Part shown: positions 1-64,000 of the stretch, piece after piece | Position numbering within the stretch: position 1 is the stretch's first letter | Layout of the letters: each line of letters begins with the position of its first letter | Source: an uncultured Acidobacteriota bacterium | Lineage (GTDB): Bacteria; Acidobacteriota; Vicinamibacteria; Vicinamibacterales; UBA2999 | Length of the DNA: 64,000 nt | Direction of reading: 5' to 3' | Assembly: GCA_963793705.1 (NCBI GenBank) | Contig: CAWCBC010000013.1 | Coordinates: 14,600 to 78,599, forward strand | Position numbers and translations under genes: made by a program | Notes under the pieces: model-generated | Database searches by the model: none | What the model saw: only the letters and a program-made list of their open reading frames with translations | What the model was told of the DNA's origin: nothing

Positions 1-516
1 ATCTACACGGACGGCCGGCCGCACCTCAACAACAGCATCCGGCAGTATCTCGGCAGTTCGCGCGCACGCTGGCAAGGCGACACGCTCGTCGTCGAGACCA
101 CCAACCTGACGGACAAGACGAGCATCGGGCTGAACGGCAACGGTCTCCGCCACAGCGACAAGATGAAAATGACGGAGAAGATTCGCCGTGTCGCCGACGA
201 CATCGTCCAGTACCAGCTGACGGTCGAGGACCCGGTGACGTACCCGCGTCCGTTCACGATCTCGATTCCGCTGACGCCGCTCGACGGCGGGGTGCTGTTG
301 CCGTACGAATGCCACGAGGGCAACGAAGCGCTCCGCAACTCTCTGGGTGCGGAACGCGCAGAGGATCGCGCGCTGGCCGCCGATCTGGCGAAAGGGATCA
401 AGCGCGCGCGCCGCCCGGTGCAGGACGGCAACCCCCAGGCGCCTGCCGGCGGCGGGCGGGGAGGCGGTGGAGGACGTGCGGGCGGTGCGCCACCCGAGGG
501 AGACATCGATAGGTAG
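1..516 (+). CDS. Secreted hypothetical protein, C-terminal part (5' end outside window); paralog of 6583..7677
   Basis: Frame 1 is open from base 1. IYTDGRPHLNNSIRQYLGSSRARWQGDTLVVETTNL...YECHEGNEALRNSL aligns by eye with VVPLDGRPHLPEGMKSYMGDSRGRWEGNTLVVVTKNL...YACHEGNYAMRNIL of 6583..7677. Ends in a Gly/Arg tail GGGRGGGGGRAGG. Confidence 0.6.
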   Translation: MYTDGRPHLNNSIRQYLGSSRARWQGDTLVVETTNLTDKTSIGLNGNGLRHSDKMKMTEKIRRVADDIVQYQLTVEDPVTYPRPFTISIPLTPLDGGVLLPYECHEGNEALRNSLGAERAEDRALAADLAKGIKRARRPVQDGNPQAPAGGGRGGGGGRAGGAPPEGDIDR

Positions 517-529
517 AACTCCCAGTAGC

Positions 530-601
530 AGTTGGATAGTTGGATAGTTGGATAGTTAGCTAGTGAGTACGAGCTCTAACTAGCCAACTAGCCAACTGAC
601 A
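530..601. repeat. 8-nt periodic simple repeat forming an imperfect long hairpin (AGTTGGAT x3 ... TAGCCAAC x2)
   Basis: Read directly: agttggat at 530, 538 and 546, then agttagct. The right arm aactagcc aactagcc aactgaca is the near-complement. 538-553 pairs with 581-596 with regular A.G mismatches, and agttag 554-559 pairs with ctaact 575-580. Confidence 0.8.
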
Positions 602-638
602 GTGAGGCTGACGCCGGACAGAGCACGTCTAACCGAAC

Positions 639-1123
639 ATGGGAATGCGTATCGCCCTCGTTCTGGTCGCCACCTTTGCGCTGCCGGCATTCGTGGGCGG
701 GCAGTCGTCCTCTCCCGCAGCCGCGGACGAGCGGCCGCGGTTCGAAACCGCGTCGCTGAAGCCGAACCGATCACCGGAGTTCGGTAGAAACAACCGATTC
801 TCTCCGGGTCGGTTTGCGTACGTGAACACGCCGCTCGAGGACTACATCTCCAACGCCTACCGCTTTCCGTCCGATCGTGTGCTGGGCATGCCGGACTGGG
901 CGCGCCGGGAAAAGTTCGAACTGAAGCTCGAGTGGAATCCGGACCCTTCAGTTACGCGATCGCCCGAGGCCACTGCGCTGGCAACGGCTGCAGCTGCCGC
1001 GCCCGGTGAGCGCGTCAACATCTTCGACAGGCGCTTCAGGATACAGCTCGGCGTGAAATTGCAGGCGCACGCGCGCCGCTCGAAGTTGTGATCGACCGGC
1101 TCGAAAGACCGACCCCGGACTGA
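639..1123 (+). pseudogene. TIGR03435-like (Acidobacterial soil-associated family) protein, internally shortened and frameshifted near the 3' end
   Basis: Signal peptide, then RPRFETASLKPN...FSPGRFAYVNTPLEDYISNAYRF, the family N-terminus as I recall it. The expected C-terminal LGVKLQ...VVIDRLERPTPD* is present, but its last part lies in another frame (stop at 1121-1123). The middle of the family domain appears to be missing. Confidence 0.5.
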
Positions 1124-1188
1124 GTGACCAATCACGGCATTCGCAGTTCTGCTGTTGCTGGCCCGGCACTTAGTAGTGATTACGACGC

Positions 1189-1262
1189 CGAACTACCAAC
1201 TAGCCAACTAGTGAACGAAGCTCTAACTACGAACTAGCCAACTAGCCAACTACCAACTGACA
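1189..1262. repeat. CCAACTA-type simple repeat spacer, single orientation
   Basis: gaactaccaactagccaactagtgaacgaagctctaactacgaactagccaactagccaactaccaactgac. The 3' part and the following leader are a near copy of 566-640. Confidence 0.8.
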
Positions 1263-1299
1263 GTGAGGCCGACGCCGGACTGAGCACGTCTAACCAATC

Positions 1300-1767
1300 A
1301 TGGCAGGCGCGGCGTTCGCCGTTCTGATGTTGCTGGCCGGGCAGGACACCGCTCCCGCCGCTCCCCCGGCTCCTGACATTCCCGTATCCGTCGAGCGCAT
1401 CCGCGAAGCGCTGCTGCATGACTTGCAGCGCCCCGCGCTGAAGATTCCGGTCGTCGAGTTCACACCGGTCTTCCGCGTCACGATCGTGGACAAGGTTCTC
1501 GACAACCCGCTCCAGGCGATGCGCCGCGAGCTCGCGGAATCCTCGGGCTACAGCGGAGGCGGCGGGGTTGAAATCATCGGGCTCGTGATGGGGATCGTGC
1601 GATCGATCAAGGCGGCGCACCGGGCGCACGAAGAGACCGTCATCAGAAAAGAAGTGCAGGCGGCGCTGACCGCGTTCTGCACTCAACACGATTGCTCGGT
1701 GCTCGAAAACGGGCCGCCTTCTCTGGAAGGGATCGTCCTGCCGCGTAAGAGGCCGCCGGAACCCTGA
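1300..1767 (+). CDS. Hypothetical exported protein
   Basis: 155-aa ORF with a hydrophobic N-terminus (AAFAVLMLLAG) and a non-repetitive composition. No family recognised. Confidence 0.5.
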   Translation: MAGAAFAVLMLLAGQDTAPAAPPAPDIPVSVERIREALLHDLQRPALKIPVVEFTPVFRVTIVDKVLDNPLQAMRRELAESSGYSGGGGVEIIGLVMGIVRSIKAAHRAHEETVIRKEVQAALTAFCTQHDCSVLENGPPSLEGIVLPRKRPPEP

Positions 1768-1820
1768 AGGGCTCGAGGGTTTTTGTGCGAGCATCTGGCG
1801 CACAGCCTGGAGGCCCGCCC

Positions 1821-3417
1821 ATGCCCGACGAACGGTTCACACGCCGACAGCTCCTATCAGCCGCCGCGACGGGCCTCGCCGCACTCTCCGGGGGACGAGC
1901 GATCGACCTCGCGGCCCAGTCGCCCGCCGCCCCGGCGCCCGGGCCTGGAACTGACCTGGCGCTGGTGAACGGCCGGTTCGTCGACGGCCGTGGCATGGTC
2001 GCCAGCACGATCGCTATCCGAAACGGGCGTATCGCGAGGGTCGGCGCGGGGAACCCGCTGGCGCCGGACGCCCGCACGATCGATCTCGGTGGCCGCACGG
2101 TCATTCCCGGCCTCTTCGATGCGCACGCCCATTACACGCGCGCCGCGGTCAGCCCGGGATACGACGCACGGCGGATCGAACGCGCCTTCTCGATCGCGGA
2201 GCTCCAGGAGGCGATCGCCAGGCGCGCGGCCTCGGCGCCCGCCGGTGCGTTCATCACGTGCATCGGCGGGTGGAACCACACGCAGTTGAAGGAGAACCGC
2301 CGCCCGACGAAGGCCGAGCTCGACGCCGCCGCATCGGCGCACGGGATCTACATCTCGGGAACCGGCGGCGGCACGGGCGCGATTACCAACAGCGTCGGCG
2401 CGGCATTCTTTGCGTCGAGAGGCGTGATGGTGGATGACGCGACGGGAGTAGTGAGCGCCGCCAACCCCGCCGTCACGGCACTCCAGACACTGCAGACGGA
2501 CGCGCAGAGGCTGCGCGGCACCAGCGACCTGAATGCGCACGCCAACGGCCTCGGGCTGACCGGCGTGATCAATGCCGGCAACCTCCCGGACCAGGAGTTT
2601 GCGCTTCAACTCTGGCGCCAGGGCTCGCTCACCATGCGCATGCGGCCGCTCTTTCCCGCCGATTCAGCCGAGCAGGTCGAGACACGCCTCGCCAACAACT
2701 TCAGTCAGGACGGCCGCTCGGTGGGCGACGACCTGTTCAGAGTCGCAGGATTCGGCGAACGCATTGGAGGAAACGACACGATGTCATCGACGTTCGAGCC
2801 GGCGGCTCGCGTCATAGCTCGACGCCGCTGGCTGCTGCAGCAGCACTCGATCAGTCTGCAGGAGAACGATTTTCATCTGAAGGTGTTCCAATCGATTGCC
2901 CGCGACCATCCGATCATGGACCTGCGCTGGTCGCTGATCCACCTGCAGAGCATCGACGAGCCGCGTCTCAGGGCGCTGGCGGCCCTCGGCGCCGGCGCAA
3001 GCGCGCAGACGTGGACGTATTTCGGCAGCGGCGGCGGGCCGCCCTTCCGGCGCATCGTCGATTCGGGAATTCGCGCCGGGGTGGGTACGGACTCGACAAA
3101 CGTCTCCGCCCTCGACCCATGGGTGTCGATCTTCTACATGACGACCGGCAGGAATGTCAGCTGGAGCGATGACCAACGATGGCCAGCAGATTTCACGCCT
3201 CGAAGCGCTGCGTCTGTACACCGAAGGGGCCGCGTGGTTCTCGTTCGATGATCACCACGTCGGTTCATTCACGGAGGGCAAGTACGCGGACCTCGCGGTC
3301 CTCAGTCACGACTACCTGTCGGTGCCGGACGATCAGATCCGCCGGATTGAATCGGTGTTGACGCTCCTCGGAGGTCGCATCGTCCACGCGGCGGCGCCGT
3401 TCGAACGGCTTCGGTAG
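1821..3417 (+). CDS. Amidohydrolase-family (amidohydrolase 3 / YtcJ-like) metal hydrolase with Tat-type signal; one frame correction needed near 3150
   Basis: MPDERFTRRQLLSAAATGLAAL twin-arginine signal. DLALVNGRFVDGRG...IAIRNGRIARVG...IDLGGRTVIPGLFDAHAHY is the typical N-terminal motif. The typical C-terminus (ISRLEALRLYTEGAAWFSFDDHHVGSFTEGKYADLAVLSHDYL) lies in ORF 3154..3417, in the +1 frame. Confidence 0.8.
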
Positions 3418-3427
3418 CGAACCGCGA

Positions 3428-4819
3428 TCAGTTCGGCGCGCTCTGCGTTGGCAGTGCGCCGCGCCCGCCGCGTCCGCCAGGAGCAGCCGGCGGATCTACG
3501 TTGCCGCTCGTCTTGGCTTCCGAGTCGACGTCCTTCTCCCACTCCAGGATCAACGGCCGCAATCGCCGCGTGATTTCGGGACGCGCCCTGGCGAGATCCA
3601 CGCGCTCACCAATGTCCGTCCGCAGGTTGAACAGGAAGACGCCGCCGCCGTCGAGCAGGAGCTTCCAATCGCCCTGCCGCACCGCCCGCTGCGCACGCGC
3701 CCCGGTGACGCGGAAAAACAGCGTGCGCTCGACCACCGGCGACTGGCCCGTGACAATCGGCAGCAGGTTGATACCTTCGAATCGCGCGTCGGCTGGCGTC
3801 GGCGCTCCGGCGGCACCAAGAATGGTCGTCGTCAGATCGAACACGAAGCCGGCCTGGGGCGTCGTGCGGCCGGCGGGAATCCGCGCCGGCCACTTCATGA
3901 TCAGCGGCACACGGATGCCACCTTCCCAGATCGTCGTCTTGCGGTGGAAGAGCGGCGCGTTGCGCGACAACCATTCACCGCCATTGTCATTGGTGAAGAT
4001 CACCAGCGTGTTGCGTGTGAGACCCAGTTTCTCCAGCGTGCTGACGATGCGTCCCACGCCCTGATCGGCACGCTCGAGGATCGCGGCGTAGTCGGCGCGC
4101 GTGCTCGTATGCTCCTCGTGCGGCTGGACGAACCGCGCGTTGTCCGGGGCGACCGACGGCTTGTCGGGCACCTGGAACGGCCAGTGCGCGGCGTTGTACG
4201 CCACCTCGAGGAAGAACGGCTGCTGCTTGCTCTGATCGATAAACCTGATCGCGCGATCGGTGATCAGATCGGTCATGTAGCCGTCCACGGTGACCGGCTT
4301 GTCGTTTTCGAACAGGTCCGGTTTCCCGTTCTGGTCGGTGTGCTGGTAGTAATCCACCAGTCCGCTCAGGAAGCCGAAGAAATAGTCGAAGCCGTGCCCC
4401 TTCGGCTGCTGGTCCGGCCGATAGCCGAGGTGCCACTTGCCGATGAGACCGGTGGCATAGCCTTCGTTCTTCATCAGTTGCGGCAGCGAACGGCCGTTCG
4501 CGACGAGACCACGCCCGGCCGCGGGTGCCGCGCCCAGCGGGTTTTCCAGGCCGGTGCGCTGGTAGTAGCGTCCCGTGATCAGCGCCGCCCGCGTCGGCGT
4601 GCAGGAGGGCGCGGCGTAGAAGTCGGTGAACTTCACGCCGTCCCTGGCAAGGCGATCGACGTTCGGCGTCTTGATGTCTGGCGCGCCGTAGCTGCCGTAA
4701 TCGCCATAGCCGACGTCGTCCATGACGATCAGGACGACGTTCGGTTTCGTCTGCGCGAAAGAGGGCGCCGCCAGCATGATGCTGGCGAGCGCCGTCAGAA
4801 GAAGGCGTCGACGGATCAA
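3428..4819 (-). CDS. Formylglycine-dependent sulfatase (arylsulfatase family), secreted
   Basis: Signal peptide. VVLIVMDDVGYGDYGSYG...PSCTPTRAALITGR contains the C-x-P-x-R sulfatase signature. GKWHLG motif present. Confidence 0.9.
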   Translation of the reverse strand: MIRRRLLLTALASIMLAAPSFAQTKPNVVLIVMDDVGYGDYGSYGAPDIKTPNVDRLARDGVKFTDFYAAPSCTPTRAALITGRYYQRTGLENPLGAAPAAGRGLVANGRSLPQLMKNEGYATGLIGKWHLGYRPDQQPKGHGFDYFFGFLSGLVDYYQHTDQNGKPDLFENDKPVTVDGYMTDLITDRAIRFIDQSKQQPFFLEVAYNAAHWPFQVPDKPSVAPDNARFVQPHEEHTSTRADYAAILERADQGVGRIVSTLEKLGLTRNTLVIFTNDNGGEWLSRNAPLFHRKTTIWEGGIRVPLIMKWPARIPAGRTTPQAGFVFDLTTTILGAAGAPTPADARFEGINLLPIVTGQSPVVERTLFFRVTGARAQRAVRQGDWKLLLDGGGVFLFNLRTDIGERVDLARARPEITRRLRPLILEWEKDVDSEAKTSGNVDPPAAPGGRGGRGALPTQSAPN

Positions 4820-4823
4820 TCGG

Positions 4824-6515
4824 TCAGTTACCTTTCGTCAGTCGCGCGAGGCGCGCGTTGAAGAACGCCATCTTCTCCGCCGGCACTGTCGCTTCAACCT
4901 GGATGGTGTCGCCGAGCACGATCACCTTGTCCTTCGACATGTCCTTGTACTGCGGCCAGTTCGGTAGACCTGGCCCGTTGGGATCGCCCTTGGCCATGAA
5001 GTTCACCCAGTACGACGACATCTGATCGGCAAGCTTCTTATCAACGTCGTTCCACTCGAGCGGCCCGTTGCTGTAAGCATGGTTGAACACGTAGGAAATC
5101 TCCACCGTATGCGAGGCACCGTTCGCCTGCGGCTGCCCGTTGCGCAGCGGCACGCGAGTGAACAGGTAGGCGTAGCCCTTCTTGCCCTTCTTCGCCTGCA
5201 GCGCGGCCGACTGACGCATGTTCCAGTTGACTTCGTCGTTGTACGACTGCGCGGTCATGGGGGCGATGTCCGCTTCGGTGTTGACCGGATACAGCTTCAG
5301 GAACGTGTCCGCCAGATCGCCGTACTGCGCCTTCGCCCGCGCGATGTATTGCTCGACTGGGGTCCCCGTCGGAGCGGCACCGCCTCGACCACGGCCGCCA
5401 CCACCACCACCGAACGTGTTTTCGTCCTTGTTGGATCCAGCGAGCATATCGACGTCGTTCTGCTTGCCGTTCGCAAACGTGATCGAGAGGTCCTCGGGAA
5501 TGAGATAACCGTCAATGACCAGCCCGGCACCGGGCAAGTTCGGTAGCTCGGCAAACGGTTTCGCTCTGAGCTCGGCGATCGACTTGATACCGGCACCCTC
5601 GAGAGCCTTCGCGCCGTTGCCCTGCGCCTGCTCCGTCGTCGTCATGCGGCCCATCGTCAGCCCCATCCACCCGCCGCTCTCGAGGATCGCGCGGTGGAAC
5701 AGCCCCTTCGCGGGTGGCGACGCGACGAGTGCGCCCACCATGATGGCGCCGGCCGACTCGCCGGCGATGGTGACGTTGTTCGGGTCGCCACCGAACGCGG
5801 CGATATTCGTCTTGATCCACTTCAGCGCGGCGATCGCGTCCATCATCCCGTAGTTGCCCGATCCGCTGTGTCCCGCTTCCTTCGCCAGCTCGGGATGCGA
5901 CAGGAACCCGAACCCGCCGAGCCGGTAGTTCATCGTGACGATCACGGCACCCTTCGCCGCGAGATCCTCACCGTCGTACCAAGCCTGTCCGCCCGAGCCG
6001 CCGGAGAAGCCGCCGCCGTAGATCCACATCATCACGGGCCGACGAGCGTTCGTGTTAGCGGCATTCGTCCAGACGTTCACCGTCAGGCAGTCTTCGCTGG
6101 CAGGCGGCTGACGCGGAGGAGCCGGAGGCGCCGCGGGTGCAGCCTGCGGAGCTGCCGCCGGTGCCGCACCGGGTGCGCCAGGCGCGCCAGGCGCGCCGCC
6201 ACGTCCGGGCGCTCCACCGCCTGCGCGACCGCCGCGACCGGGGCCGCCCTGCGCCACGCACGACGGACCGAACGCGTTCGCCTTGAACACGCTGTCCCAC
6301 TTCGCGGCGGGCTGCGGGGCCTTCCAGCGGTTCGCACCGACTGGCGGAGCCGCGAACGGAACGCCTTTGAAGATCCGGACCGTCGGATGAACGGTGCCGG
6401 TGACGCCCTCGAGCAGGCCGGTGTCGATCTTCACCTGCTCGGGAATCATCGCGGATGTGCCGGACACCGTCAGAATGACGGCTGCGAGTACGGCAAAGAA
6501 TGCCAGTCGTTTCAT
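4824..6515 (-). CDS. Carboxylesterase type B (para-nitrobenzyl-esterase-like), secreted, with Gly/Arg/Pro-rich inserts
   Basis: Signal peptide. EDCLTVNVW, WIYGGGF and the nucleophile elbow GESAGA are present. Two low-complexity inserts: GGPGRGGRAGGGAPGRGGAPGAPGAPG... and GGGGGRGRGGAAP. Confidence 0.9.
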   Translation of the reverse strand: MKRLAFFAVLAAVILTVSGTSAMIPEQVKIDTGLLEGVTGTVHPTVRIFKGVPFAAPPVGANRWKAPQPAAKWDSVFKANAFGPSCVAQGGPGRGGRAGGGAPGRGGAPGAPGAPGAAPAAAPQAAPAAPPAPPRQPPASEDCLTVNVWTNAANTNARRPVMMWIYGGGFSGGSGGQAWYDGEDLAAKGAVIVTMNYRLGGFGFLSHPELAKEAGHSGSGNYGMMDAIAALKWIKTNIAAFGGDPNNVTIAGESAGAIMVGALVASPPAKGLFHRAILESGGWMGLTMGRMTTTEQAQGNGAKALEGAGIKSIAELRAKPFAELPNLPGAGLVIDGYLIPEDLSITFANGKQNDVDMLAGSNKDENTFGGGGGGRGRGGAAPTGTPVEQYIARAKAQYGDLADTFLKLYPVNTEADIAPMTAQSYNDEVNWNMRQSAALQAKKGKKGYAYLFTRVPLRNGQPQANGASHTVEISYVFNHAYSNGPLEWNDVDKKLADQMSSYWVNFMAKGDPNGPGLPNWPQYKDMSKDKVIVLGDTIQVEATVPAEKMAFFNARLARLTKGN

Positions 6516-6582
6516 GAATGCCTCAGCTCAAAGTGCAACGGCGGGTCCGCCGTCGCTGGATTCCATCTCGACGGGACCCGCC

Positions 6583-7677
6583 CTACTTCCCGGCCTTCTC
6601 CATCGTGCGCGAGATGTTCAGGATGTTGCGCATCGCGTAGTTCCCCTCGTGGCACGCGTACTCGAACATCCCGTAGACCTTCTCGCGCTTCCACGGAAAC
6701 GTCAGCGTCCATGGTTGCGTCCACGTGCCCGGGTCGTCGATCGTCGCGGTGTACTGCAGCGTGTTGACGTCCATCATGGTGAACCGCTCGGTGATGGTGA
6801 TCCGGTCGCTCGAGCGACCACCGCCATTTCCGCCAGCTGCCGTCATGCCGTTGAGATTCTTCGTCACGACGACCAGCGTGTTTCCTTCCCAACGACCTCT
6901 CGAGTCGCCCATGTAGCTCTTCATGCCCTCGGGCAGATGGGGACGGCCGTCGAGCGGGACCACACGCGCCTCGTGAATCATCTCGTTGCGGATCACCACG
7001 TAGCCTGGCCCCTGGACGATCTCGTTGCCGTTGCCGTAGATGACCGGCAGGATCGATCCGAGGACGCCGCGCGTGACGCAGCGGTCGTAGAGGCTGCGAT
7101 CGAGATAGGTGTCAGCCTCGCGGCCCTGCAGGCGTTGCCGTCGCGCGGCCGCGTCTGCCTGCTGCGCCGCCTGACGCTTCTGTCCTTCCGCCGAGAGCGG
7201 CGGCTGACGGCCGTCGGGCGGGTCCATGATGAGCGACGCCTGGCGTGAGGGCTTTCCGGTCTCCTGCCAGTGCGGCTGCGGCGACGTCGGGCAGCGGATG
7301 GCGCAGTTCGGGTTGATCTCGGCCGTGAAGACGTCGATCTCGGCGACGAGCGACTCCTCTTCGGCCTTGATGTCTTTCGCGCGCTGCGCGAACTCTGCAT
7401 CGGTGAGCACGTTGCGCGTCCCGAACCGTGCGGGGCGCTGGAGCGGCACTCCCACCGTGTCCACACCGGGCCAGTAGCCCTGCAGGTCGGGATCGCCCCA
7501 CGGCGTCTTCGGCTGCACAAACCCTGGCGGCTGCTGAGGAAGTGGAGGCGCGGGTCCCAGAACGCGTGGAGCGTCGGCGGCGGCACCGCCTCCACGGCCG
7601 CCACCCCTGCCCTGGGCGGAAGCCGTTGCGGCCATCAAGAAAAAGGCGGCGACGAGGACGATGAGGCCTCTGTACAT
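6583..7677 (-). CDS. Secreted hypothetical protein, paralog of 1..516
   Basis: Signal peptide MYRGLIVLVAAFFLMAATASAQ followed by GRGGGRGGG. The C-terminal half aligns with the partial gene at 1..516. Confidence 0.65.
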   Translation of the reverse strand: MYRGLIVLVAAFFLMAATASAQGRGGGRGGGAAADAPRVLGPAPPLPQQPPGFVQPKTPWGDPDLQGYWPGVDTVGVPLQRPARFGTRNVLTDAEFAQRAKDIKAEEESLVAEIDVFTAEINPNCAIRCPTSPQPHWQETGKPSRQASLIMDPPDGRQPPLSAEGQKRQAAQQADAAARRQRLQGREADTYLDRSLYDRCVTRGVLGSILPVIYGNGNEIVQGPGYVVIRNEMIHEARVVPLDGRPHLPEGMKSYMGDSRGRWEGNTLVVVTKNLNGMTAAGGNGGGRSSDRITITERFTMMDVNTLQYTATIDDPGTWTQPWTLTFPWKREKVYGMFEYACHEGNYAMRNILNISRTMEKAGK

Positions 7678-7724
7678 AGGCGTCTCCCTGGAGGCGCCTA
7701 TTCTACGCCCTTCGCTGTACAGAC

Positions 7725-7753
7725 GGAGGCCGACCTCAAAGGTCGGCCTCTAC
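7725..7753. repeat. REP-like hairpin GGCCGACCT-CAA-AGGTCGGCC followed by CTAC
   Basis: Stem 7725/7728-7736 pairs with 7740-7748/7751; tail tctac ends at 7753. Same stem as the copies at 22620, 32028, 46538 and 52286. Confidence 0.7.
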
Positions 7754-7785
7754 CAGGAGCTTAACCACGAAGTGGTTCACATTCC

Positions 7786-9474
7786 TTAGTTCGCCCGTCC
7801 TATCGATTGACCCGACACGATGATCTCGACGCGGCGGTTCTGCTGCCGGCCGGCGGCAGTGCCGTTGGTGGCGACTGGCCGCGACTCACCGAAGCCGACC
7901 GCGGCGACGATCGGCTTGCTGATGCCCTGCGAATTGAAGTACGTCCGCACCGATTGCGCACGGCTTTCAGACAGCCGCTGGTTGTGCTCTTCCGAGCCCG
8001 TGCTATCGGCGTGCCCCTCGATCTCGATCTTCAGATCGGGATGCGACTGGAGAATGCCGGAGATCCGCGCCAGCTTTTCCCGCGCACCGGGTTTCAGCGT
8101 CGCCTTGTCGACGTCGAAGAGCACGTCCGACAGGTTGATGATCAGGCCGCGCGCGGTTTCGCGCGTTTCGAGGATGACGTTCAGCTGTTGCCGCAGTTGC
8201 TCGCGGGCCGCGTCGCGATCGCGCTCGGCCTGCTCTCTCGCCAGCCGCGCCGCCGACGCGTCAGCGGCATTCTGGTCGGCGAGCCGCTTCGCAGCGTCCG
8301 CCTGCAGCTTCGCTGTGTCCGCCTGCGCCTGAGCCGCTGCGCGCGCCGCGTCCGCTTCCGATCGGGCGCGCTCGAGATCCGCCCTCGCCCGTTCCGACGC
8401 AAGACGCTCCCGCTCAGCTGCCGACCGCGCCGCTTCGGCCTCGGCGCGCTGCCGTTCGGCCAGTGCCCGATCGCGATCGAGTCGCGCGCGCTCGTCTTCC
8501 GCCTGACGGCGACGGTCTTCTTCGGCACGGAGCCTGGCTGCCGCGTCTTCTTCACGCTGCAGCGCGATGCGCCGCTGCTGCTCCTGGTACTCCGCTTCCT
8601 GCCGCTGCAGCGCGATCAGCCGCGCATCCTCAGCGGTCTGTGCGGCCTGCCGCGCGGGCTGCTGGACCTGATTCCCCTTCCTCCCCTTCTCTCTCGCCAC
8701 CTCCGCTTCGGCCAGTAGCGACGCGGCCTTGGCGAACGTGTCGGATGCGTAGCGATCGGCGCCGGCGATCCGCGCGAGCTCAACGGCGTTGCGCGCCTGC
8801 GCGAGATCGAGCGGGGCACCTGGCTCGAGCGGCTTGACCTTCAGGACCGCCGGGTCGCGGTTCATCAGATACGACCCGCGTCGCAGCAGTTCGTACTTCG
8901 CTTCGAGCGCCTCGACGCGACCCTTCGTCCGCTCGAACCCTGATTCGCGGACGATGTTCTCGATGACCACCACGTCGCTGGGCTGCGACACGGCAAAATA
9001 CGGTTCAGCCGTCACGACCAGCGCAAACGACTGGAGCTCGGTCGTCACCTGGAGGCGGCCGTCGTTACCGTTCACCTGAAGCTCACCGAGGTTGGTAGCT
9101 CGTCCTTCCGGCGTAATGGCCCAAGGGACGTAGGTCAGGTACTCGCGGCCAAAGCGCTGCGGCCCGTCGAGGTCGTCGAAATGCGCATCGATCTTGATGT
9201 AGCCCTTCTCTCCCTCGACCGACGCCCAGCCTTTTGCCTTCGGCAGCAGCGTCGTGCCGGCGAAGTTGATCCGTGTGTCGCCCGAGCGCGGGCGGTAGTT
9301 GATCGCGGGCACCGTGCGGCCGACAACAGTGACGCGGAAGACCGGTATGTTGCCCTGCGCCGTCGCTACGCTCTGCTGAGTGGGATTGGGAGCTGACTGC
9401 GCCGACGCCAGCACAGGCCTGGCGGCGGCGACCACGGCCGTAAGCAGAAAGACTGTCGCGACTCGCTGAAACAT
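7786..9474 (-). CDS. OmpA-family protein with long Glu/Arg/Ala coiled coil and C-terminal OmpA peptidoglycan-binding domain
   Basis: Start moved to MFQRVATVFLLTAVVAAARPVLASAQ (ATG at 9474), which gives a signal peptide. The C-terminus NLSDVLFDVDKATLKPGAREKL...IEIEGHADSTGSEEHNQRLSESRAQSV...RRVEIIV is a canonical OmpA_C. Confidence 0.85.
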   Translation of the reverse strand: MFQRVATVFLLTAVVAAARPVLASAQSAPNPTQQSVATAQGNIPVFRVTVVGRTVPAINYRPRSGDTRINFAGTTLLPKAKGWASVEGEKGYIKIDAHFDDLDGPQRFGREYLTYVPWAITPEGRATNLGELQVNGNDGRLQVTTELQSFALVVTAEPYFAVSQPSDVVVIENIVRESGFERTKGRVEALEAKYELLRRGSYLMNRDPAVLKVKPLEPGAPLDLAQARNAVELARIAGADRYASDTFAKAASLLAEAEVAREKGRKGNQVQQPARQAAQTAEDARLIALQRQEAEYQEQQRRIALQREEDAAARLRAEEDRRRQAEDERARLDRDRALAERQRAEAEAARSAAERERLASERARADLERARSEADAARAAAQAQADTAKLQADAAKRLADQNAADASAARLAREQAERDRDAAREQLRQQLNVILETRETARGLIINLSDVLFDVDKATLKPGAREKLARISGILQSHPDLKIEIEGHADSTGSEEHNQRLSESRAQSVRTYFNSQGISKPIVAAVGFGESRPVATNGTAAGRQQNRRVEIIVSGQSIGRAN

Positions 9475-9555
9475 GGGTTGGGACCTCCGCCGTCCAGCAG
9501 AGCAAAGCGTTCGCCAACACCTCGTACCTGAACGTTTTGTCAGGAAAACGTAACG

Positions 9556-9584
9556 TTGCCTTCCCGAAACGGCTGCGGTAGACT
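9556..9584 (+). promoter_or_regulatory. Candidate sigma-70-type promoter for the cytochrome c' gene
   Basis: TTGCCT (9556-9561), 17-nt spacer, TAGACT (9579-9584), about 70 nt upstream of ATG 9657. Pattern match only. Confidence 0.3.
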
Positions 9585-9656
9585 CGCGCCGCATTGCCTC
9601 ACTTTTCCCCCAAGAAGTCTTCCATTCCCTACAGCTCGACCCCGAGGAGAGCACGT

Positions 9657-10224
9657 ATGAAACGGTTGTGTGGACTGATCGCTGTCGCGGCGTTCGTTGC
9701 CGTTGGTTGTAACAAGCCTGCCGAAGCTCCGGCGCCAGCCGCGTTCGTGCCAACGCCGCACGGCTCGCTCAAACAGGTGATGCAGGCGATTCCGTTTGGG
9801 TCGTCAAACATCATCTTCGACGCGCAGAATGACGACCCGGGGCAAGCCGAAAGCGGCGGACGCCGGCGGCAACGCCACCGCGCAGTACTCCGGCACCTAC
9901 GGCGGCTGGATTGCGGTTGAAAACGCCGGCATCGCACTGCAGGAAACGGCCAACTTGATCATGCTCCCGGGCCGCAAGTGCGGCAACGGTCAGCCGGTGC
10001 CAAACGATCAGGAGGACTTCAAGAAGTGGGCAGCGGATCTGGCGACTGTCGGCGCCGAGGTCACGAAGTGGGGCCAAGCCAAGGCCTGGAGCCAAGAAGC
10101 AGCAGACGAACTGACCGGCAAGGTCTCTGACTCGTGCTCGAACTGCCACGACAAGTATCGCAACACGCCGAAAGAACCCGACGACCGCTGCATGGTCACT
10201 GCCGCCCCGGCAGCGGCGAAGTAA
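9657..10224 (+). CDS. Cytochrome c'-like (class II c-type cytochrome) lipoprotein; one frame correction at CCCGGGG 9836-9842
   Basis: MKRLCGLIAVAAFVAVGC lipobox. A single heme motif CSNCH lies near the C-terminus, as in class II cytochromes c. The N- and C-terminal parts sit in ORFs 9594..9920 and 9796..10224. Confidence 0.7.
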
Positions 10225-10236
10225 CGGACGGTTCGG

Positions 10237-10773
10237 TTGATCGATATCGCTCTAGGCGACTACTTCGCCCCGCTGCAAAACCTCGCGAACTACGTCGCGG
10301 AGCTCCCGACGAGCGTCCAGCTGCGCGAATCGCAGTACGTGATGCCCTGGGTGTTCGTGGCCCACGTCGTCAGCATGTGCATGTTCGCGGGGACGATTCT
10401 GATGATGGACCTGCGCCTGCTCGGCGTCGGTTACATGCAGACGCCGTTCTCACAGGTGCAGCGCCACCTCTTCCCCTGGCAGATGAGCACGATGTTCATC
10501 TCCTCGGCGACCGGACTGGCGCTGGTCTGGGGCAACCCGCTGAACTACGTCACCAACATCATCTTCTGGTTGAAGATGGTGGCCATGGTGATCGCCGCAA
10601 TCAACGCGCTCGCCTTCCACTTCATCACCGAATACACGGTGGTTGACTGGGACGCCGGGCGGACACCTCCGTCCGGCGCCAAGCTCGCCGGGTGGCTCAG
10701 CATCGTCCTCTGGGTGAATGTGATCCTCGCGGGCCGGCTGATGCCGTACGCGCTCACCTGGTTCCGGGACTAA
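10237..10773 (+). CDS. Integral membrane protein (about 4 TM), paralog of next gene
   Basis: Hydrophobic segments and the shared motif ILMMDLRLLGVG. Possibly a DUF-type CopD-like family, but I cannot name it with confidence. Confidence 0.65.
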   Translation: MIDIALGDYFAPLQNLANYVAELPTSVQLRESQYVMPWVFVAHVVSMCMFAGTILMMDLRLLGVGYMQTPFSQVQRHLFPWQMSTMFISSATGLALVWGNPLNYVTNIIFWLKMVAMVIAAINALAFHFITEYTVVDWDAGRTPPSGAKLAGWLSIVLWVNVILAGRLMPYALTWFRD

Positions 10774-10777
10774 GCGC

Positions 10778-11260
10778 ATGTTCGAATACGAGACTTTCGC
10801 GCAGATCGCCAACTGGTCCGTGAGCCGCACGATCAACGAATCGTCGTGGATCTTCCCGCTCGTCCAGGCCTTTCATCTCGTCGCGCTCGGCTTCCTGTCC
10901 GGGTCGCTGCTGATGGTCGACCTGCGCCTGCTCGGCAAGGGCTTCTCGCAGCAGCCACTCGCCCGCGTCGCCCGCGATGCGCGTCCGTGGCTGCTCGGCA
11001 GCCTGGTCGCCATGGTCCTGACCGGCATTCCGCAGTTCATGTCGCTCGCCACCAAGGAATACGAGAGCCCGTACTTCCGCTGGAAGATGGGGTTCCTGCT
11101 CACGGCCCTCATCTTCACCTTTACCGTGCGGCGGCTCGTCGCCTACTCTCCTGAAGGGCGCTTCGGCGGTGCCGTCAGCAAAGTCGTGGGCCTGGTGTCG
11201 ATCGGGCTCTGGACGAGCGTAGCCATCAACGGCCGGCTGATCGGATTCTTCTATGAATCG
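10778..11260 (+). CDS. Integral membrane protein, paralog of 10237..10773; 3' end uncertain
   Basis: SLLMVDLRLLGKG and INGRLIGFFY mirror the upstream gene. The printed ORF continues to 11488 in Arg/His-rich text that looks non-coding, so the true end is assumed to be near 11260. Confidence 0.55.
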
Positions 11261-11471
11261 CACCGCCATCATCGCGGCGGCGATCGTCAGCTTCGGCATT
11301 GGGATCGCGATCTTCATCGCCGGCCAGAACCTGATCCTGCCGCTGCCCGTCATGCAACAGCGCGCGGGCGGCATGCCCTGGTACATCACCTGGGCCATGG
11401 TCTGGATTACCGTGCTCTGCGCGGTGGCCCTCGGCGGATTCCTGATTGCGGCGACGACGCGCAGGAAGTAA
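11253..11471 (+). CDS. Small two-TM membrane protein
   Basis: 72-aa ORF MNRTAIIAAAIVSFGIGIAIFIAG...WAMVWITVLCAVALGGFLIAATTRRK with clearly hydrophobic helices. Its start overlaps the end of the preceding gene. Confidence 0.5.
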   Translation: MNRTAIIAAAIVSFGIGIAIFIAGQNLILPLPVMQQRAGGMPWYITWAMVWITVLCAVALGGFLIAATTRRK

Positions 11472-11607
11472 TCATTGGTGACTGGTGATCTGTGATTGGT
11501 GAGTCGTTGGTGATTGGTGAGTGCTGAAGGGTGATTGGAAATCACTAATCACCAATCGCCAATCATCAATCGCCAACCATTCACTAATCACCAATCACAA
11601 TTCGCCA
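11472..11607. repeat. Quasi-palindromic simple-repeat leader (GTGATTGGTGA units, then TCACCAATCA units) ending 9 nt before the MATE start codon
   Basis: tgtgattggtga 11491-11502 is the exact reverse complement of tcaccaatcaca 11588-11599. 11511-11520 can pair with the same right arm. A local hairpin forms between 11530-11536 and 11547-11553. Confidence 0.8.
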
Positions 11608-12981
11608 ATGAACGACCTCACCACCGGCTCCCTGTCGCGCCATCTGCTGCAGACCACCAGCTACATGCTGGTGACGATGCTGTTCCAGACGCTGTATGTG
11701 CTGGTGGATCTCTACTGGGTGGGACGGCTCGGAACCGAAGCCGTCGCCGCCGTCGGCATCAGCGGCAATCTGCTTTTCATCGTGCTGGCCGCGACCCAGA
11801 TGCTGGGCGTCGGCACGACCACGCTCGTGGCGCACGCCGTCGGGCGGCGCGATCAGGCACGGGCAAACCTGATCTTCAACCAGGCGCAGTCGCTGTCCGC
11901 AGTGGTCGGCATCGTCTTCCTCGCGCTGGCGATGGCCACCAGACGGACGTACGCGGAGGCGCTCGGCGCCGACGCGCTCACACGCGACCTCACCGGACAG
12001 GACCCGCTGTGGTTCATCCCGTCACAGGCACTGAGCTTCCTGCTCGTCGCCATGGGCGCAGCCCTCCGCGGCACCGGGAATTTCCGGCCGGGCATGATCG
12101 TGCAGACCGCCACCGTCATCATCAACATCGTGCTGGCGCCGGTGCTGATCTTCGGCTGGGGCACGGGCCGGCCGCTTGGTGTGGCGGGCGCCGCGATCGC
12201 AACGTTCGTGGCCATTCTGATCGGCGTGGCCTGGATGACGCTGTACTTCCTGCCCGACAGCGCCTACCTGAGATTCCACCGCTACGACTGGCGGCCCCGG
12301 CTCGATCTCTGGTCAGGCATGCTGAAGATTGGCCTGCCCGCGGGCGCAGAGTTCGCGATGATGGCGGTGTACCTCGTGCTCGTGTATTCGGTGTCGAGGC
12401 CGTTCGGCGCCTCCGCACAGGCCGGATTCGGGATCGGCCTCCGTATCGTCCAGGCCTGCTTCCTTCCGGTCGTCGCGCTCGGGTTCGCCGTCAGTCCCGT
12501 CGCTGGACAGAACTTCGGCGCGCGGCAGGCTGCACGCGTGCGGGAGACGTTCCGCACCGCAGCGGGACTGGCCGCCACCGCCATGCTCGTGCTCGCGATC
12601 CTGGTGTGGGTCGCCGCCGATCGGATGATGCAGGTCTTCTCATCCGATCCGGCGGTGATCGCCGTGGGGGAAGAGGACCTGCACGTCATCGCCTGGAACT
12701 TCGTCGGCTCGGGCGTTATCTTCGTCACCTCGAGCATGTTCCAGGCAATGGGCAATACGATTCCGTCTCTGATTACCTCGGCGTTCCGGATTGTGCTCAT
12801 TGCGATCCCGATCCTGCTCCTGGCAAACGCCCCGGGCTTCACGCTGCTGTGGATCTGGTACATCTCGGTCGGCGGCATATTCATTCAGCTGGTGATGAAC
12901 CTGCTGCTGCTCCGCCGTGAGTTCCGCGTGCGACTGGCTTTTGAAAGGCGATCAGGCACCAGGCCACAGGGATCAAGCTGA
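11608..12981 (+). CDS. MATE-family multidrug/toxin efflux transporter
   Basis: Start moved to MNDLTTGSLSRHLLQTTSYMLVTMLFQTLYVLVDLYWVGRLG (ATG 11608). About 12 TM segments with typical MATE N-terminal wording. Confidence 0.85.
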   Translation: MNDLTTGSLSRHLLQTTSYMLVTMLFQTLYVLVDLYWVGRLGTEAVAAVGISGNLLFIVLAATQMLGVGTTTLVAHAVGRRDQARANLIFNQAQSLSAVVGIVFLALAMATRRTYAEALGADALTRDLTGQDPLWFIPSQALSFLLVAMGAALRGTGNFRPGMIVQTATVIINIVLAPVLIFGWGTGRPLGVAGAAIATFVAILIGVAWMTLYFLPDSAYLRFHRYDWRPRLDLWSGMLKIGLPAGAEFAMMAVYLVLVYSVSRPFGASAQAGFGIGLRIVQACFLPVVALGFAVSPVAGQNFGARQAARVRETFRTAAGLAATAMLVLAILVWVAADRMMQVFSSDPAVIAVGEEDLHVIAWNFVGSGVIFVTSSMFQAMGNTIPSLITSAFRIVLIAIPILLLANAPGFTLLWIWYISVGGIFIQLVMNLLLLRREFRVRLAFERRSGTRPQGSS

Positions 12982-13000
12982 GGCTGAGCCGGCCCTTAGC

Positions 13001-13017
13001 TGAGGCCTGAGGCCTCA
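13001..13017. terminator. Hairpin TGAGGCC-TGA-GGCCTCA just after the MATE stop
   Basis: 7-bp GC stem 20 nt after stop 12979-12981. No clear U-tract. Confidence 0.35.
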
Positions 13018-13072
13018 GGCCTCTCAACGGCACCTCTATTGCCTTCCTTAATCTCCAGGGGGCATACGAACC

Positions 13073-13315
13073 ATGGGGTCGGAACGCCGGAACATCAAGG
13101 GTCGCGCGGCTGTGGTACAGCGGGTCATCAACGGAGTCGTGCAGAATCCGAGCGTGACGCTGACGGTCAACACGCTGCAGCAGTGGCTCGGAGTCCCCCT
13201 GGATGCAGCTGAGCGGATCCTCGGCCGGCTCTCCTCTTCCGGACTCGTCCGTGAAGTGCAAACAGGTGTCTGGGCCCGTGGCAGCTGGCCTGGCGCCGAG
13301 CGCGAATGGTATTAA
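13073..13315 (+). CDS. Small hypothetical protein (possible winged-helix-like)
   Basis: 80-aa ORF with balanced composition (VINGVVQNPSVTLTVNTLQQWLGVPLDAAERILGRLSSSGLVREV). No family recognised. Confidence 0.35.
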   Translation: MGSERRNIKGRAAVVQRVINGVVQNPSVTLTVNTLQQWLGVPLDAAERILGRLSSSGLVREVQTGVWARGSWPGAEREWY

Positions 13316-13322
13316 TGAGTAG

Positions 13323-13643
13323 TTGACCCTCTCTGACCGACCCACCAAAGCCTGGCTCTTCGTGCGCGGCACCGAATCGGTGCGCATCGTGATCGAGGGG
13401 ACATCGATGGGCGTGTACGGTCCGGGCAGCCGCTTCAGTCACTCGCGATTCGGCGAAGCGATGGACGCGACGCTGCATCAGGCTACGGTCGAACAGTCGC
13501 TGGTTCGGGACGGCTGGACGCTCGAGCACTTCACTGCCGAGCGCCGATCGAGCGCCGAGCGCCGCCGTGAACGCCGAGCGACGACATCCTCCGCTGCGCC
13601 TCGTGCACCCGCGGCGTTAGCTTTCAACCAGACATTTCTTTGA
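13323..13643 (+). CDS. Small hypothetical protein
   Basis: 106-aa ORF starting at a non-ATG codon, immediately after 13073..13315. The first 70 residues look protein-like and the tail is Arg/Ala-rich. Confidence 0.3.
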   Translation: MTLSDRPTKAWLFVRGTESVRIVIEGTSMGVYGPGSRFSHSRFGEAMDATLHQATVEQSLVRDGWTLEHFTAERRSSAERRRERRATTSSAAPRAPAALAFNQTFL

Positions 13644-13910
13644 CACGCCTCCTCTTCGTGTGGCCTGCGTGGCCAAATGGGAGTTGACTCCATCCGTAAT
13701 TCGTGGACAATTCTGAACATCGCGTTTTTAGCTTGTCTCGCCGTCGCTTTAGCGGAGGCGGACTCGCTCTCATCTCAACTCGCACACACGACGATTGAAC
13801 GACCCGGCCTGAGCGATATCGAAGGGCCTGCGGTTCGCGCATGCGCACCGACCGTCTGAAATGTGTATCTGTCAGCTCCGTGTTGCGACATAGGTGATTG
13901 ATCGAAGCTT

Positions 13911-15862
13911 GTGATTCAACCCCAGAGCTCGCGAGCAGCAGCGCCGGCGTCTGACGGCGTGGCCAGCTGGTACACACCTGGCGTCGTTGATGGTTTCGGC
14001 GATCGGTTGTTGATGTTCGACAACACCGAAACCGACTCGCTGGAACTGCTTCGCTTCTACCCCTCGCTCACCGCGATCGACGGCTTCGAAGACGCCCTGC
14101 ACGAGCGCGTCCGGCAGGTCGGGCGGATCCCCGACGATGCGTTTCCCTTGATAGTCGCCGTGGAACGTCTCGAAGGCGACGGCGCGCTGGCGCTCGTCTC
14201 CACCCACACGCCCGGCAAACGGCTGTCGGCCTTCTTCGACAAACCGGGTCCGCGTCGGGGCCTCAATCCGGCGTTCGTCACGGGCATCGTCAGGCAGGTG
14301 ATCCAGGCGCTGGCGATGCTGCAGTCGAAGGGCGACGGCCTCACCCACAGCGCGATCACGTCCGACCGCATCGTCGTCACACCCGGTGGCCGCATCTGCG
14401 TCGTCGAGCACGTGTTGGGCCTGGCCCTTCGTCGCCTCAATCTATCGGCATCGCAGCTATGGCGTGAATTCGGGCTCGTCTCCGCGCCCACGCCGACCGG
14501 TGCGATCAAACTCGACGCCAGAACCGACGTCTTTCAGCTCGGCGTGCTGACGCTGGAGCTGCTGCTCGGCCGCCGACTGACCCTGCTGGATCTCAAGGAT
14601 CGCCTGCCTGACCTGCTCGATCAGTGGAGCGACGCTGCGACGCGAGCCGGAATGGCGAGCGACCGGCTGCGTGTCTGGATCGAGCGGGCACTGCAGCTCA
14701 GTGACCCTGCTTACGGAACCGCTGCCGACGCGTATGCGGACCTGCGCGACCTGCCCTCGGAATCGCCGGCGTCTGCGTTCGACTCGCTGCCGACAGGAGA
14801 CAACGCACTCGTCACACGTTCACTTCAACCCGCGAAACAGGCGGCTGGACAGGATTCCCCCATGGCCAATGCCCCTGCGCCCGACGATGTCCCGATCAGC
14901 ACGCCGCCGCCGACACGGCCAGCCCTGATGCCGACCGAACCACTCTGGACGGACTTTGCACCCGAAGTGAAGTCTGTGGCTGCCGTACCAAGACTCCGAG
15001 AGCCGGTTCCGGTCGAACCGACGCCAGCCCCGAGGATGCCGCCGGCACCGAGCCTGCCGGCCGCGTCGACGGCCGCCGTTCCGGCCGTGCCGAAGGCTCC
15101 GGTACCGGCCGTGTCGAAAGCCGCGGTACCTGCCGCGGCCGCAGCGAAGGCCGCCACGCTACGCCGAACACTCTTCAAGGCGCCGCGAGTCTCGCCCTGG
15201 ATTGCCGCGGCGCTGGGCGTCGTGGTGCTCGTCGAAGCCGGCTTCATCGCGGCGTTACTGATGCGTCAACCCCCGGATGTCGCTGCGGGCAGCGCGGGCC
15301 CTGGCGGCACCGGTTCATCATCGATCTCGGCCGATGCGACGCGCTTATCGACCGCGCCCGTCGTTCCGGCTGCTCTCGTCGTCGAGCCGCAACCGACACC
15401 GCCGCCCAAGCCTGGCGCCGACCCGATCACAGCCGCAGCCGGCAACCAGCGCTCGGGCGGCGTGAGGCTCGTCACGCCGATTGAGCTCAAGGTACTGCAG
15501 GGAGACAAGGTGCTCGGCTCCACGACGGACGGACCGATCATCGCTCCGGCTGGAACCCATCAACTGGATTTGAGCAACACCGCCCTCGGCTTCCGAACGC
15601 GCATGGCCGTGACATTCCGCTCCGGTCAAATAACGAGCGTGAACGTGACGGTTCCATCGGGCAAGGTCAGCCTGAACGCGCAGCCGTGGGGCGAGGCGTT
15701 CATCGACGGCCGATCGGTCGGAGAAACGCCGCTCGCGAATCTGAGCGTTCCGCTGGGTGAGCATGAGGTCGTATTCCGCCACCGAGTCTGGGAGAGCGTC
15801 GCCAAACGATCACCGTGCGCGCGGATGCCCCGACGCGGGTCAGCGCCACGTTCGATAAGTAA
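13911..15862 (+). CDS. Membrane protein: N-terminal degenerate protein-kinase-like domain, Pro/Ala linker, one TM, C-terminal PEGA-like domain; frame correction at 15782-15783
   Basis: Kinase-like wording without the catalytic HRD motif (GLTHSAITSDRIVV instead of HRDxKxxN). TM segment WIAAALGVVVLVEAGFIAALL. Adding one C at 15782-15783 restores the tail VFRH-PSLGERRQTITVRADAPTRVSATFDK with stop at 15860-15862. Confidence 0.65.
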
Positions 15863-15877
15863 GTAAGACCGTTCGGG

Positions 15878-17240
15878 TTAGGGGTTCAGAGGTTCAGCGC
15901 TAGCTTCGGGCGCCGGCTGAGACTGCGTTACGGCACTGCGGAGGACCGGCGTGCCTGAGGGAGCGTCCCCGCCGTCCGCGGGTTCCTGCGTCACCATCAT
16001 GCCGACGACACGCGGTACGGTCGGCACCGGCTGGACCAGCGTGACCGTTCCATCCGGCTCGACCGTCAGCGGTCCCATCTTGACTGGCGCGAACCGCGTC
16101 AGCATCCAGCCAACGTAGGACGCATTCTCCGGTAGTGCTGGAAGGCCCGAGCCATTGATGACGAGACCGCGGGAGCGGCTGAAGAGCGCCTGACCCGAGG
16201 CGCCATCGGGGCCGGCGAGGTTGAAACGGATCAGGTCGGGCGCGGTCATCACGTTCCCTTATCCGTTGCACTCGACCCGCCATCTCGCGGGCGTCTGCCT
16301 TCTGCTTCTCGGCCTCCGCACGCGCCTCTTCGGCCTGACGGAATCCGTCGCTCACAGCGAGGTCGGATTTCTTCTCGGCGATGGCCGCGCGATCGGTTGC
16401 AGCCTTGATTTGCCCCTGCAGGCGCCACCCGAACACGGCAGCAATAACCACCGCCAGACCGAGCAACGCGACTGCGGCGATCCATTTCGCCGGAAGGCCG
16501 CCGGGTAGCATGCCGCCCATTGGGCTGGCCGCCTATCGGGACGCGCTCCGTGTCCCGACGAGTGGCGGAATCCACAACGGCGGCCGCCGGAAGCTCGCGC
16601 GGGCCGGCTACCGAGTCATGGTCGATGGTGTGCGGGAACTGCTCTGGGGCCCGTGTCCCGTCGCGCAGCTGCCCATGCAGCCGCGTAACCTCGTCCAGCG
16701 ACCACTGGGAAGACGCGTCGCGTGCCCCCGTTTGACGATCGATCCGCGTTTTCATCTCCGCCAGCGCGGTCGTCAGCTCGCGCGTCAGCTCGGTGAGGCG
16801 GATATGCACTTCGGTTTCGAAGGCGGCGAATCGTGCCTCGGCGCGCTCCACGCCCTCCTGCGAGGCGTTGGCCATGGCCAGCGACACGTGCGTCAGGCTT
16901 TCCGCCTGCTCCCGGAGCTCGCGAATCGGCTCCTCCTGCATCTTCTTGAGCGTGTCCCACTCGCGCTCGATCGTGGATTCCAGCTCCTGCAGCCGATCGG
17001 CGGTCTCCTGCCGGACGCGGGTACTGGAGTCCTTCCACTCGCTGGCGTAGGCCTCAAGCTGTGAGACCGCGGTGGTATGACGCTCGACGGTCGCGGCCCA
17101 GCGCTTCAGGTATTCGGCGTACGATCGGCCATCGCCGCGAGCCGCTGCTCGATCGGCGGAACGCTGCTGGTTGGGCCTGGCGCGATAGATGTTCGACCTG
17201 CGATTGAGGTTGGAGAGCCGCCGCTCGAGTTCAGGAGTTC
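15878..17240 (-). CDS. Coiled-coil membrane protein with RskA-like (anti-sigma-K C-terminal) extracytoplasmic domain; at least 3 frame corrections; start not found
   Basis: The pieces join as ELERRLSNLNRR...YAEYLKRWAATVERH...EWDTLKKMQEEPIRELREQAESL (16249..16941 and upstream), then TM WIAAVALLGLAVVIAAVF (15900..16520), then MTAPDLIRFNLAGPDG...ASYVGWMLTRFAPVKMGPLTVEPDGTV (15878..16252). Confidence 0.5.
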
Positions 17241-17899
17241 CAGCACGAGTGCCTGTCGCGCACTAGACACAAAAGCGCGCGCGTCGCAGTGCGCCAAACG
17301 ACCATTTCTCTGCGTCGCGGGCGCTGTCACGTCAGGATCTCCCCACCGCGAGAGCACGACTGATCCACACACGTGCGAGGTGCAACAATGATCGCCGTGC
17401 GCTGCAGTTCTCGACTCGCAGCCATCGCTTCCTGGCCGTGAGCACTACGGCTCTGCGAGCGACGAAACACTCTCCCGCGCCGAAGACCTTTACCGGTCAG
17501 CCGCCGACGACGAGGCCCTGACGGTGCTGGACCATCGCCAATGAGTCGTCGGGCGCTGCCCGGGTCGAGGTAGACGATGCCGCCTCTTCTGTCTCATTGC
17601 TCTCGACCGAAAGCCGACGCCCGGGCCGCCATCGAATCGTCGGCGAATGCCGACCCGTTCCATCAGCTTTCGCCCGACCAGGCACCGCGCGCGTCCGCAC
17701 GATGTTCAAAGACATCCGCGAGGCCGCCGCCGGGGCTGGTCCAGCGCGAATATGCGTCGGAAAGGCCGCTTCGACCGGCAGGAGCCCGAATCGGCCCGCA
17801 AGTTCTACAGCGCGCCCCAGCTAATCCAGCACCCGCTCGTGACGCAGACGCCGGCGCTGACGACTGCCACGGACGCGTCTGCATTTTGCGATTTGAGCA

Positions 17900-18330
17900 A
17901 GGCGCGGGTGCCGAAGACGGAACCGGCTCCAGCCCCTCAAATCGTCGCCCGATTCCGGCGGCTCCGGCGATTCCCACTCCACCGGCGGAAGGCGCCAGCG
18001 CGGCAGCCAACGCCCCGGCGGTGTCAATCCGCTCCGGTCCCCCTTACAGGGAGGGGGACCCGGACGTCGTCCGCCGGTCGCGCCGAATCAGACGCTCCCA
18101 CAGTGGATGGTGCCGCAGGGGACCCGTCCGGCCGCGTGGAGCCGGAGGCCGCGGTCGAAGTGACGATGACGAATCGGGATCCGTGGTGAGCGCCGTGCTC
18201 GGGAAGGGTTCGATCCGAGCTACGACCGACAACATCAAGGCCGCGCTCAACTGGAAGTACGAGCCGCGCGCAAGGCAGTGACGCCGGTCCGCTTCGTAAA
18301 GCTCATTGCCATCCGCTCGGGAGTGCACTG
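17900..18330 (+). pseudogene. TonB-C-like fragment, multiply frameshifted; 5' boundary unresolved
   Basis: Pro-rich stretch IPAAPAIPTPP. EAAVEVTMT / ESGSVVSAVLGKGS...IKAALNWKYEP / PVRFVKLIAI are spread over three frames. The W-K-Y-E-P wording recalls TonB C-terminal domains. Confidence 0.35.
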
Positions 18331-18572
18331 TAAGGGTCGAGGCCTTCGCGGTAGAGAAACCGACCGGCAAGCGGGGAGAAGCGGGCCGGTCCGCCGAAAT
18401 CACTTCCGTCGAGCCCGCTCCGTTCTTCATTCCGCCTCGAGTCCCGATGTCGAGCGAACTGTCGACTGATTTATCCGTGCTGCTCCAGCATCCTCGAGGC
18501 AGCGATGACCTCGGACACGCCAGCGCCGCGGCCGGACAGGCGGTCAGAGTGACGGCTGCGGGTCACCTCCTA

Positions 18573-18600
18573 ATTTCCAATTTCCTATTTCCAACAGCCG
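18573..18600. repeat. Heptamer simple repeat AATTTCC x3
   Basis: taatttcc aatttcc tatttcc aacagcc read directly. On the minus strand it ends in AGGAGG. Confidence 0.7.
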
Positions 18601-19040
18601 CTTCCTCGAAGTCCTACGCCCGGGAGGAACTGGTCGTCGAAGCGACACCAGGCCGATCGCGCCGCGAAGCGTCGCACCGCGAGGCGGCAGCCTTCGACGA
18701 GGTCGCCCGCTCGCTGGCGGCGGCTGAGGCGTGCGCGCCGTCCTCGCGCAATCAACTGGTTTGCCGCGGCTTGCGGCGTCGACGTCGTCGGGGCTGAAAC
18801 GCGCGCGCGGGAGGGCTGCTCGAGCTGCTCCGGTTCCGCGCGCATCGTCATCCATCGTCGCCGCAACCGCCGAGTCAGGGAGCGTCCGCGGGCAGCGTGT
18901 CGCGCGGACGCCTGGGTAATCGGAACGGCGGGGCTGACAAATATCGCGCTGACGACGCGGTCGGGCGTGGCGGATGTGACCTGCGCCGTTAGATGAAACG
19001 CTGTCTGGCCAAGCACTCGTATCACTATGTTGGTGCTCAC
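18585..19040 (-). CDS. Hypothetical protein (only the first 50 codons look convincing)
   Basis: GGAGGA lies 8 nt upstream of a GTG start at 19040. MSTNIVIRVLGQTAFHLTAQVTSATPDRVVSAIFVSPAVPITQ is protein-like; the remainder is Arg-rich and may be out of frame. Confidence 0.3.
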   Translation of the reverse strand: MSTNIVIRVLGQTAFHLTAQVTSATPDRVVSAIFVSPAVPITQASARHAARGRSLTRRLRRRWMTMRAEPEQLEQPSRARVSAPTTSTPQAAANQLIARGRRARLSRRQRAGDLVEGCRLAVRRFAARSAWCRFDDQFLPGVGLRGSGCWK

Positions 19041-20062
19041 CTTTGTAGTCCTCCGACGGTGTTCAGAACGGCGCCAGTAATGCTCTATGTTTATTGAACG
19101 ATGCCGGCCAGATTTGATCTGGCGGGTCAGTGATAATGACGTCTCTGCGCGAGCGTCATGGACGACGCGGGCCGCCTCTGATCAATCGTATGCTCGACGC
19201 CAGCCAGGCCGTGGCCGATGATTGCCCTCAATGTGGTACGGCTTGTCTTGCTGGCGAATGGGCACGGCGGCTTCCGCCGTTGCCTCTGGTGAGCACTCGA
19301 CGAATCTGACCATCGTAAGCTGCCCACGCTGCAGCCGCAGGATTCAGGCATCCAACTTCCCCACGGACGATCCCGGGTCCGCGCGCGGGGTGTCTGGAAA
19401 CTTCAGCACTCTATGATCCCTATTGCACGATTCCAAACGCGACGACGCGCACGTCGTCACCAGCGCTGCATCCTCCGCATCGCGTAGTCGCCTGATCGTT
19501 GAAGCGATGCTAGCGCCAGGCCGACTTCAAATCGATGGGGAGCGCTGCTGCTGGGTTGGGACGCTCGGACATTCTTGTGGAAGCGCTGCTCAGCAGCCTG
19601 CCTCGGCGATCGAGCAACCGGCGCAGTCGCGGCCGCGTCCGACGTTCCGTATCGGTTCACGAAGCTGAACTGGTTCCGTCGGAACCGCGGATCGACGTTC
19701 CGCTCGAACGGCAGCGCTGGTGACGGAGCCCCGTCCCGCAGCAGGACCACGTCTCTCGTCGCTGGAGCCGTTCAACGATGCAACGCGGGGTTTCTCCATG
19801 TTCGCCTACTCAGTCGCTATTTCTTATCTGGGACTCGAGCGCACCGAGGGCGAATGAAAATCGGATCGGGCGTGGAGGTCGGATCAGAAACCGAAGGACG
19901 CGTTTCGAGTGAAACTTGGTCACTACTTACACTGGCTGCGCGCGCGGACGGCAACGTCATGCCGGCTCACTCTCCGACTGCGATGCGCCGCAAGCCATTG
20001 CAGACAAACGCTCTCGGGGGTCGATGAAGAACGTACAAGGCAAGACGCAGACGTGCGCGTCA

Positions 20063-21258
20063 TCACATCCCCGAGTATGCAAACAAGGTTATTGGTGTCA
20101 CCGAGTGTAAACCTTCGGCGTCCGCGGCAGCAACCCGCGGCAGCAGACCCTGGCCAAAGAGGGCGCTCGTGTTCTGGTACGTCTCTTTGTCGCGGAGGGG
20201 GCACTCCCCCGGCGTGGTGGTCAACCCCTCGAGCGGGAAATCGGGTAGAGCGAGACGTTGCTGGCGTTCGCGTGGGCGGCAATCTCGCGGAGGCGGTCAC
20301 GGTGATCGAGCGACGATAGCGTCAGCAGGTCAGCTGTCACACTCACGGAACGTGGCCTCCGACCTGGTGACGACGCCGCGCTCGGTGATCACGCCGACGT
20401 CGTCGCGCCCGCGGCCGCCAAGCGGATTCCGTGGCAACCTCGGTTCGTTGTCACGCGGCGCCAAACCCGGGTTCTCGGTGAAGATCGGCCAGCCGACCGT
20501 GATCGCAAACACGTGTTCCGGCTCCTGACGCAGCGCGCAAAGGTGGCCGATGAGGTCGTCGAGCGCGTCAAAGGTCATCTTCTCGAAATGGCGTGCCGTG
20601 ATCTCCGGGGCAGGGGTGTAGCCGCGCGCATCCGGCGGGTAGCACGCGTCGTACAGCATGCTTTTGGGATCGCGGAGCATGCCCGGGTCGGGGTAGAGCT
20701 CGCGAGTCGTCCACGTGCCTTCGAGGCGGGCCAGCCCGGGAAGACCATGGTGGAAAGACAGATCGATTGCGCGCTCTCGGCGTCATCAGCGCGACAAGGT
20801 CGTCGGCCCGAACAGCCGTTGGAGCGTCTTGAATATGGGAAACCGCGCCTGCACACTGGGGCCCCGCTCGGCGCCGTAACCCAGGATGTAGCCGGTGTGT
20901 CGACGATCGAGGAACACGACAACGCTCTCGACCGCGGGTCCGCGACGGCCTCCAGACTGCGCGCGAGCGTGCGCGGCGCGACGGTCGGCGCCGAGCCTGG
21001 CCGCGCATAGGTGATGCGCTCGAACGTTTGAATCGTCTCACGTACGCCGTCCTCGGAGATGCCACCTCGTCGCGCGTCACGTCCGCGACAGGCTCTCCGT
21101 CTCGCGTGACATGAACGTCCACGCGCACCGCTGCGACCCGACACGAAGGTTGGCTGTTGAGGAGCTGCGTCGGACGGCTCGATAGCCTCGCGTCGTGGCA
21201 ACCGCAGCGAGAGCTGCCGCGCCGATACAACGAACATTTTCAGCCGCGGCGGCATCAA
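20063..21258 (-). pseudogene. TIGR03436-like VWFA-related Acidobacterial domain protein, at least 6 frame changes
   Basis: Pieces across three frames: VRVDVHVTRDGEPVADVTRDEVA / ISEDGVRETIQTFERITYARPG / VVVFLDRRHTGYILGYG / IDLSFHHGLPGLARLEGTW...FAITVGWPIF / LREIAAHANASNVSLYPI / LEGLTTTPGE... This follows the order of the family as I recall it. Confidence 0.5.
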
Positions 21259-21304
21259 TGGCTCCAGCGTGGCAGGCGCAGGCGACGCCAGAGTAGCACG
21301 CTCG

Positions 21305-22592
21305 CTACTGCGGCTCGATCTTCAGCGGCGCCCCCCTGGCGCTCTTCGGTGAGCAGATCGATCGTGCCGTCGGGCGCCTGCTTCACGGCGCGGATACGCT
21401 GGCGCAGATCGGTAAGCATCATCTCGCGGCGAATATTCGTCGCCATTGGCGTTGAAGACGATCCGCTGCATGTGACCCGTGTTCGCGATTTCGCCATAGC
21501 GCATCGAGCCCACCAGCGCATTCCCTTTCCACTGGGGGAACCTGTCGCCGGTGTCAGAACAGCAGGTCGGAGACGGCAATCGACGGCATCCAGTAGACGA
21601 TCGGCCGCTCGATGCCGTCCTTCTCGAACTTCCCCTGCCACGGACCGTCGTAGTCGCGCCCGAGGCTGACCTCCGGCCATCCGTAATTGCGTCCCGGCAG
21701 GATGATGTTCAGCTCGTCGCCGCCATTCGGCCCGTGTTCGGCCGACCAGAGCGCGCCGTTGACGGGATGAATCGTCAGGCCAAGCTGGTTGCGGTGGCCC
21801 ATCGAGTAAATATCGGGCCGGTATCCCGCTTTGCCAGCAAACGGATTTCCCGGCGCTGGCTTGCCCTCGTCCGTGAGACGCATGACTTTGCCGCGCAGGC
21901 TGTCTGGCTCCTGCGACTCGCGCGTGTCCGGCGTCAATCCTGTGGCCCAGAAGACGAAGCCGTCTCGATCGAACACGAGGCGTGAGGCAGCACCGCCGGC
22001 GCCATTCCACCACGGCTCCGCGGCGATCAGCTCCTGCACGTTCGTCAGCGCGGTGCCGCCTGCCCCGAGCGAGGTCGAGAGGTCGAGGCGGCCGCGGCCG
22101 AGCGCGCTCATGATCATGCCCTTGCCGTCGGTCTTGCTGTAGGTGAAGTAGAGCAGCTTGTTCTCGGCAAACTTCGGATGGAGCGCGATGTCCTGCAGAC
22201 CGCCGAGGCGTTGTGCGCCGATGGGCGGGAGCCCGGTGACAGCCGTCGGCTCCAACACGCCGTTACGAATGATGCGCAGCCGGCCTGGCCGTTCGGTGAC
22301 GAGCATGCTGCCATCTGGAAGGAACTCGAGATCCCACGGATTCTGCAGCCCCTTCGTGACAACGCTGAGCCGGAACTTCACGCCTTCAGCGACGGCGTAA
22401 TTCCACGGTCCATCGCCAAGCGGCTCGCGCGGAATGCCGGAGGGTGGTGGCGGCGCCCCGCCCGCTCGCCCGCCGGGCGGTCCCCCGGCCCTGCCCGCCG
22501 GCTGTCCGGCAGGCGGCTGCTGCGCGAGGACAGATGCACCAGGGCACAGACCGCAAGAAGCGCCGGCAGACAGAGCGGAGTGGGTGTTTCAT
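21305..22592 (-). CDS. PQQ-dependent soluble sugar (glucose/sorbosone) dehydrogenase, secreted; several frame corrections
   Basis: Core 21554..22381: GLQNPWDLEFLPDGSMLVTERPGRLRII...HGPNGGDELNII..GRNYGWP. The tail is continued in 21322..21579 and 21255..22013 (QRIRAVKQAPDGTIDLLTEE), ending APLKIEPQ* at 21305 after the C6 run 21331-21336. The N-terminal signal peptide starts at ATG 22592. Confidence 0.8.
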
Positions 22593-22603
22593 GGGCGCAG
22601 AGG

Positions 22604-23411
22604 CTAGGCGAACACGAGAGAGGCCGACGCTAAAGGTCGGCCTCGTACCGGCATCGTGGACTTCGTGGTTTGAATCAGCTCGGTGATCAGAGGAAAGTGA
22701 TCGGACGCCTCGCGAACCTCGTTCGCCGAGAACACCTGACACCGTGACACGCGGCCGACACATGGCTGCGGCACGAAGAGGTAGTCGAGCCGCACGTGCG
22801 GATCCCACGTTGGAAAGGTGTGTCCGACGAGATCGGGATTCAACGCACGGAACGCGTCGACATATCCCGCATCCAGCACGCCTTGTATCGTGCGCCAGCG
22901 GACCTTCCCGCCGCTCAACCAGACCAGCGCACGCAGGCGCGTGGGCAGCCTGGTGAAGTCCAGGAGCTCGCCGGGCGCGAGCGTGTTGAAATCGCCGACG
23001 AGCACGTGCGGCCCGTGCTGATGCTGCTGGATCGCCAGCAGCAGCGCGCGAAGCTCGTACCGCCTCCGATGCTCAGTCCACGCCGCGTGCACGGCGCTCA
23101 GATGGACGCCCACAATCCGCCACGCGCCTCCAGCCGGGACGATCTCGATGAAGGCGTGGCGCGAGACGCGCGGCTTCCGCCATTCCACATGGTCGAGCGG
23201 CTGCCGCGAGAGGTAGCCGAGCGACTGGCCGCGGCGCGAGCCCCAGTAGGCGAGGCCGGTATCGTGCGCCAGCTGCTCGATCACCAGCGGGCTTGGCGGC
23301 CTCCTGCAAGACGACCACGTCGGGATGCGCAGCGCGAATCACGCCCGCCAGCGCCGCTTCGCGCCCACTGCCACCGTGGCGGATGTTGTAGGACAGGATG
23401 CGAATCGTCAC
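22604..23411 (-). CDS. Endonuclease/exonuclease/phosphatase (EEP) family protein; one frame correction near 23285
   Basis: MTIRILSYNIRHGG...HPDVVVLQE (23073..23411) continues as VGVHLSAV...LVGDFNTL...SDHFPLITEL (22604..23284). These are the canonical EEP motifs. Confidence 0.8.
22620..22648. repeat. REP-like hairpin GAGGCCGAC-loop-GTCGGCCTC followed by GTAC
   Basis: 9-bp stem 22620-22628 / 22636-22644. Same stem family as 7725 and others. Lies inside the last codons of the EEP ORF as printed. Confidence 0.6.
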
Positions 23412-23881
23412 GCGTCTTCGCTGTTCTCAATCAGCGTCACGTACGGCTGGCCGAGCGTCTCGCCGCGAAACGTCATGGCTGCCTTGCGTGTCGCCTGAAT
23501 GTTGACGGGCCGGCCGGTCATCACCATCAGCGCCTCGCGGAGCGGGACCAAGTCGGGCGCAATGTTCGGGTCTTCGTCCGAGAGCGGACGCGAATGGACG
23601 CCGGGCATGAAGAAGCCGGTCACCGTGAAAAGGCCGATGGCCTGATCGCCGACGAGCGTCACGTCGAGGTCGCTGGTGCCGGGGCCATCGGCATCGAACG
23701 GGGCGCCATCTTTCCATCGCTGGCCGGTGACCGCGCTGCCGCGCAGCACGACGCCGGTGCCCGGCGGGATTTCCTGACGGAGCACGCGCATGAATTCCTC
23801 GAGCCGATCCTCGTCACCGCCAAAAGCCAGTCGCAGGACGTTCGCGCGCCTCTCCGCGTCGCTCAGTTCGCGCGCGTCCAT
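23408..23881 (-). CDS. Small nucleotidyltransferase-fold protein (pol-beta superfamily-like)
   Basis: VVLRGSAVTG...GTSDLDVTLVG resembles the G-S...D-x-D nucleotidyltransferase motif. Its stop overlaps the EEP start (GTGA at 23408-23411). Confidence 0.55.
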   Translation of the reverse strand: MDARELSDAERRANVLRLAFGGDEDRLEEFMRVLRQEIPPGTGVVLRGSAVTGQRWKDGAPFDADGPGTSDLDVTLVGDQAIGLFTVTGFFMPGVHSRPLSDEDPNIAPDLVPLREALMVMTGRPVNIQATRKAAMTFRGETLGQPYVTLIENSEDA

Positions 23882-23898
23882 ATGCTAAGCTCAGCACG

Positions 23899-24270
23899 AT
23901 GCCCTTCGTGATTACTGACCCGTGCATCGGCACGAAAGACTCCGCCTGCGTTGACGTCTGCCCCGTGGACTGCATTCACCCGCGCAAGGACGAGCCGGAG
24001 TTCGAGACCGCCGCGATGCTCTACATCCACCCCGAGGAATGCATCGACTGCGGCGCGTGCGTGCCGGCCTGTCCGGTGGCCGCGATCTATGACGGCATCG
24101 ACTCGACGCCTGCCAGCCAGAAGAGCCTGATCGAGGCGAACGCGATCTACCGCGCCGGCGATGCGGACGCCGTGGCGCGCGCGGAGGCGATCGTCCAGTC
24201 GCACCAGGCCTCGCACCCCGACCTGATGGCGGTCCCTCCGGCGGAACGGGCGACCAAGCACGGGAAGTAA
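23899..24270 (+). CDS. 7Fe/2x[4Fe-4S]-type ferredoxin
   Basis: MPFVITDPCIGTKDSACVDVCPVDCIH...CIDCGACVPACPVAAI shows the canonical Cys clusters. Confidence 0.9.
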   Translation: MPFVITDPCIGTKDSACVDVCPVDCIHPRKDEPEFETAAMLYIHPEECIDCGACVPACPVAAIYDGIDSTPASQKSLIEANAIYRAGDADAVARAEAIVQSHQASHPDLMAVPPAERATKHGK

Positions 24271-24302
24271 GAACTTCCACTGGGCGTTGGGAATCATCGG
24301 AT

Positions 24303-25957
24303 CTACCTGACACGGGTCCGGCTTTTCGACGTCCCCCGCCAGGATCGTCCACGCCATCCAGAAGGCGCCGCCGGCAGCGAAGAGAAACAGCAGCATCGCC
24401 AGCCCGGGATAGCCCAGGATCGTGAACGGCGTCGGCACGCGCATCAGCATCGCGGCGCCGACGATCAACGCGGCCAGGACGAGCCCGAGGGCAATGCGGT
24501 TCGCGACTTTCTGGAAGCCGTCGATGATCGAGCCGTGGTCGATCACTTCGATCTTCAGTCGCAAATCGTTGGCGGCCAGCGCGTCGACGATCCGATTCAT
24601 TCGCGCTGGCAGCCGCTCGGCGAAATCGCGCACTTCGAGCGCCGTCGCGAAGACATTCGCCGGACTCACGCTGTTCAGCATGCGGCGCCGCATCAGTTGC
24701 GTCGCGTTGCGGCGCATCGACGCGTTCACGTCGAACTCCGGATCGAGCAGCGCGGCCGATCTCGTCCAGGTTCAGCAGCGTCTTGCCGAGCAGCGCCAGC
24801 TCAGACGGCATCCGCAGGCCGTGCTGCGTTGCGGCACGGGCCATCTCGAGCATCACCCGCCCGACGTTCAACTCCTTCGCCGCCGCGTCTTGATACCGTC
24901 CAACCAGGTCGACCACGATGCGACGCACCTGCATCTCATCGAAGTCCTCGTGCGTCTCGCCCATGGCGATCACGATCGACGCCGCTTCATCGCCCCGGGC
25001 CTCTGAGATGGCGAGCATCAGCCGGAACAGCCGCTCCTGAAGCGGCTTCGACAGCCGGCCGACCATTCCCAGATCGATCAGCGCCAGCCGATGGTCCGGC
25101 GTCAGCAGAACATTGCCTGGATGGGGATCGGCATGGAAGACGCCGTCAACGAGGATCTGCTGGAGGTAGGCGCGGAACAGGTCGTCGGCGAGCGCAGCAC
25201 CGTCGACCTCGGTCCATTCGACCCGGCTGACCGCGGTGATCTTCGTGCCCTCGATGTAGTCCATCGTCAGCACGCGCGACGTCGTGAAGTCGTCGATCGG
25301 CAGAGGGATGACGATGCGCTCGAAGTCGCGCAGCTGATGTGAGAGGGCGACGAGATTTCGCGCCTCCTCGCGGTAATCGAGCTCCGAGAGAACCGTGCGG
25401 CGGAACTCTTCGAGGACACCCTGAGCATCCACCGCCCGGGTCGCCGCACTGAATCGGCGCATCAACGCGGCGACTTCGTCGAGCGCGTCAAGATCTTTGA
25501 GGACCCGGTCGTGCACGTCCGGTCGCTGCACCTTGATCGCCACCTCACGGCCGTCGCGCATCACCGCGCGATGCACCTGGCCCAGCGACGCTGCCGCGAT
25601 GGGCGCCCGTTCGAACGAGTCGAAGGCCTTCGAGAGCCGCACGCCCAGCTCGTCCTGGATGATGCGCTCGACGTCAGCGAACGGAAAAGGCTCGACGTTG
25701 TCCTGCAGACGCGCGAGCGCCTCGAGGTATGCCGGCGGCAGCAGATCAGCGCGCGTCGAAAGCAGCTGGCCGAGCTTGATGAAGGTGGGACCGAGCTTTT
25801 CCAGATCGGCGGCGAAGGCGAGCGCTTCCGCCGCGTCGCTCTGGATCTCGTTGGCAGGGGTCGTGCCGGAGCCTGTGATGAAGTCCGCGTGCCGGTACTT
25901 CGCGACGAACCGCGCGAAGTCGCGGTACCGGCTGAGCCGGGCTCCGAGTGCCATCAC
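24303..25957 (-). CDS. ABC1/UbiB-family atypical kinase with C-terminal TM segments; frame correction near 24740, 3' end tentative
   Basis: LGPTFIKLGQLLSTRADLLPPAYLEAL...PIAAASLGQVHRA...VAIKVQRP...FHADPHPGNVL...IDLGM. The C-terminal part is in ORF 23863..24729 (two TM). The printed ORFs run antisense through the ferredoxin gene. A shift at C5 24333-24337 would give a stop at 24303. Confidence 0.8.
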
Positions 25958-25986
25958 CGTCGGCAGAGCAACTCATGTACCGCTAG

Positions 25987-26247
25987 TTGGTAAACTCAAC
26001 TGGCGTGGCACGTGGATGGGAAAGCAAGTCGGTCGAGGCACAGCAGGACGCGGCGAACGCACCGCGCTCCAACACGCCTGCGCTGACCCCTGAACAAGCG
26101 GCACAAAAAGCCGAACGCGCCACGCTGATGCTCGCGCGTACTCGCGCGCTCGCCGATCTTCAGAAGGCCTGCGTGGCCGCCCACCGGGCGATGCTCGAAC
26201 AGGCCATCGCCGATCTCGACCAGCGGCTGGCGGCGATCGATTTGTAG
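25987..26247 (+). CDS. Small conserved-looking hypothetical protein (GWESKSVE N-terminus)
   Basis: 86-aa ORF; the real start may be GTG 26005 (MARGWESKSVEAQQ...). The stop TAG 26245-26247 lies inside the GTAG of the following hairpin cluster. Confidence 0.45.
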   Translation: MVNSTGVARGWESKSVEAQQDAANAPRSNTPALTPEQAAQKAERATLMLARTRALADLQKACVAAHRAMLEQAIADLDQRLAAIDL

Positions 26248-26320
26248 GCACCCTTGAAAAGGGTGCCCTACGTCCTCGTAGGGCGACGTCCTCGTAGGGC
26301 GCCCCTTTAGGGGTGCCTCC
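26244..26320. repeat. Cluster of nested REP-like hairpins (GTAG-GCACCC-TTGAAAA-GGGTGC-CCTAC; CCCTAC-GTCCTC-GTAGGG x2; GGCGCCCC-TTTA-GGGGTGCC)
   Basis: Read directly. Lies between convergent genes 25987..26247 (+) and 26323.. (-). Confidence 0.7.
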
Positions 26321-26322
26321 GA

Positions 26323-29300
26323 TTACACACTCATGAGCACCGCGCGCGCTGGCTTCCCTGTCGCCTCCGCAATCGCCTCTGCGTAGAGCTGCACCTGCCG
26401 TGCGTAGCTGGCCTGCAGTTCCCCTTCGGCGCGGTCGGTCTTGAAGTCGATCACCAGGAATCCCTGTTCGGTTTCGAACGCGAGATCGACGTTCCCCTCG
26501 ATCAACTGCCCGTCGCGCACGATGGTGGTCGGCGTTTCCCGGAGGAGCGCGCCACGCTCCGCAGCGCGTCGCGCGTCCGCCAGCAGGCTGTGATTCAACA
26601 CCGTTCTAACCACCTGCTGCGCCGAGGCCACTTCATCGGATGGTGCGGCGACGATGCGGCCCTGGACGGCGACGATCTGATTACTGGTCACCTCATCCGC
26701 GTCGAGCGGCACCGCCGCCAGCGATGCGTGCACCAGCGTGCCGAACCGCGGCCCGGACGGGCGGGGATCGGACTGTCGGCAGCGTCACAACCTCGACTTG
26801 GAACTTGGCACTTGGCACTTGCCACTTGTCACTTCCGCCGCCCCCTCGCCCACTCGGTCGCCGTCCGAACCTTCACCGACGGCTGGGCCGCACGCGTTCG
26901 TGCATCGTCGCGGGTGTTTCGCCACGTGATATAGCGGGCCGTGCCCTCGGCCACGACTTCGAGCGCGACATCCTTCGAGATCAATTCCTGCCGCCGCAGG
27001 CCGAACGGCGGTTCGGCGCCAAGCCGCAGCGCCGCCGGATCCCACCAGACGACATCGAATGGCGGGTCCGCCTCGCCGGCACCGGACCCTTCGACTCTGG
27101 TGCTCTGGAGCTCGGCGGAACCCGCCCCACGGGGATGTTCAGACCGAAATCCTGTGGCTGCCAGGAGCAACCGTCTGCGACGACGCAACGCCCTCATCAG
27201 GCCGCTTCAACACTGAATCCTTCTTGAATGGCGGGCAGCCGGCGGCGCTCGAGGGTTGGCGGCGCGCCTCGACGGCCGGATACAGGGCCTGATCGAGGGG
27301 ACTCAGCCACCCGTCAGACCCGAACGGCTGATCGCCGACGGCCGGGACCACCAACACATCGCGCGCGCGCGTTGCCGCGACATACGCAATCCGAACCCCT
27401 TCCGAGCGCTCGCGTTCCTTCTCCTCAGCGCTCCAGCGGGTCAAGTCCACGGGCGACCATCCGCCGATGCGAACCGCGGCCAAACTCCGGTCGTGATCGA
27501 TGTGACGTGAAGCTTCAAACGGCACCAGCTTCGCCGTCATGTCCGCGAGGATGACGATGGGGAATTCGAGCCCCTTCGCCTTGTGCACGGTCATCAGGCG
27601 GACGCCGTCGCTTCCCTCCTCGACGATCGGCGCTTCACCGGCTTGACCTTCGTCGGCCGCCTGCTGGAGCGCGTCGATGAAGCCGCGGAACGAAATGCCG
27701 CCCGACAACTGGTACTGCCTTGCCAGCTCGGCCACGTGCAGCGCGTTCGCCAGCACCTGCTCACCAGCGCGACGCAGCGCGAAGCCGACGTGCGCACGCG
27801 TGGCATCGAACAAACCAGAGATCGTGTCGGCCACCGCGCGACGGTTTCGCAAGAGGTGCAGCTGCGCCAGCACCCGAAGGGCATCCGCGATCGGCTGAAG
27901 GTGCGTGGGCAGCTCCGGCGGTATCCGAAAGGGATGAAAGGCTTTGGCGTATTTGTGGCGATACTCCAGCAGCTCTTCGTCACCAATCGCGAAGAGCGCG
28001 CCGCGGAGCGTCGCGAAGACGGAGAGCTGATCGTCCGGCCACTCAACCGCCGCCAGCGCCGCGCGGAGCGTTTCGATTTCCTCGCGGCCATGAAAGGCCC
28101 GACCACCGACCAGCAGGTGGTTGACGCCGCGCGCTTCGAGCGCGTCCACGTATGCGCGCGTGATGTCGGTGCCGAAACTGACGAACCGCCGGAACAGCAG
28201 GCAGACGTGGCGCGGCTTCACCGGGATCGGCGGTGCACCATGGTGCTCGGTGACCCGCCATCCACTCTCGTTCACCAGCCAATCGACAAACGCGCCCACG
28301 GCGTCGGGCAGCGAGGCGTCGATGGCCATGCCGGAGATATTCCGCTTGCCGTAGGGCTCAGGGACAGGCAACGCGACGAGGGATGGCTGGCCGTGGAGGT
28401 CGTCGCGCGATTTCGCAAGCGGCACATAGGACGCCTGCAGCGTCTCGCTATCACCGGTCATCAGCGGCGCAAACGCCGCGTTCACGGCGCGCTGCAGGTT
28501 CGGCACGCCGCGGAAACTCGTCGTCAGCCGCTCGCAGCGTGCGCCATGGTCCTGGAGCTGCTGGCACACACGCGAATAGATGCTGACATCCGCGCGTCTG
28601 AACCGGTAAATCGACTGCTTGGGGTCGCCGACGACGAACAGCTTGCCCCGAACGGGCCTCGCGAGTCGCGAGTCGCGCTCGGACGGGTCGTCGGCCGCGA
28701 GCAACAGGAGCAGCTCCGCCTGCAGCGGGTCCGTGTCCTGGAACTCGTCGACGAACAGTCGGGTGAAACGGCGCTGGAAGTGCTCACGAACGTCGGCGCG
28801 GTCGCGGACGAGATCGCGCGCACGCAGCAGCAGGTCGAGGAAGTCGAGCGCGCCATGGGTGGCCTTCAGCCGTTCGTAGCGGTCGATACTTCCCTGCAGT
28901 TCGTGGTGTAACAGGGCCGCCAAATCGGCGTCGGCGTCGGCCTTGAATGTGTCGAGCTGCACCAGCAGCGACTGGTGCGCGGCATGAACATCCGCACGCG
29001 CAAGGCCACGCGCGAATGACGAGCCCATTCCCTTCCGCGCCCGCCGGAAGTCGCGTTCGCGGCACAGATCGACCAGCACCGCTTCAGCCGCATCGTCATC
29101 GCCGGCCGCCATAATCAGGCGGAGCTCATCGCTCGTCCGGCGTGCCGGCGCTGTGTCAACGAACAGCGGGTCGCGCGCGCTCGTCGCCTGCGCGGTGGTC
29201 GCCGCGAATTCGTGGACGCTGGTAACCAGCGCCGCAATCGCGCGATGCCGATCGAAATCAGGTCGTGCCCAGCCCGTCCTGAAGTCGCGCCACTCGACCA

Positions 29301-29979
29301 GGTCCCAGCCCGCCCCCTCAACCGCTCGACCGGCCCATCGTCATTGGCGTCGCCGCCCGGCAGTGGCGACCGCGCCGAGCGACGGAGGGAGCGACGGACG
29401 CCTTCGGGTGTGTTCTCCAGGGCGCCCTGCAGCCACGCATCGAAGGCTTCGGCGTACAGGCGGCGCGCTTCGCTTTCGGTCAGGACGCGGAAGAGCGGGT
29501 CGATGCCCGCTTCGACCGGGCGCTCGCGCAACAGGTCGGCACAAAAGCCATGAATCGTGCTGATGTGGGCCTCTTCGAGGTTCATCAGGGCCGCGTCGAG
29601 ACGTTGCCGCGAGGCTGCATCCAGACCGGATCTCCCGTCCGCCGCTCGAGTTCCTGGCGGAGGCGAAGCTTCAGCTCCCCAGCGGCCTTCTCGGTGAACG
29701 TGACCGCGACGAGATCGCCGACGCCCGCCTTCCCTGTTGCGAGGACGCGAACAATCCGGCGGACCAGCTCAGTGGTCTTGCCCGTGCCGGCCGCAGCCTC
29801 GACCACGAACGTCGAGTCGAGATCGGTGGCGATCGCGTCGCGCGCATCCTGATCGTCGAGCGGAGGAGGTGCACCTGGTCTACCGGAACGCCTTGGCGGC
29901 GTTCCTTCTTGTCTACCGGAATGCCTTGGCGGCGTTCCTCCTTGTCTACCGGAACGCCTTGGCGGCGTTCCTTCTTCAT
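26323..29979 (-). CDS. AddA/UvrD-like helicase with C-terminal PD-(D/E)xK nuclease domain; at least 5 frame changes; may be split before the nuclease domain
   Basis: [30 protein letters not shown] (Walker A), [19 protein letters not shown] (DExx), VHKAKGLEF. Nuclease domain [19 protein letters not shown]...QVQLYAEAI in 26323..26733. Candidate ATG at 29979. Confidence 0.75.
26795..26836. repeat. Heptamer tandem repeat CACTTGG x6 (degenerate) between helicase and nuclease parts of addA-like gene
   Basis: gacttgg aacttgg cacttgg cacttgc cacttgt cacttcc read directly. 42 nt in total. Confidence 0.85.
29878..29976. repeat. Three tandem 33-nt units, each GTCTACC + hairpin GGAACGCC-TTGGC-GGCGTTCC + TTCTT
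   Basis: Units at 29878-29910, 29911-29943 and 29944-29976, with 2 substitutions in the middle unit. On the minus strand they directly follow the candidate addA ATG and read [11 protein letters not shown] x3. Confidence 0.9.
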
Positions 29980-32023
29980 GGCCGCGACCTCAGCTCGATC
30001 GAGATCGCGCAGCGGCTCCGACGACTTGCGCGCGATGCGAAGCTCCTCGTGCGGTCCACACACCGGCCGGAAGTCGCACCAGGCGCAGGCACGCTCGTTC
30101 GGGGCGGCCGCGAGGAAGCCGAGCTCAATCGCGCGGTCGATGATCTCCAGCGCCTCGACGCCAGCGCGCCGCGCCTGCGGCAGCAGCGGAACCGGCCGAA
30201 CCTTGTACCCGCCTGCCGTCGTGCAGAAGAACAGGCGCGTTTCCGCCACCGGTTTGCCCATGACCTCCTCGATTGCCGCCGAGTAGAGGACCGGCTGCAG
30301 CGTCCCGCCACCGCCGATCACCAGTGTGTCTTTCGTGCGGTCCTTCCCCGTCTTGTGATCCGTCACGCGCAGGACGCCGGTCTGTTGGTGCTCTTCGACG
30401 AGATCCACCGCGCCGCGCAGCTTGAACCGTCCGTCAATCAGCACTTCCTCGCGCTGGCTTCTCGGGTCGCGTTCTTCCGATAGCGGCAGGCCGAACGACA
30501 GCTCGAAGTAGCGCGGGATCCAGCCCTCTTCTTCGGCGGTCCGCCGCAGCCAGCCGCGCAGGTCTCGCGCGATCACCGCGATCTCTTCCTGCCAGACGCG
30601 ATCGATCGCGGGGGCAAGCCGCTCTCGGTATTCGTCGGCGACCATCCGCGATGGCCTCCTCGAGGACGATGAGTGCTGCGCTCAGGCTCGCGGCCGTCAC
30701 CGGCAACGCGTTGAGCCGCTCGAGCTCGCGAGCGGTGACCGCCTGGATGCGATGGACGATGCTGCCGCGCGTGAGCGGGTCGAGCCGCTGCAACGGTTCG
30801 GGACGTTCGGCGGGCGCGAGCCGATAGACCGCGCTCAGAAAGAACTGATACGGACAGGCGCTGAACTTCTGGAGCGCAGAGATCGAATACGGCCGCTGCT
30901 GAAGCCGCTGCGACTCCAGTGCGCCGCGCGTGGCCTCGGTCACGCGCGTCAACCCATCGAGGTGCGACCACCGCGCCTGGCCCCGGCCCCAACGTTCGGT
31001 GACCGATCGGCGCAGCGATTCGTTCAGCCGAAGCAGGTATTGCGCGTGCCCGCGGACGGCGGCTGCATCCGTCGCCTCGAGCAGCGTCCGCAGAACGGAC
31101 AGGTCGTGTTCCTGATCGTCGATCGCCTCCGCGGGATCTTTCGGCGCGGGCCAGGCCAGCGTGGAGTCGCCGGCTGCGGCGGCTGCGCTCTTCAGGCGCT
31201 GCAGATCGGGAATCGCGCCCGTCGCGCCGCGCAGCACGTCGAGTGCGTAGAACGACGGGACGCGTTCGCGCCCTTCCGCGACATCCAGCCGTGGATAGGA
31301 CACATAGAGACGCTCGGTGGCCGCACCGGCGGCGAGGTGCAGCAGCACGCGCTCCCGCCGCGACCGCTCGGCCCGCGTGACCAGCGTCGATCCCACGACC
31401 TCCCTGGCTTCATCCAATAAGAGAGGATCCTGATCGGACTTCCGCGGGAACATTCGCTCCGCAAGCCCTGGCACGAACACCACGCGGAACGACCGCCCGC
31501 GGGCCTGCGCGGGACTGCCGACGAACACGCGCCCATAACGGCGTGACGGCGGGTCGCTGTCGACGCTGCGGAGCCGCTCCATCAGCACCATCCGGACTTC
31601 GTCCACCGACACCGGTCCGACCGACGCCATCGGCCGCAGGTCGGCCAGCACGCGGCGCACGTAGGCCGGCGCACGCAGCGTTCGCGGCGCAAGATCGTCC
31701 AGGCGCTCGAGCCATTCGCCCCAGCGGGCCAGCGGCGGCCACGCGGCCATCTCCGTGATGATCGGAAGCGCGAACGCTCCCAGATGCACGAGCCGCTGCC
31801 GATCGTCGTCGATGGCGGCAAGTCGGGCAGGCGACGGATCGTCCCTCTCGATCTCGCGACGACGCGCGCGCAGCTCTTCGTCGAATCCGTCGAGCCGCCG
31901 TCGCCAGCGGCCGGGACCACCGCCAACGACCGCGGCTTCGACGAGCATCCGCTCCCATCGCCGCGGCGTGCGGAGGCTTCCTGCCAGCACCGCGTTGTCC
32001 TCGTCGTCTGCGGCGGTCGTCAC
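29976..32023 (-). CDS. AddB-like PD-(D/E)xK nuclease subunit, C-terminal two thirds; frame correction near 30640 and at the 3' end
   Basis: [14 protein letters not shown]..., [26 protein letters not shown] and the Cys cluster [14 protein letters not shown] start at 32023, directly after a REP hairpin. Confidence 0.7.
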
Positions 32024-32027
32024 GGTC

Positions 32028-32053
32028 GGGCCGACCTGAAGGTCGGCCCCTAC
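32028..32053. repeat. REP-like hairpin GGGCCGACC-TGAA-GGTCGGCCC followed by CTAC, inside the addB-like gene
   Basis: Perfect 9-bp stem. The CTAC 32050-32053 contains the TAG stop (minus strand) of ORF 32050..33276. Confidence 0.8.
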
Positions 32054-33276
32054 TGCTCTCCCTCGACTGCTTCTCCCTCGACTGCTTCTCCCTCGACCGC
32101 CGCCGCGCCGAAGACTTCGTCCTCAGACGCAATCCAGGTCGCCTGAGGCTGGTCCGGATCCGGCAGCTGGCCGAGGGAGAGGTACTCGGCAAATCGCGAC
32201 GCAGACAGACCCTCCGCGGCGCATGCGAGCAGCGCAAGGAAGGCCCGGCCCGCCGGATGCGGGCGGCGCGAGCCGCGATCGAACCAGCCGCGGACGCCGG
32301 CGCGCTCGAACGCGTGCTCGAGCAGTCCGTGGTAGTGCTCCGGCGAGCGGACGAAGACGGCCATCTCGTCGAACGGCACGCCCGTGCGCGCTTCGCGCAA
32401 CACACGGCGGGCGATCTCGACGCACTCGCGTCCCTCGCCCGGCGCCGAGAAGAACTCGAGCGAGCCATCCAGATCGCGTCGGTCCGGAGCCTCGTCCGAG
32501 AAGAGACAGGCGCGCAGGTGATCGAGGTCGGACCGACGTGCACCAGCCACGGTCTCGACCCCACCACCGCACCGCTCGAGCGCCAGCCGCGCGGACTGGT
32601 CATGAGCAGGAACAGTCGCCAGGACCTCGCTCGCCACTGCAACCAGCGCGCTGACGAACGTTTCCTCCATCGCCGTGTCGATCGGCAGGTCCACCAGCAG
32701 CAGCGGCGCGCGCAGAAAGGCTTCACTGGCGACGCCCGCGGCGGCCGTCGCGAACAGCGCCGCGCGGTCGGCTGTTGATGCGTCCATCAGCTCGGCTTCC
32801 GCCTGTTGCGCCAGCGCCACGAGGTCGTGTCCGGCGCGACCGGCGTTGACCAGCGTCGCGGCCGGAATGCCGGCCAGGCGAACGTCGGTCAACGTTCGCG
32901 CGAGCGCGCGCGGAAAGCCGGGCGTTCGGGCGACGACGCCGAAGTAGTCGAGCGTGCCGGCTTCGGCTGCGTCGAACGCGACGCGGCTGGCCACGGCTTC
33001 GACACCCAGCGCGGTGCTTGGGGCAATACCTTCGCCGGCCAGGCGCGTTGCCGCAACGCGGGCCGCAAGCTGCGTCAGGCTGAAGCGCGAGATGCCGATC
33101 GTCGCGCCACGCCGGGTCGCCACACGACGTGCAAGGTCATCGGCCGCGCCGCGCGTCGCTGCCACGATGGTGATGAGCTGGTCGGAAGGAAAGCGATCAA
33201 GGAAACCGGCAGCGCGGTCGAGCCGGATGGCTGCCGAAGCGGATTCGACGATCGAGAACGGGCGGGCTGCGGACAT
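32050..33276 (-). CDS. AddB-like subunit, N-terminal third (helicase-like inactive domain), ending in (AVEGE)x3
   Basis: 408-aa ORF that is collinear with the following ORF. The sequence ...SLGQLPDPDQPQATWIASEDEVFG / [repeat + REP] / [30 protein letters not shown] reads like one continuous protein interrupted by 29 nt including a stop. Confidence 0.65.
   Translation of the reverse strand: MSAARPFSIVESASAAIRLDRAAGFLDRFPSDQLITIVAATRGAADDLARRVATRRGATIGISRFSLTQLAARVAATRLAGEGIAPSTALGVEAVASRVAFDAAEAGTLDYFGVVARTPGFPRALARTLTDVRLAGIPAATLVNAGRAGHDLVALAQQAEAELMDASTADRAALFATAAAGVASEAFLRAPLLLVDLPIDTAMEETFVSALVAVASEVLATVPAHDQSARLALERCGGGVETVAGARRSDLDHLRACLFSDEAPDRRDLDGSLEFFSAPGEGRECVEIARRVLREARTGVPFDEMAVFVRSPEHYHGLLEHAFERAGVRGWFDRGSRRPHPAGRAFLALLACAAEGLSASRFAEYLSLGQLPDPDQPQATWIASEDEVFGAAAVEGEAVEGEAVEGEQ
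32053..32097. repeat. 15-nt tandem repeat x3 (CTGCTTCTCCCTCGA type), coding (AVEGE)3 on minus strand
   Basis: ctgctctccctcgac tgcttctccctcgac tgcttctccctcgac read directly. Confidence 0.85.
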
Positions 33277-33404
33277 GAGTTCCCTCCCGGGCGCTGTGCC
33301 GGGTATCCGAAACGGAAGTCCCTCAGCCTGTTTCGCCGAAGAGTGCAGCGCGAAGGCGGACCACCGTGCACCGGGGACGATATCACGGCCTACCGCGACT
33401 GCGA

Positions 33405-33773
33405 TCAGCGGTAGTCGTTCTCTTTGAGAACAATCACCCAGGCGCGGCGCTCAGCGATCTTGCCGTCGCGCATGACGAACACCTCGGCCATCGACATGCG
33501 CATCACTCCACCTGCGGCGCGCTTCGCGGTGCCGGTTAGTTCTGCCATGACGACGTCGCCCTGCTCGACCATGCGCACGACCTCCAAGTCGGGAGGGTCG
33601 ATGAACTCGGGCGCACCGTCGATGGCCTTGTCGTAGGCCTCTTTGCCAGTCAGACGGAAAGCGCCGAAGACGGTCCACTCGATGTCGTCGGTCAGGCAGG
33701 ACAGGATCTGCCCGTGATCATTCTTGCGGAAGCCGTCCAGGTAGGTCTTAACGGTCTCGATGTTCTGCGACAT
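33405..33773 (-). CDS. SnoaL-like / NTF2-fold (ketosteroid-isomerase-like) protein
   Basis: Start moved to MSQNIETVKTYLDGFRKNDHGQILSCLTDDIEWTV... (ATG 33773). Typical SnoaL-like wording; 122 aa. Confidence 0.7.
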   Translation of the reverse strand: MSQNIETVKTYLDGFRKNDHGQILSCLTDDIEWTVFGAFRLTGKEAYDKAIDGAPEFIDPPDLEVVRMVEQGDVVMAELTGTAKRAAGGVMRMSMAEVFVMRDGKIAERRAWVIVLKENDYR

Positions 33774-33840
33774 GTCTTTTCGTTCCCCGTGGTTCGAAGT
33801 CGGTATTGTCTGCTTGTTTGTTAGTATTCGAGGGCCGTCG

Positions 33841-35373
33841 ATGAAACGCGCACTCATCTTCGTCCACCGCTGGCTGGGCGTGGCGCTCTGCCTGATCTTC
33901 CTGCTCTGGTTCCCGTCCGCGATCGGGATCATGTATTGGGACTTCCCCGACGTGCGGACGGCACACCGCGTCGCGCACGCGGTCCCGATCGACGCGTCGA
34001 AGATTCGGCTCTCGCCCGCCGAGGCCTACGCGACGCTCGGCGTGAACGACGAGCCCGAGTCAGCACAGCTGGACACCTTTGACGGCCGTCCCGTCTATCG
34101 CTTCAGCAGCGACAACGGCGACCACGTCGTCTATGCGGACACCGGTGAGGAACAGCTCGAGGTGTCTGACGCGATGGTGCAGCGGATCGCCGAGGCGTGG
34201 ACGAAGCAGCCGGTGAGCGCCGCCCGCGTCGAGAACGTCACAGACACCGATCAGTGGACCGTGCAGATGCGGATTGCGGACCTGAGCCCGCTCTGGAAGT
34301 TTACATGGCCGAACGGCGAGCAGGTCTACGTCACCCAGACGACCGGCGACGTCGTGCAGCACACGACGACCGGATCGCGCCTCGGCGCGTATGTGGGCGC
34401 CATTCCCCACTGGCTGTATTTCACGCCCCTCCGCAAGAACGGCCCGCAGTGGAGCCGCGTCGTCATCTGGTCGTCCGGCATCGGCACGTTCGCGGCGATT
34501 CTCGGCGTGATCATCGGCACCTGGATGTATTCACCGCGGAAGCGTTATCGATACGACGGCTCACCGAGCAGCATTCCGTATCGCGGACAGAAGCGCTGGC
34601 ATACGGTGCTCGGGCTGATCTTCGGCGTCGCGACGGCGACGTGGGCCTTCAGCGGGATGCTGTCGATGGATCCGTTCCCGTCGCGCGAGACCGGCGGCGG
34701 TCCGCTGCGCCGAGGCGTCGATCGGCCGACCATGCAGCAGGCCCTGCGCGGACAGATGCCGTTTGCGGCGTTCGCGGCGAAGGATCCGCGCGAGGCGCTC
34801 CGGCAGCTCGGAGACGTGCAGGTCAAGGAGCTCGAGTTCGCGTCGTTTGCCGGCGAGCCCGTTTACCTGGCGACGCTCGCGCCCGGCGACACACGGATCA
34901 TTCCGGTCAAGGGCGAGCCACGAGCCGCGTTCGATCAGCAGCGGATTATCGACATCGTCCACACCGCGGCCGGGCCCGGCATGGTCGAGACCAGCGTGCT
35001 CACGCAATACGACCGCTACTACCTCGATCGCCGGCGTCAACGCCCGCTGCCAGTCATCCTGGCGCAACTGTCCGACGAGGCGCACACGCGGTACTACATC
35101 GATCCGCAGACCGCCCGTATCGTCGGCAGCTACGACTCCAGTGCATGGGTCAGCCGCTGGCTGTACAACGGCCTGCACTCGCTGAATTTCCCGTGGCTGT
35201 ACAACTACCGGCCGCTGTGGGACATCGTGGTGATCACGTTCATGCTCGGCGGGACGGCGCTCTGCGTGACGTCGCTGATCCTGGCGTGGCGGGTGCTGGG
35301 CAGGAAACTGCGCGGGGTTGTGCCTGGGAGTGCGCGCGACGCGATCTCCGACGATCTCGCGCTGGCCGACTAG
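33841..35373 (+). CDS. PepSY-associated TM-helix protein (PiuB-like membrane protein)
   Basis: Start at MKRALIFVHRWLGVALCLIFLLWFPSAIGIMYW (33841). Repeated HxWLG/HWLYF-type TM motifs, with the C-terminal TM preceded by WLYNGLHSLNFPWLY. Confidence 0.75.
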   Translation: MKRALIFVHRWLGVALCLIFLLWFPSAIGIMYWDFPDVRTAHRVAHAVPIDASKIRLSPAEAYATLGVNDEPESAQLDTFDGRPVYRFSSDNGDHVVYADTGEEQLEVSDAMVQRIAEAWTKQPVSAARVENVTDTDQWTVQMRIADLSPLWKFTWPNGEQVYVTQTTGDVVQHTTTGSRLGAYVGAIPHWLYFTPLRKNGPQWSRVVIWSSGIGTFAAILGVIIGTWMYSPRKRYRYDGSPSSIPYRGQKRWHTVLGLIFGVATATWAFSGMLSMDPFPSRETGGGPLRRGVDRPTMQQALRGQMPFAAFAAKDPREALRQLGDVQVKELEFASFAGEPVYLATLAPGDTRIIPVKGEPRAAFDQQRIIDIVHTAAGPGMVETSVLTQYDRYYLDRRRQRPLPVILAQLSDEAHTRYYIDPQTARIVGSYDSSAWVSRWLYNGLHSLNFPWLYNYRPLWDIVVITFMLGGTALCVTSLILAWRVLGRKLRGVVPGSARDAISDDLALAD

Positions 35374-35774
35374 ACGCGGTTGCTCAGAATCAGCTCTTTG
35401 AGAAGGTGACGATGGCACTGCTTGGCGTCATCGTCGCAATGGCACATCAGCGTGACGTTTCCCTCGCGCGCCATGGCCTTGATCAACCGCAGCGTTGACT
35501 TCTGTCCGTGGTTCTTGATCGTCGTGTTCCGTGCGTCGATCGACCCGTCGAGAAACATCTCTTTCTTGAAGTCGCGGGTAAACGCGGCCCATGTCATCTT
35601 GCCGCCCTGGACGGCCTTGAGCAGTTTCTCGCTCGGCCCCAGCGACGGCATCCAGACGTCATAGAGCGTGCTGGGCGTTCCTCTGCCGCGAAACCGCGTC
35701 GCCAGGATGCGGAGGCCATCGTTTTCGGAGTCGACCGGTGCGTGGACGGACTTCGTCTTGAGCATGTCCCGCAA
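35370..35774 (-). CDS. DUF488 (YeaO-like) family protein
   Basis: GLRILATRFRGRG...WMPSLGPSEKLLK...WAAFTRDFKKEM...VTLMCHC...CHRHLL follows the DUF488 pattern. Confidence 0.7.
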   Translation of the reverse strand: MRDMLKTKSVHAPVDSENDGLRILATRFRGRGTPSTLYDVWMPSLGPSEKLLKAVQGGKMTWAAFTRDFKKEMFLDGSIDARNTTIKNHGQKSTLRLIKAMAREGNVTLMCHCDDDAKQCHRHLLKELILSNRV

Positions 35775-35815
35775 TTATCCTCGCGCTAACCTTTCATTTC
35801 ATGCACTGAATCCAC

Positions 35816-36766
35816 GTCCGCCTGAAGGCGGACACTACGACGATTTAGTCCGGCTGATGCTGGACCTCACGACCGAGCTGCTCCGTCATCCCTTGACCAG
35901 CAATGAGACTGCACTACGATACGGCGCGTATGCGACACGCGGTGATTGCGGCAGTGATGATCATGACGGGGGTCCACCAGGCCTGGGCGCAACGTGCATG
36001 GGCGCACCATCGTTCCGCGAGAAGCCGATGCAGGGCGGGCTCACGGCATCGTTTGTCGGCGAGCGGCATGAGGTCGGTGGCACATTTGCCGCAGGCAAGC
36101 CGTCTCTGTTCGGCAGCGTCGGCGTCCTCGCGACGCACATTTCGTTTCTGGGCACGGCTCCTACATTGACACTCGGCGTCGGCACCGAAGTGCCCTCGGC
36201 CGATCATCCGGTGTTCACCTGCCCGCTGCTTCAGGTGGCGTTCACCTCGGGACCGGACGTTGAGCCGTTCGACACGTCGATCATCGGCGTTCGCGGCGGC
36301 ATCAGCGTCGGCGCCATCGTTGCCCGAGTTGCCTGCCGAGAACGGGATTTCCAGCGCGGGGATGACCTAACCCACCGCTAGCCTCCACTAACCGGACACT
36401 ACGCCGGATCGCTGGCAGGTCCGGCGTGCGCCGGACATCGACAAGGCGCCGCGGGCATGCGGCAAGCCGTTGCGTAGGCCAGGCCGACATCCAGCCGAAG
36501 GCGGAAATCGGGCGGAGCGATTCATCCGCGCGTCTTCCGTCTACGCGTTCGAGTTGCAATGAATCAGCTCGGACGTTTAGTGCCGTGCAATGGATCAGCA
36601 GCGAATAGCCGCTAGACGCGCGGGAACCGGCAGGGTACGAGCGAGGACCGATTTCCCGGCCGCAGCCTCCGCAACGGCGGCCGCATGTCCGTGGCGCCCT
36701 CGCCAGGTCCGGCTGAAGCCGGACACTACGTCGACACGAAGGCGGACCTGACAAGGTCCGCCCCAC
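35816..36766. repeat. About 1 kb region with at least five REP-like hairpins of the GTCCGSC-TGAA-GSCGGAC-ACTAC type
   Basis: Hairpins at 35816-35838, 35848-35870, 36419-36436, 36707-36729 and 36741-36766, plus a half-copy CCGGACACTAC at 36392-36402. Confidence 0.7.
35930..36381 (+). CDS. Possible small secreted protein, frameshifted
   Basis: MRHAVIAAVMIMTGVHQAWAQ signal-like start (ORF 35903..36169) joins ...GGLTASFVGERHEVGGTFAAGKPSLFGSVGVLATHISFLGTAPTLTLGVGTEV... in ORF 35668..36381. Weak evidence. Confidence 0.3.
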
Positions 36767-36817
36767 GAGCGACACGCACGATCGATACGCGCACGATCGA
36801 CAGCGTGATCGACACGC

Positions 36818-37447
36818 TCAGGGAGCCAGCCGATCCCGGCGCCAGCCCGAAGCCTCCCGCTGATAGCGCAGGCGATCGTGAAGGCGACTTGGACGGCCCT
36901 GCCAGAACTCGAACTCGGCGGGGATCACGCGATAGCCGCCCCACCACGACGGCCGAGGAATGATCTCGCCGTACGCCTCGCGCGCGACGTTGTAGCGCGA
37001 CTCCAGCGCCTCACGGCTCTCGATCACCTCGCTCTGGGTGGAGGCGTAGACGCTCCAGCGGCTCTCGATCGGACGCGTCGCAAAGTACGCGTCCGACTCG
37101 GCTTCATCGATCTTCTCCACCAGCCCGTCGACCCGGACCTGTCGGACAAGCGACGGCCAGTAAAACAGCAGCGCCGCACGTCCGGTGTCATCCAGCTCCC
37201 GCGCCTTGCGGCTGTTGTAGTTGGTGTAGAAGACGAACCCGCGCTCGTCCACGCCCTTCAGCAACACGGTTCGAACGGAGGGACGGCCATCGCGCGTGGA
37301 TGTCGCCAGCGCGAACGCGGTGGGATCGGCCTCGAGCTCGCGCACCTGGTCGAACCAGCGCGCGAACTGCGTGACCGGATCGGGATCGGACTCGGTTTCG
37401 CTCAGCGGGTCGCCGCTGTAGTCGCGTCGGATGTTGGCGATGGACAT
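36818..37447 (-). CDS. pdxH: Pyridoxamine 5'-phosphate oxidase
   Basis: RPSVRTVLLKGVDERGFVFYTNYNSRKARELD...ALLFYWPSLVRQVRVDG...YFATRPIESRWSVYASTQS...WGGYRV...EFWQGRPSRLHDR are canonical PdxH motifs. Confidence 0.9.
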   Translation of the reverse strand: MSIANIRRDYSGDPLSETESDPDPVTQFARWFDQVRELEADPTAFALATSTRDGRPSVRTVLLKGVDERGFVFYTNYNSRKARELDDTGRAALLFYWPSLVRQVRVDGLVEKIDEAESDAYFATRPIESRWSVYASTQSEVIESREALESRYNVAREAYGEIIPRPSWWGGYRVIPAEFEFWQGRPSRLHDRLRYQREASGWRRDRLAP

Positions 37448-37453
37448 TGGGAT

Positions 37454-37477
37454 GGCACCCCTGAAGGGGCGCCCTAC
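37454..37477. repeat. REP-like hairpin GGCACCCC-TGAA-GGGGCGCC followed by CTAC
   Basis: Lies in the 26-nt gap between the clpA stop and the pdxH start. CTAC 37474-37477 contains the clpA TAG stop. Confidence 0.75.
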
Positions 37478-39714
37478 GACCCGACCGCCAGGCGGATCTC
37501 GCCGCCGTCAACGACGATGCGGACCACGCCGCCCTCGGACAGCGATCCGAACAGCAGCGCTTCCGACAGCGGCTTCTTGACGACACGCTCGATCAGGCGG
37601 GCCATCGGACGCGCGCCGAACGCACGGTCGAACCCCTTCTCCGCCAGAAATGCTCGCGCCTCCGGAGTCAGCTCGATCGTCACGCGCCTGGCGGTCACCA
37701 TCGACCGCAGCTCGTCGATCTGCTTGTCCACGACCTTCTCGATCTCGGCCGTCCCGAGGACGTGGAAGGTGACGATGGCGTCGAGACGGTTGCGGAACTC
37801 GGGCATGAACATGCGCTCGAGCGCCCCGCGCGACGAGGCGCCGATGGCGCTATCGCCGAAGCCCACCCGCCGATCCGACAGGTCGCGCGCGCCCGCATTG
37901 GTCGTCATGATCAGGATGACGTGGCGGAAGTCGGCCTTGCGGCCGTGCGAATCCGTCAGCGTGGCGTGGTCCATGACCTGCAGCAGGATGCTGAACATGT
38001 CCGGATGCGCCTTCTCGATCTCGTCGAGCAGCAGCACCGCGTGCGGCGCCTTGCGAATGGCGTCGATGAGCAGGCCGCCTTCCTCGTAGCCGACGTATCC
38101 CGGCGGCGCGCCGATCAGCCGCGACACCGCGTGCTTCTCCATGTACTCGGACATGTCGAAGCGGATGAACTCGATGCCGAGGATGCGGGCGAGCTGGCGG
38201 GCCAGTTCCGTCTTGCCGACACCCGTCGGCCCGGCAAACAGGAAGTTGGCGATCGGCTTCTCGGCGCTGCGCAGACCGGAGCGCGACATCTTGATCGCCG
38301 ACGCGACCTCACCAATGGCGTCGTCTTGTCCGAAGATGACGCGCTTCAGCTCGACGTCCAGCGCCTGCAGCGCGCGCTTGTCGTCGGCCGACACCGCCTG
38401 CACCGGCACGCGCGCCATCTTGGCGACAATCTGCTCGATCTGCTCAGGGCCAATCTGTCCCGAGGCGCTGCTCCGCCGGCAACAGCTTCTGCGCCGCACC
38501 CGCCTCGTCGATCACGTCGATCGCCTTATCGGGCAGGTGCAGGTCCTGCAGGTGGCGCGCCGACAGCGACACCGCCGCCTCGAGCGCTTCGTCCGTATAG
38601 CGGACGCCGTGATGGAGCTCGTAATGCGGGCGGAGGCCTTTGAGAATGTCCAGCGTCTCAGACTCGGACGGCTCCAGCACGTCAATCTTCTGGAACCGGC
38701 GCGACAGCGCGCGGTCGCGGTCGAACGACTGCTTCACGTCGCTGAACGTCGTCGATCCGATGCACCGCAACGACCCGCTTGCCAGGGCCGGCTTCAGGAG
38801 ATTGCCGGCGTCCATCGCGCCGCCGGACGCGGCGCCGGCGCCGACCAGCGAGTGAATCTCGTCGATGAACAGAATGGCGTTCTCTTCCTTCGAGAGGCGA
38901 TCGAGCACCTGCTTGACGCGCTCTTCGAAGTCGCCGCGATACCGCGTGCCGGCGATGAGCGCGCCGAGGTCGAGCGCGAACACCTTGGAGTCCTTGAGCA
39001 CTTCGGGCACGTTGCCCTGATGAATGCGAAGCGCCAGACCCTCGGCGAGGGCGGTCTTGCCAACGCCAGGCTCGCCGACGAGCAGCGGGTTGTTCTTGCG
39101 CCGTCGGCAGAGCACCTGGATCATCCGCTCGAGCTCGAGCGTTCGGCCGATGAGCGGGTCGATCAGTCCTTCAGCGGCACGCGCCACCAGATTCGTGGCA
39201 TAGGCCTCGAGCGGATCGCTGCTGGGCGGCGCCGGGTTATCGCCGGTCGCCGGCACGGCGGGCGAGTCGCTCCGAGGGCCGTGCGAGATCACACGGAGCA
39301 GCGTCAGGCGATCGATGCCCTGGGCGCGCAGGAAGTACGCCGCGTGGCTCTCTTCCTCGCGAAGGATGAACACCAGCAGGCTGCCGCTGTCTACGTGGGT
39401 GGCGCTCGACATCGCGGCGTGCACCATCGCCTGCTGCATGACGCGGTCGAAGCCAAGCGTCGGTTCCGGCTCGACGGGCTCGATGAGGGCACGGGCGTAA
39501 ACGCCTTTGCCAGCACCTCCTGGAGCTGCCCCTTCATGGCGTTCACGTCCGCGCCACAGGCCACCAGAATCCGCCGCGCCTGCGGCTCGTCAGCGATGGC
39601 GATGAGCAGATGCTCGAGGCCAACGGTGTCGTGCCGAAGGTCGGTCGCCAGCCGGAACGCACGCTGGATCGTCTCCAACGTCTCCGGCGCGAAAGGAACA
39701 GGACTCTTGCTCAT
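37474..39714 (-). CDS. clpA: ATP-dependent Clp protease ATP-binding subunit ClpA; two frame corrections (near 38470 and 39410)
   Basis: N-domain (39391..39714), D1 with GEPGVGKT (38444..39439), D2 with GPTGVGKT and the sensor region (37474..38499). Start overlaps the clpS stop. Confidence 0.9.
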
Positions 39715-40031
39715 TCGGCTTCCATCGTCACCAGCAGCGGGAACTCGTGCTCTTCGGCCAGCTGCCTGGTGGTCTTCACTTTCGTCTGGGCCACGTCGTA
39801 GGTATAGACGCCCGCGATGCCCATTCCGGTCCGGTGGACGCTCATCATGATGTCGAACGCCTCACTCAGCTCCTTGTTGAAGATCGTTTCCAGCACCCAG
39901 ACGACGAAATCCTGCGTCGTGTAGTCGTCGTTGTGCAGCAGCACGCGCCACATCCGCGGGCGCTCGACCTGCTGGTCGCTCTGCGGCTCAATGACGACAG
40001 ACTCATCCGGGCGCGCACCGATCGAACTCAA
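39711..40031 (-). CDS. clpS: ATP-dependent Clp protease adaptor ClpS
   Basis: RPRMWRVLLHNDDYTTQDFVVWVLETIFNK...MMSVHRTGMGIAGVYTYDVAQTK is a canonical ClpS core. The start codon is uncertain (TTG as printed). Confidence 0.85.
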   Translation of the reverse strand: MSSIGARPDESVVIEPQSDQQVERPRMWRVLLHNDDYTTQDFVVWVLETIFNKELSEAFDIMMSVHRTGMGIAGVYTYDVAQTKVKTTRQLAEEHEFPLLVTMEAE

Positions 40032-40108
40032 AACTCAGAACTCACCAACTCGAAACTCAAGACTCAAGACTCAAGACTCACAACTCAAGACTCACAACTC
40101 AGACTCCA
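40025..40108. repeat. Heptamer simple repeat CTCAAGA (about 12 degenerate units) filling the aat-clpS gap
   Basis: aactcaaa actcagaa ctcaccaa ctcgaaa ctcaaga ctcaaga ctcaaga ctcacaa ctcaaga ctcacaa ctcaga read directly. Confidence 0.85.
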
Positions 40109-40109
40109 C

Positions 40110-40799
40110 CTATTCTAGCCGCCACGGGGCGGGCACCGCCGGCTGCCGTACCAGGTATCGGACTTCGTCGGCAAAATCCGCCCGCCGGACGTCCCGCGCG
40201 CCCAGCGAGGCCAGGTGCTGAGTGGACATCTGGCAGTCAATCATCGGCATGCTCCACGCCTCGAGCTGCCGCGCCAGCCGCACGAGCGCGACTTTCGACG
40301 CGTCGCTGACGCGCGTGAACATCGATTCGCCGAAGAACATCCGTCCGACGGCAACGCCGTACAGGCCGCCGACCAGCGAATCACCCTGCCAGGCCTCGAC
40401 CGAATGGGCGTGGCCAAGCTCGGCCAACCGCACGTAGGCCTCTTCCATCGCGGGCGTGATCCAGGTGCCCTCGTGATCCCGGCGTGACTCGGCGCACGCT
40501 CGGACGACCTCGGGAAACGCCGCGTCGAGCGTGACGCGGAATCGATTGGCCCGGACGACCTTGGCCAGCGAGCGGGAGACGTGCACCTCGCGCACGTAGA
40601 GGACCATCCGCGGGTCGGGGCTCCACCACAGGATCGGATCGTCCTCGCCAAACCAGGGAAAGATCCCTTCCGCGTACGCGGCGAGCAGCCGCTCCGGCGA
40701 GAGGTCGCCTCCGGCCGCGAGCAGGCCGTTCGGCTCGCGCAGCGCAGCGTCCACGGGCGGAAAACGGATCGGCAGGATGAAAGAAACGGGATCACGCAT
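40110..40799 (-). CDS. aat: Leucyl/phenylalanyl-tRNA--protein transferase
   Basis: GLLAAGGDLSPERLLAAYAEGIFPWF...PILWWSPDPRMVL...HVSRSL...GTWITPAMEEAY..LGHAHSVEAW....LVGGLYGVAVGRMFFGESMF matches the Aat pattern. Confidence 0.9.
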   Translation of the reverse strand: MRDPVSFILPIRFPPVDAALREPNGLLAAGGDLSPERLLAAYAEGIFPWFGEDDPILWWSPDPRMVLYVREVHVSRSLAKVVRANRFRVTLDAAFPEVVRACAESRRDHEGTWITPAMEEAYVRLAELGHAHSVEAWQGDSLVGGLYGVAVGRMFFGESMFTRVSDASKVALVRLARQLEAWSMPMIDCQMSTQHLASLGARDVRRADFADEVRYLVRQPAVPAPWRLE

Positions 40800-40811
40800 G
40801 GATCGCCGATC

Positions 40812-40849
40812 CTTGCATTGTTGGCATTTTGCATCTTGAATTTTGCATT
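40812..40849. repeat. TTGCAT-type repeat in the divergent aat/gluQ intergenic region
   Basis: ccttgcat tgttggcat tttgcat cttgaat tttgcat read directly. Less GC-rich than its flanks; likely a divergent promoter region. Confidence 0.6.
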
Positions 40850-40856
40850 ACACGCC

Positions 40857-41804
40857 GTGCAACCCACCACCCGCTTCGCTCCCTCGCCCACCGGCTATCT
40901 GCACCTCGGTCACGTGGTCAACGCGATCTACGTCTGGGGTCTGGCACGCGCACGTGGCGGGCGTGTGCTCCTGCGCATCGAGGATCACGACCGGATCCGC
41001 AGTCGTCCGGCGTTTGAACACGCGATCCTCGAGGATCTGTCGTGGCTTGGTTTCGTTCCCGACGAAGGCCTGGACCCGGTTCGCCGGCAGAGCGACAACG
41101 GAACCGCTTATGCCGAGGCGCTGGCCACACTGCAGGCGACCCACCATGTCTACGCATGCGACTGCTCACGAAAGGAGATTCGGAGGAGACCGTTATCCGC
41201 GGGACGTGTCGCGGCCCAGAACGCCTCAAGCCGGGCGACGATGTCGCGCGAGGCACGGGTGTCCGCGTGGTGCTGGATGACACGCCAGAGCACTTCGTCG
41301 ACGGGGCCCTCGGGGACATCGTGCAGACGCCGGCGGAACAGTGCGGCGATGTCCTCCTCAAGGATCGCGACGGCAACTGGACCTACCAGTTCGCGGTGAC
41401 CGTGGACGACATGAACGACGCAGTGGATTTCGTCGTCCGCGGGCTCGATCTGCTCTCGTCGACCGGCCGGCAGATCAAGCTCGCCCGAATGCTTGGACGA
41501 CCACGTCCGCCAGCCTTCTTTCATCACCCGCTCATCATCAAACCGGACGGCGAGAAGCTCAGTAAGGCCAGCGGCGATACCGGGGTGCGGGAGCTGAGGG
41601 CGGCCGGCATCGGGCCGGCGGCCGTGATCGGGCGCGCGGCCGCGGCCGTCGGGCTCATCAGTCGCGAGGGACCCATCGAGGCCGATGCAGTCTGGGGGCT
41701 TACTCGCGCGCCTCCGAACGAGGACGAACATGACGAAGCCCGAAAGGAATTACGCGAAAACTCCTCGCGTTTCCTTGTCTCGCCGTGGCCTTGTTCGTGC
41801 TTAA
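40857..41804 (+). CDS. gluQ: Glutamyl-Q tRNA(Asp) synthetase; frame corrections near 41170 and possibly at G5 41694-41698; 3' end tentative
   Basis: TRFAPSPTGYLHLGH (HIGH-type), RIEDHD, YACDCSRKEI, YQFAVTVDDM...VVRGLDLLSSTGRQI, HHPLI...GEKLSKA (KMSKS-type). Pieces are in ORFs 40581..41399 and 41042..42187. Confidence 0.8.
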
Positions 41805-41875
41805 CTGGGAAGGGTTCTGGGAACGGCTTATGCTTTCGCGACGGTCCGTACTGCGAGCAACACTGTGAGGCACTG

Positions 41876-44800
41876 ATGACTCTTCGATCCGTTTTCATCC
41901 TGCTCGCGCTGGCGGTCCTGGGCAGCGCTTCGACTGCACAGGCGCAGTATTTCGGGCAGAACAAGGTCCAGTACCGAGAAGTTCGATTTCAAGGTGAAGT
42001 CGACCGACCACTTCGACATTTACTACTACCCGGAGGAGCAGCAGGCGGTCGAACTCGCCGCGCGCATGGCCGAACGGTGGTACGCGCGCCTCTCGCGAGT
42101 GCTTCGCCACGAGCTCAGCTCACGGCAGCCGATCATCCTCTACGCGGCACATCCCCACTTCCAGCAGACCAACGCGATCTCGGGTGACATCGGCGAGGGC
42201 ACCGGCGGCGTCACCGAGATGTTCAAGCGCCGCGTGATCCTGCCGTTCGCGGGCGGCCTCGCGGAAACGGATCACGTCCTCGGCCATGAGCTGGTCCATG
42301 CCTTTCAGTACGACATCGCCGCGGCTGAAGACATCGAGGGCCGTCCCGACGGGCCAGGCGTACTGAGTCTCCCGCTCTGGTTCATCGAGGGCATGGCGGA
42401 GTACCTGTCGCTGGGTCCGATCGACGCTAACACCGCGATGTGGATTCGCGACGCGTCGAGCCGCGAAAAGATGCCGACGATCAAGAAGCTCAGCGATCCG
42501 GACTTCTTTCCGTATCGATACGGCCATGCCTTCTGGGCGTACGTCGCCGGACGCTGGGGCGATTCGGCCGTCGGCGACATGCTGCGCGCCACCGGTCCCA
42601 GCGGAAACATCGACGAGGCGCTGGCGAACGTGCTGGGCACCGACGAAGAGACGCTGACCAAAGACTGGCACGCGGAGACACGCAAAACCTACGCCTCGCT
42701 GTTCGAAACCACGCGCAGACCGGAGACGTTTGCCCGGCTGCTGGAGAACGAAAAAACAAGCGGCGGAGACCTGAACCTGGCGCCGTCGATCAGCCCCGAC
42801 GGCAAGCGCATGGTGTTCCTCTCGGAGCGGTCGCGGCTGTCGATCGACATGTTTCTCGCCGACGTCGAAACCGGCAAGGTGATTCGGCAGCTCACCAAAA
42901 CGGCTGGCGACCCGCATTTCGACAGCCTCGAGTTCCTCGCCTCCTCCGGCGACTGGGCGCGAGACAACAAGCGCTTCGTCTTCTCGGCCCTCAGCAAGGG
43001 TCAGCCCGTGCTGACGATCATCGACGTCGACAACGGCAAGCGCCTGCTCGAGCACGAGTTCCCGGAGATCGGTGAAATCTTCAATCCGGCGTGGTCGCCA
43101 ACCGGGGAGCAGATCGTGTTCTCTGGACTGAAGGGCGGCGTGCTCGATCTGTTCCTCTTCGACATCACCGCGCGGACCCTCACGCAACTGACCAACGACC
43201 CGTTTGCCGACAGCGATCCGGAATGGTCGCCCGACGGGAAACAGCTGGCCTGGGTCACGGATCGCTTCTCGTCAGACATTCAGCAGCTGTCGTTCGGCAA
43301 CTACCGCATCGGCCTGATGGACGTCGGCACGCGGCAGATTCGTCCGCTGGCGGGATTCAGCACCGGGCGCAACACGAACCCGGAGTTCACCGCCGACGGC
43401 CTCGGCATGTTCTTCATCGCCACGCCCGACGGCATTCCGAACATCTATCGCACCGACCTGTCCAACGGCCGAACCACGCGCATCACCAACGTGCTCTCAG
43501 GCGTGAGCGGCATCACCCCGCTGACGCCAGCGCTGTCCGTGGCGGCGGCCGGGTCCGCCGTCGTCTTCACGGTGTTCGAGGACGACAAGTACAGCATCTA
43601 CGCGACGACGGATAAGGACACGGGCGCGGCAGCCACCACGGCCCTGAATGCGCAGAACGCGGCGATTCTGCCGCCGCTGACCAGGCGGCAGAACGAAGTG
43701 GACGTCTTGCAGATGCTGCAGACGCCGACCGCGGGATTACCCGCCGCTGCCGACTATCCGGACAAGGAGTACTCGTCGAAGCTGGGGCTCGACGTGGTGG
43801 CTCAGCCGACCGTCGGCGTCGGCGTCGATCGGTGGGGCGCCTACGGCTCTGGCGGCATCACCTTCATCTGGAGCGACGTGCTCGGCAACCATGAGCTGGC
43901 GACCACGATTCAGCTGACGAACCGCTTTGAAGAAATCGGCGGCGCGGTGATGTATCTGAATCGCACCCATCGCTGGAACTGGGGGTTCATCGCCGAGCAG
44001 TCACCGTACCCCTTCTCCGAGTTCCAGCAGGGGATCATCAACGATCCCAATTTCGGTACTGCCTTCGTGCAGCAGGAATTGCGGCTCACGCAGATCAACC
44101 GCGCGTTCACTGGCATCGCGCAGTATCCATTCAGCAGGGCGCAACGCCTCGAGTTCTCCGGCGGGGTCCGCCGCATCAGCTACTCCCAGAAGCTCGAGAC
44201 GTTCTACTATTCGCCCTTCAACGGCGCGTTCCTCGGCCGCACGAAAGAGACGCTCGAGTCGCCCGACCCGATCAATCTCGGTGAAGGGAGCGCAGCCCTC
44301 GTCTACGACACGTCGGTGTTCGGCGCCACGAGCCCGATCGTCGGCCAGCGCTACCGCTTCGAGGTGACGCAATCGACCGGCTCGCTCAACTACTCCGGCG
44401 CGATGGTCGATTACCGGAAGTACCTCATGGCCAGGCCGCTGACGCTTGCGCTCCGCGGCATGCACTATGGCCGCTTCGGCCGCGACAGCGAAGATGGCCG
44501 CCTGTCGCCGTTGTTTCTCGGATATACGAGTCTGATCCGCGGCTACGAGCCCAACTCGTTTACCGCGGAGGAGTGTCAGGTGACCGCCACCTCGACGTGC
44601 GCCCAATTCGATGAGCTGGTCGGCAGCCGCATACTCGTCGCGAATATCGAGTTGCGCGCGCCGCTCATGGGACTGTTCAGGCCGTCAGCGATGTACGGCG
44701 GCGTCCCGGTGGAAGTCGGCGTCTTCGCCGACGCCGGGCTGGCCTGGACCAGCGCCACGAAGCCGTCGTTTGCCGGCGGCGATCGCGACTGGGCGCGCAG

Positions 44801-44924
44801 CGTTGGCGCCACGATCCGCTTCAACGCGTTCGGATTCGCGGTAGGAGAGGTCGACTACGTCCGCCCGCTCGACCGTCCGGGCCGCGGCTGGATGTGGCAG
44901 TTCAATCTGATTCCTGGCTTCTAA
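41876..44924 (+). CDS. Outer-membrane fusion protein: HExxH region, TolB-like beta-propeller repeats, C-terminal Omp85/BamA-like barrel; frame correction near 41985
   Basis: Signal peptide MTLRSVFILLALAVLGSASTAQA. HVLGHELVHAFQY. Repeats SISPDGKRMVFLSE, NPAWSPTGEQIVFSG, DPEWSPDGKQLAWVTD. C-terminus ...ANIELRAPL...VFADAGLAW...SVGATIRFN...WQFNLIPGF ends in Phe. Confidence 0.75.
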
Positions 44925-44955
44925 TCGCGAAGGGCCAAGCCTGAAGGCCTAGGGC

Positions 44956-45690
44956 CTAAGGGCTGGTCAAGGCATAAGGCCTTATTCCTGGACCAGCCCT
45001 TGGGCCTTGGGCCATCGGCCTTGGCCTACTGGGCAGCGCGGCATCCACCGTCATGTAATCTTCGACCCGCTGCACTCCCGGCGTCGAGCGCGCCAGGAGC
45101 AGGGCCTGCGAGCGCTCGTTCTCGCTCGCCACCTGTCCATGCAATGTGGCAACACGGTCCGCAACCTGTACATCGATGCGCCGCGCCTTGATCGTCGGAT
45201 CGAGGAAATACTTCGCCTGGATCAGGCTCACGACCGTTGCGTCGTCTGGGGGCGCGGGCGTCGTCGCCGCGCCGGTCGTGGCAACGGGCGCTGTCGCGGG
45301 CGGGGTTGACGCAGTTTCAAACGACTGATTGGCGGGACGGCCGACCAGCAGCTGCCGGTCATCGATCTGTGTGACGCCGTCGGTGTTTCTGGTGATCTCC
45401 AGGACCTGGCGCCGGGCGTCGTCGCTCTCGACGAATCCCTTCAGCTTGACGACGCCGTCGCGTGCGGACACGTTGATGTAGCGCGACTTGATGTCCTCGT
45501 CCGCGAAAAACTGCGCCTGGATTTTGGCGGTGAGCCAGCCATCGGCGAGCTTCTCGCCGGCCTGCGCGGCTGCCCCCTTCACCTGCTCGGCGGTGCGCTC
45601 CGCCTCCTGCGTGGTCTGCGTGCGATTGCACGCTACGGCCGACAGCATCACCAGCACAGCCGTCCCTGCTAACGCTCGAGGTTTCATCAT
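44956..45690 (-). CDS. BON-domain (OsmY-like) lipoprotein with two BON domains
   Basis: Start moved to MMKPRALAGTAVLVMLSAVAC (lipobox). LTAKIQAQFFADEDIKSRYINVSARDGVVKLKGFV and SLIQAKYFLDPTIKARRIDVQVADRVATLHGQV are BON-like. Confidence 0.75.
   Translation of the reverse strand: MMKPRALAGTAVLVMLSAVACNRTQTTQEAERTAEQVKGAAAQAGEKLADGWLTAKIQAQFFADEDIKSRYINVSARDGVVKLKGFVESDDARRQVLEITRNTDGVTQIDDRQLLVGRPANQSFETASTPPATAPVATTGAATTPAPPDDATVVSLIQAKYFLDPTIKARRIDVQVADRVATLHGQVASENERSQALLLARSTPGVQRVEDYMTVDAALPSRPRPMAQGPRAGPGIRPYALTSP
44958..45001. terminator. Long hairpin (11-bp outer stem AAGGGCTGGTC plus inner palindrome ATAAGGCCTTAT) between convergent genes
   Basis: 44958-44968 pairs with 44991-45001. 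The inner 12-nt palindrome is at 44974-44985. Overlaps the last codons of the BON ORF as printed. Confidence 0.5.
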
Positions 45691-45801
45691 CTGCCTTTGC
45701 CCTCTCGCGGTTGCACTGCAAGACACGTACGAATGCCCTGAAGCGGGGCTTTTCCGGGTTTCTGAGATAGAATCTGACCCGCGCACGCTTACGAGGAAAC
45801 C

Positions 45802-46506
45802 TTGGCTGTCCGTCTGTTCATCGGGAACCTCCCCTACGGGGCCAGCGAAGCTGATCTTCGCGCCCACTTCGCGGCCGTCGCCGAACCCTCCCACGTCGTT
45901 ATGCCGGTGGATCGCGAGACCGGGCGTCCGCGCGGGTTCGCCTTCGTCGAGTTCATCGACCGCGAAAAGGCCGAGGAGGTCATCAAGAAGTTCGACGCGC
46001 AGCCGTTCCAGGGCCGCAGCCTCGCCGTCAGCGAGGCACGTGCGCGCGAAGATCGTCCGCCCGGGGGATTTGCACCTCGCCCCGGCGGTTTCAGCGGTCC
46101 GCGCCCAGGCGGTGGCGGCGGTTTCGGCGGTCCGCGCCCGGGTGGTGGCGGCGGCTTTGGCGGCCCGCGGCCCGGTGGCGGTGGTGGTTTTGGCGGCCCG
46201 CGACCAGGCGCCCCGATGGGTCCCGGCGGCCGCGATCGCAGCGCCAACTTCGGCCCTCCCGCGCCGCCCAAGCGGTTACGCGGCAAGAAGGGCGGCGCCA
46301 ACCAGGAGCACAAGCCGCGCGGTCCGATCAAAGAACGCAGCGGCGGCCGCATCTATGCGGTCGACGATCTCGATGACCCAGGCAAGGATGATCTCGACGA
46401 CATCGCGACCAGCGCGAAGGACGACGTCGAGGTTGACGTTGACGCGCCGGAGACTCCGGACGCGTCCGAGGCTCCGGACGCGCCGGACGACGACGACGAA
46501 TCGTAG
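45802..46506 (+). CDS. RRM-domain RNA-binding protein with (GGFGGPRPGGG)x4 repeat and acidic C-terminal tail
   Basis: LFIGNLPYGASEADLRAHF...RGFAFVEF (RNP2/RNP1). 33-nt tandem repeats at about 46084-46215. Tail DDLDDPGKDDLDD...DAPDDDDES. TTG start. Confidence 0.8.
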   Translation: MAVRLFIGNLPYGASEADLRAHFAAVAEPSHVVMPVDRETGRPRGFAFVEFIDREKAEEVIKKFDAQPFQGRSLAVSEARAREDRPPGGFAPRPGGFSGPRPGGGGGFGGPRPGGGGGFGGPRPGGGGGFGGPRPGAPMGPGGRDRSANFGPPAPPKRLRGKKGGANQEHKPRGPIKERSGGRIYAVDDLDDPGKDDLDDIATSAKDDVEVDVDAPETPDASEAPDAPDDDDES

Positions 46507-46537
46507 TTCCTCGCTCCCGTAGAGCCGACTGACTTAG

Positions 46538-46559
46538 GGGCCGACCTTCAGGTCGGCCC
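46538..46559. repeat. REP-like hairpin GGGCCGACC-TTCA-GGTCGGCCC
   Basis: Perfect 9-bp stem in the 60-nt gap between the RRM gene stop and the next start. GTAG occurs at 46503-46506 (containing the RRM TAG stop) and at 46519-46522. Confidence 0.75.
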
Positions 46560-46566
46560 GTTCACC

Positions 46567-47559
46567 GTGGCCAGATCCATTCCCCAAGTCATCTCGATCG
46601 CCGCGATCTGTGTCGGTCTCGGCCTGTTCGTCTTCACGCTGTTCCACATCGACGTCGAAGGAACTGTGGTCAGCGCGAGGCGTCTCGGTCTCGCCCTGCC
46701 GCTCGTGCTCCTGCCGAGCGCCGTCTGGCAGCTCCTCCGCACCTGGGGCTGGGCGATTGCGTTTCCAGACGACTCGCGGCCGACGTTCACCCGCCTCTTC
46801 CGCGTGCGCCTGGCCGCCGACGCGATCAGCTTCTTCACGGTCCGCGGGGTCACCGGTGAGCCCTTGAAGGTGCTGCTGCTCCTCGATCGCTGCCGGCCGC
46901 AGGTCACCACCGCCTCGATTGCCCTCGAGCGGCTCGCGTTTGCCATCATGAGCATCGCCATCGCCGGCCTCATCTCGTACTTCGCCGTGACGCGGCTGGC
47001 GCTGCCACGGGCGTGGGACACGGTGTTCGGGGCGCTCACGGTGATTGCCGTGCTGCTGGTGCCGCTGCTCGGCTTCATCGCGCGCCGGCGGTCGGGTGAC
47101 TATCTCGGGCGCACGGTCGCGGCCTTCGATCGGGCTACAGGCCGTCGGCTCGCCACGAGGCGGGTGGTGAAGTTCTTCCTCGACGTCGAGGACGTGCTGC
47201 TGGATCTGCTGCGCGGCGACCGCCGCCGGCTGATCATCCTGATCTGGCTGCCGATCGTCTCCTACGCCGTGATGGCGATGGAGGTCTGGATCGTCTTCTG
47301 GGCGATTGGCGAGCCGATCGGGCTGATGGAAGGGCTGACGATCGAGACGTTCACGCGCCTCAGCAGCGTCGCCTCAGCGGCGATTCCCGCGAACATCGGC
47401 GCACTCGAGGCCTCGAACGCGTCGGTGGTGACGATGCTCGGCCTGACGGGTGGAGGATCGCTGGCACTGGCGCGGCGAATCCGCGTGCTGCTCTGGGCGG
47501 CGGTGGGATTGGCGCTCTACCCCAGAATCCCTCGTGCGAGTCCTCAGGTTCGACGGTAG
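46567..47559 (+). CDS. Flippase-like / lysylphosphatidylglycerol-synthase-TM-region family membrane protein (UPF0104-like)
   Basis: About 8 TM segments. Wording such as LLRTWGWAIAF...FRVRLAADAISFFT..G.TGEPLKV is typical of the family as I recall it. Confidence 0.65.
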   Translation: MARSIPQVISIAAICVGLGLFVFTLFHIDVEGTVVSARRLGLALPLVLLPSAVWQLLRTWGWAIAFPDDSRPTFTRLFRVRLAADAISFFTVRGVTGEPLKVLLLLDRCRPQVTTASIALERLAFAIMSIAIAGLISYFAVTRLALPRAWDTVFGALTVIAVLLVPLLGFIARRRSGDYLGRTVAAFDRATGRRLATRRVVKFFLDVEDVLLDLLRGDRRRLIILIWLPIVSYAVMAMEVWIVFWAIGEPIGLMEGLTIETFTRLSSVASAAIPANIGALEASNASVVTMLGLTGGGSLALARRIRVLLWAAVGLALYPRIPRASPQVRR

Positions 47560-48245
47560 TCGAACCACTCGACGGCAAAGTCGATATTCAGCTTCCGCAC
47601 GAGCAGGGCACGGCCGTTGCCCTTGAACTTGATCGAGATCGGCAGCCAGATGTGATCGTCGATGCGTTCGCGCATCAGCGTCACCGTGCTCCCTTTGTTC
47701 AAGCGGGCGACGAAGCCGAGCCCGTAGGACAGATCGTCGATGGCCGTCGCTTCCACCTTGACGACTTCCTGCGCGGCCTCGTCGACCCAGATGAATCCGC
47801 GGAACGCCTTCGCCAGCTTTCCCTCGCGGGTCTGCGGCTTGCCGTCGCGGCGGGGCTCGAAGCGGACGACGATCGCGTTTCTGCCGTTGAGCGACTCTCG
47901 TCGGTCAATCGCAAACTGGAGCGTCGCCACGGTGTCGTCCACGGTAGACGGTCCCTCGCGGCGCACCTTCCGCTCTTCACGTTCCGGCTTGCTGTTGGGC
48001 ACCGGCTTGCCATTCTTCTCGAGCAGCTTTCGGAACGTGACGGACGGCTCCGGACCTGGCGTGACGTCGTAGACGACGACGTCGCCGGTGCCGAGGCGGC
48101 CGAATGGATTGGTGTGGAGCTCGGTGCGGCGTTCTTTGTAGGCGTAGCGATACTGCTCGCGGTTGGCGCGCGTCATGTTGTCGCGAACCGCGGCAAAGAA
48201 GGGCTCTTCCGCCGGCAGGTCGCGCTGCTGCGCCGGCCGCCTCAT
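47544..48245 (-). CDS. Hypothetical protein (possibly exported; N-terminus may extend to 48320 in another frame)
   Basis: 233-aa ORF with balanced composition. An upstream MGTRRNALVVFLLLLL signal-like segment lies in another frame and spans the hairpin CTTCCGCC-TTCA-GGCGGAAG (48260-48279). Confidence 0.5.
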   Translation of the reverse strand: MRRPAQQRDLPAEEPFFAAVRDNMTRANREQYRYAYKERRTELHTNPFGRLGTGDVVVYDVTPGPEPSVTFRKLLEKNGKPVPNSKPEREERKVRREGPSTVDDTVATLQFAIDRRESLNGRNAIVVRFEPRRDGKPQTREGKLAKAFRGFIWVDEAAQEVVKVEATAIDDLSYGLGFVARLNKGSTVTLMRERIDDHIWLPISIKFKGNGRALLVRKLNIDFAVEWFDYRRT

Positions 48246-48323
48246 CCGAAGAAGCGTGGCTTCCGCCTTCAGGCGGAAGAAGAAGGAGGAGGAAAACGAC
48301 GAGCGCGTTCCTCCTCGTTCCCA

Positions 48324-48984
48324 TCAGTTGGCGAAGCAGTAGAAGTAACCGTTGCCGCCAGTCGCGACGAGATTTGCCTGAGAGCAGCCGCTCGATCCGT
48401 GGGACGCGTTCCACGAGGTCGGGGCCGCGCCGCCACCCTGCCGGTCGTGATGGCCGACCATGGCGCTGCCCGCCTCGCTGCTGGTCCAGTTCCCGCAGGT
48501 GGCGTCGGTGTTCGGCGCCGTCGCGGGGGCCAGGGTGCCATCTGCCTGCGAGCCGGTCAGGATGTCGTGCTGGTTGGGGTTATCGCCCCTGCCGTTGACC
48601 ATCGCGCCCTTTTCCGTGAGGGAGTTCTCCTTGCTGAGGGCGTTCATGTCGGAGTGCAGATGCGCGACGTCCTTGGCGACGACCACGCCCTTCGCGTTCA
48701 TCCACGGTCCCTTGCCGATGCGGTCGCTGCGCGTTCACTGCCGGCTGTCCGCCCCGCGGCCGCGCGCTCAGATACGCGCGCCAGGTGCGGTTACCCGCGC
48801 CGGCCGCGGCCGCCAGCGTCTGGCAATGCTTGTCGGCGCCGGCAAGTCCGCCGAGGTTTGCGCCCATCCCGGGCCCGGCGCTCGTGATGAAAAAGCTCAT
48901 CTGATTCTGCTGCGCGGAGACGCCGAGCGAGGCGACGGCTGCGACCACCGCCGCTCCCAGGACGCCCGTTATCCACTTCGTCAT
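48324..48984 (-). CDS. Secreted conserved hypothetical protein (FFITS...GADKHC...YCFAN family); frame correction near 48720
   Basis: MTKWITGVLGAAVVAAVASLGVSAQ signal, MSFFITSAGPGMGANLGGLAGADKHCQTLA (48580..49104), continuing PWMNAKGVVVAKDVAHLH...HDILTGSQADG...CGNWTS...GGNGYFYCFAN (48324..48701). Confidence 0.65.
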
Positions 48985-49144
48985 GTGCACTCCTTCTGGT
49001 CCGGCTTCCGCCTTCGCGCCAAGCGCTACGGCGGACCAGGAAGCCGGACATTGTGTCGGACCCTTTAGGCCTCGTGAATCGCCGGCCATCATAGCGCGGC
49101 GCATATAATCCGCCCCGTGTCATACGCTCGGCAGTTCAGCCGGA

Positions 49145-51289
49145 TTGTTGATGCTCACCCTTCTGCTGTCGCTGGGGCGGACCTCAGCTGTGCAGCAAGG
49201 CGGGACAACCACCCAGCCGTCGAATACGACAGTCGCCGGCGAACTGTTGATTGAGCCGGCGACACTCATCAACCTGGGATTCGAGTGGTTCATCCAGGGG
49301 GACGCCAACCGCAACGCCGCGGTCGCCGTTTCGTTCAGGAAACAGGGCGAAACGGCCTGGCGCGACGCGCTGCCGCTCCTGCGGCTGCAGGGTGAGCGTA
49401 TCTACGCGGAATCGCGAGTGGACGTCATCGCGCCCAACATGTTCGCCGGGAGCGTGCTCGATCTGGAGCCCGGCACGGCCTACGAGGTCCAGCTGGTCAT
49501 GAAGGACCCGGACGGCGGTCGACTGCGGCGAGTCGCGCCGCATCGTCACCGTCCGGACGCGCGCCGAGACCGACGCCCTATCAGCGGCGGGCGCACATTT
49601 CACGTCTACCCGCATGGCTTCAAGGGATCGAAGACCGAACCGGCGTTCGAAGGGCTGATGTGCGCCTACAACGAATGGTGTGCCGGCACCGACTGGGCGA
49701 CGTCAGGCCGTCCGCGCGTGCGGCCGGGCGACACGATCCTGGTCCATGCCGGCGTCTACAAATACAACCGCTACGAGTACACCAACGACGCGTCGGTCAA
49801 TCGCACGGTGCCGCTCGACGGCACGTACTACCTGACCGCGGATGGCACACCTGAGATGCCAATCGCGATCGTCGCCGCCGGCGATGGCGACGTCGTCTTC
49901 GACGGCAGCGGCAACTTCGCGCTGTTCGACGTGCGCGCGGCCGACTACACGTATTTCGAGGGCATCACCTTCCGCAACACCGAGGTCGGAATCCTGGCCG
50001 GAACGCAGTTCCTGCTTGGCTCGAAGGGGTTGACGGTCAAACGGAGCCGGTTCGAAAACGTCGGCGCCGGCGTGTTCAGCAACTACTCGGGTTCGAGCGG
50101 CTTCTACATCGCCGACAGCACCTTCATCGGCCGGAACGATCCGAAGCACCTGATTGGCTGGGCGGGCGATATGTGGACGAAGTTCCGCGGCGTCGAGGGG
50201 CAGATCTTCCCTCCCGCCATGGCGTCCTACGTCGCCGTCAAACTCTATGGCCCCGGCCATGTCGTCGCCTACAACTACATCGCCGACTTCCACGACGGCA
50301 TCAACGTCGAGACCTACGGCAATCCCGACGGCTCGGTCGCCTCCGGCCCCGGCATTGTTGACGGCCCGAAGTATCCGACGCGCGATGCCTGGGACCGCCG
50401 GCCCGTGGCGATCGACTTCTACGGCAACTACATCACCAACAGCCACGACAACCCGATCGAGGCCGACGGGAGCATGCACAACATCCGCATCATGCGGAAC
50501 CTCTTTCTCAACCACGCGTCGCACGCCTTCTGCAATCAGCCGACGCTCGGCGGCCCGGTCTACTGGATCCGCAACATCGCCTATCACCTGCCGGCGGGAT
50601 CGACGCGGCTGACCAACGGCGCCGCGGGCGCGCTGTTCTACAACAACACCATCCTGTCGGAGACGGCGGCGGCCGCGACCTCGAACTCGCACTGGCGCAA
50701 CAACCTGATACTCGGCGAGAACGCACTGCCGGCGATCTTCGCGGTGACGACGTTCACGAACTACACCTCGTCCGACTACAACGGATTCCGTCCGAATCCT
50801 GGGGCGAAGACGTCGTTCGAGTGGACCTCGCCGCCCTCGCCCGTCATCGCGGACTTCACCGGCCCCGGTCGCGCCGCACAACTCGAGACCCGCCGCTTTG
50901 CGTCCCTGGCCGACTATGCCAAGGCGACCGGCCAGGACGGACACAGCGTGCTGGTGGATTACGACGTGTTCATGAAGGTGCCGAAGCTCGACGCGCAGGA
51001 TGCGGCGACGGTGCAGAGGTTGTATGACGCGCGCGACCTCGACTTCCGCCTGCGATCTGGATCGGCGGCCGTTGATCGCGGCGTCGCGCTGCCGACCGTC
51101 ACGAGCGGATTCTCCGGACGGGCGCCGGATCTCGGTGCCATCGAAGCCGGTGCGCCCGCGCCAACCTACGGCCCGCGTCCGGTCCCGCAACGACTCGAAC
51201 GTTTCGAACGACTCGAACGACTCGAACGACTCGAACGACTCGAACGATTCGAACGATCCGAACGATCCGAACGATCCGAACGACTATAA
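49145..51289 (+). CDS. Secreted right-handed beta-helix (pectate-lyase-fold) protein; local frame errors near 49510-49590; C-terminus runs into a 9-nt repeat
   Basis: Parallel beta-helix-like repeats (FEGITFRNTEVGILAG, VKRSRFENVGAGVFSN, YIADSTFIGRND, NYITNSHDNPIEADGS, IMRNLFLNHASHAF, YNNTILSE). Tail RLERFERLERLERLERLERFERSERSERSERL*. Confidence 0.7.
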   Translation: MLMLTLLLSLGRTSAVQQGGTTTQPSNTTVAGELLIEPATLINLGFEWFIQGDANRNAAVAVSFRKQGETAWRDALPLLRLQGERIYAESRVDVIAPNMFAGSVLDLEPGTAYEVQLVMKDPDGGRLRRVAPHRHRPDARRDRRPISGGRTFHVYPHGFKGSKTEPAFEGLMCAYNEWCAGTDWATSGRPRVRPGDTILVHAGVYKYNRYEYTNDASVNRTVPLDGTYYLTADGTPEMPIAIVAAGDGDVVFDGSGNFALFDVRAADYTYFEGITFRNTEVGILAGTQFLLGSKGLTVKRSRFENVGAGVFSNYSGSSGFYIADSTFIGRNDPKHLIGWAGDMWTKFRGVEGQIFPPAMASYVAVKLYGPGHVVAYNYIADFHDGINVETYGNPDGSVASGPGIVDGPKYPTRDAWDRRPVAIDFYGNYITNSHDNPIEADGSMHNIRIMRNLFLNHASHAFCNQPTLGGPVYWIRNIAYHLPAGSTRLTNGAAGALFYNNTILSETAAAATSNSHWRNNLILGENALPAIFAVTTFTNYTSSDYNGFRPNPGAKTSFEWTSPPSPVIADFTGPGRAAQLETRRFASLADYAKATGQDGHSVLVDYDVFMKVPKLDAQDAATVQRLYDARDLDFRLRSGSAAVDRGVALPTVTSGFSGRAPDLGAIEAGAPAPTYGPRPVPQRLERFERLERLERLERLERFERSERSERSERL
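51191..51289. repeat. Eleven tandem 9-nt units CGACTCGAA (degenerating to CGATCCGAA, CGACTATAA)
   Basis: Read directly. The last unit contains the stop TAA 51287-51289 and most of a TATAAT hexamer. Confidence 0.9.
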
Positions 51290-51290
51290 T
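51285..51290 (+). promoter_or_regulatory. TATAAT hexamer 9 nt upstream of the STAS gene ATG (possible near-leaderless promoter)
   Basis: tataat at 51285-51290; ATG at 51300. No good -35 seen (repeat sequence upstream). Confidence 0.3.
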
Positions 51291-51299
51291 TTCCGTTCG

Positions 51300-51650
51300 A
51301 TGGAAATTCGTGAACGTGCCATCGGGGACGTCGCCGTGCTCGACGTGATTGGACGCATGGTGCTCGGCGGCGATCGCGCCAGCGATACGCTCTTCAGGAG
51401 CCGGGTCGCCGACCTGTTGGCGGCCGAGAAGCCGCGGGTCATCATCAACCTTGAACAGGTCACGCAGGTGGACACGTCTGGGCTCACCGCGCTGGTCACG
51501 TCGCATTTGACGGCGGCGAAGCGCGGCGGGGCGCTGAAGCTGGTGAACCCCACCGGACGCGTCCGCGAGCTGCTCGGCATCACGCGGCTGGATACGATGT
51601 TCGAGGTGTTCGACAGCGAGAAGCTGGCGGTCGCCAGCTTCGACAGCTAG
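51300..51650 (+). CDS. STAS-domain anti-sigma-factor antagonist (SpoIIAA-like)
   Basis: MEIRERAIGDVAVLDVIGRMVLG...VIINLEQVTQVDTSGLTALV...GALKLVNPTGRVRELLGITRL..FEVFDSE is the canonical STAS pattern with the conserved DTSG(L). Confidence 0.8.
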   Translation: MEIRERAIGDVAVLDVIGRMVLGGDRASDTLFRSRVADLLAAEKPRVIINLEQVTQVDTSGLTALVTSHLTAAKRGGALKLVNPTGRVRELLGITRLDTMFEVFDSEKLAVASFDS

Positions 51651-52285
51651 AGCGGCTTTCCGTTTCGTGTAGGAGGCCGGCCCGGCTCCGCGCGTCGGCG
51701 GCCTCACCGGGCGAGCCTGCTCGCGGCTCCCGGTTCGCGACGTGGAAAATCGGACCCCCGGCATGGTCTGACGAAAACGCCGTCGCCTTGAATGATCCGT
51801 GCGACAGCCTTCAAATCGTGTCGGTAACCGGGTATGTCGGACGGTAGTGGCGATAGCAGCGGCGTCGGCGCAACCACGCCTGGGGGCCCGATTTAACGTC
51901 TCCGCTGATCACGTCGCTCACAGGGAGCCACGATCAGGCTCGCCCGGTGAGGCCATTGAAAACGCGCTGATTGGCGTGGCGGCTTGGCACATTGCGTCGC
52001 CAAGCCTTCGAGCAAGCCGACAGCGAAGTCGAAAGAGCGCGAGGAGGCTGAGACTTCGGCGAGGTTGAGCCGCGCGATCCCGGGGCCCCCGCCGCGCACG
52101 CTTGCGCGGTGGGGTGGAGAAGCGCGGCGACCCGAGCGGCCTGCGAGGCCAACGCCACCGGAGCGCTCTTCGGCGCCGCGAGCGGCTTCGCGACGCGATG
52201 TGCCAAGCCGCCTCGCCAATCTGGGTAGTGGGCTACTTTGAGGGCCCGCTACACGGAATCGAGAACTGCTCTGGCCTTCGCCGAA

Positions 52286-52316
52286 AGGCCGACCTCAAGG
52301 TCGGCCTCTACCCTAC
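52286..52316. repeat. REP-like hairpin AGGCCGACC-TCAA-GGTCGGCCT followed by CTAC-C-CTAC
   Basis: 9-bp stem 52286-52294 / 52299-52307. The second CTAC (52313-52316) contains the aminotransferase TAG stop. Confidence 0.8.
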
Positions 52317-53455
52317 ACGCGAACGAGACGCTCGGCAGCGCGCTTCAGCGTGTCGTCCTTCTTCGCAAAACAGAACCGCACGACCGGGCCCGGCTCTTCG
52401 TTCTCGTTGAGGAACGGCGAGATCGGAATCGCCGCCACGCCATGCTCGCGCGTCAGCCGCTGCGCGAAGTCGATATCGCGCTCATCGGTGATGGCCGAGT
52501 AGTCCACCAGCTGAAAGAACGTACCGCGGCACGCCAGCGGCTTGAAACGCGAGCCGGCAATCAGTGACAGAAACAGGTCGCGCCGCCCCTGGTAGAACGC
52601 GGTGACATCTGCGGCGGCGGGGTCGCGGTTCACCATCTCGGCATACGCCATCTGCACCGCCCCGTTCACCGCAAACGTGACCCACTGGTGCACGCCCTGA
52701 ATCTCCCTCGTCAGTTCCGGCGGCGCCGCGCAGTAGCCGACCTTCCATCCCGTCGTGTGGTAGGTCTTGCCGAATGAGCTGATGACGATGGCGCGGGCGG
52801 CGATGTCCGGATAGCGCGCCAGGCTTTCGTGCGTGCCGCCGTCAAAGATGATGTGCTCGTAGACCTCGTCGCTGATCACGATCGCGTCGGTTCCCTCGAG
52901 CGTCCGCCGCAGTTCGGCGATGTCGTCGGCGGTCCAGACCATCCCGGTCGGGTTGTGCGGTGTGTTGAGGACGATGGCCCGCGTGCGACTGGACACCTTC
53001 CTGCGGACCTCATCCCAGTCGATTCGGTAGTCGGGGTAGCGGAGCGTGACGTACCGCGGCACGCCGCCGCTCAGCACGATCGACGGCGTGTACGAGTCGT
53101 ACGCCGGCTGAAACAGGAGCACTTCGTCGCCAGGGTGCACGAGTGCCGTCAGCGCGACGAACAAGCCTTCGGTGGCCCCGGTCGTGACGGTGATTTCCGT
53201 CGCCGGATCGTAGCGGCGTCCGTACAGCCGCTCGATCTTCATCGCCAGCGCCTCGCGCAGCGCGAGCACGCCCGGCATCGGCGCGTACTGGTTGTGTCCC
53301 TCGCGCATGAAGCGCGCAACGCCCTCGATCAGCTCCGGCGCGCAGCTGTAGTCAGGGAAGCCCTGCGACAGGTTGATCGCGCCGTGCTCGTTGGCCAGGC
53401 GCGTCATCACGGCGAAGATACTCACGCCGCCGGACGGCAGCTTCGGTTTCAGCAC
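52313..53455 (-). CDS. Class I/II pyridoxal-phosphate aminotransferase (YbdL/methionine-aminotransferase-like)
   Basis: Start set at GTG 53455, giving MLKPKLPSGGVSIFAVMTRLANEHGAINLSQGFPD, the typical N-terminus. SSFGKTYHTTGWKVGY contains the PLP lysine motif. Confidence 0.85.
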   Translation of the reverse strand: MLKPKLPSGGVSIFAVMTRLANEHGAINLSQGFPDYSCAPELIEGVARFMREGHNQYAPMPGVLALREALAMKIERLYGRRYDPATEITVTTGATEGLFVALTALVHPGDEVLLFQPAYDSYTPSIVLSGGVPRYVTLRYPDYRIDWDEVRRKVSSRTRAIVLNTPHNPTGMVWTADDIAELRRTLEGTDAIVISDEVYEHIIFDGGTHESLARYPDIAARAIVISSFGKTYHTTGWKVGYCAAPPELTREIQGVHQWVTFAVNGAVQMAYAEMVNRDPAAADVTAFYQGRRDLFLSLIAGSRFKPLACRGTFFQLVDYSAITDERDIDFAQRLTREHGVAAIPISPFLNENEEPGPVVRFCFAKKDDTLKRAAERLVRV

Positions 53456-53499
53456 GGAGGTTCCAGCCAGAGCATCATTCGCGATCTGGTGTTCAGCTC

Positions 53500-53741
53500 C
53501 GATCCACAGGTGAGGCTTGATCGACACCAGCGGATACTTGCGACGGAGATCGACGACCCGATCGTAATACCCGGCCTTGGGAATCGCGCCGGTCACGAGC
53601 GCATGGCGAAGCCGGCGCAGTTCGTAGCGATACAGATCGTTGATGAAATCGTAGACGAGTTCGGGAGGTGTTGTCAGCGGTCGGCCGCACGCCGTGCAGG
53701 AGGAGCTGCTCGAGCACCTCCGCCCGATAGCGGTACGCCAT
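53500..53741 (-). CDS. Small hypothetical protein, frameshifted; 3' end unresolved (currently runs into the aminotransferase frame)
   Basis: MAYRYRAEVLEQLLLHGVRPTAD (53493..53777 frame) continues as ...LRHALVTGAIPKAGYYDRVVDLRRKYPLVSIKPHLW in the 52313..53596 frame. The ATG overlaps the upstream stop (ATGA at 53739-53743). Confidence 0.35.
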
Positions 53742-54472
53742 CACCGCCGCGCGCCGGGGGTCGCGGGCGCCGCGCACGGCGGCTGCTTGACGTAGGCGCG
53801 AGCCTCCGTCATTTCAGGTGGCGACCCGGGACGGCTGCCCCACCACGAGATGAGCCGCTGGTACTGGGCGCAGGCGACGGCGATGCGCTGCTGGCGCGCG
53901 GCGGACCGCGCCGCACCAAGCAGGACGGCGGGCGTCGAGCCGACCCGCTGCGCCGCGACGTCGAATGCACGCGCGGCTTCGTCGTAGATGTGCAGCTGCA
54001 GCCAGAAATAGCCGGCGGCTTCGTGTGCGGAGAGCACCGGAACGGCCGGCAGCCTCGCCTCGAGCTGCAGCAACTCGCGCCGGAGCATCTCGTCGATGAG
54101 CAGCGCCATCTCGGCCCGTTCGTGTTGAGCGGCCGGCAGCGCGGCCCGCAGCACCGCCTGCATGATGCGGGCGACGGGATCGGCGGCCGCCGCCGGCTCG
54201 AGCGCGGTAATGGCCTGCTTCACCGGCTGGAGGGATGCGGCCGATCCAAATTGCGCGTCGGCCACGCGAGCAGCCACGAGACCGCGGACGTAGATCGCCA
54301 CCGTTTCCGCTGACGCGCATCCCGCGCGCGCCGCCGCACCGTAGGCCTCGGCGGCCGCGATGAGATCGAACGCCTCGGCGAGTCGCGCTGCCTCCTCGAC
54401 ATGCCGGGCCGCATCGCCACGACACGGCGCGTTCTGCAGCAGGGCAAGCGTGAGCAGGGTGGCGAGCAACAC
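53741..54472 (-). CDS. Hypothetical exported helical protein
   Basis: 243-aa ORF with a GTG start and an N-terminal hydrophobic segment LLATLLTLALLQNAPC. Ala-rich helical repeats. No family recognised. Confidence 0.5.
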   Translation of the reverse strand: MLLATLLTLALLQNAPCRGDAARHVEEAARLAEAFDLIAAAEAYGAAARAGCASAETVAIYVRGLVAARVADAQFGSAASLQPVKQAITALEPAAAADPVARIMQAVLRAALPAAQHERAEMALLIDEMLRRELLQLEARLPAVPVLSAHEAAGYFWLQLHIYDEAARAFDVAAQRVGSTPAVLLGAARSAARQQRIAVACAQYQRLISWWGSRPGSPPEMTEARAYVKQPPCAAPATPGARR

Positions 54473-54505
54473 TCTGGGCGGCGGGCCTCGCCCGCGAGCA
54501 TCACT

Positions 54506-55366
54506 TTACAGGATGCGCACGCGGGCGCGCGCCTCGCCAAGCACGATTTCGTCGCCTGATTCGAGACGAATCCCTCGCGACCCGGCAGGCACCGCCACCG
54601 TCCGTCCATTTCTCACGATGCTGGTGCCGTGGGCGCTGCGATCGTCACGAAGGCGGTAGTGGCGGGCTGCCTCGACGTACTCGATATGCGCATGCCGCCG
54701 CGAAACGGAGTGGTTCGATGCGCCCGCGAGGTCGACGAACGCGACGTGATTCGTCCGCACGAGGCGGCTGAGGCTGTCGCGAACCTCGGCACATCGCCCG
54801 AGATTCACCCGTGGCAGCGCAAAGGCGTAGCTCGCCTTTTCGGCCGTGCCGTTGACGATGGTGATCCTGAGCTCGCGAGCGGCCTGCGGCGCCGGGCCGG
54901 GAGCCGGCGCGGGGACAGGCCCAGGGATACGCCCAGGGACAGGCAGGGCGACGGGCGCGGGTGCCGGCGCGCCGCGCGTGAACTCGACGTGAAAGTCGGG
55001 CGTCGGCCAGGCCGCGCCAGGCCGCGGCGCGTAAGCGACCACACACTGCAGCGACGCCGGATCGCAGCCAGCGTCGCGCAGCCGCGCCGCGATGCGCTGC
55101 TGCAGCGTGGGCTCGCTCTCGAACACGGCCGCGAACCGCGCGCGGTCATCGCGAGACGAGGCCGCAATCGTCACGTGGATTCGGTTGAACGGAAACACGT
55201 AGCGGCCGCGTGCGGCAGGCTCGAGCCGCTCGGCAACCGTGTCGACAATCGCTTGTGCGATCTCGAGCGGCTCGTGCGCGCCTGACCTCGACCACTCGCG
55301 CGCGGCGCGCTCGACCGCGCGCGTCATGCCTGCCTCGAGACGCTTCACTTTATGGAGGATATTCAT
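54506..55366 (-). CDS. FhaA-like protein 2: DUF3662-type N-terminal domain + C-terminal FHA domain
   Basis: MNILHKVKRLEAGMTRAVERAA...EPLEIAQAIV...YVFPFNRIHVTIAA... (FhaA_N-like), Pro/Ala linker, then NLGRC...VSRRHAHIEY....YRLRDDRSAHGTSIV (FHA). The ATG overlaps the PBP stop (ATGA). Confidence 0.75.
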   Translation of the reverse strand: MNILHKVKRLEAGMTRAVERAAREWSRSGAHEPLEIAQAIVDTVAERLEPAARGRYVFPFNRIHVTIAASSRDDRARFAAVFESEPTLQQRIAARLRDAGCDPASLQCVVAYAPRPGAAWPTPDFHVEFTRGAPAPAPVALPVPGRIPGPVPAPAPGPAPQAARELRITIVNGTAEKASYAFALPRVNLGRCAEVRDSLSRLVRTNHVAFVDLAGASNHSVSRRHAHIEYVEAARHYRLRDDRSAHGTSIVRNGRTVAVPAGSRGIRLESGDEIVLGEARARVRIL

Positions 55367-57027
55367 TCGATAAGACCCCTCGCCGCGGCAGCGGTGACAA
55401 TCTCGCCGGCGGCAGGCGCGGCGACCGAGCCGCCGTAGCCCGCCTGTTCGAACAGCACGGCAAATGCGATCTGCTTCTCCCCGCGGTGGGGAGCGAATCC
55501 GACAAACCACGCGTGCGACGGCGCGTTGGCGACCTCCGCCGTACCGGTCTTGCCGGCAATCCGCCCCGGGTGCGCGCCGAGCGTCCGACCGGTTCCGGCG
55601 ACCACCGCGTCGCGGAGCGCACCGCCAAGAAGCGTCGCCGCCGCCGGGGTGAGCAGGCGATCGGTCTTGCCAGAATTGGGTCCGGCCTGAAGGACGCCGG
55701 ACCCACATACGTCGGACTTTCGTCAGCCGCGGTTCCCGCAGCAGACCCCCATCGGCGATCGCCGCGGCCACTCGCGCCATTCGCAGAGGCGTCGCGACCA
55801 CGTCCCCCTGCCCGTAGGCGGCGTGAGCCAGCGTTGCGCGCACGCGGGACACCGAGTTGTCGCGCGCGATCGACACACCCACCAGCGTGGCCGTATCCAG
55901 CAGCGGCTGGGGACCGAGTCGAACGGCCAACTGGGCGAAATAGGCATTGCACGACTGGACGATGGCGTCGTGCATCGCGAGCGAGCCGTGTGGATGGTCG
56001 TCCCGCAGGTCATCCCTGACCACGCCGAATCCAGACACACGCGCGCCGACGCGGCCCTGATCCTGCCGCGTGCACATGAACGAGTCGTTCCAATTCGCCG
56101 AATCGAGCCGCAGCGCAGCGGCCGCCGTCACCAGCTTGAACGTCGAACCTGGCGCATAGAGCCCGTACCGCCGCCCGATCGAACACCGCCTCTCCCGCCT
56201 CTCCGGCTTCCCCGCCATCGTCCACGTCGCCAACAGGCAACGGGTAGCTCACGGACGCGAGGAGGGCACCTGTCGTCGGGATCGATCACGACGGCGGCGG
56301 CGCGACCCGTGGAGGTGCGCGCCGCGTGTTTCGCGAGGATGCGGGCGACGCGCGCCTGGAACGGGGCGTCGATCGTCAGCGTCACGTCGCGCGTGCGCTC
56401 GAGAAACGCCTTGACGGCCGCGTGGCCAGGCTGACGGCGATGGCGCAGCAGCGGAAGCAGATCGCGATAGTCGCGCCGAACCGTCGGCACGGATCGGCCG
56501 GCGGCATCGGTCACCGAGACCACGGCGGCGTGATCGTCAAACCCGCGCAGCCGGTCCTGCAGATCGCGCTCGATATACGAGGAGTTGCTCGCGCCCCAGT
56601 TTCGGCGTGTCGGGAGATCGCCGATCAGATGAAACGCCATGGCGCCGAGCGGATAACAACGCTCCATCCCTTCGGCCGGCGCGCGCTGCACGCCACCTGA
56701 CGCGTCGCACTCTGCGATCTCGATGCCGCGCTTCTTGTATTCAGCCGATGCGCTCTTCATCAGCGCGAGGTCGCTCGTCGCCAGCGGCAAACCGTTGCGG
56801 TCGAACACCGTGCCGCGCGGGATCTGACCGATCACCTCGAGCACGCGCGGGTTGTATTGATAGCGACGGACGCCGTCGGCCTGACGCCCGAGATGCGGCT
56901 TGACGGCGTAGGTGTCAGCCCGGATGACTTGAACGTTCACCAGCACCCCGATCAGCACGAGGGCCGCAACCGTCAGGGTCGCGGCGATCGAGCGGACGCC
57001 GCGGCCGAAGGGGGCCGACGTCGCCAA
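55363..57027 (-). CDS. Class B penicillin-binding protein (PbpA/PBP2-like transpeptidase); several frame corrections; start tentative
   Basis: TM IAATLTVAALVLIGVLV, AAAVVIDPD, SYPLP, APGSTFKLVTAAAAL (SxxK), VQSCNAYF (SxN), GKTGTAEV (KTG). Pieces are in ORFs 56128..58776 (3' part), 56010..56252, 54506..56233 (5' part) and 55363..55605. Confidence 0.8.
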
Positions 57028-58776
57028 GACCGCTGTGGGGCGGGCGCGGCCGAAGGCGGACCCGCCAGAACCGATGGCGACGAGGGCCCCGAGCGCCGCG
57101 AAGTTCGCCACCATCGCCGAGCCGCCAAAACTGACGAACGGCGTCACGACACCGGTCAGCGGGACCATCCCAAGCATGCCCGCTGCCATCAGCACCACCG
57201 GAAAGATGAGGAAGAGCGTGAGGATGGTGGCGAGAAAGAATGCGTAGTCGTTCGGCGCGTGGAGCGCCGCTCTGAACCCGCGCCAGCCGATGATCGCGAA
57301 CGCGCCGACGACGCACAGGAGCCCGACGAATCCGAGCTCCTCGCCAATTGCGGCAAGCGGAAGATCGGTGTAGCCCGCGGGGATATACCGTGTGTCGCCA
57401 AGTCCGAGGCCGGTGCCGAAGAGCCCTCCGGTCGCGAGCGCCCACATGGCCTGCGCGATCTGGTCGCCGCCGCGCGCCACGTTGTCCCACGTCGATTGCC
57501 ACATGTTCACTCGCGCAGACAACGTCGACGAGATATTCAGGGCGTAGCCGGCGGAGAAACCGGCGGCAAGAACCATCAGGCCGGCGACCGCGAGGCCGAT
57601 GCGGTTGCGGGCCAGCGCATAGATCGCCAGGAAGACGCAGGAGACGAACAGCGCCGGGCCGAGGTCCCGCTGCAGAAAGAAGAACAGCAGCGCTGCGGCG
57701 ATGCCAACCGCCACGGGCAGCACATAGTCGAATCGGGGGAACTGAATCCAGGTCGGCAGCCGCACGTCGCGGATGGTGCGGCCTCGAATCTGTCGCAGCA
57801 GTTCCCAGCGCCTGGCGAAATAGCCGGCGAGGAAGAGTCCCAGCAGCAGGCGGATCCCTTCGACCGGCTGGATGGGCCCGAGATTCACCCTGGCGTTGCT
57901 GCCGACGGGACCGCTGCCAAAGAGCAGCAGCATCGCCGACAGGCCGAGCGCACCGGCCAGCGGCACATACGTGAACGTGGCCAGCGTCGTGCGCCGGAAG
58001 TCGATCAGCGACACCGCCGCGAAGCCCAGACAGCCGATGAGCACGCCCTGCGCATATCGCACGAACAGCGCCGTGTCGCGCAGCGGATCGGACCGGCTGA
58101 GCACGACCGCAAAACCGATCGCCGTCAGCAGGTGCGCCGCGCCGAGAAGCGCGTAGTCGCCTCGACCGGAACGACGCCACCAGACGAGCACGACCGCCCA
58201 GATGGCAGCGAAATAGATGGCCGCCCATCGAAACGTCTGCTGCCGAAAGGCCTGCGCCGTGCGCACGACCAGGCGCGGCTTGATGGCCGCCAGGTCGTCC
58301 GACGTGAGCAACGCCAGCCGTGTGGGGCGCGGTGCCTGCTGCGCTTCCGCCCGCTCGACGGCCCGTCGCAGCCGCGTCTGATACTCGAGCGAGGCGCCGC
58401 GTTCGATGGATTCGGCGGACACGCCAGCGCCCATGACGGCGCCCACGTTCGCAATGCTGCCTTCGTCCGTGCGAAGAGCGACCACGAACGCGAGCAGTTG
58501 TGCCGCCGCGAACCGCCGATCCGCGGCGGAGGCGAACGCCGGCTCCAACGCGCGTTCGAGCTCGCGTGCGTCGGTGACCGTGTTGAGGTTGACGATCGAC
58601 GCGGCGGGTGCGGTCGCGGCACTCACCCGGGTTCGTCCTGCGTACGACAACCCGATGGCCATCATCGCCACCAGCGTGGTGAGGACGAGAAGGAGTTGAT
58701 GCCGATCGGGCTGATTCGCGCGGCGAACGCCTTCCAGCCGGTCACGCTCGACCGCGGGAGTGAAGGTGGCGCTCAC
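57028..58776 (-). CDS. SEDS-family (FtsW/RodA) peptidoglycan polymerase with about 190-aa N-terminal extension; no stop codon before the PBP module in the printed frame
   Basis: SEDS core ...GPIQPVEGIRLLLGLFLAGYF...LQRDLGPALF...GGDQIAQAMWALATGGLFGTGLGLG...PAGYTDLPLAAIGEELGFVG...TGVVTPFVSFGGSAMV. The N-terminal part has one TM and a segment IVNLNTVTDARELERAL. Confidence 0.8.
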
Positions 58777-58806
58777 TGTTCGCTTTCTTCGACCGCGGTC
58801 ACGCCT

Positions 58807-60745
58807 TCACCCAGACGTCTCCTCGACCTGCAGCAGCGCGCGCTGTGTTCTGGCGATGTTCTGGGGCACGTTCGCGAGGCTGCCGGCGTTGCCGTAGTGG
58901 GTCAGCGCGAACCGATAGGCCTCGGCGGCGCGAGCGAGATAGTCGCGCTCCTGCGGCAGGCCCTCCAGTTGCCGCGCGGTTCGCACCATCGCGGTGCCGA
59001 GCGAACGATAGCCATCGGCCAGCAATGCCGCGTCGCGCTCGCTCACGTCGTACTGGCGATCCTGTGCCTGTTTGAGCGCGTCCGCCCCGCGCTCCACATC
59101 GTCAAGACCGACGACGAACGTTCGGAACAGGCCAAGGAACGGATCGAGCCAGTTGGAGCGCAGCTCGTGCGCCTCGCGGAAGGCGACGATGGCTTCGCTC
59201 AGCTCGCCGCTGCCGGCGTCGCCATCGCCTCTCAGCTTCTGCGCCTCTCCGTTGATCCGGTGCAGATGGCCTTCGCAATAGCGCAGCGCAGCCCTGGAGT
59301 TCGCGTTCGTCGCCCGCCCTCGAGAGCGCACGCGACAGCGCGTCGCGGGCCTCTGCCCACTGTGCCTCGCGGACCGTCGGCGACGGGCTGCGATAGTTCG
59401 CGAACACGCGGTCCGCGAGCGTGGTGGTTCGATCGACCAACGCCTCCTCGAGCTCTCTGACGCCGAAGCGCAAGTTACTGCGATTCCTCAGCTCGTCGTA
59501 GTCGTGCCAGGCTGCCGGCAGCTGCTCGAACCCGTGCGTCGACGCGGAGTGCGCCAGCCGCCCCGCCTCCGCGCCGATCGAGCACTCGTTGACCGTCAGG
59601 CCAAGGCCAACCAGCAGCAGCGCGGCGCGAAACAGACGACCGAACCGGCTCGGCGGAGCCTTCTTTACGGGTGCCGGGGGCGGCGCAGACACCACCGCGG
59701 CTATCGGAGGCTGCGGAGGTACCACGGGCTTCGGGAGAGGCGGCGGTATCGTGCGGCGCGTTTTGTCCGCATCGACATCCTCCTGGCGCGGTCCGGCCGC
59801 CGGACGCCGCTTCGGACGCGGCGAGGTTCGCCTGGTCGCGGCATCGTCGTACGCGCGAGCCGGCCATCCAGCTTCTTCAGCGCGGGTCTGTCGTCCCGCC
59901 TTGAACCGCTCGAGGTCCTCGCGAATCTCCCGCGCGCTCGCGTAGCGCTCCGACGATCGCGGGTCGAGAAGCTTGCTGACGATCGCCGCCAGGCCAGCGG
60001 GGCACCGTTCCATCAGCGATGGCGGCGGACGCCGTGCGAGGATCAGGCGCTCGAGCCGGCGGGTATCCGCAGCCTGGAATGGCGGTGCGCCGCGGAGCAT
60101 CTCGTAGAGCACGACTCCGAGGGCCCACAGATCGGCGCGCGCATCGACCTCCCCCGTCTCCAGCCGTTCCGGCGAGAGGTAGGCAACGCTTCCGAAATCG
60201 TTGCGCGTCACTTTCCTGCTCAGCGACAGCGCCTTCGCGGTGCCGAAATCGAGCACCTTCACTTCCTGCGCTGATGTGATCCGGACGTTCCTCGGCTTCA
60301 AATCGAGGTGCAGCAGCGACTGGAGGTTCCGGCCGTTGATGACGGCCTCGAAGGCGTGCGCGTCTTCGAGAAAGCGCGCCAGCTCCACGGCGATCTCGGC
60401 GGCCCGCGCCGGCGGCATCGGCCCGTGTGACACGAGCTCCGAGAGGTTCTCGCCGTCGAGATACTCCATGGCGACGTAGAAGTAGCCGGAGTCCTCGTCG
60501 ATACCGTATTCGTAGACGGCGGGCACATGGGCGCCGCGCTCGCTGAACCGCTTCTGCAGCTCGGCGCCGAACTGCTCCGCCTCGACGATCTCCTGCGCTT
60601 CTTTGTCAGTGCCCTGCTGAATGAGCTTCAGCGCCACCCGCTGCTTGGCACGCGTGTCCAGAGCCAGGAACACGACGGCCATGCCGCCGTGGCCGATTTG
60701 CCGGAGGATCTCGTAGGGCCCGACCTGTTTGAAGACGGTGGTCAT
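58807..60745 (-). CDS. Ser/Thr protein kinase with one TM and extracytoplasmic helical (TPR-like) domain; frame correction near 59320
   Basis: GHGGMAVVFLA, VALKLI, HLDLKPRNV, DFGTAK, AYLSPE. Pro-rich linker, TM LFRAALLLVGLGLTV. The C-terminal part continues in ORF 58807..59331. No PASTA-like repeats seen. Confidence 0.85.
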
Positions 60746-62409
60746 CGCGGTGCGGAGGATCGAGTTGGCGCGGTCGTGACAAACCAGTTGTCGCGCTTCA
60801 CCGCCGCGGCAGCCGTATCGCTCAGCCCGGTGAACGACGCCTCGCTCATGCCAACAAACACATTGCTCAAGAACGTCGGCGACGCCCGCTGGACGATCAC
60901 GGCAGCGGCGGCGCGATCGGACCGGCCGTTGCGCTCGAACGAGTTGTGGGACACGCGCGGAGTGGCGCCGTCACGAACGATGAGCGCAGGACCGGAATTG
61001 TCGCGAATGTCGCTCGCCATCAGCGCAGACGTCCCGCCGCCCTGCGAACTCCACGCGCAGCCCGGGTCGCACCGGTGATTTCGACGTCGCGGATCGAAAC
61101 GGTCGAGTTCTGGACAAGGATGCCAACGGGAAGCGGAGTTGCCGAATCACCGCTGACCCTAAATCCTACGAACTCGGCGCCAGAGACGTTCCTGGCCAGG
61201 ACAGCCGGCACCTCCGCCGCGTCCGGCACCGCGGCCGGGAGCCGGATGATGGCACCACCTGGCACGCGACTGACGAGCCGGACTCCATCCTTGAGCGTCA
61301 ACGGTTCGCGATACTCGCCCGGGCTCAACGATGATTTCCGATCCTGGAGGGGCATCACGCATCGCGTCGGCAATCGACTCGCCTGGCGACACCGTTCGCG
61401 TCAGGGGCTGAGCCAAGGGCACGGCTGCCAGTCTCCGAAGATCGTCCAGGGTCCACCCATACTTCCATTGAGCGAACACTCCGGCAATGCCAACCAGCAG
61501 CACGATCGTGGCGAACTGCACCGAGCGGCGCCTCAACCATCCTGGTCCAGCGGCTCGCTGTGCATCGGACGCCATAGACGCCGCTGACGAGCGGGACTGA
61601 ATTGAGGTCCGCCCGTAGTTGCTGGCGGCGAACTGCTCTCCTTCGACATACACGACGGTGACGTTATCCTTGCCGCCGGCCGCATTCGCCGCGGCAATCA
61701 ATTCACGGACGACCGAGTCGGGGTCGCCGGCCCACTGACTCACCGTTCTGGCAATGGATACCGAATCGACGAGATCGGTCAGCCCATCGCTGCAGATCAG
61801 GAGCGCCGCGTCAGGTTCGAACGCCACTTCTCCGACGTCAATGAAATCGCGATCGCGCCGATCGTGAAACTCCGAGCCGACGTCGCGGTAGACCTCGTTG
61901 CGGCGCGGATGCCGCATCGCCTGGCGTTCGGAGATCTCGTTGGCATCCTCGCGCTCGCCGACGGGCGAGTGGTCGCGCGTCAGCTTTTCGATGCTGTCCC
62001 CGCGCAGCTTGTACAGCCGCGTATCGCCGACATGACCGAAGGTCGCCTTCCCGTTTCGCACGAGCACGGCGGTCAGCACGCAGGCCATGCCGTCCCATTC
62101 AGCACGGGTCGCGGCGAGCCGGTAGACGTCGTTATTCGCGGCGGTGATGCCGTCGCGGAGACGATTGGCGGCGGATCCGAGATCCCGCCCGAGGTATTCC
62201 TTCAGGATCGACTGCGCGACGTCCGCGGCTTTCCCGCCGGCCGCCTGGCCGCCGACTCCATCGATCACCATGAAGACGCCGCGATCGGCGTCACAGTGGA
62301 AGCGATCCTCGTTCACTTCGCGCTGCAGCCCGGCGTCGGTGCCGCCGGACGCACGCAGCGCGTCCTGACCGCCCGGATCGGTTGCCGCCGCGGGAACAGC
62401 CCTAGTCAC
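60742..62409 (-). CDS. PP2C-family Ser/Thr phosphatase with one TM and extracytoplasmic beta-helix-like domain; two frame corrections (near 61340 and 61020)
   Basis: GGTDAGLQREVNEDRF...FMVIDGVGGQAAG...ICSDGLTD...GGKDNVTVV (PP2C). TM FATIVLLVGIAGVF. Then SIADAMRDAPPGSEIIVEPG / EYREPLTLKDGVRLVS...FVGFRVSGD...ILVQNSTVSIRDVEITGA / ASDIRDNSGPALIVRDG...VSHNSFERNG. The stop overlaps the kinase ATG. Confidence 0.8.
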
Positions 62410-63447
62410 GATCGGGTAGCTCCGCCCACGCGTAGAGCGCTACGAGCGCTACAAGCGCCAACAAGAACGCGAATCGGGCCCACAACAGGATCGTCATTTG
62501 GCAGTCAACCCGCGTGAACTCGAGGAAGACCGTCTCCGCCAGGCCGATGCGGGCCCGGTCGGGCAACGGCGTTTCCACGCCTGTCTCACGCCTGACGCCG
62601 TCCACGTCGTCGTAACCGCGCGGCACGTGTCGATTATTGAGCGTCGTGCCGAGCGTGCTCAGGTCGGTCAGGAAACACTGACCGGTCGTCGGATCGCGGC
62701 GGATGCGCGCGTGCTCGCGCGAGACATCGACCGACGACACAATTTTGACGTCCACGGGGCGCGAGCTGCCTCCGCGCCCGATCGTGACGGCGTCGGTCGT
62801 GATGTCGTAGGTGTGCTGTCCGGATTGATCTTCGTACGTGATCGTGGCGAACGGCCTCAGCACCGGCTGCTCGCGGGTGCGCACCGTTCGCTCCTCGGCC
62901 TGCCCACCGGAGCCTTGGCGAAGGTGGGTCGCCGTCCGCTCCACGCTCGTTCGCTCCATGGGCGTCGTTCGCTCTTCGTCGTCGTTCGTTCGCCGACGTG
63001 CGTCGTAATCCGCCGCGTGCGCTCGCCGACGCCAAGCTCTGGCTGCGCGGGCAGCACGAGCTCGGAGTCGATCAGGATGTCGCCCTCGGCGAGCTCGCCG
63101 TCCGGATCGGGCACGAACTCGACATGCCACTCCCCTGTCGGCGTCTGTATCTTGGGCCCGGTCTCGCCGAAGAAGCGCCCGCCGTAGCGGCGCAGCCCGG
63201 ATGGGTTGTTCAGGCGATCCAGCTCCTCGCGCAGGGCGCGAACCGTCTCGTCCTGAAGAATGGGGATGATGCCTTCGAGACGGGCGAACTCGGCAGGATG
63301 GAGGTAGACAATGTACCGGCTCGGCGCCAGCGTGGAGTATCTGAGCGTCTCCAGGTTGCGCCGCATGTTCTCGACGACGGCGGCAATCAGATCGCGTGCG
63401 GGCCGGCGCCGATTCCCGGCGACGGCGGCGCTGTCGTTGGTTACCAT
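62402..63447 (-). CDS. FhaA-like protein 1: DUF3662-type N-terminal domain + FHA domain + C-terminal hydrophobic segment; frame correction near 63000
   Basis: MVTND...ARDLIAAVVENMRRNLETLRYSTLAPSRYIVYLHPAEFARLEG... (62857..63777 frame), then ...VTIGRGGSSRPVDVKIVSSVDVSREHARIRRDPTTGQCFLTDLSTLGTTLNN (FHA), then MTILLWARFAFLLALVALVALYAW. The stop overlaps the PP2C GTG. Confidence 0.75.
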
Positions 63448-63492
63448 GTCCGCGCCAGCATTGCACCGATCCGCACGGAGAGTCTTAAGGAA

Positions 63493-64000
63493 TTGCCAAA
63501 GGATTTCCAAACACCCGCCCTGACGCTGCGGTTCGGCGACTTCCTGCTCGACTCGAGCGCGCGGCGCCTGTCGCGCAGCGGCAACGACGTCCGGCTGTCG
63601 CCGAAGGCGTTCGACCTGCTGTGCGCGCTCCTGGCCCGCCGGCCGGATGTCATCGTCGAAGGGCGACCTGCTGGAGGCCATCTGGCCGGATACCAACGTC
63701 ATCGAGGCCAACCTCAACGTCGTCATCGCCGAAATCAGAAAGGCGCTCGGCGACGATCGGCAGGCGCCGCGATTCATCCGAACCGTGCACGCGGTCGGAT
63801 ACGCCTTCTGCGGTCAGGCGATCGAAGTCGACGAAGCGGCCGCGCAGCCGGCGTCGCGCTGCTGGCTGTCATGGAAGGACCGGTCGTTTGCGCTGTCGGC
63901 CGGCAACAACACCATCGGCCGCGATCCGCGCAGTGCGGTCTGGCTCGACGATGACAGCGTGTCACGACGTCACGCGCTCATCGCCGTAGACAAGGATACG
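63493..64000 (+). CDS. OmpR/CadC-type winged-helix DNA-binding domain fused to FHA domain (3' end outside window); frame correction near 63655
   Basis: LRFGDFLLDSSARRLSRSGNDVRLSPKAFDLLCALLARRPDV / SKGDLLEAIWPDTNVIEANLNVVIAEIRKALGDD...FIRTVHAVGYAF (wHTH), then NTIGRDPRSAVWLDDDSVSRRHALI (FHA start). The second part is in an open frame with no Met, so it is absent from the ORF track. Confidence 0.7.

Follow-up and report, generated by a model that had tools for sequence, protein, structure and literature searches.

GTAG-tagged hairpins in a Vicinamibacterales genome as probable REPs of at least four families

Hairpins dispersed over a 64-kb stretch of DNA from a soil acidobacterium (Vicinamibacterales, Acidobacteriota; 66% GC), hereafter the window, are very probably REPs of the GTAG-tagged super-family, with at least four families coexisting in this genome. 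REPs, or repetitive extragenic palindromes, are short repeats on which a domesticated RAYT transposase acts. One hairpin design recurs in about 10 canonical and about 5 decayed versions, about 15 copies in 64 kb, where none is expected by chance. In related DNA, RAYT genes are bracketed by class-1 or class-3 REPs, which supports the REP/RAYT (TnpA-REP, Y1) identity proposed by an earlier model reading of the letters (the sequence-only reading).

Design, classes and distribution of the hairpins

The copies share the design 5'-GTAG(N), GC stem of 7 to 9 bp (perfect stems reach up to 11 bp), TTCA, stem. Nine window copies carry the GTAG tag and two carry GTGG (Table 1). A GC-rich hairpin is present at every coordinate given by the sequence-only reading, and its three covarying stem classes were recovered together with their covariation; a fourth class, at 48256-48279, had been missed, which brings the stem classes in the window to at least four. 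Across classes, pairing at the seven core stem positions is complete (100% of cells), compensatory changes affect six of these pairs, and loop positions T14 and A17 are invariant. The folding energies of the hairpins as single-stranded DNA range from -8 to -11.8 kcal/mol (z-scores -2.7 to -5.3).

Table 1. Hairpin copies in the window (L numbers denote loci of related DNA)
Position	Strand	Type	Structure	Context
7726-7753	-	class-1 REP	GTAGAGGCCGACCT-TTG-AGGTCGGCCTC	follows an OmpA-family gene (7786-9753, -), 32 nt after its TAA stop
22620-22648	-	decayed class-1 REP	GTAC tag, 7-nt loop
26244-26271	+	class-2-like REP, fully palindromic	GTAG-GCACCCTT-GAA-AAGGGTGC-CTAC
26277-26286		partial copy	GTAGGGCGAC	precedes the 26294-26317 REP
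26294-26317	+	class-2 REP	GTAG-GGCGCCCC-TTTA-GGGGTGCC; G.T wobble on the GTAG strand	ends 6 nt before a convergent PD-(D/E)XK ORF (stop at 26323)
32028-32053	-	class-1 REP	26 nt: GTAG plus 22-nt hairpin	in the addB-like gene
35816-35838	-	class-3 REP	GTAGT-GTCCGCC-TTCA-GGCGGAC	edge of a ~1-kb variable segment
35848-35870	-	degenerate class-3 copy	one stem mismatch; GTGA tag (CTCAC on the + strand)
36391-36402	-	class-3 half copy	ACCGGACACTAC	resembles tandem half copies adjoining the RAYT in L131
36419-36436	-	class-3-stem hairpin, probably a decayed class-3 copy	GTCCGGC/GCCGGAC, GTGC loop, no tag
36707-36729	-	class-3 REP	GTAGT-GTCCGGC-TTCA-GCCGGAC	same sequence as the REP that follows the RAYT in L124
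36741-36766	-	variant REP	GTGG-GGCGGACC-TTGTCA-GGTCCGCC; GTGG/CCAC tag, 6-nt loop	51 nt downstream of the pdxH stop
37454-37477	-	class-2 REP	GTAG-GGCGCCCC-TTCA-GGGGTGCC	fills the 26-nt clpA/pdxH gap
46534-46559	+	class-1 REP, tag mutated to TTAG	TTAG-GGGCCGACC-TTCA-GGTCGGCCC	between RRM gene and LPG-synthase gene; orthologous copy in L002 has an intact GTAG
48256-48279	+	fourth-class REP	GTGG-CTTCCGCC-TTCA-GGCGGAAG	conserved in L001; probably within the 5' coding part of a secreted protein
52286-52311	-	class-1 REP	GTAG-AGGCCGACC-TTGA-GGTCGGCCT	after the methionine aminotransferase gene

GC-rich sequence does yield hairpins by itself (41.6 +/- 6.1 perfect hairpins of at least 7 bp in shuffles, compared with 60 in the window), and on this ground the family might be a compositional artefact. 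However, consensus searches allowing up to three mismatches yielded 3, 2 and 2 copies where 0.00 were expected, without a single match in 100 shuffles; perfect hairpins tagged with GTAG/CTAC number 6 in the window, against a shuffle mean of 0.40 and a maximum of 2; and the elements recur in more than 100 public loci. Shuffles, tag counts and public-genome recurrence together refute the artefact, whose probability we consider negligible.

Intrinsic (Rho-independent) terminators were rejected, because a directly adjoining U/T tract is lacking in all window copies: no T-run lies 3' of any of them (0-5 T in the following 12 nt), in agreement with the sequence-only reading, which saw no U-tracts. 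No Rfam family matches the hairpins.

In the window, copies occupy either intergenic gaps that follow a gene end or a protein linker, and in loci of related DNA a gene-like ORF ends within 120 nt on the GTAG side of 34 of 80 copies. Copies accumulate at sites that tolerate them: shortly after the ends of ORFs, in small intra-operon gaps and in disordered linkers of proteins. In the window singletons prevail, the sole cluster being 26244-26317, which does not agree with the REPIN form, where an inverted REP doublet with a short conserved spacer predominates. Inverted REP pairs were seen in relatives (L001, 7109-7250; flanks in L122).

Between relatives of 75-92% identity, individual copies are present or absent. 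The 52286 REP is absent in L001 and L002, the 32028 REP and the 26244 cluster in L126, and the 37454 REP in L127; extra class-2 REPs occur in L125 at window 31389-31396. At the 22620 site, L125 (a 91%-identical relative) has an intact GTAG-AGGCCGACC-TTCA-GGTCGGCCC located 23 nt beyond a TGA stop, and L126 lacks the REP. In the window, where the native TGA of the Exo_endo_phos ORF is gone, this ORF runs through the decayed copy to a TAG at 22604. A further copy lies inside the coding region of the PBP gene in L001. The 46534 and 48256 REPs are retained at orthologous sites at about 75-78% nucleotide identity, and at window 48260 L002 has a different stem with an identical TGAA loop; conservation of these two copies is equally compatible with selection for a host function and with old insertions. 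Taken together, REP copies are gained, are lost and decay on the time scale of species divergence.

RAYT genes and occurrence in other genomes

As the sequence-only reading had stated, there is no RAYT in the window: seven RAYT queries, run with tblastn, matched it weakly at best (E-value 0.004). A RAYT in the host genome is therefore inferred from relatives. RAYTs in related DNA were called with NCBIfam model NF047646 (REP-associated tyrosine transposase, cut-off 80 bits) and score 100.8, 108.2, 102, 99.3, 136.1 and 88.9 bits. All lie above this cut-off, and as IS200 transposases the RAYTs reach 29-39 bits, below the respective cut-off of 55.

Inverted cognate REPs flank the RAYT in three loci of related DNA, with class 1 in L099 and L122 and class 3 in L124. 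L099 displays the classic order of GTAG-hairpin, RAYT and hairpin-CTAC, its enzyme scoring 100.8 bits with NF047646 and 53.9 bits with Pfam Y1_Tnp (PF01797). In L122, a farmland-soil contig, class-1 REPs lie on both sides of a 165-aa ORF (108.2 bits) whose best PDB match is 4ER8 (E. coli TnpA-REP; E = 6e-7), with HUH, WQ and Y-NP motifs aligned. The L124 RAYT (102 bits) has GTAGT-GTCCGGC-TTTA-GCCGGAC upstream and GTCCGGC-TGAA-GCCGGAC-ACTACG downstream, the latter being exactly window class 3. The nearest case of REPs and RAYT in one genome is L045, a Vicinamibacterales-named MAG in which a RAYT C-terminus is followed by a class-1 REP. The variant REP at 36741-36766 has parallels in GTGG-tagged REPs flanking the L131 RAYT and in a GCGGACC-stem REP adjoining the L129 RAYT. 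No RAYT flanked by class-2 REPs was found in related DNA. The RAYT motifs PDHLHLL, LWQRSY and YILANP fit subclass 2.5 / group 3 (PMC6006769).

By analogy with characterised relatives, a RAYT/TnpA-REP (Y1 HUH nuclease) encoded elsewhere would recognise and cut the REPs as single-stranded DNA. The unit is a single-stranded hairpin of 23-28 nt, composed of a 5'-GTAG (or GTGG) foot, a spacer of 0-1 nt, a GC stem of 7-9 bp, perfect or containing G.T, and a TTCA-type tetraloop. Foot and loop would be the determinants of recognition and cleavage, the stem would co-vary with the enzyme, and each REP family would probably have its own RAYT paralogue. To our knowledge, transposition of REPs by RAYTs has been directly shown in no organism, only cleavage and strand transfer in vitro. 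An ORF reading in frame into a copy would end at the TAG of the foot; since the foot contains TAG, this would account for the stops of clpA and of a small ORF and for truncation of the addB-like gene by insertion into its linker (see below). By analogy, effects at the RNA level are plausible, with 3'-end protection and slowing of ribosomes at a stop that abuts the hairpin as candidates.

The public-genome scan for GGCCGACCTNAAGGTCGGCC yielded at least 118 matching stretches. Among the matches listed, N-CTAC directly follows GGCCGACCTNAAGGTCGGCC in 36 of 42 copies from Vicinamibacterales-named MAGs and in 1 of 12 chance matches from unrelated taxa (Variovorax, Streptomyces, others). The related MAG MFD05567.bin.1.209 alone contains at least 11 exact copies. 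Other stems in the same loci, for which the search did not select, are tagged as well: GTCCGGC in 8 of 12, GCGGACC in 7 of 8, GTCCGCC in 7 of 8 and GCCGACG in 6 of 7 cases. The class-1 REP also occurs in Coatesbacteria, Stahlbacteria, WOR-3, Zixibacteria and Eremiobacterota, on contigs of 49-69% GC.

REP/RAYT systems are currently pictured as vertically inherited and mainly proteobacterial. It is a tentative and rather doubtful idea that the class-1 REP (R-GGCCGACC-TNAA-GGTCGGCC-Y-CTAC) and a group-3-like RAYT form one lineage that has moved between very distant phyla, whose Vicinamibacterales copies also shape coding sequence. Such effects (stops supplied, addB split, linker peptides in PBP) may be tolerated or used by the host. 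If true, a class-1 lineage crossing phyla would be contrary to that picture.

Shared stop codons and the addB-like gene

The sequence-only reading listed five genes whose stop codon lies in the GTAG of a hairpin, and three of them stand. The stop of clpA (37474-37476) is the TAG of the 37454-37477 REP; in L126 the orthologous REP is present and the stop lies 2 codons earlier, and clpA in L127 has its own TAG stop and no REP. The stop of a conserved 86-aa small ORF (26245-26247) is the TAG of the 26244-26271 REP; L125 has a separate TAG stop 10 nt upstream, and L126 is devoid of the REP. Likewise, the stop of the addB-like N-terminal ORF (32050-32052) is supplied by the 32028-32053 REP. The two remaining examples do not hold in detail. 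The aminotransferase stop (52313-52315) belongs to a second, native GTAG located 1 nt upstream of that of the REP, the junction reading GTAG-G-GTAG-hairpin, and L001 and L002, both without the 52286 REP, keep the identical GTG-TAG gene end. The RRM stop (46504-46506) is 31 nt from the hairpin, outside the element, and is TAA in L002. Both options of the sequence-only reading, elements at stops and remodelled gene ends, find examples here: the addB stop was created by interruption, and the clpA and small-ORF relatives use nearby TAGs.

TAG makes up 33 of 69 stops with a GC hairpin starting within 30 nt, against 121 of 376 (odds ratio 1.9, p = 0.014), an enrichment that is biased because the sampled loci were chosen for containing REPs; the excess falls mostly at 1-4 nt. 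Although about 35 of 99 class-1 copies have an ORF end within 110 nt upstream, the TAG serves as stop of a gene-like ORF in 6 of the 99, not above the one-in-three frame expectation. Sharing of the REP TAG with gene stops is already described for such elements and is not new; its use as stop codon was published in 2013, together with REPs inside repair genes (PMC3733652).

The 32028-32053 REP sits in a variable linker of the addB-like gene, which is split into ORFs 32050-33276 and 30434-32023. No break exists at the junction in homologues P0138, P0141, P0143 and P0230 or in locus L127. The offset between the two window ORFs is congruent in length to 26 nt, and deletion of 26 nt restores the frame. 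Since the window has many frameshift-like breaks, probably long-read indel errors, this arithmetic rests partly on the near-identical arrangement in L125. The addB-like gene is normally continuous, and the REP would truncate it by supplying the stop.

Alternative explanations and relation to known REPs

GTAG could be an insertion target and not part of the element, copies landing directly 3' of an existing G-TAG at gene ends; the shared stops would then find their explanation. IS608 has TTAC as its insertion target. The TAG enrichment would agree with this, as would REP-less clpA relatives ending in TAG at an almost identical codon and the native aminotransferase end, GTG-TAG, being itself a GTAG. 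However, the REP at the aminotransferase site carried its own GTAG, the frame-restoring 26-nt unit at addB includes GTAG, stop use by class-1 copies does not exceed the frame expectation and the enrichment stems from REP-selected loci. We regard such targeting of stops as unlikely.

Host RNA elements selected singly, without any transposase, would act in high-GC bacteria as terminators lacking a U-tract or as stabilisers of 3' ends, alike only through an optimal design of a UUCA/UGAA tetraloop on a GC stem. The GTAG side faces the upstream gene in all single copies of the earlier list and by 24 to 12 in a larger sample, though this bias is only about 2:1 (p = 0.065) and the class-4 copy is oriented oppositely. 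The orthologous conservation of the 46534 and 48256 copies and the exchanged stem with retained TGAA loop in L002 speak for a host function too, and published REPs are mostly downstream of ORFs and probably transcribed (PMC3733652). Against it, identical sequences of 20-25 nt occur at unrelated loci in many genomes and bracket RAYT genes, the unpaired GTAG foot is conserved although a terminator needs no such foot, copies occur within coding regions (addB; PBP in L001), and both a T-run and an Rfam match are lacking. Independent host elements are thus quite improbable, and REPs remain the preferred reading.

The closest characterised system is the group-3 REPtron of S. maltophilia, in which GTAG is needed for cleavage and the loop for binding; binding and cleavage of the GTAG-strand hairpin are established for enzymes from E. 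coli, S. maltophilia and Marinomonas (PMC8266576). The group-3 REPtrons/SMAG elements of S. maltophilia and their relatives among Xanthomonas and Pseudomonas REPs (Nunvar 2010, PMC2817692; Corneloup 2021, PMC8266576) share with the present elements a ~23-nt REP with GTAG/GTGG foot, a perfect GC palindrome of 7-9 bp, a loop of 3-4 nt, several REP families per genome, each beside its own RAYT, and RAYTs that measure about 150-165 aa and carry D-H-L/F-H, WQ and YI-x-ANP motifs. Similar REP sequences have been published, for example GGTAGTGCCGGCCGCTGGCCGGCA and GGTGGGTGCCGACCGTTGGTCGGCAC. In contrast to these gammaproteobacterial systems, the host is a member of Acidobacteriota (Vicinamibacterales), stem sequences differ, the TTCA loop is common to all families, window copies are mostly singletons and not inverted dimers (REPINs), and the enzymes are known from sequence alone. 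The Thioalkalivibrio sp. HL-EbGR7 REP GTAGGTCGGCCTTCAGGCCGAC (Nunvar 2010, PMC2817692, Table 1) has the GTAG foot, an identical TTCA loop and a 7-bp GC stem that comes close to being a permutation of class 1, but the stem register and the phylum are different.

The GTAG REP super-family of Di Nocera, De Gregorio and Rocco (2013) likewise lies downstream of ORFs, between unidirectional or convergent genes, offers its foot TAG as stop, forms clusters and partial copies and has intragenic members, notably in recombination/repair genes (recBCD, uvr) (PMC3733652). That survey reported GTAG REPs in Proteobacteria, Cyanobacteria, Chloroflexi and the PVC group, and in Acidobacteria only TIR-flanked RAYT-like genes (PMC3733652). 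E. coli REP/BIME with TnpA-REP (RayT/YafM; 4ER8) shares the Y1 HUH enzyme, the single-stranded hairpin and the GTAG foot, whereas the E. coli repeats (group 2) are longer, imperfect and bulged palindromes, organised in BIMEs. IS200/IS605 elements (IS608, ISDra2) have a related Y1 transposase fold and subterminal hairpins recognised on one strand; the repeats described here, in contrast, are 25-nt units dispersed without a transposase gene and not IS ends.

The REP type itself is thus already known, and these copies leave the view of how REPs work unchanged; modestly new are the phylum of the host and the recurrence of one 25-nt REP across several candidate phyla. The range of GTAG-REP/RAYT systems now includes Acidobacteriota, a soil phylum that is abundant and poorly studied, and probably several candidate phyla. 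For annotation of these genomes it follows that a TAG directly before such a hairpin may be a repeat-derived stop, and that a pair of ORFs with a 26-nt REP between them may be one interrupted gene, as with addB.

Hairpin repeats of the window

The window is GC-rich (66%), and its methionine aminotransferase shares 85-91% identity with proteins named by NCBI from Vicinamibacterales MAGs, which places the source among the Acidobacteriota of this order. Genes were delimited using a codon log-odds caller together with Pfam and gene calls of syntenic loci; a GC3-based caller was replaced as too noisy. A GC-rich hairpin is present at every coordinate where the sequence-only reading had claimed one. 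Seen on the foot strand, these REPs consist of 5'-GTAG, 0-1 base, a 7-9 bp stem, a tetraloop of TTCA type and the complementary stem. Nine canonical copies carry the GTAG tag and one has the tag mutated to TTAG.

REPs and incomplete or divergent copies, grouped by stem class
Type	Structure	Coordinates	Remark
Class 1	GGCCGACC stem	7726-7753, 32028-32053, 52286-52311, 46534-46559	46534-46559 is the TTAG copy
Class 2	GGCGCCCC/GGGGTGCC stem	26244-26271, 26294-26317, 37454-37477	G.T wobble on GTAG strand in all
Class 3	GTAGT-GTCCGSC	35816-35838, 36707-36729	
Class 4	GTGG-CTTCCGCC-TTCA-GGCGGAAG	48256-48279	absent from the sequence-only reading
Decayed or variant copies		22620-22648, 35848-35870, 36419-36436	
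Half copy		36391-36402	
Variant copy	GTGG foot	36741-36766	

That such hairpins are repeated beyond chance and that GTAG is enriched beside them is borne out within the window by comparison with shuffles. Searches with class consensus sequences (up to 3 mismatches) retrieve 2-3 copies per class in the window versus none in 100 shuffles preserving dinucleotides. Perfect hairpins of at least 7 bp number 60, versus 41.6 +/- 6.1 in shuffles, and six of the 60 abut GTAG or CTAC (shuffles: mean 0.40, maximum 2). A cross-class alignment was built from 13 extracted copies, representing several classes from the window and related loci. Stem cells are paired in 91 of 91 cases, both sides have changed in six of seven core pairs, and the T and A positions of the loop are invariant. 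Predicted stability of the hairpins as single-stranded DNA ranges from -8 to -11.8 kcal/mol. The absence of U-tracts remarked upon earlier was confirmed, as a T-run follows the hairpin in no copy, and an Rfam search of the window gave no match.

Several further structures were observed. The class 4 hairpin seemingly lies just after a signal-peptide-like segment, is translated as LPPEGGSH and is kept in the syntenic locus L001; in another syntenic locus, L002 (14436-14470), its place is taken by another inverted repeat that shares the TGAA centre. At 13000-13023, 18 nt past the TGA that terminates gene 11608-12981, the overlapping palindrome TTAG-CTGAGGCC-TGA-GGCCTCAG-GCCTC is possibly a REP-like element that has decayed. 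The addA region (29858-29971) contains two copies of CTACC-GGAACGCC-TTGGC-GGCGTTCC-TTCTT, 66 nt apart, with CTAC on the 5' side, contrary to REPs; 28 nt of this region (29858-29885) are missing in the relative L125. The STAS and aminotransferase genes converge on a spacer of ~660 bp (51651-52312), which measures 15-150 bp in L002 and L001. Just past the STAS stop, at 51669-51705, it includes a possible large-loop REP-like element, GTAG-GAGGCCGGCC...GGCGGCCTC.

RAYT genes flanked by REPs in related loci

The sequence-only reading had noticed no transposase gene in the window, and tblastn with RAYT sequences likewise found none there. The only match was weak (E = 0.004, 30992-31138). It was rejected as a RAYT remnant, being located inside the addB C-terminal region, with an ORF on that strand that has no Pfam match.

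A motif screen of REP-bearing loci revealed Y1 enzymes beside the repeats. The protein of locus L099 scores 100.8 bits on NCBIfam NF047646 "REP-associated tyrosine transposase" (cut-off 80 bits) and 53.9 bits on Pfam Y1_Tnp. Its gene is preceded by GTAG-GGGCCGACA-TTTA-TGTCGGCCC and followed by GGGCCGACC-TGAA-GGTCGGCCC-CTAC. Locus L045, from a MAG named Vicinamibacterales, contains the C-terminal half of a RAYT gene and then a class 1 REP; homologues of this fragment led to loci L122 and L124. The former encodes a 165-aa RAYT (108.2 bits) with class 1 REPs around the gene. In the latter, a RAYT of 102 bits is located between GTAGT-GTCCGGC-TTTA-GCCGGAC and GTCCGGC-TGAA-GCCGGAC-ACTACG, and the downstream REP is of window class 3. 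Further RAYTs occur in L129 and L131, with GCGGACC/GCGGGCC stems and GTGG-tagged REPs. The interpretation of the hairpins as RAYT-associated REPs is thus supported by the related loci L099, L122 and L124, where RAYT genes are bracketed by REPs of classes 1 and 3.

The best solved relative of these RAYTs is E. coli TnpA-REP (4ER8). They display the motifs PDHLHLL, LWQRSY and YILANP, the signature of RAYT subclass 2.5, or "group 3" (PMC6006769). In the group 3 REPtron of S. maltophilia, RAYT binds the folded hairpin of the GTAG strand and cuts at a nearby CT, the loop being needed for binding and GTAG for cleavage (PMC8266576). By analogy, each REP family would be processed by its own RAYT paralogue, the common foot and TTCA loop may serve as recognition elements, and stems would co-evolve with the enzymes. 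The sequences themselves show how the REPs are built, that relatives have RAYTs next to them and that copies turn over; we infer enzymatic activity of the RAYTs and, likewise, any role that REPs may have at the RNA level.

Several of these RAYT genes end within or next to their own downstream REP. L122 (3990-4004) uses the TAA of a TAAA loop as stop codon and L124 (4316-4327) the TGA of its TGAA loop, and in L131 (1920-1945) the stop is a TAG immediately adjacent to the hairpin. A segment comprising gene end and REP is duplicated in L122, and four half-REPs stand in tandem in L131.

Turnover of copies and their relation to gene ends

Turnover of REPs was judged by comparison with the syntenic relatives L001, L002, L125, L126 and L127. 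The REP after the aminotransferase gene (52286) is absent from L001 and L002. The addB REP (32028) and the cluster at 26244 are found in L125 (92% nucleotide identity) and not in L126 (about 78%). The REP between clpA and pdxH (37454) occurs in L126 with another stem and loop, and not in L127. At 31389-31396 the seven bases of the window are unrelated to L125, which has an additional class 2 REP pair in their place, and the REP at 22620, decayed in the window, is intact in L125. For REPs 46534 and 48256, L002 and L001 have conserved copies at the orthologous sites. Between the DUF488 gene and pdxH, a segment of ~1 kb (35779-36811) houses all class 3 copies and half copies. L126 and L127 lack it and have 87-89 bp in its place; synteny with L125 stops at the left edge of the segment. 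A decayed RAYT locus was considered for this segment and rejected: it shows no similarity to RAYTs, and Pfam gave no match for its ORFs.

An in-frame REP array was also observed in the FtsW-transpeptidase (PBP) gene of L001 (7109-7250), translated as PGRPEGRP...(ETMGSRGRPS)x3...GRP. The loop that holds it has a shorter GRSPGRP stretch in L002 and none in the window.

The end of the addB-like N-terminal ORF is not a gene end, since homologues run through it. In proteins P0138, P0141, P0143 and P0230, a variable linker connects the N-terminal block (...EVFG) with the C-terminal block (DDExAVLAGSL...) without interruption, and the gene is a single, REP-less ORF in L127. The two blocks are in different frames in the window, and removal of the 26-nt unit of GTAG and hairpin joins them in frame. 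L125 shares both REP and split. The frame arithmetic rests mainly on L125, because the window has frameshift-like breaks resembling long-read errors. Frame changes break the conserved genes clpA, ABC1/UbiB kinase, FtsW-transpeptidase (shifted twice in 150 nt), glucose/sorbosone dehydrogenase and addA (sites 38444-38499, ~24700, 56130-56240, 21554 and 26733-27139); all are intact in relatives. These changes have the look of indel errors in a long-read assembly, not of pseudogenes. Immediately next to the addB REP, about 3 copies of a 15-nt tandem repeat, CTCCCTCGACTGCTT (32054-32100), code for the (EGEAV)n with which the N-terminal ORF ends. The addB linker is wholly different in L125, L126 and L127.

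The sequence-only reading had taken the TAG of the REP foot for the stop codon of several genes. This holds for clpA (37474-37476), an 86-aa ORF (26245-26247) and the addB-like N-terminal ORF, and has to be withdrawn for the aminotransferase and RRM genes. The TAG of clpA lies two codons earlier in L126 and, as the gene's own, one codon later in REP-less L127; that of the 86-aa ORF lies 10 nt upstream in L125. The aminotransferase ends with its own GTG-TAG (stop at 52313-52315), identical in REP-less L001, and the REP with its own GTAG begins one base later. For the RRM gene, 31 nt separate stop and hairpin, and L002 has TAA as the stop. In a wider sample of 99 class 1 copies, a gene-like ORF takes its stop from the REP in six cases, and about 35 copies have an ORF ending at most 110 nt upstream. 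The suspected enrichment of TAG was found in REP-containing loci (33 of 69 stops with a GC hairpin within 30 nt versus 121 of 376, odds ratio 1.9, p = 0.014), a test biased by this choice of loci.

The simplest reading is that stop-codon sharing is passive: the elements are located right behind ORFs, and the stop in their foot is in frame one time in three. GTAG might alternatively be an insertion target and not part of the element, which is unsupported at the two sites that can be judged, aminotransferase and addB. All copies of the sequence-only reading have their GTAG side towards the upstream gene; in the wider sample 24 do and 12 do not (p = 0.065). An absolute orientation rule was rejected, as the class 4 copy is reversed and the wider sample gives only 2:1. 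Ribosomes can stall near stop codons in a REP-dependent manner.

REPs in other genomes

The GTAG super-family was described by Di Nocera et al. 2013 as located behind ORFs, with REP termini that often furnish neighbouring ORFs with a TAG stop and with intragenic copies found above all in repair genes, recBCD among them (PMC3733652). The most striking points of the sequence-only reading were therefore already published. GTAG REPs of Acidobacteria are unreported in that survey (PMC3733652) and in the RAYT surveys consulted, and our literature search found no report of them in Vicinamibacterales.

One genome per species was scanned with GGCCGACCTNAAGGTCGGCC, a pattern without the foot, yielding at least 118 stretches. 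Among the matches listed, N-CTAC follows in 36 of 42 copies from MAGs named Vicinamibacterales, and the outer pair of these tagged copies co-varies (G...C or A...T). A natural negative control is provided by Variovorax, Streptomyces, Bradyrhizobium and similar taxa, where one of the 12 matches listed is tagged. Hairpins with other stems in the same loci, which had no part in search selection, are tagged as well: GTCCGGC in 8/12, GCGGACC in 7/8, GTCCGCC in 7/8 and GCCGACG in 6/7 cases. As a side observation, YCTCC and not YCTAC follows the class 1 stem in all four copies from a Solibacteraceae MAG (L067, L069, L092, L117), which suggests a lineage-specific GGAG foot.

Among the matches listed, contigs of 49-69% GC attributed to Coatesbacteria, Stahlbacteria, WOR-3, Zixibacteria and Eremiobacterota carry tagged class 1 copies as well, and most loops in them are TAAA or TTAA, not TGAA. 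Loci with class 1 stem and CTAC foot in Stahlbacteria, Coatesbacteria, WOR-3 and Zixibacteria bins (49-63% GC) include L008, L016, L017, L026, L035, L050, L059, L075, L079, L080, L086, L095, L096, L119 and others. They come from several independent MAGs per phylum, though mis-binning is possible. The presence of the same 25-nt element across phyla is the one aspect that could repay more work.

Follow-up and report, generated by a model that had tools for sequence, protein, structure and literature searches.

The minus strand from 54506 to 63447 of the window (the whole 64,000-nucleotide stretch of DNA analysed) is, as read from its sequence, a translationally coupled operon that encodes an FhaA-like protein (FhaA-like 1), a micro-TM peptide of about 31 aa, a PP2C phosphatase, a Ser/Thr kinase, a single-chain SEDS::class B PBP synthase and a second FhaA-like protein (FhaA-like 2). 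Sequence and analogy to known systems together lead us to regard this, with fair rather than high confidence, as an Acidobacteriota peptidoglycan synthase module that is probably controlled by Ser/Thr phosphorylation through the mechanism proposed below, and whose frame breaks in the window are assembly errors.

Operon architecture and the fused synthase

Pfam searches of this strand matched FHA (with a weak FhaA_N), PP2C, Pkinase, FTSW_RODA_SPOVE, Transpeptidase and a second FHA/FhaA_N, and intact orthologues carry the same domain set as the window copy. The domains named in an earlier, sequence-only reading are thus present, as are the three coupling overlaps it had placed at 62402-62409, 60742-60745 and 55363-55366. 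The first is an 8-nt overlap of the FhaA1/micro-TM frame with the phosphatase gene (GTG at 62409, stop at 62402-04), and the others are ATGA junctions at 60745-60742 (PP2C/kinase) and 55366-55363 (synthase/FhaA2). The kinase stop and synthase start also overlap, as GTGA at 58776-58773, once a 1-nt insertion near 58817 is removed. That reading described six genes; the cluster and its domains are real, but SEDS and class B PBP are one gene, and there is an additional micro-TM ORF.

The operon is widespread in its phylum. Scanning species-representative genomes gave 387 matching stretches, and gene order was examined in the best 80 of these, all from Acidobacteriota. In all loci among the best 80 with sufficient flank, spanning Vicinamibacterales, Terriglobia and Thermoanaerobaculia, the core order FhaA1, micro-TM peptide, PP2C, kinase, SEDS::bPBP, FhaA2 is kept. 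The cultured Occallatibacter savannae AB23 has the same order, and the order in intact relatives is identical. The relatives are Vicinamibacterales MAGs, so the suspicion of an Acidobacterial origin was correct. A gene for a 243-aa protein with a hydrophobic N-terminus and a weak TPR_16 match (53741..54472, minus strand) lies 33 nt downstream of FhaA2; its synteny is limited to the closest relatives, so this gene may extend the operon in one clade only.

The synthase (55363..58776, minus strand; Pfam, homologues and motifs) is the point at which the sequence-only reading, which took SEDS and class B PBP for separate genes, was wrong: the two are fused into a protein of about 1,100 aa, encoded in a single reading frame. 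In the ORF at 56128-58776 the frame stays open from the SEDS core into the PBP N-terminal region, and PF01098 and PF00905 occur together on one chain of 1,050-1,150 aa in over 120 homologue clusters. The chain begins with a cytoplasmic tail, MxVT(F/Y/R)(T/S), followed by a TM helix, an orphan periplasmic domain of about 120 aa, which is a newly noted feature, and a second TM helix; then come a 10-TM SEDS core, a further TM helix, a divergent pedestal and the transpeptidase. The SEDS and PBP catalytic motifs are conserved. The Pfam pedestal domain is not matched in the Acidobacteriota synthases, so a domain-architecture search could miss these fusions.

FhaA-like 1 (62498..63447, minus strand; Pfam) has a weak FhaA_N-like N-domain, a GERTRRITT linker and an FHA domain, and FhaA-like 2 (54506..55366, minus strand; Pfam), with an FhaA_N-like N-domain and an FHA domain, lies immediately 3' of the synthase gene in nearly all loci. 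The view that the operon encodes two FhaA-like proteins is upheld by their mutual homology over the whole length (hhalign E 6.6e-6), but their similarity to FhaA_N itself falls mostly under the Pfam threshold, and an N-domain profile gave zero matches to solved structures, that of the FhaA N-domain included. In the FHA domains, the residues that bind phosphothreonine (GR, SxxH and NG) show no variation. The TM segment previously assigned to FhaA-like 1 is better described as a 31-aa single-pass TM peptide (MTILLWARF...; 62402..62497, minus strand). The window copy shares the FhaA1 frame, but 57 of 64 related loci have this peptide as an ORF of its own, 29-35 aa long, and in two relatives the called micro-ORF overlaps FhaA1 by 4 nt.

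Sensor domains, threonine motifs and a proposed switch

The kinase (58773..60745, minus strand; Pfam and homologues) is a non-RD Hanks-type Ser/Thr kinase, with a catalytic loop of H[G/L/N]D and conserved catalytic motifs. C-terminal to the kinase domain, two D-x-x-(A/K)-TRRT motifs lie in a juxtamembrane linker; a TM helix then leads to a TPR-like domain in the periplasm. No PASTA domain is present, and the helical ectodomain that had been suggested in its place is borne out by an AF2 prediction of an all-alpha TPR-like fold (pLDDT 92.4), by Foldseek, in which TPR proteins were the sole matches (E about 1e-3), and by a profile match to the TPR region of OGT (E 1.5e-4). This sensor family comprises 707 clusters among 1.84 billion representatives and is C-terminal in every full-length match, in proteins of about 650 aa. 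The phosphatase (60742..62409, minus strand; Pfam PP2C) joins a catalytic domain with conserved motifs to a TM helix and a periplasmic right-handed beta-helix. Here too the anticipated ectodomain was found, as Beta_helix PF13229 in 18/18 orthologues (best E 2.2e-10); its PDB profile matches are AlgE-type beta-helices, alginate epimerases and lyases best, all weak (E 0.004-0.4).

As noted earlier for this DNA, a divergent wHTH-FHA gene starts 45 bp from the operon: its TTG is at 63493 and the FhaA1 ATG at 63447. Only the 5' part of this wHTH(Trans_reg_C)-FHA regulator gene lies in the window (63493..64000, plus strand), truncated where the sequence stops; a tblastn search with the L002 orthologue matches it in two frames. 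Intact orthologues have 222-225 aa and both PF00486 and PF00498. The DNA-binding FHA protein is therefore present beside the window operon, but it is clade-specific, adjoining the operon in only part of the Vicinamibacterales-type loci. Between the two genes is a promoter-like element read from sequence, TTAAGA, 17 nt and TGCAAT (63460..63488, minus strand), that ends 12 nt upstream of the FhaA1 ATG; its spacing is conserved across loci, although it scores 8/12, under the 9/12 threshold of a consensus scan. Two 11-bp direct repeats, GGAAATCCTTT and GGCAATTCCTT (63487..63508, minus strand), share sequence with the initial codons of the regulator gene, which is on the opposite strand. They belong to a block conserved in the intergenic regions and are a newly noted candidate operator. 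The adjoining box C[CT]T[TA]A[AG]GACT occurs in 24 of the 38 loci where the regulator adjoins the operon and in none of the 27 where it does not, a co-occurrence that may partly reflect shared ancestry because the box-bearing loci form a clade.

Candidate threonine motifs common to the kinase, FhaA1, the regulator tail and the synthase N-terminus are likewise newly noted. The kinase TRRT motif is found in 59/61 orthologues versus 1.7 in shuffles, and the FhaA1 linker motif in 42/48 versus 4.3. In the C-terminal tail of the regulator, the strict pattern occurs in 16/26 sequences (1.1 expected), with T-x-R-I visible in all 26 listed tails. At the synthase N-terminus, Thr4 and Arg11 are present in 55/55 of the sequences that match the pattern. 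Such conservation could have other causes, for example membrane-proximal basic patches or, at the synthase N-terminus, translation-initiation constraints.

These motifs give concrete candidate sites for the phospho-threonine switch that we infer from conservation and analogy. The kinase ectodomain and the phosphatase beta-helix would sense a periplasmic cue, probably cell-wall status. The kinase would then phosphorylate threonines in a shared T-x-R/S-(T/I) context: in its own juxtamembrane DEATRRT repeats, in the FhaA1 linker (RTRRIT), in the C-terminal TKRIR tail of the regulator and at the invariant N-terminal Thr4 of the synthase (MAVTRST / MSVTFT). The three FHA domains would dock on the phosphothreonines, so that the synthase is recruited or gated and the regulator is switched; the latter would bind the two direct repeats beside the -35 of the operon promoter. 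PP2C would reset the system.

Alternative readings

A first alternative, which we consider unlikely, is that the SEDS::bPBP protein is simply the housekeeping elongasome (RodA-PBP2) or divisome (FtsW-FtsI) synthase, with the kinase, phosphatase and FHA proteins as general regulators that are adjacent by chance. The best NCBIfam matches of the two halves are indeed FtsW and PBP2, but the scores are far under the equivalog cut-offs (FtsW 167-181 vs 337.5; RodA 126-148 vs 336.7; PBP2 164 vs 455). No other SEDS or bPBP gene occurs within the 64-kb window, as would suit a housekeeping role, but neither was a dcw or mreBCD context found around the window locus or in close relatives, and SEDS-bPBP chimeras coexist with canonical pairs in genomes surveyed in 2025 (PMC12516126). 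General regulation would agree with the many substrates of the kinases of the Actinobacterial operon (PMC6180346). Chance adjacency, however, sits poorly with gene order and translational coupling strictly kept over three classes, with a kinase sensor family restricted to this kinase protein type and with a conserved Thr motif on the cytoplasmic tail of the synthase itself.

It is also conceivable, but in our estimation decidedly improbable, that the module serves mainly in envelope-stress or exopolysaccharide sensing, its ectodomains binding capsule/EPS polymers or protein partners and its main output being transcription through the wHTH-FHA regulator, with the synthase as one target. The relation of the beta-helix to alginate epimerases and lyases points this way, although through the weak matches given above, and so do a Pel9A-like beta-helix protein and a STAS protein encoded near the operon in close relatives. 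The regulator has a conserved candidate operator, but the sole such site is in the operon's own promoter region. Moreover, the regulator is missing beside the operon in Terriglobia, Bryobacterales and several Vicinamibacterales loci (the one Thermoanaerobaculia locus gave only a weak downstream match), whereas the synthase and both FhaA-like genes stay. Because it is missing from so many loci, transcriptional feedback is not a core feature of the phosphorylation-controlled synthase module that we favor.

The operon region of the window contains at least 10 frame-breaking 1-nt indels: a deletion near 62976 in FhaA1; insertions near 61321, 61056 and 61044 in PP2C, near 59296 and 58817 in the kinase (whose frame as given stops at 58807) and near 56275 and 56172 in the synthase, which has a third frame change at about 55700-55715; and an insertion near 63658 in the regulator (versus L003). 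FhaA2 is the sole gene intact as given. On sequence grounds these breaks are most likely assembly errors, not decay, because in a relative with 91% nucleotide identity every gene is intact, because all five genes have a dN/dS of 0.13-0.21 relative to L003 and, read in the reference frame, contain zero internal stops, and because unrelated window genes are split too (indels of this kind hit the neighboring p81 and aminotransferase genes; a distant PD-(D/E)XK nuclease is in two pieces, and a distant UvrD-type helicase lacks its N-terminal part). That the operon is a decaying, non-functional pseudogene cluster with real frameshifts is very improbable: the density of breaks within 9.5 kb and the truncated 882-aa and 547-aa products in the public record for the 396-kb contig would fit it, but every break is an isolated 1-nt indel in alignment to the relative, nearly all are insertions, and L001, another long ENA metagenome-assembly contig, is fragmented alike.

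Relation to known systems

Although similar to the mycobacterial operon for cell-wall signalling, the Acidobacteriota cluster has different components. Like the Actinobacterial fhaA-fhaB-pstP-rodA-pbpA-pknA-pknB operon (M. tuberculosis Rv0020c-Rv0014c), it groups FHA adaptors, a membrane PP2C with an extracytoplasmic domain, Hanks kinase, SEDS and class B PBP; it begins with an FhaA-type protein (N-domain and C-terminal FHA), has PP2C upstream of the synthase and is phylum-wide (PMC6554272 for Actinobacteria). FHA docking on the kinase juxtamembrane region also has a precedent there, where the PknB juxtamembrane domain recruits FhaA in M. tuberculosis (Roumestand 2011, as cited in PMC6180346). 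The supposed fhaA-pstP-rodA-pbpA-pknB-type logic thus holds for the FHA/PP2C/Hanks-kinase module beside SEDS and bPBP, but not for the synthase, which is a single polypeptide with an extra N-terminal periplasmic domain. The Acidobacteriota kinase precedes the synthase, and the second FhaA-like gene is last; there is one kinase, non-RD, rather than two, with a TPR-like ectodomain for PASTA, and the PP2C ectodomain is a beta-helix. FhaB/FipA is absent, with the micro-TM peptide in that place, the host is diderm, and FhaA_N similarity is sub-threshold.

We found no paper describing the Acidobacteriota cluster, but natural single-chain GTase(SEDS)-TPase proteins, some flanked by Ser/Thr kinase and phosphatase genes, were noted in 2025 (Microlife; PMC12516126). 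That work covers 117 InterPro proteins ("bifunctional bPBP"), among them those of Senegalimassilia faecalis (931 aa), Rhodococcus jostii (947 aa) and Pedobacter ginsengisoli (1,341 aa), proposes them as additional morphogenetic synthases coexisting with canonical pairs and does not discuss Acidobacteriota examples (PMC12516126). Absent from it and seen here are the FHA adaptors, micro-peptide, ectodomains and motifs, the N-terminal 2-TM and periplasmic domain, and the operon's phylum-wide conservation.

The Firmicutes PASTA-kinase/PP2C pairs (PrkC-PrpC, StkP-PhpP, Stk1-Stp1) share co-transcribed kinase and phosphatase genes and the theme of cell-wall control, and the best NCBIfam matches of the Acidobacteriota kinase and PP2C are the Stk1/PknB family and Stp1/IreP; the juxtamembrane domain of StkP undergoes phosphorylation and influences cell division (PMC12077195). 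In contrast to these pairs, the Acidobacteriota kinase lacks PASTA repeats, the phosphatase has a membrane anchor and an ectodomain, and the operon also encodes FHA adaptors and a synthase.

Finally, EmbR is a wHTH-BTAD-FHA transcription switch, and GarA/OdhI are FHA-containing metabolic switches. The regulator likewise couples a wHTH to FHA, as in EmbR, and is thus predicted to be under Ser/Thr-kinase control; its terminal Thr motif could fold back on its own FHA, reminiscent of GarA/OdhI. Unlike these proteins, it has a minimal two-domain form without BTAD and a C-terminal candidate Thr motif, and its gene is divergent from a cell-wall operon, with its own candidate direct-repeat operator.

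The operon and its reading frames

Pfam searches on stop-free fragments of the minus strand between 54506 and 63447 returned the domains that a sequence-only reading had placed there: FHA with a weak FhaA_N match, twice, together with PP2C, Pkinase, FTSW_RODA_SPOVE and Transpeptidase. The junctions described in that reading are likewise seen in the sequence. The PP2C gene (60742–62409) starts with GTG at 62409, in overlap with the upstream stop at 62402–62404; ATGA joins PP2C to the kinase at 60745–60742 and the synthase to FhaA-like 2 (FhaA2) at 55366–55363; and 45 bp separate the TTG of the divergent regulator gene at 63493 from the ATG of FhaA-like 1 (FhaA1) at 63447. Every gene of the operon except FhaA2, however, contains at least one frame switch. 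As a frame reference we used a related locus on a JGI metagenome contig (L003), which is 91% identical to the window in nucleotide sequence and has all genes intact. Relative to L003, the window has isolated single-nucleotide indels, mostly insertions, near 62976, 61321, 61056, 61044, 59296, 58817, 56275, 56172 and 63658, and there is an additional frame change at ~55700–55715.

Such breaks could in principle mark a decaying operon or errors in the sequence. The first possibility, that the genes are pseudogenes, was rejected on the pattern of the indels, the dN/dS values and the splitting of genes across the window. When the L003 frame is imposed over the indels, all five genes have no internal stops and dN/dS values of 0.13–0.21. 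Single-base indels also split genes outside the operon, for example at 29671–32023, 27139–29112, 53501 and 53673: the neighbouring p81 and aminotransferase genes have 1-nt insertions relative to L003, and farther away in the window a PD-(D/E)XK nuclease is spread over two overlapping ORFs and the N-terminal part of a UvrD-type helicase is missing. Because the indels are isolated and one nucleotide long, genes are split window-wide, and dN/dS is 0.13–0.21 with no internal stops, the frame breaks are most likely errors of sequencing or assembly in the 396-kb contig as deposited, and such errors appear to occur about once per kilobase in the source assembly. Users of the public record should note that, because of the indel errors, the locus is annotated there as truncated proteins; 882-aa and 547-aa truncated products of the source contig are present in a public protein collection, although an exact look-up of the window's own 882-aa ORF gave no record.

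Removal of the insertion near 58817 brings the kinase stop into a GTGA overlap with the synthase start. After that correction, overlaps are found between the micro-TM peptide and PP2C and at all PP2C, kinase, synthase and FhaA2 junctions; in two close relatives FhaA1 and the micro-ORF also overlap, by 4 nt. No RNA genes were detected in the window by Rfam or tRNA scanning.

The fused synthase, the kinase and the phosphatase

The SEDS protein and the class B PBP had been read as a pair of genes, a description that has to be abandoned. A single ORF (56128–58776) runs without a stop from the SEDS core into the N-terminal region of the PBP, within a synthase gene that extends over 55363–58776 (minus strand). 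PF01098 and PF00905 occur together on single proteins of 1,050–1,150 aa in more than 120 homologue clusters, and in 82 loci the tblastn match falls within one open reading frame and covers at least 80% of the query. The protein thus has GTase (SEDS) and TPase in one polypeptide, which is the defining property of natural SEDS-bPBP chimeras. The SEDS half scores 153–183 bits against PF01098 (GA 26.4) and keeps the catalytic motif PAG(H/Y)TDL in 74/82, but it lies under the NCBIfam equivalog cut-offs both for FtsW (TIGR02614, 167–181 versus 337.5) and for RodA (TIGR02210, 126–148 versus 336.7). Judged by these scores, the synthase belongs to the SEDS family without being a typical FtsW or RodA. 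The PBP half, which is also under the NCBIfam PBP2 cut-off, has invariant STFK, SCN and KTGT motifs, and its Transpeptidase match (PF00905) reaches 135.9 bits in the related locus L002. Neither Pfam pedestal family, PBP_dimer or PBPA_dimer, matched at E ≤ 0.1, and a pedestal is hinted at solely by a weak match of the NCBIfam PBP2 model to the stretch that follows the TM helix.

The SEDS core is preceded by an extra N-terminal module, in which a short tail in the cytoplasm leads into a first TM helix, a periplasmic domain of ~120 aa and then another TM helix. The periplasmic domain has no Pfam match and no PDB sequence match. AF2 predicts this N-terminal module to be mostly helical (mean pLDDT 78, with 85–93 in the periplasmic core), and a Foldseek search of the PDB with the model gave no match (best E 2.8). 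An HhH/ComEA-like identity, an idea raised by a ‘VNLNTV’ motif, found no support in the Pfam, PDB sequence or Foldseek searches. Outside the window, a 6,202-bp ENA contig (P0094) encodes a 1,740-aa protein with Pkinase, FTSW_RODA_SPOVE and Transpeptidase domains, a fusion of kinase to synthase. Since a 4-nt overlap (GTGA/ATGA) is the usual state of the kinase and synthase genes, this apparent triple fusion may reflect a 1-nt error in the assembly and not a real protein.

The kinase (58773–60745, minus strand) belongs to the Hanks-type Ser/Thr kinases, with a Pkinase score of 128 bits and conserved VALK, H[G/L/N]DLKPRN and DFG motifs. It is a non-RD kinase: G, L or N precedes the catalytic Asp in the commonest variants, among which HRD is absent. 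As had been read from the sequence, PASTA repeats are missing, there being no PASTA match, and the NCBIfam PknB_PASTA model covers the kinase domain only (residues 9–302 of 563; 202 bits versus a cut-off of 450). The helical, TPR-like ectodomain claimed in their place is supported by an all-alpha TPR-like AF2 model of eleven helices (pLDDT 92.4, pTM 0.84); Pfam TPR matches are sub-threshold. Foldseek retrieved solely TPR proteins with this model (SPY, OGT and MamA; E ~1e-3), but with TM-scores of 0.25–0.44, and the sequence profile of the ectodomain matched the TPR region of OGT at E 1.5e-4. In an exhaustive profile search the family had 707 members among 1.84 billion cluster representatives, and in full-length matches the domain is always C-terminal, in proteins of ~600–770 aa. 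From the TPR-like fold matches, the small membership and the constant C-terminal place, we infer that the kinase ectodomain is a dedicated TPR-like sensor family without a close solved relative. Elsewhere in the window, an ABC1/UbiB-type atypical kinase of 681 aa is encoded at 23912–25957 (minus strand).

The phosphatase has a PstP-like topology: its PP2C domain is followed by a single hydrophobic helix and, at the C terminus, by a domain of ~200 aa. The proposal that this last domain is a beta-helix was borne out: PF13229 is found in all 18 orthologue ectodomains (best E 2.2e-10) and scores 27.3 bits in that of L003 (GA 25.9), versus 16.6 bits on the frameshifted window fragment alone. DUF1565 (9/18) and NosD (4/18) were also matched, and the ectodomain profile gave weak matches to PDB sequences, nearly all of them beta-helix alginate epimerases or lyases.

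FHA proteins, threonine motifs and the regulator

The operon begins with FhaA1 (62498–63447) and ends with FhaA2 (54506–55366). The FHA domain is clearly above threshold (28.9–41 bits; GA 20.7), and the profiles of the two proteins align over the whole length (hhalign probability 85%, E 6.6e-6). The description of the two as full FhaA-like proteins needs dividing: the architecture of N-domain and FHA is present in each, but FhaA_N (PF12401) is mostly under its GA of 25 bits. FhaA_N is nevertheless the sole non-FHA family matched consistently, in all 16 orthologues of FhaA1 (best E 9.5e-6) and in 5 of 12 of FhaA2. A search of solved structures with the N-domain profile matched FHA domains alone and no FhaA N-domain. 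“FhaA-like” is thus a fair name for the architecture, and the two proteins are at most candidate members of the family. The phosphothreonine-binding residues GR, S-x-x-H and N-G are kept in all three FHA domains.

The TM helix ascribed to FhaA1 turned out to belong, in relatives, to a separate micro-ORF (62402–62497 in the window), the second gene of the operon, which encodes a peptide of 29–35 aa (consensus MTLLLWARF...) with no FHA domain and is present in 57 of 64 loci, in all classes sampled. The window alone has it in the frame of FhaA1, and L003 and the window differ by 23 nt of additional sequence immediately before the micro-ORF begins. The in-frame reading could be explained by a further 1-nt error at that point. 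The FhaA1 linker (window ~62930–63010, minus strand) has in this clade, after GERTRRITT, a run of E-R-T-T-like repeats, GERTTTEERTTPMERTSVERTA; the segment is threonine-rich and possibly multi-site, and the window has a 1-nt deletion inside it.

Conserved threonine motifs occur in four of the proteins. First, the variable cytoplasmic juxtamembrane linker of the kinase carries one to four copies of D-(D/E)-(D/E)-A-T-R-R-T in 59 of 61 orthologues, versus 1.7 in shuffles. Second, G-E-R-T-R-R-I-T-T lies between the domains of FhaA1 in 42/48 (4.3 expected). Third, T-(K/R/E)-R-I-R is visible at the C terminus of the regulator in 26/26 of the tails listed, with the strict pattern in 16/26 versus 1.1 expected. 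Fourth, the synthase begins with M-x-V-T-(Y/R/F)-(T/S)-(T/S)-A-x-E-R in all classes sampled (MAVTRST in Terriglobia); among the 55 sequences fitting this pattern Thr4 and Arg11 never vary, and close variants make up most of the remainder. FHA domains read contexts of the type T-x-x-I/T. These motifs are the most concrete candidate sites for the proposed phosphothreonine wiring of the operon. In Mycobacterium tuberculosis, FhaA is recruited by the juxtamembrane domain of PknB (PMC6180346, citing Roumestand 2011).

One possible, though doubtful, view of the whole is that diderm Acidobacteriota have in this operon a third peptidoglycan-synthesis machine, complete in itself, distinct from the elongasome and divisome and gated by phosphothreonine. 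The TPR-like domain of the kinase and the beta-helix domain of the phosphatase would act as periplasmic sensors that set the phosphorylation state, written in a T-x-R/S-(T/I) code common to the kinase, FhaA1, the regulator and Thr4 at the N terminus of the synthase. The two FhaA-like adaptors and the micro-TM peptide would read this code and switch polymerisation on or off, so that the single-chain SEDS::bPBP would be gated directly by phosphothreonine, and in some lineages the code would also feed back on transcription.

Such feedback would involve the divergent wHTH-FHA gene (63493–64000, plus strand, its 5′ part within the window), whose orthologue in L002 scores 67.7 bits for Trans_reg_C and 63.3 bits for FHA. 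Neither a receiver domain nor a BTAD was found in it, and it is thus neither a response regulator nor an EmbR. A candidate operator for the protein, GGAAATCCTTTGGCAATTCCTT, contains two 11-bp direct repeats, GGAAATCCTTT and GGCAATTCCTT, at 63508–63487, in a conserved AT-rich block within a region of ~65–70% G+C. The repeats abut a −35-like TTAAGA, followed after 17 nt by a −10-like TGCAAT. Binding of an OmpR/PhoB-type winged helix to tandem repeats one helical turn apart, beside the −35 element, is a standard arrangement. The box adjoining the repeats is found upstream of FhaA1 in 24 of 38 loci that have the regulator as a neighbour and in none of 27 that do not, a co-occurrence that is confounded by phylogeny because the regulator-bearing loci form a clade. 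Since the repeats overlap the first codons of the regulator gene itself, their position suggests that the regulator is also autoregulated. A consensus promoter and terminator scan of the intergenic region found none at a 9/12 threshold. In the window the −10-like hexamer is 12 nt from the FhaA1 ATG, and the mRNA would therefore be nearly leaderless. In L003 (positions 1120–1221, versus window ~63448–63457) the promoter-like element is ~96 nt farther from the FhaA1 start; the additional segment, which the window does not have, contains a long inverted repeat, CCGGCTGAAGCCGGACACCAC ... GTGGTGTCCGGCTTCAGCCGG.

Distribution and comparison with known systems

A scan of one genome per species yielded 387 stretches with a gene related to the fused synthase. 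All of the best 80 are from Acidobacteriota, in keeping with the origin proposed from sequence, and come from Vicinamibacterales, Terriglobia and Thermoanaerobaculia; the Terriglobia among them include Acidobacteriaceae, Bryobacteraceae, Solibacteraceae and the cultured Occallatibacter savannae AB23. Within this best-scoring set of 80 out of 387, a tblastn search that took the L003 proteins as queries finds the order FhaA1, PP2C, STK, SEDS::bPBP, FhaA2 in every locus with enough flank, the ectodomains of PP2C and STK being part of this conserved set. The regulator is a less constant companion: it is the divergent neighbour only in most Vicinamibacterales-type loci, but it is not adjacent in Terriglobia or Bryobacterales loci, and the single Thermoanaerobaculia locus has one weak wHTH-FHA match, on the same strand and several kilobases downstream of the operon.

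Downstream of FhaA2, on the same strand, are genes for a 243-aa protein with a hydrophobic N terminus and a weak TPR_16 match (53741–54472), an 81-aa protein (~53500–53740) and a class I/II aminotransferase (52313–53596). This trio is syntenic only in the closest relatives (L001, L003, L005, L006 and the JGI 3300056388 contig), and not in L002 or remoter loci. A protein with the lysyl-phosphatidylglycerol-synthase TM-region domain (PF03706) is encoded at 46567–47559 (plus strand), and in close relatives a PF03706-domain gene (342–355 aa) is conserved ~8–10 kb from the operon. The intergenic sequence at ~51190–51260 contains a short tandem repeat with units like CGTTCGAGT and ATCGTTCGA, where the window is longer than L003 by 9 nt and 20 nt.

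To our knowledge, control of SEDS-bPBP synthases by eukaryote-like kinases has been studied almost only in Actinobacteria and Firmicutes, with PASTA kinases. A version conserved across a diderm phylum, with other sensors, would show that this form of control predates PASTA sensing or reaches further than it does. The operon offers concrete candidate phosphosites and FHA partners for testing. Because nature supplies the SEDS::bPBP as one chain, encoded together with its regulators, the protein is an attractive subject for biochemical work and for solving the structure of an intact polymerase/transpeptidase. Its occurrence in at least one cultured Acidobacterium, O. savannae AB23, makes experiments possible.

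No account of this operon in Acidobacteria came up in our literature searches, which covered few subscription-journal papers. A 2025 survey listed natural SEDS-bPBP chimeras as 117 InterPro proteins, some flanked by genes for a Ser/Thr kinase and a phosphatase, for example in Senegalimassilia faecalis and Pedobacter ginsengisoli; its text discusses no Acidobacteriota example (PMC12516126). The closest known system is the actinobacterial operon, and the likeness to its fhaA-fhaB-pstP-rodA-pbpA-pknA-pknB logic, drawn in the sequence-only reading, extends to the parts list and to part of the order, but not to the sensors, the remaining order, the number of kinases or the fusion of SEDS to bPBP. 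A TPR-like ectodomain replaces the PASTA repeats of the kinase, and in place of a small FhaB/FipA the second gene encodes a TM peptide of 29–35 aa. The Acidobacteriota operon also differs in its micro-peptide, its second FhaA-like gene and the envelope type of its host.
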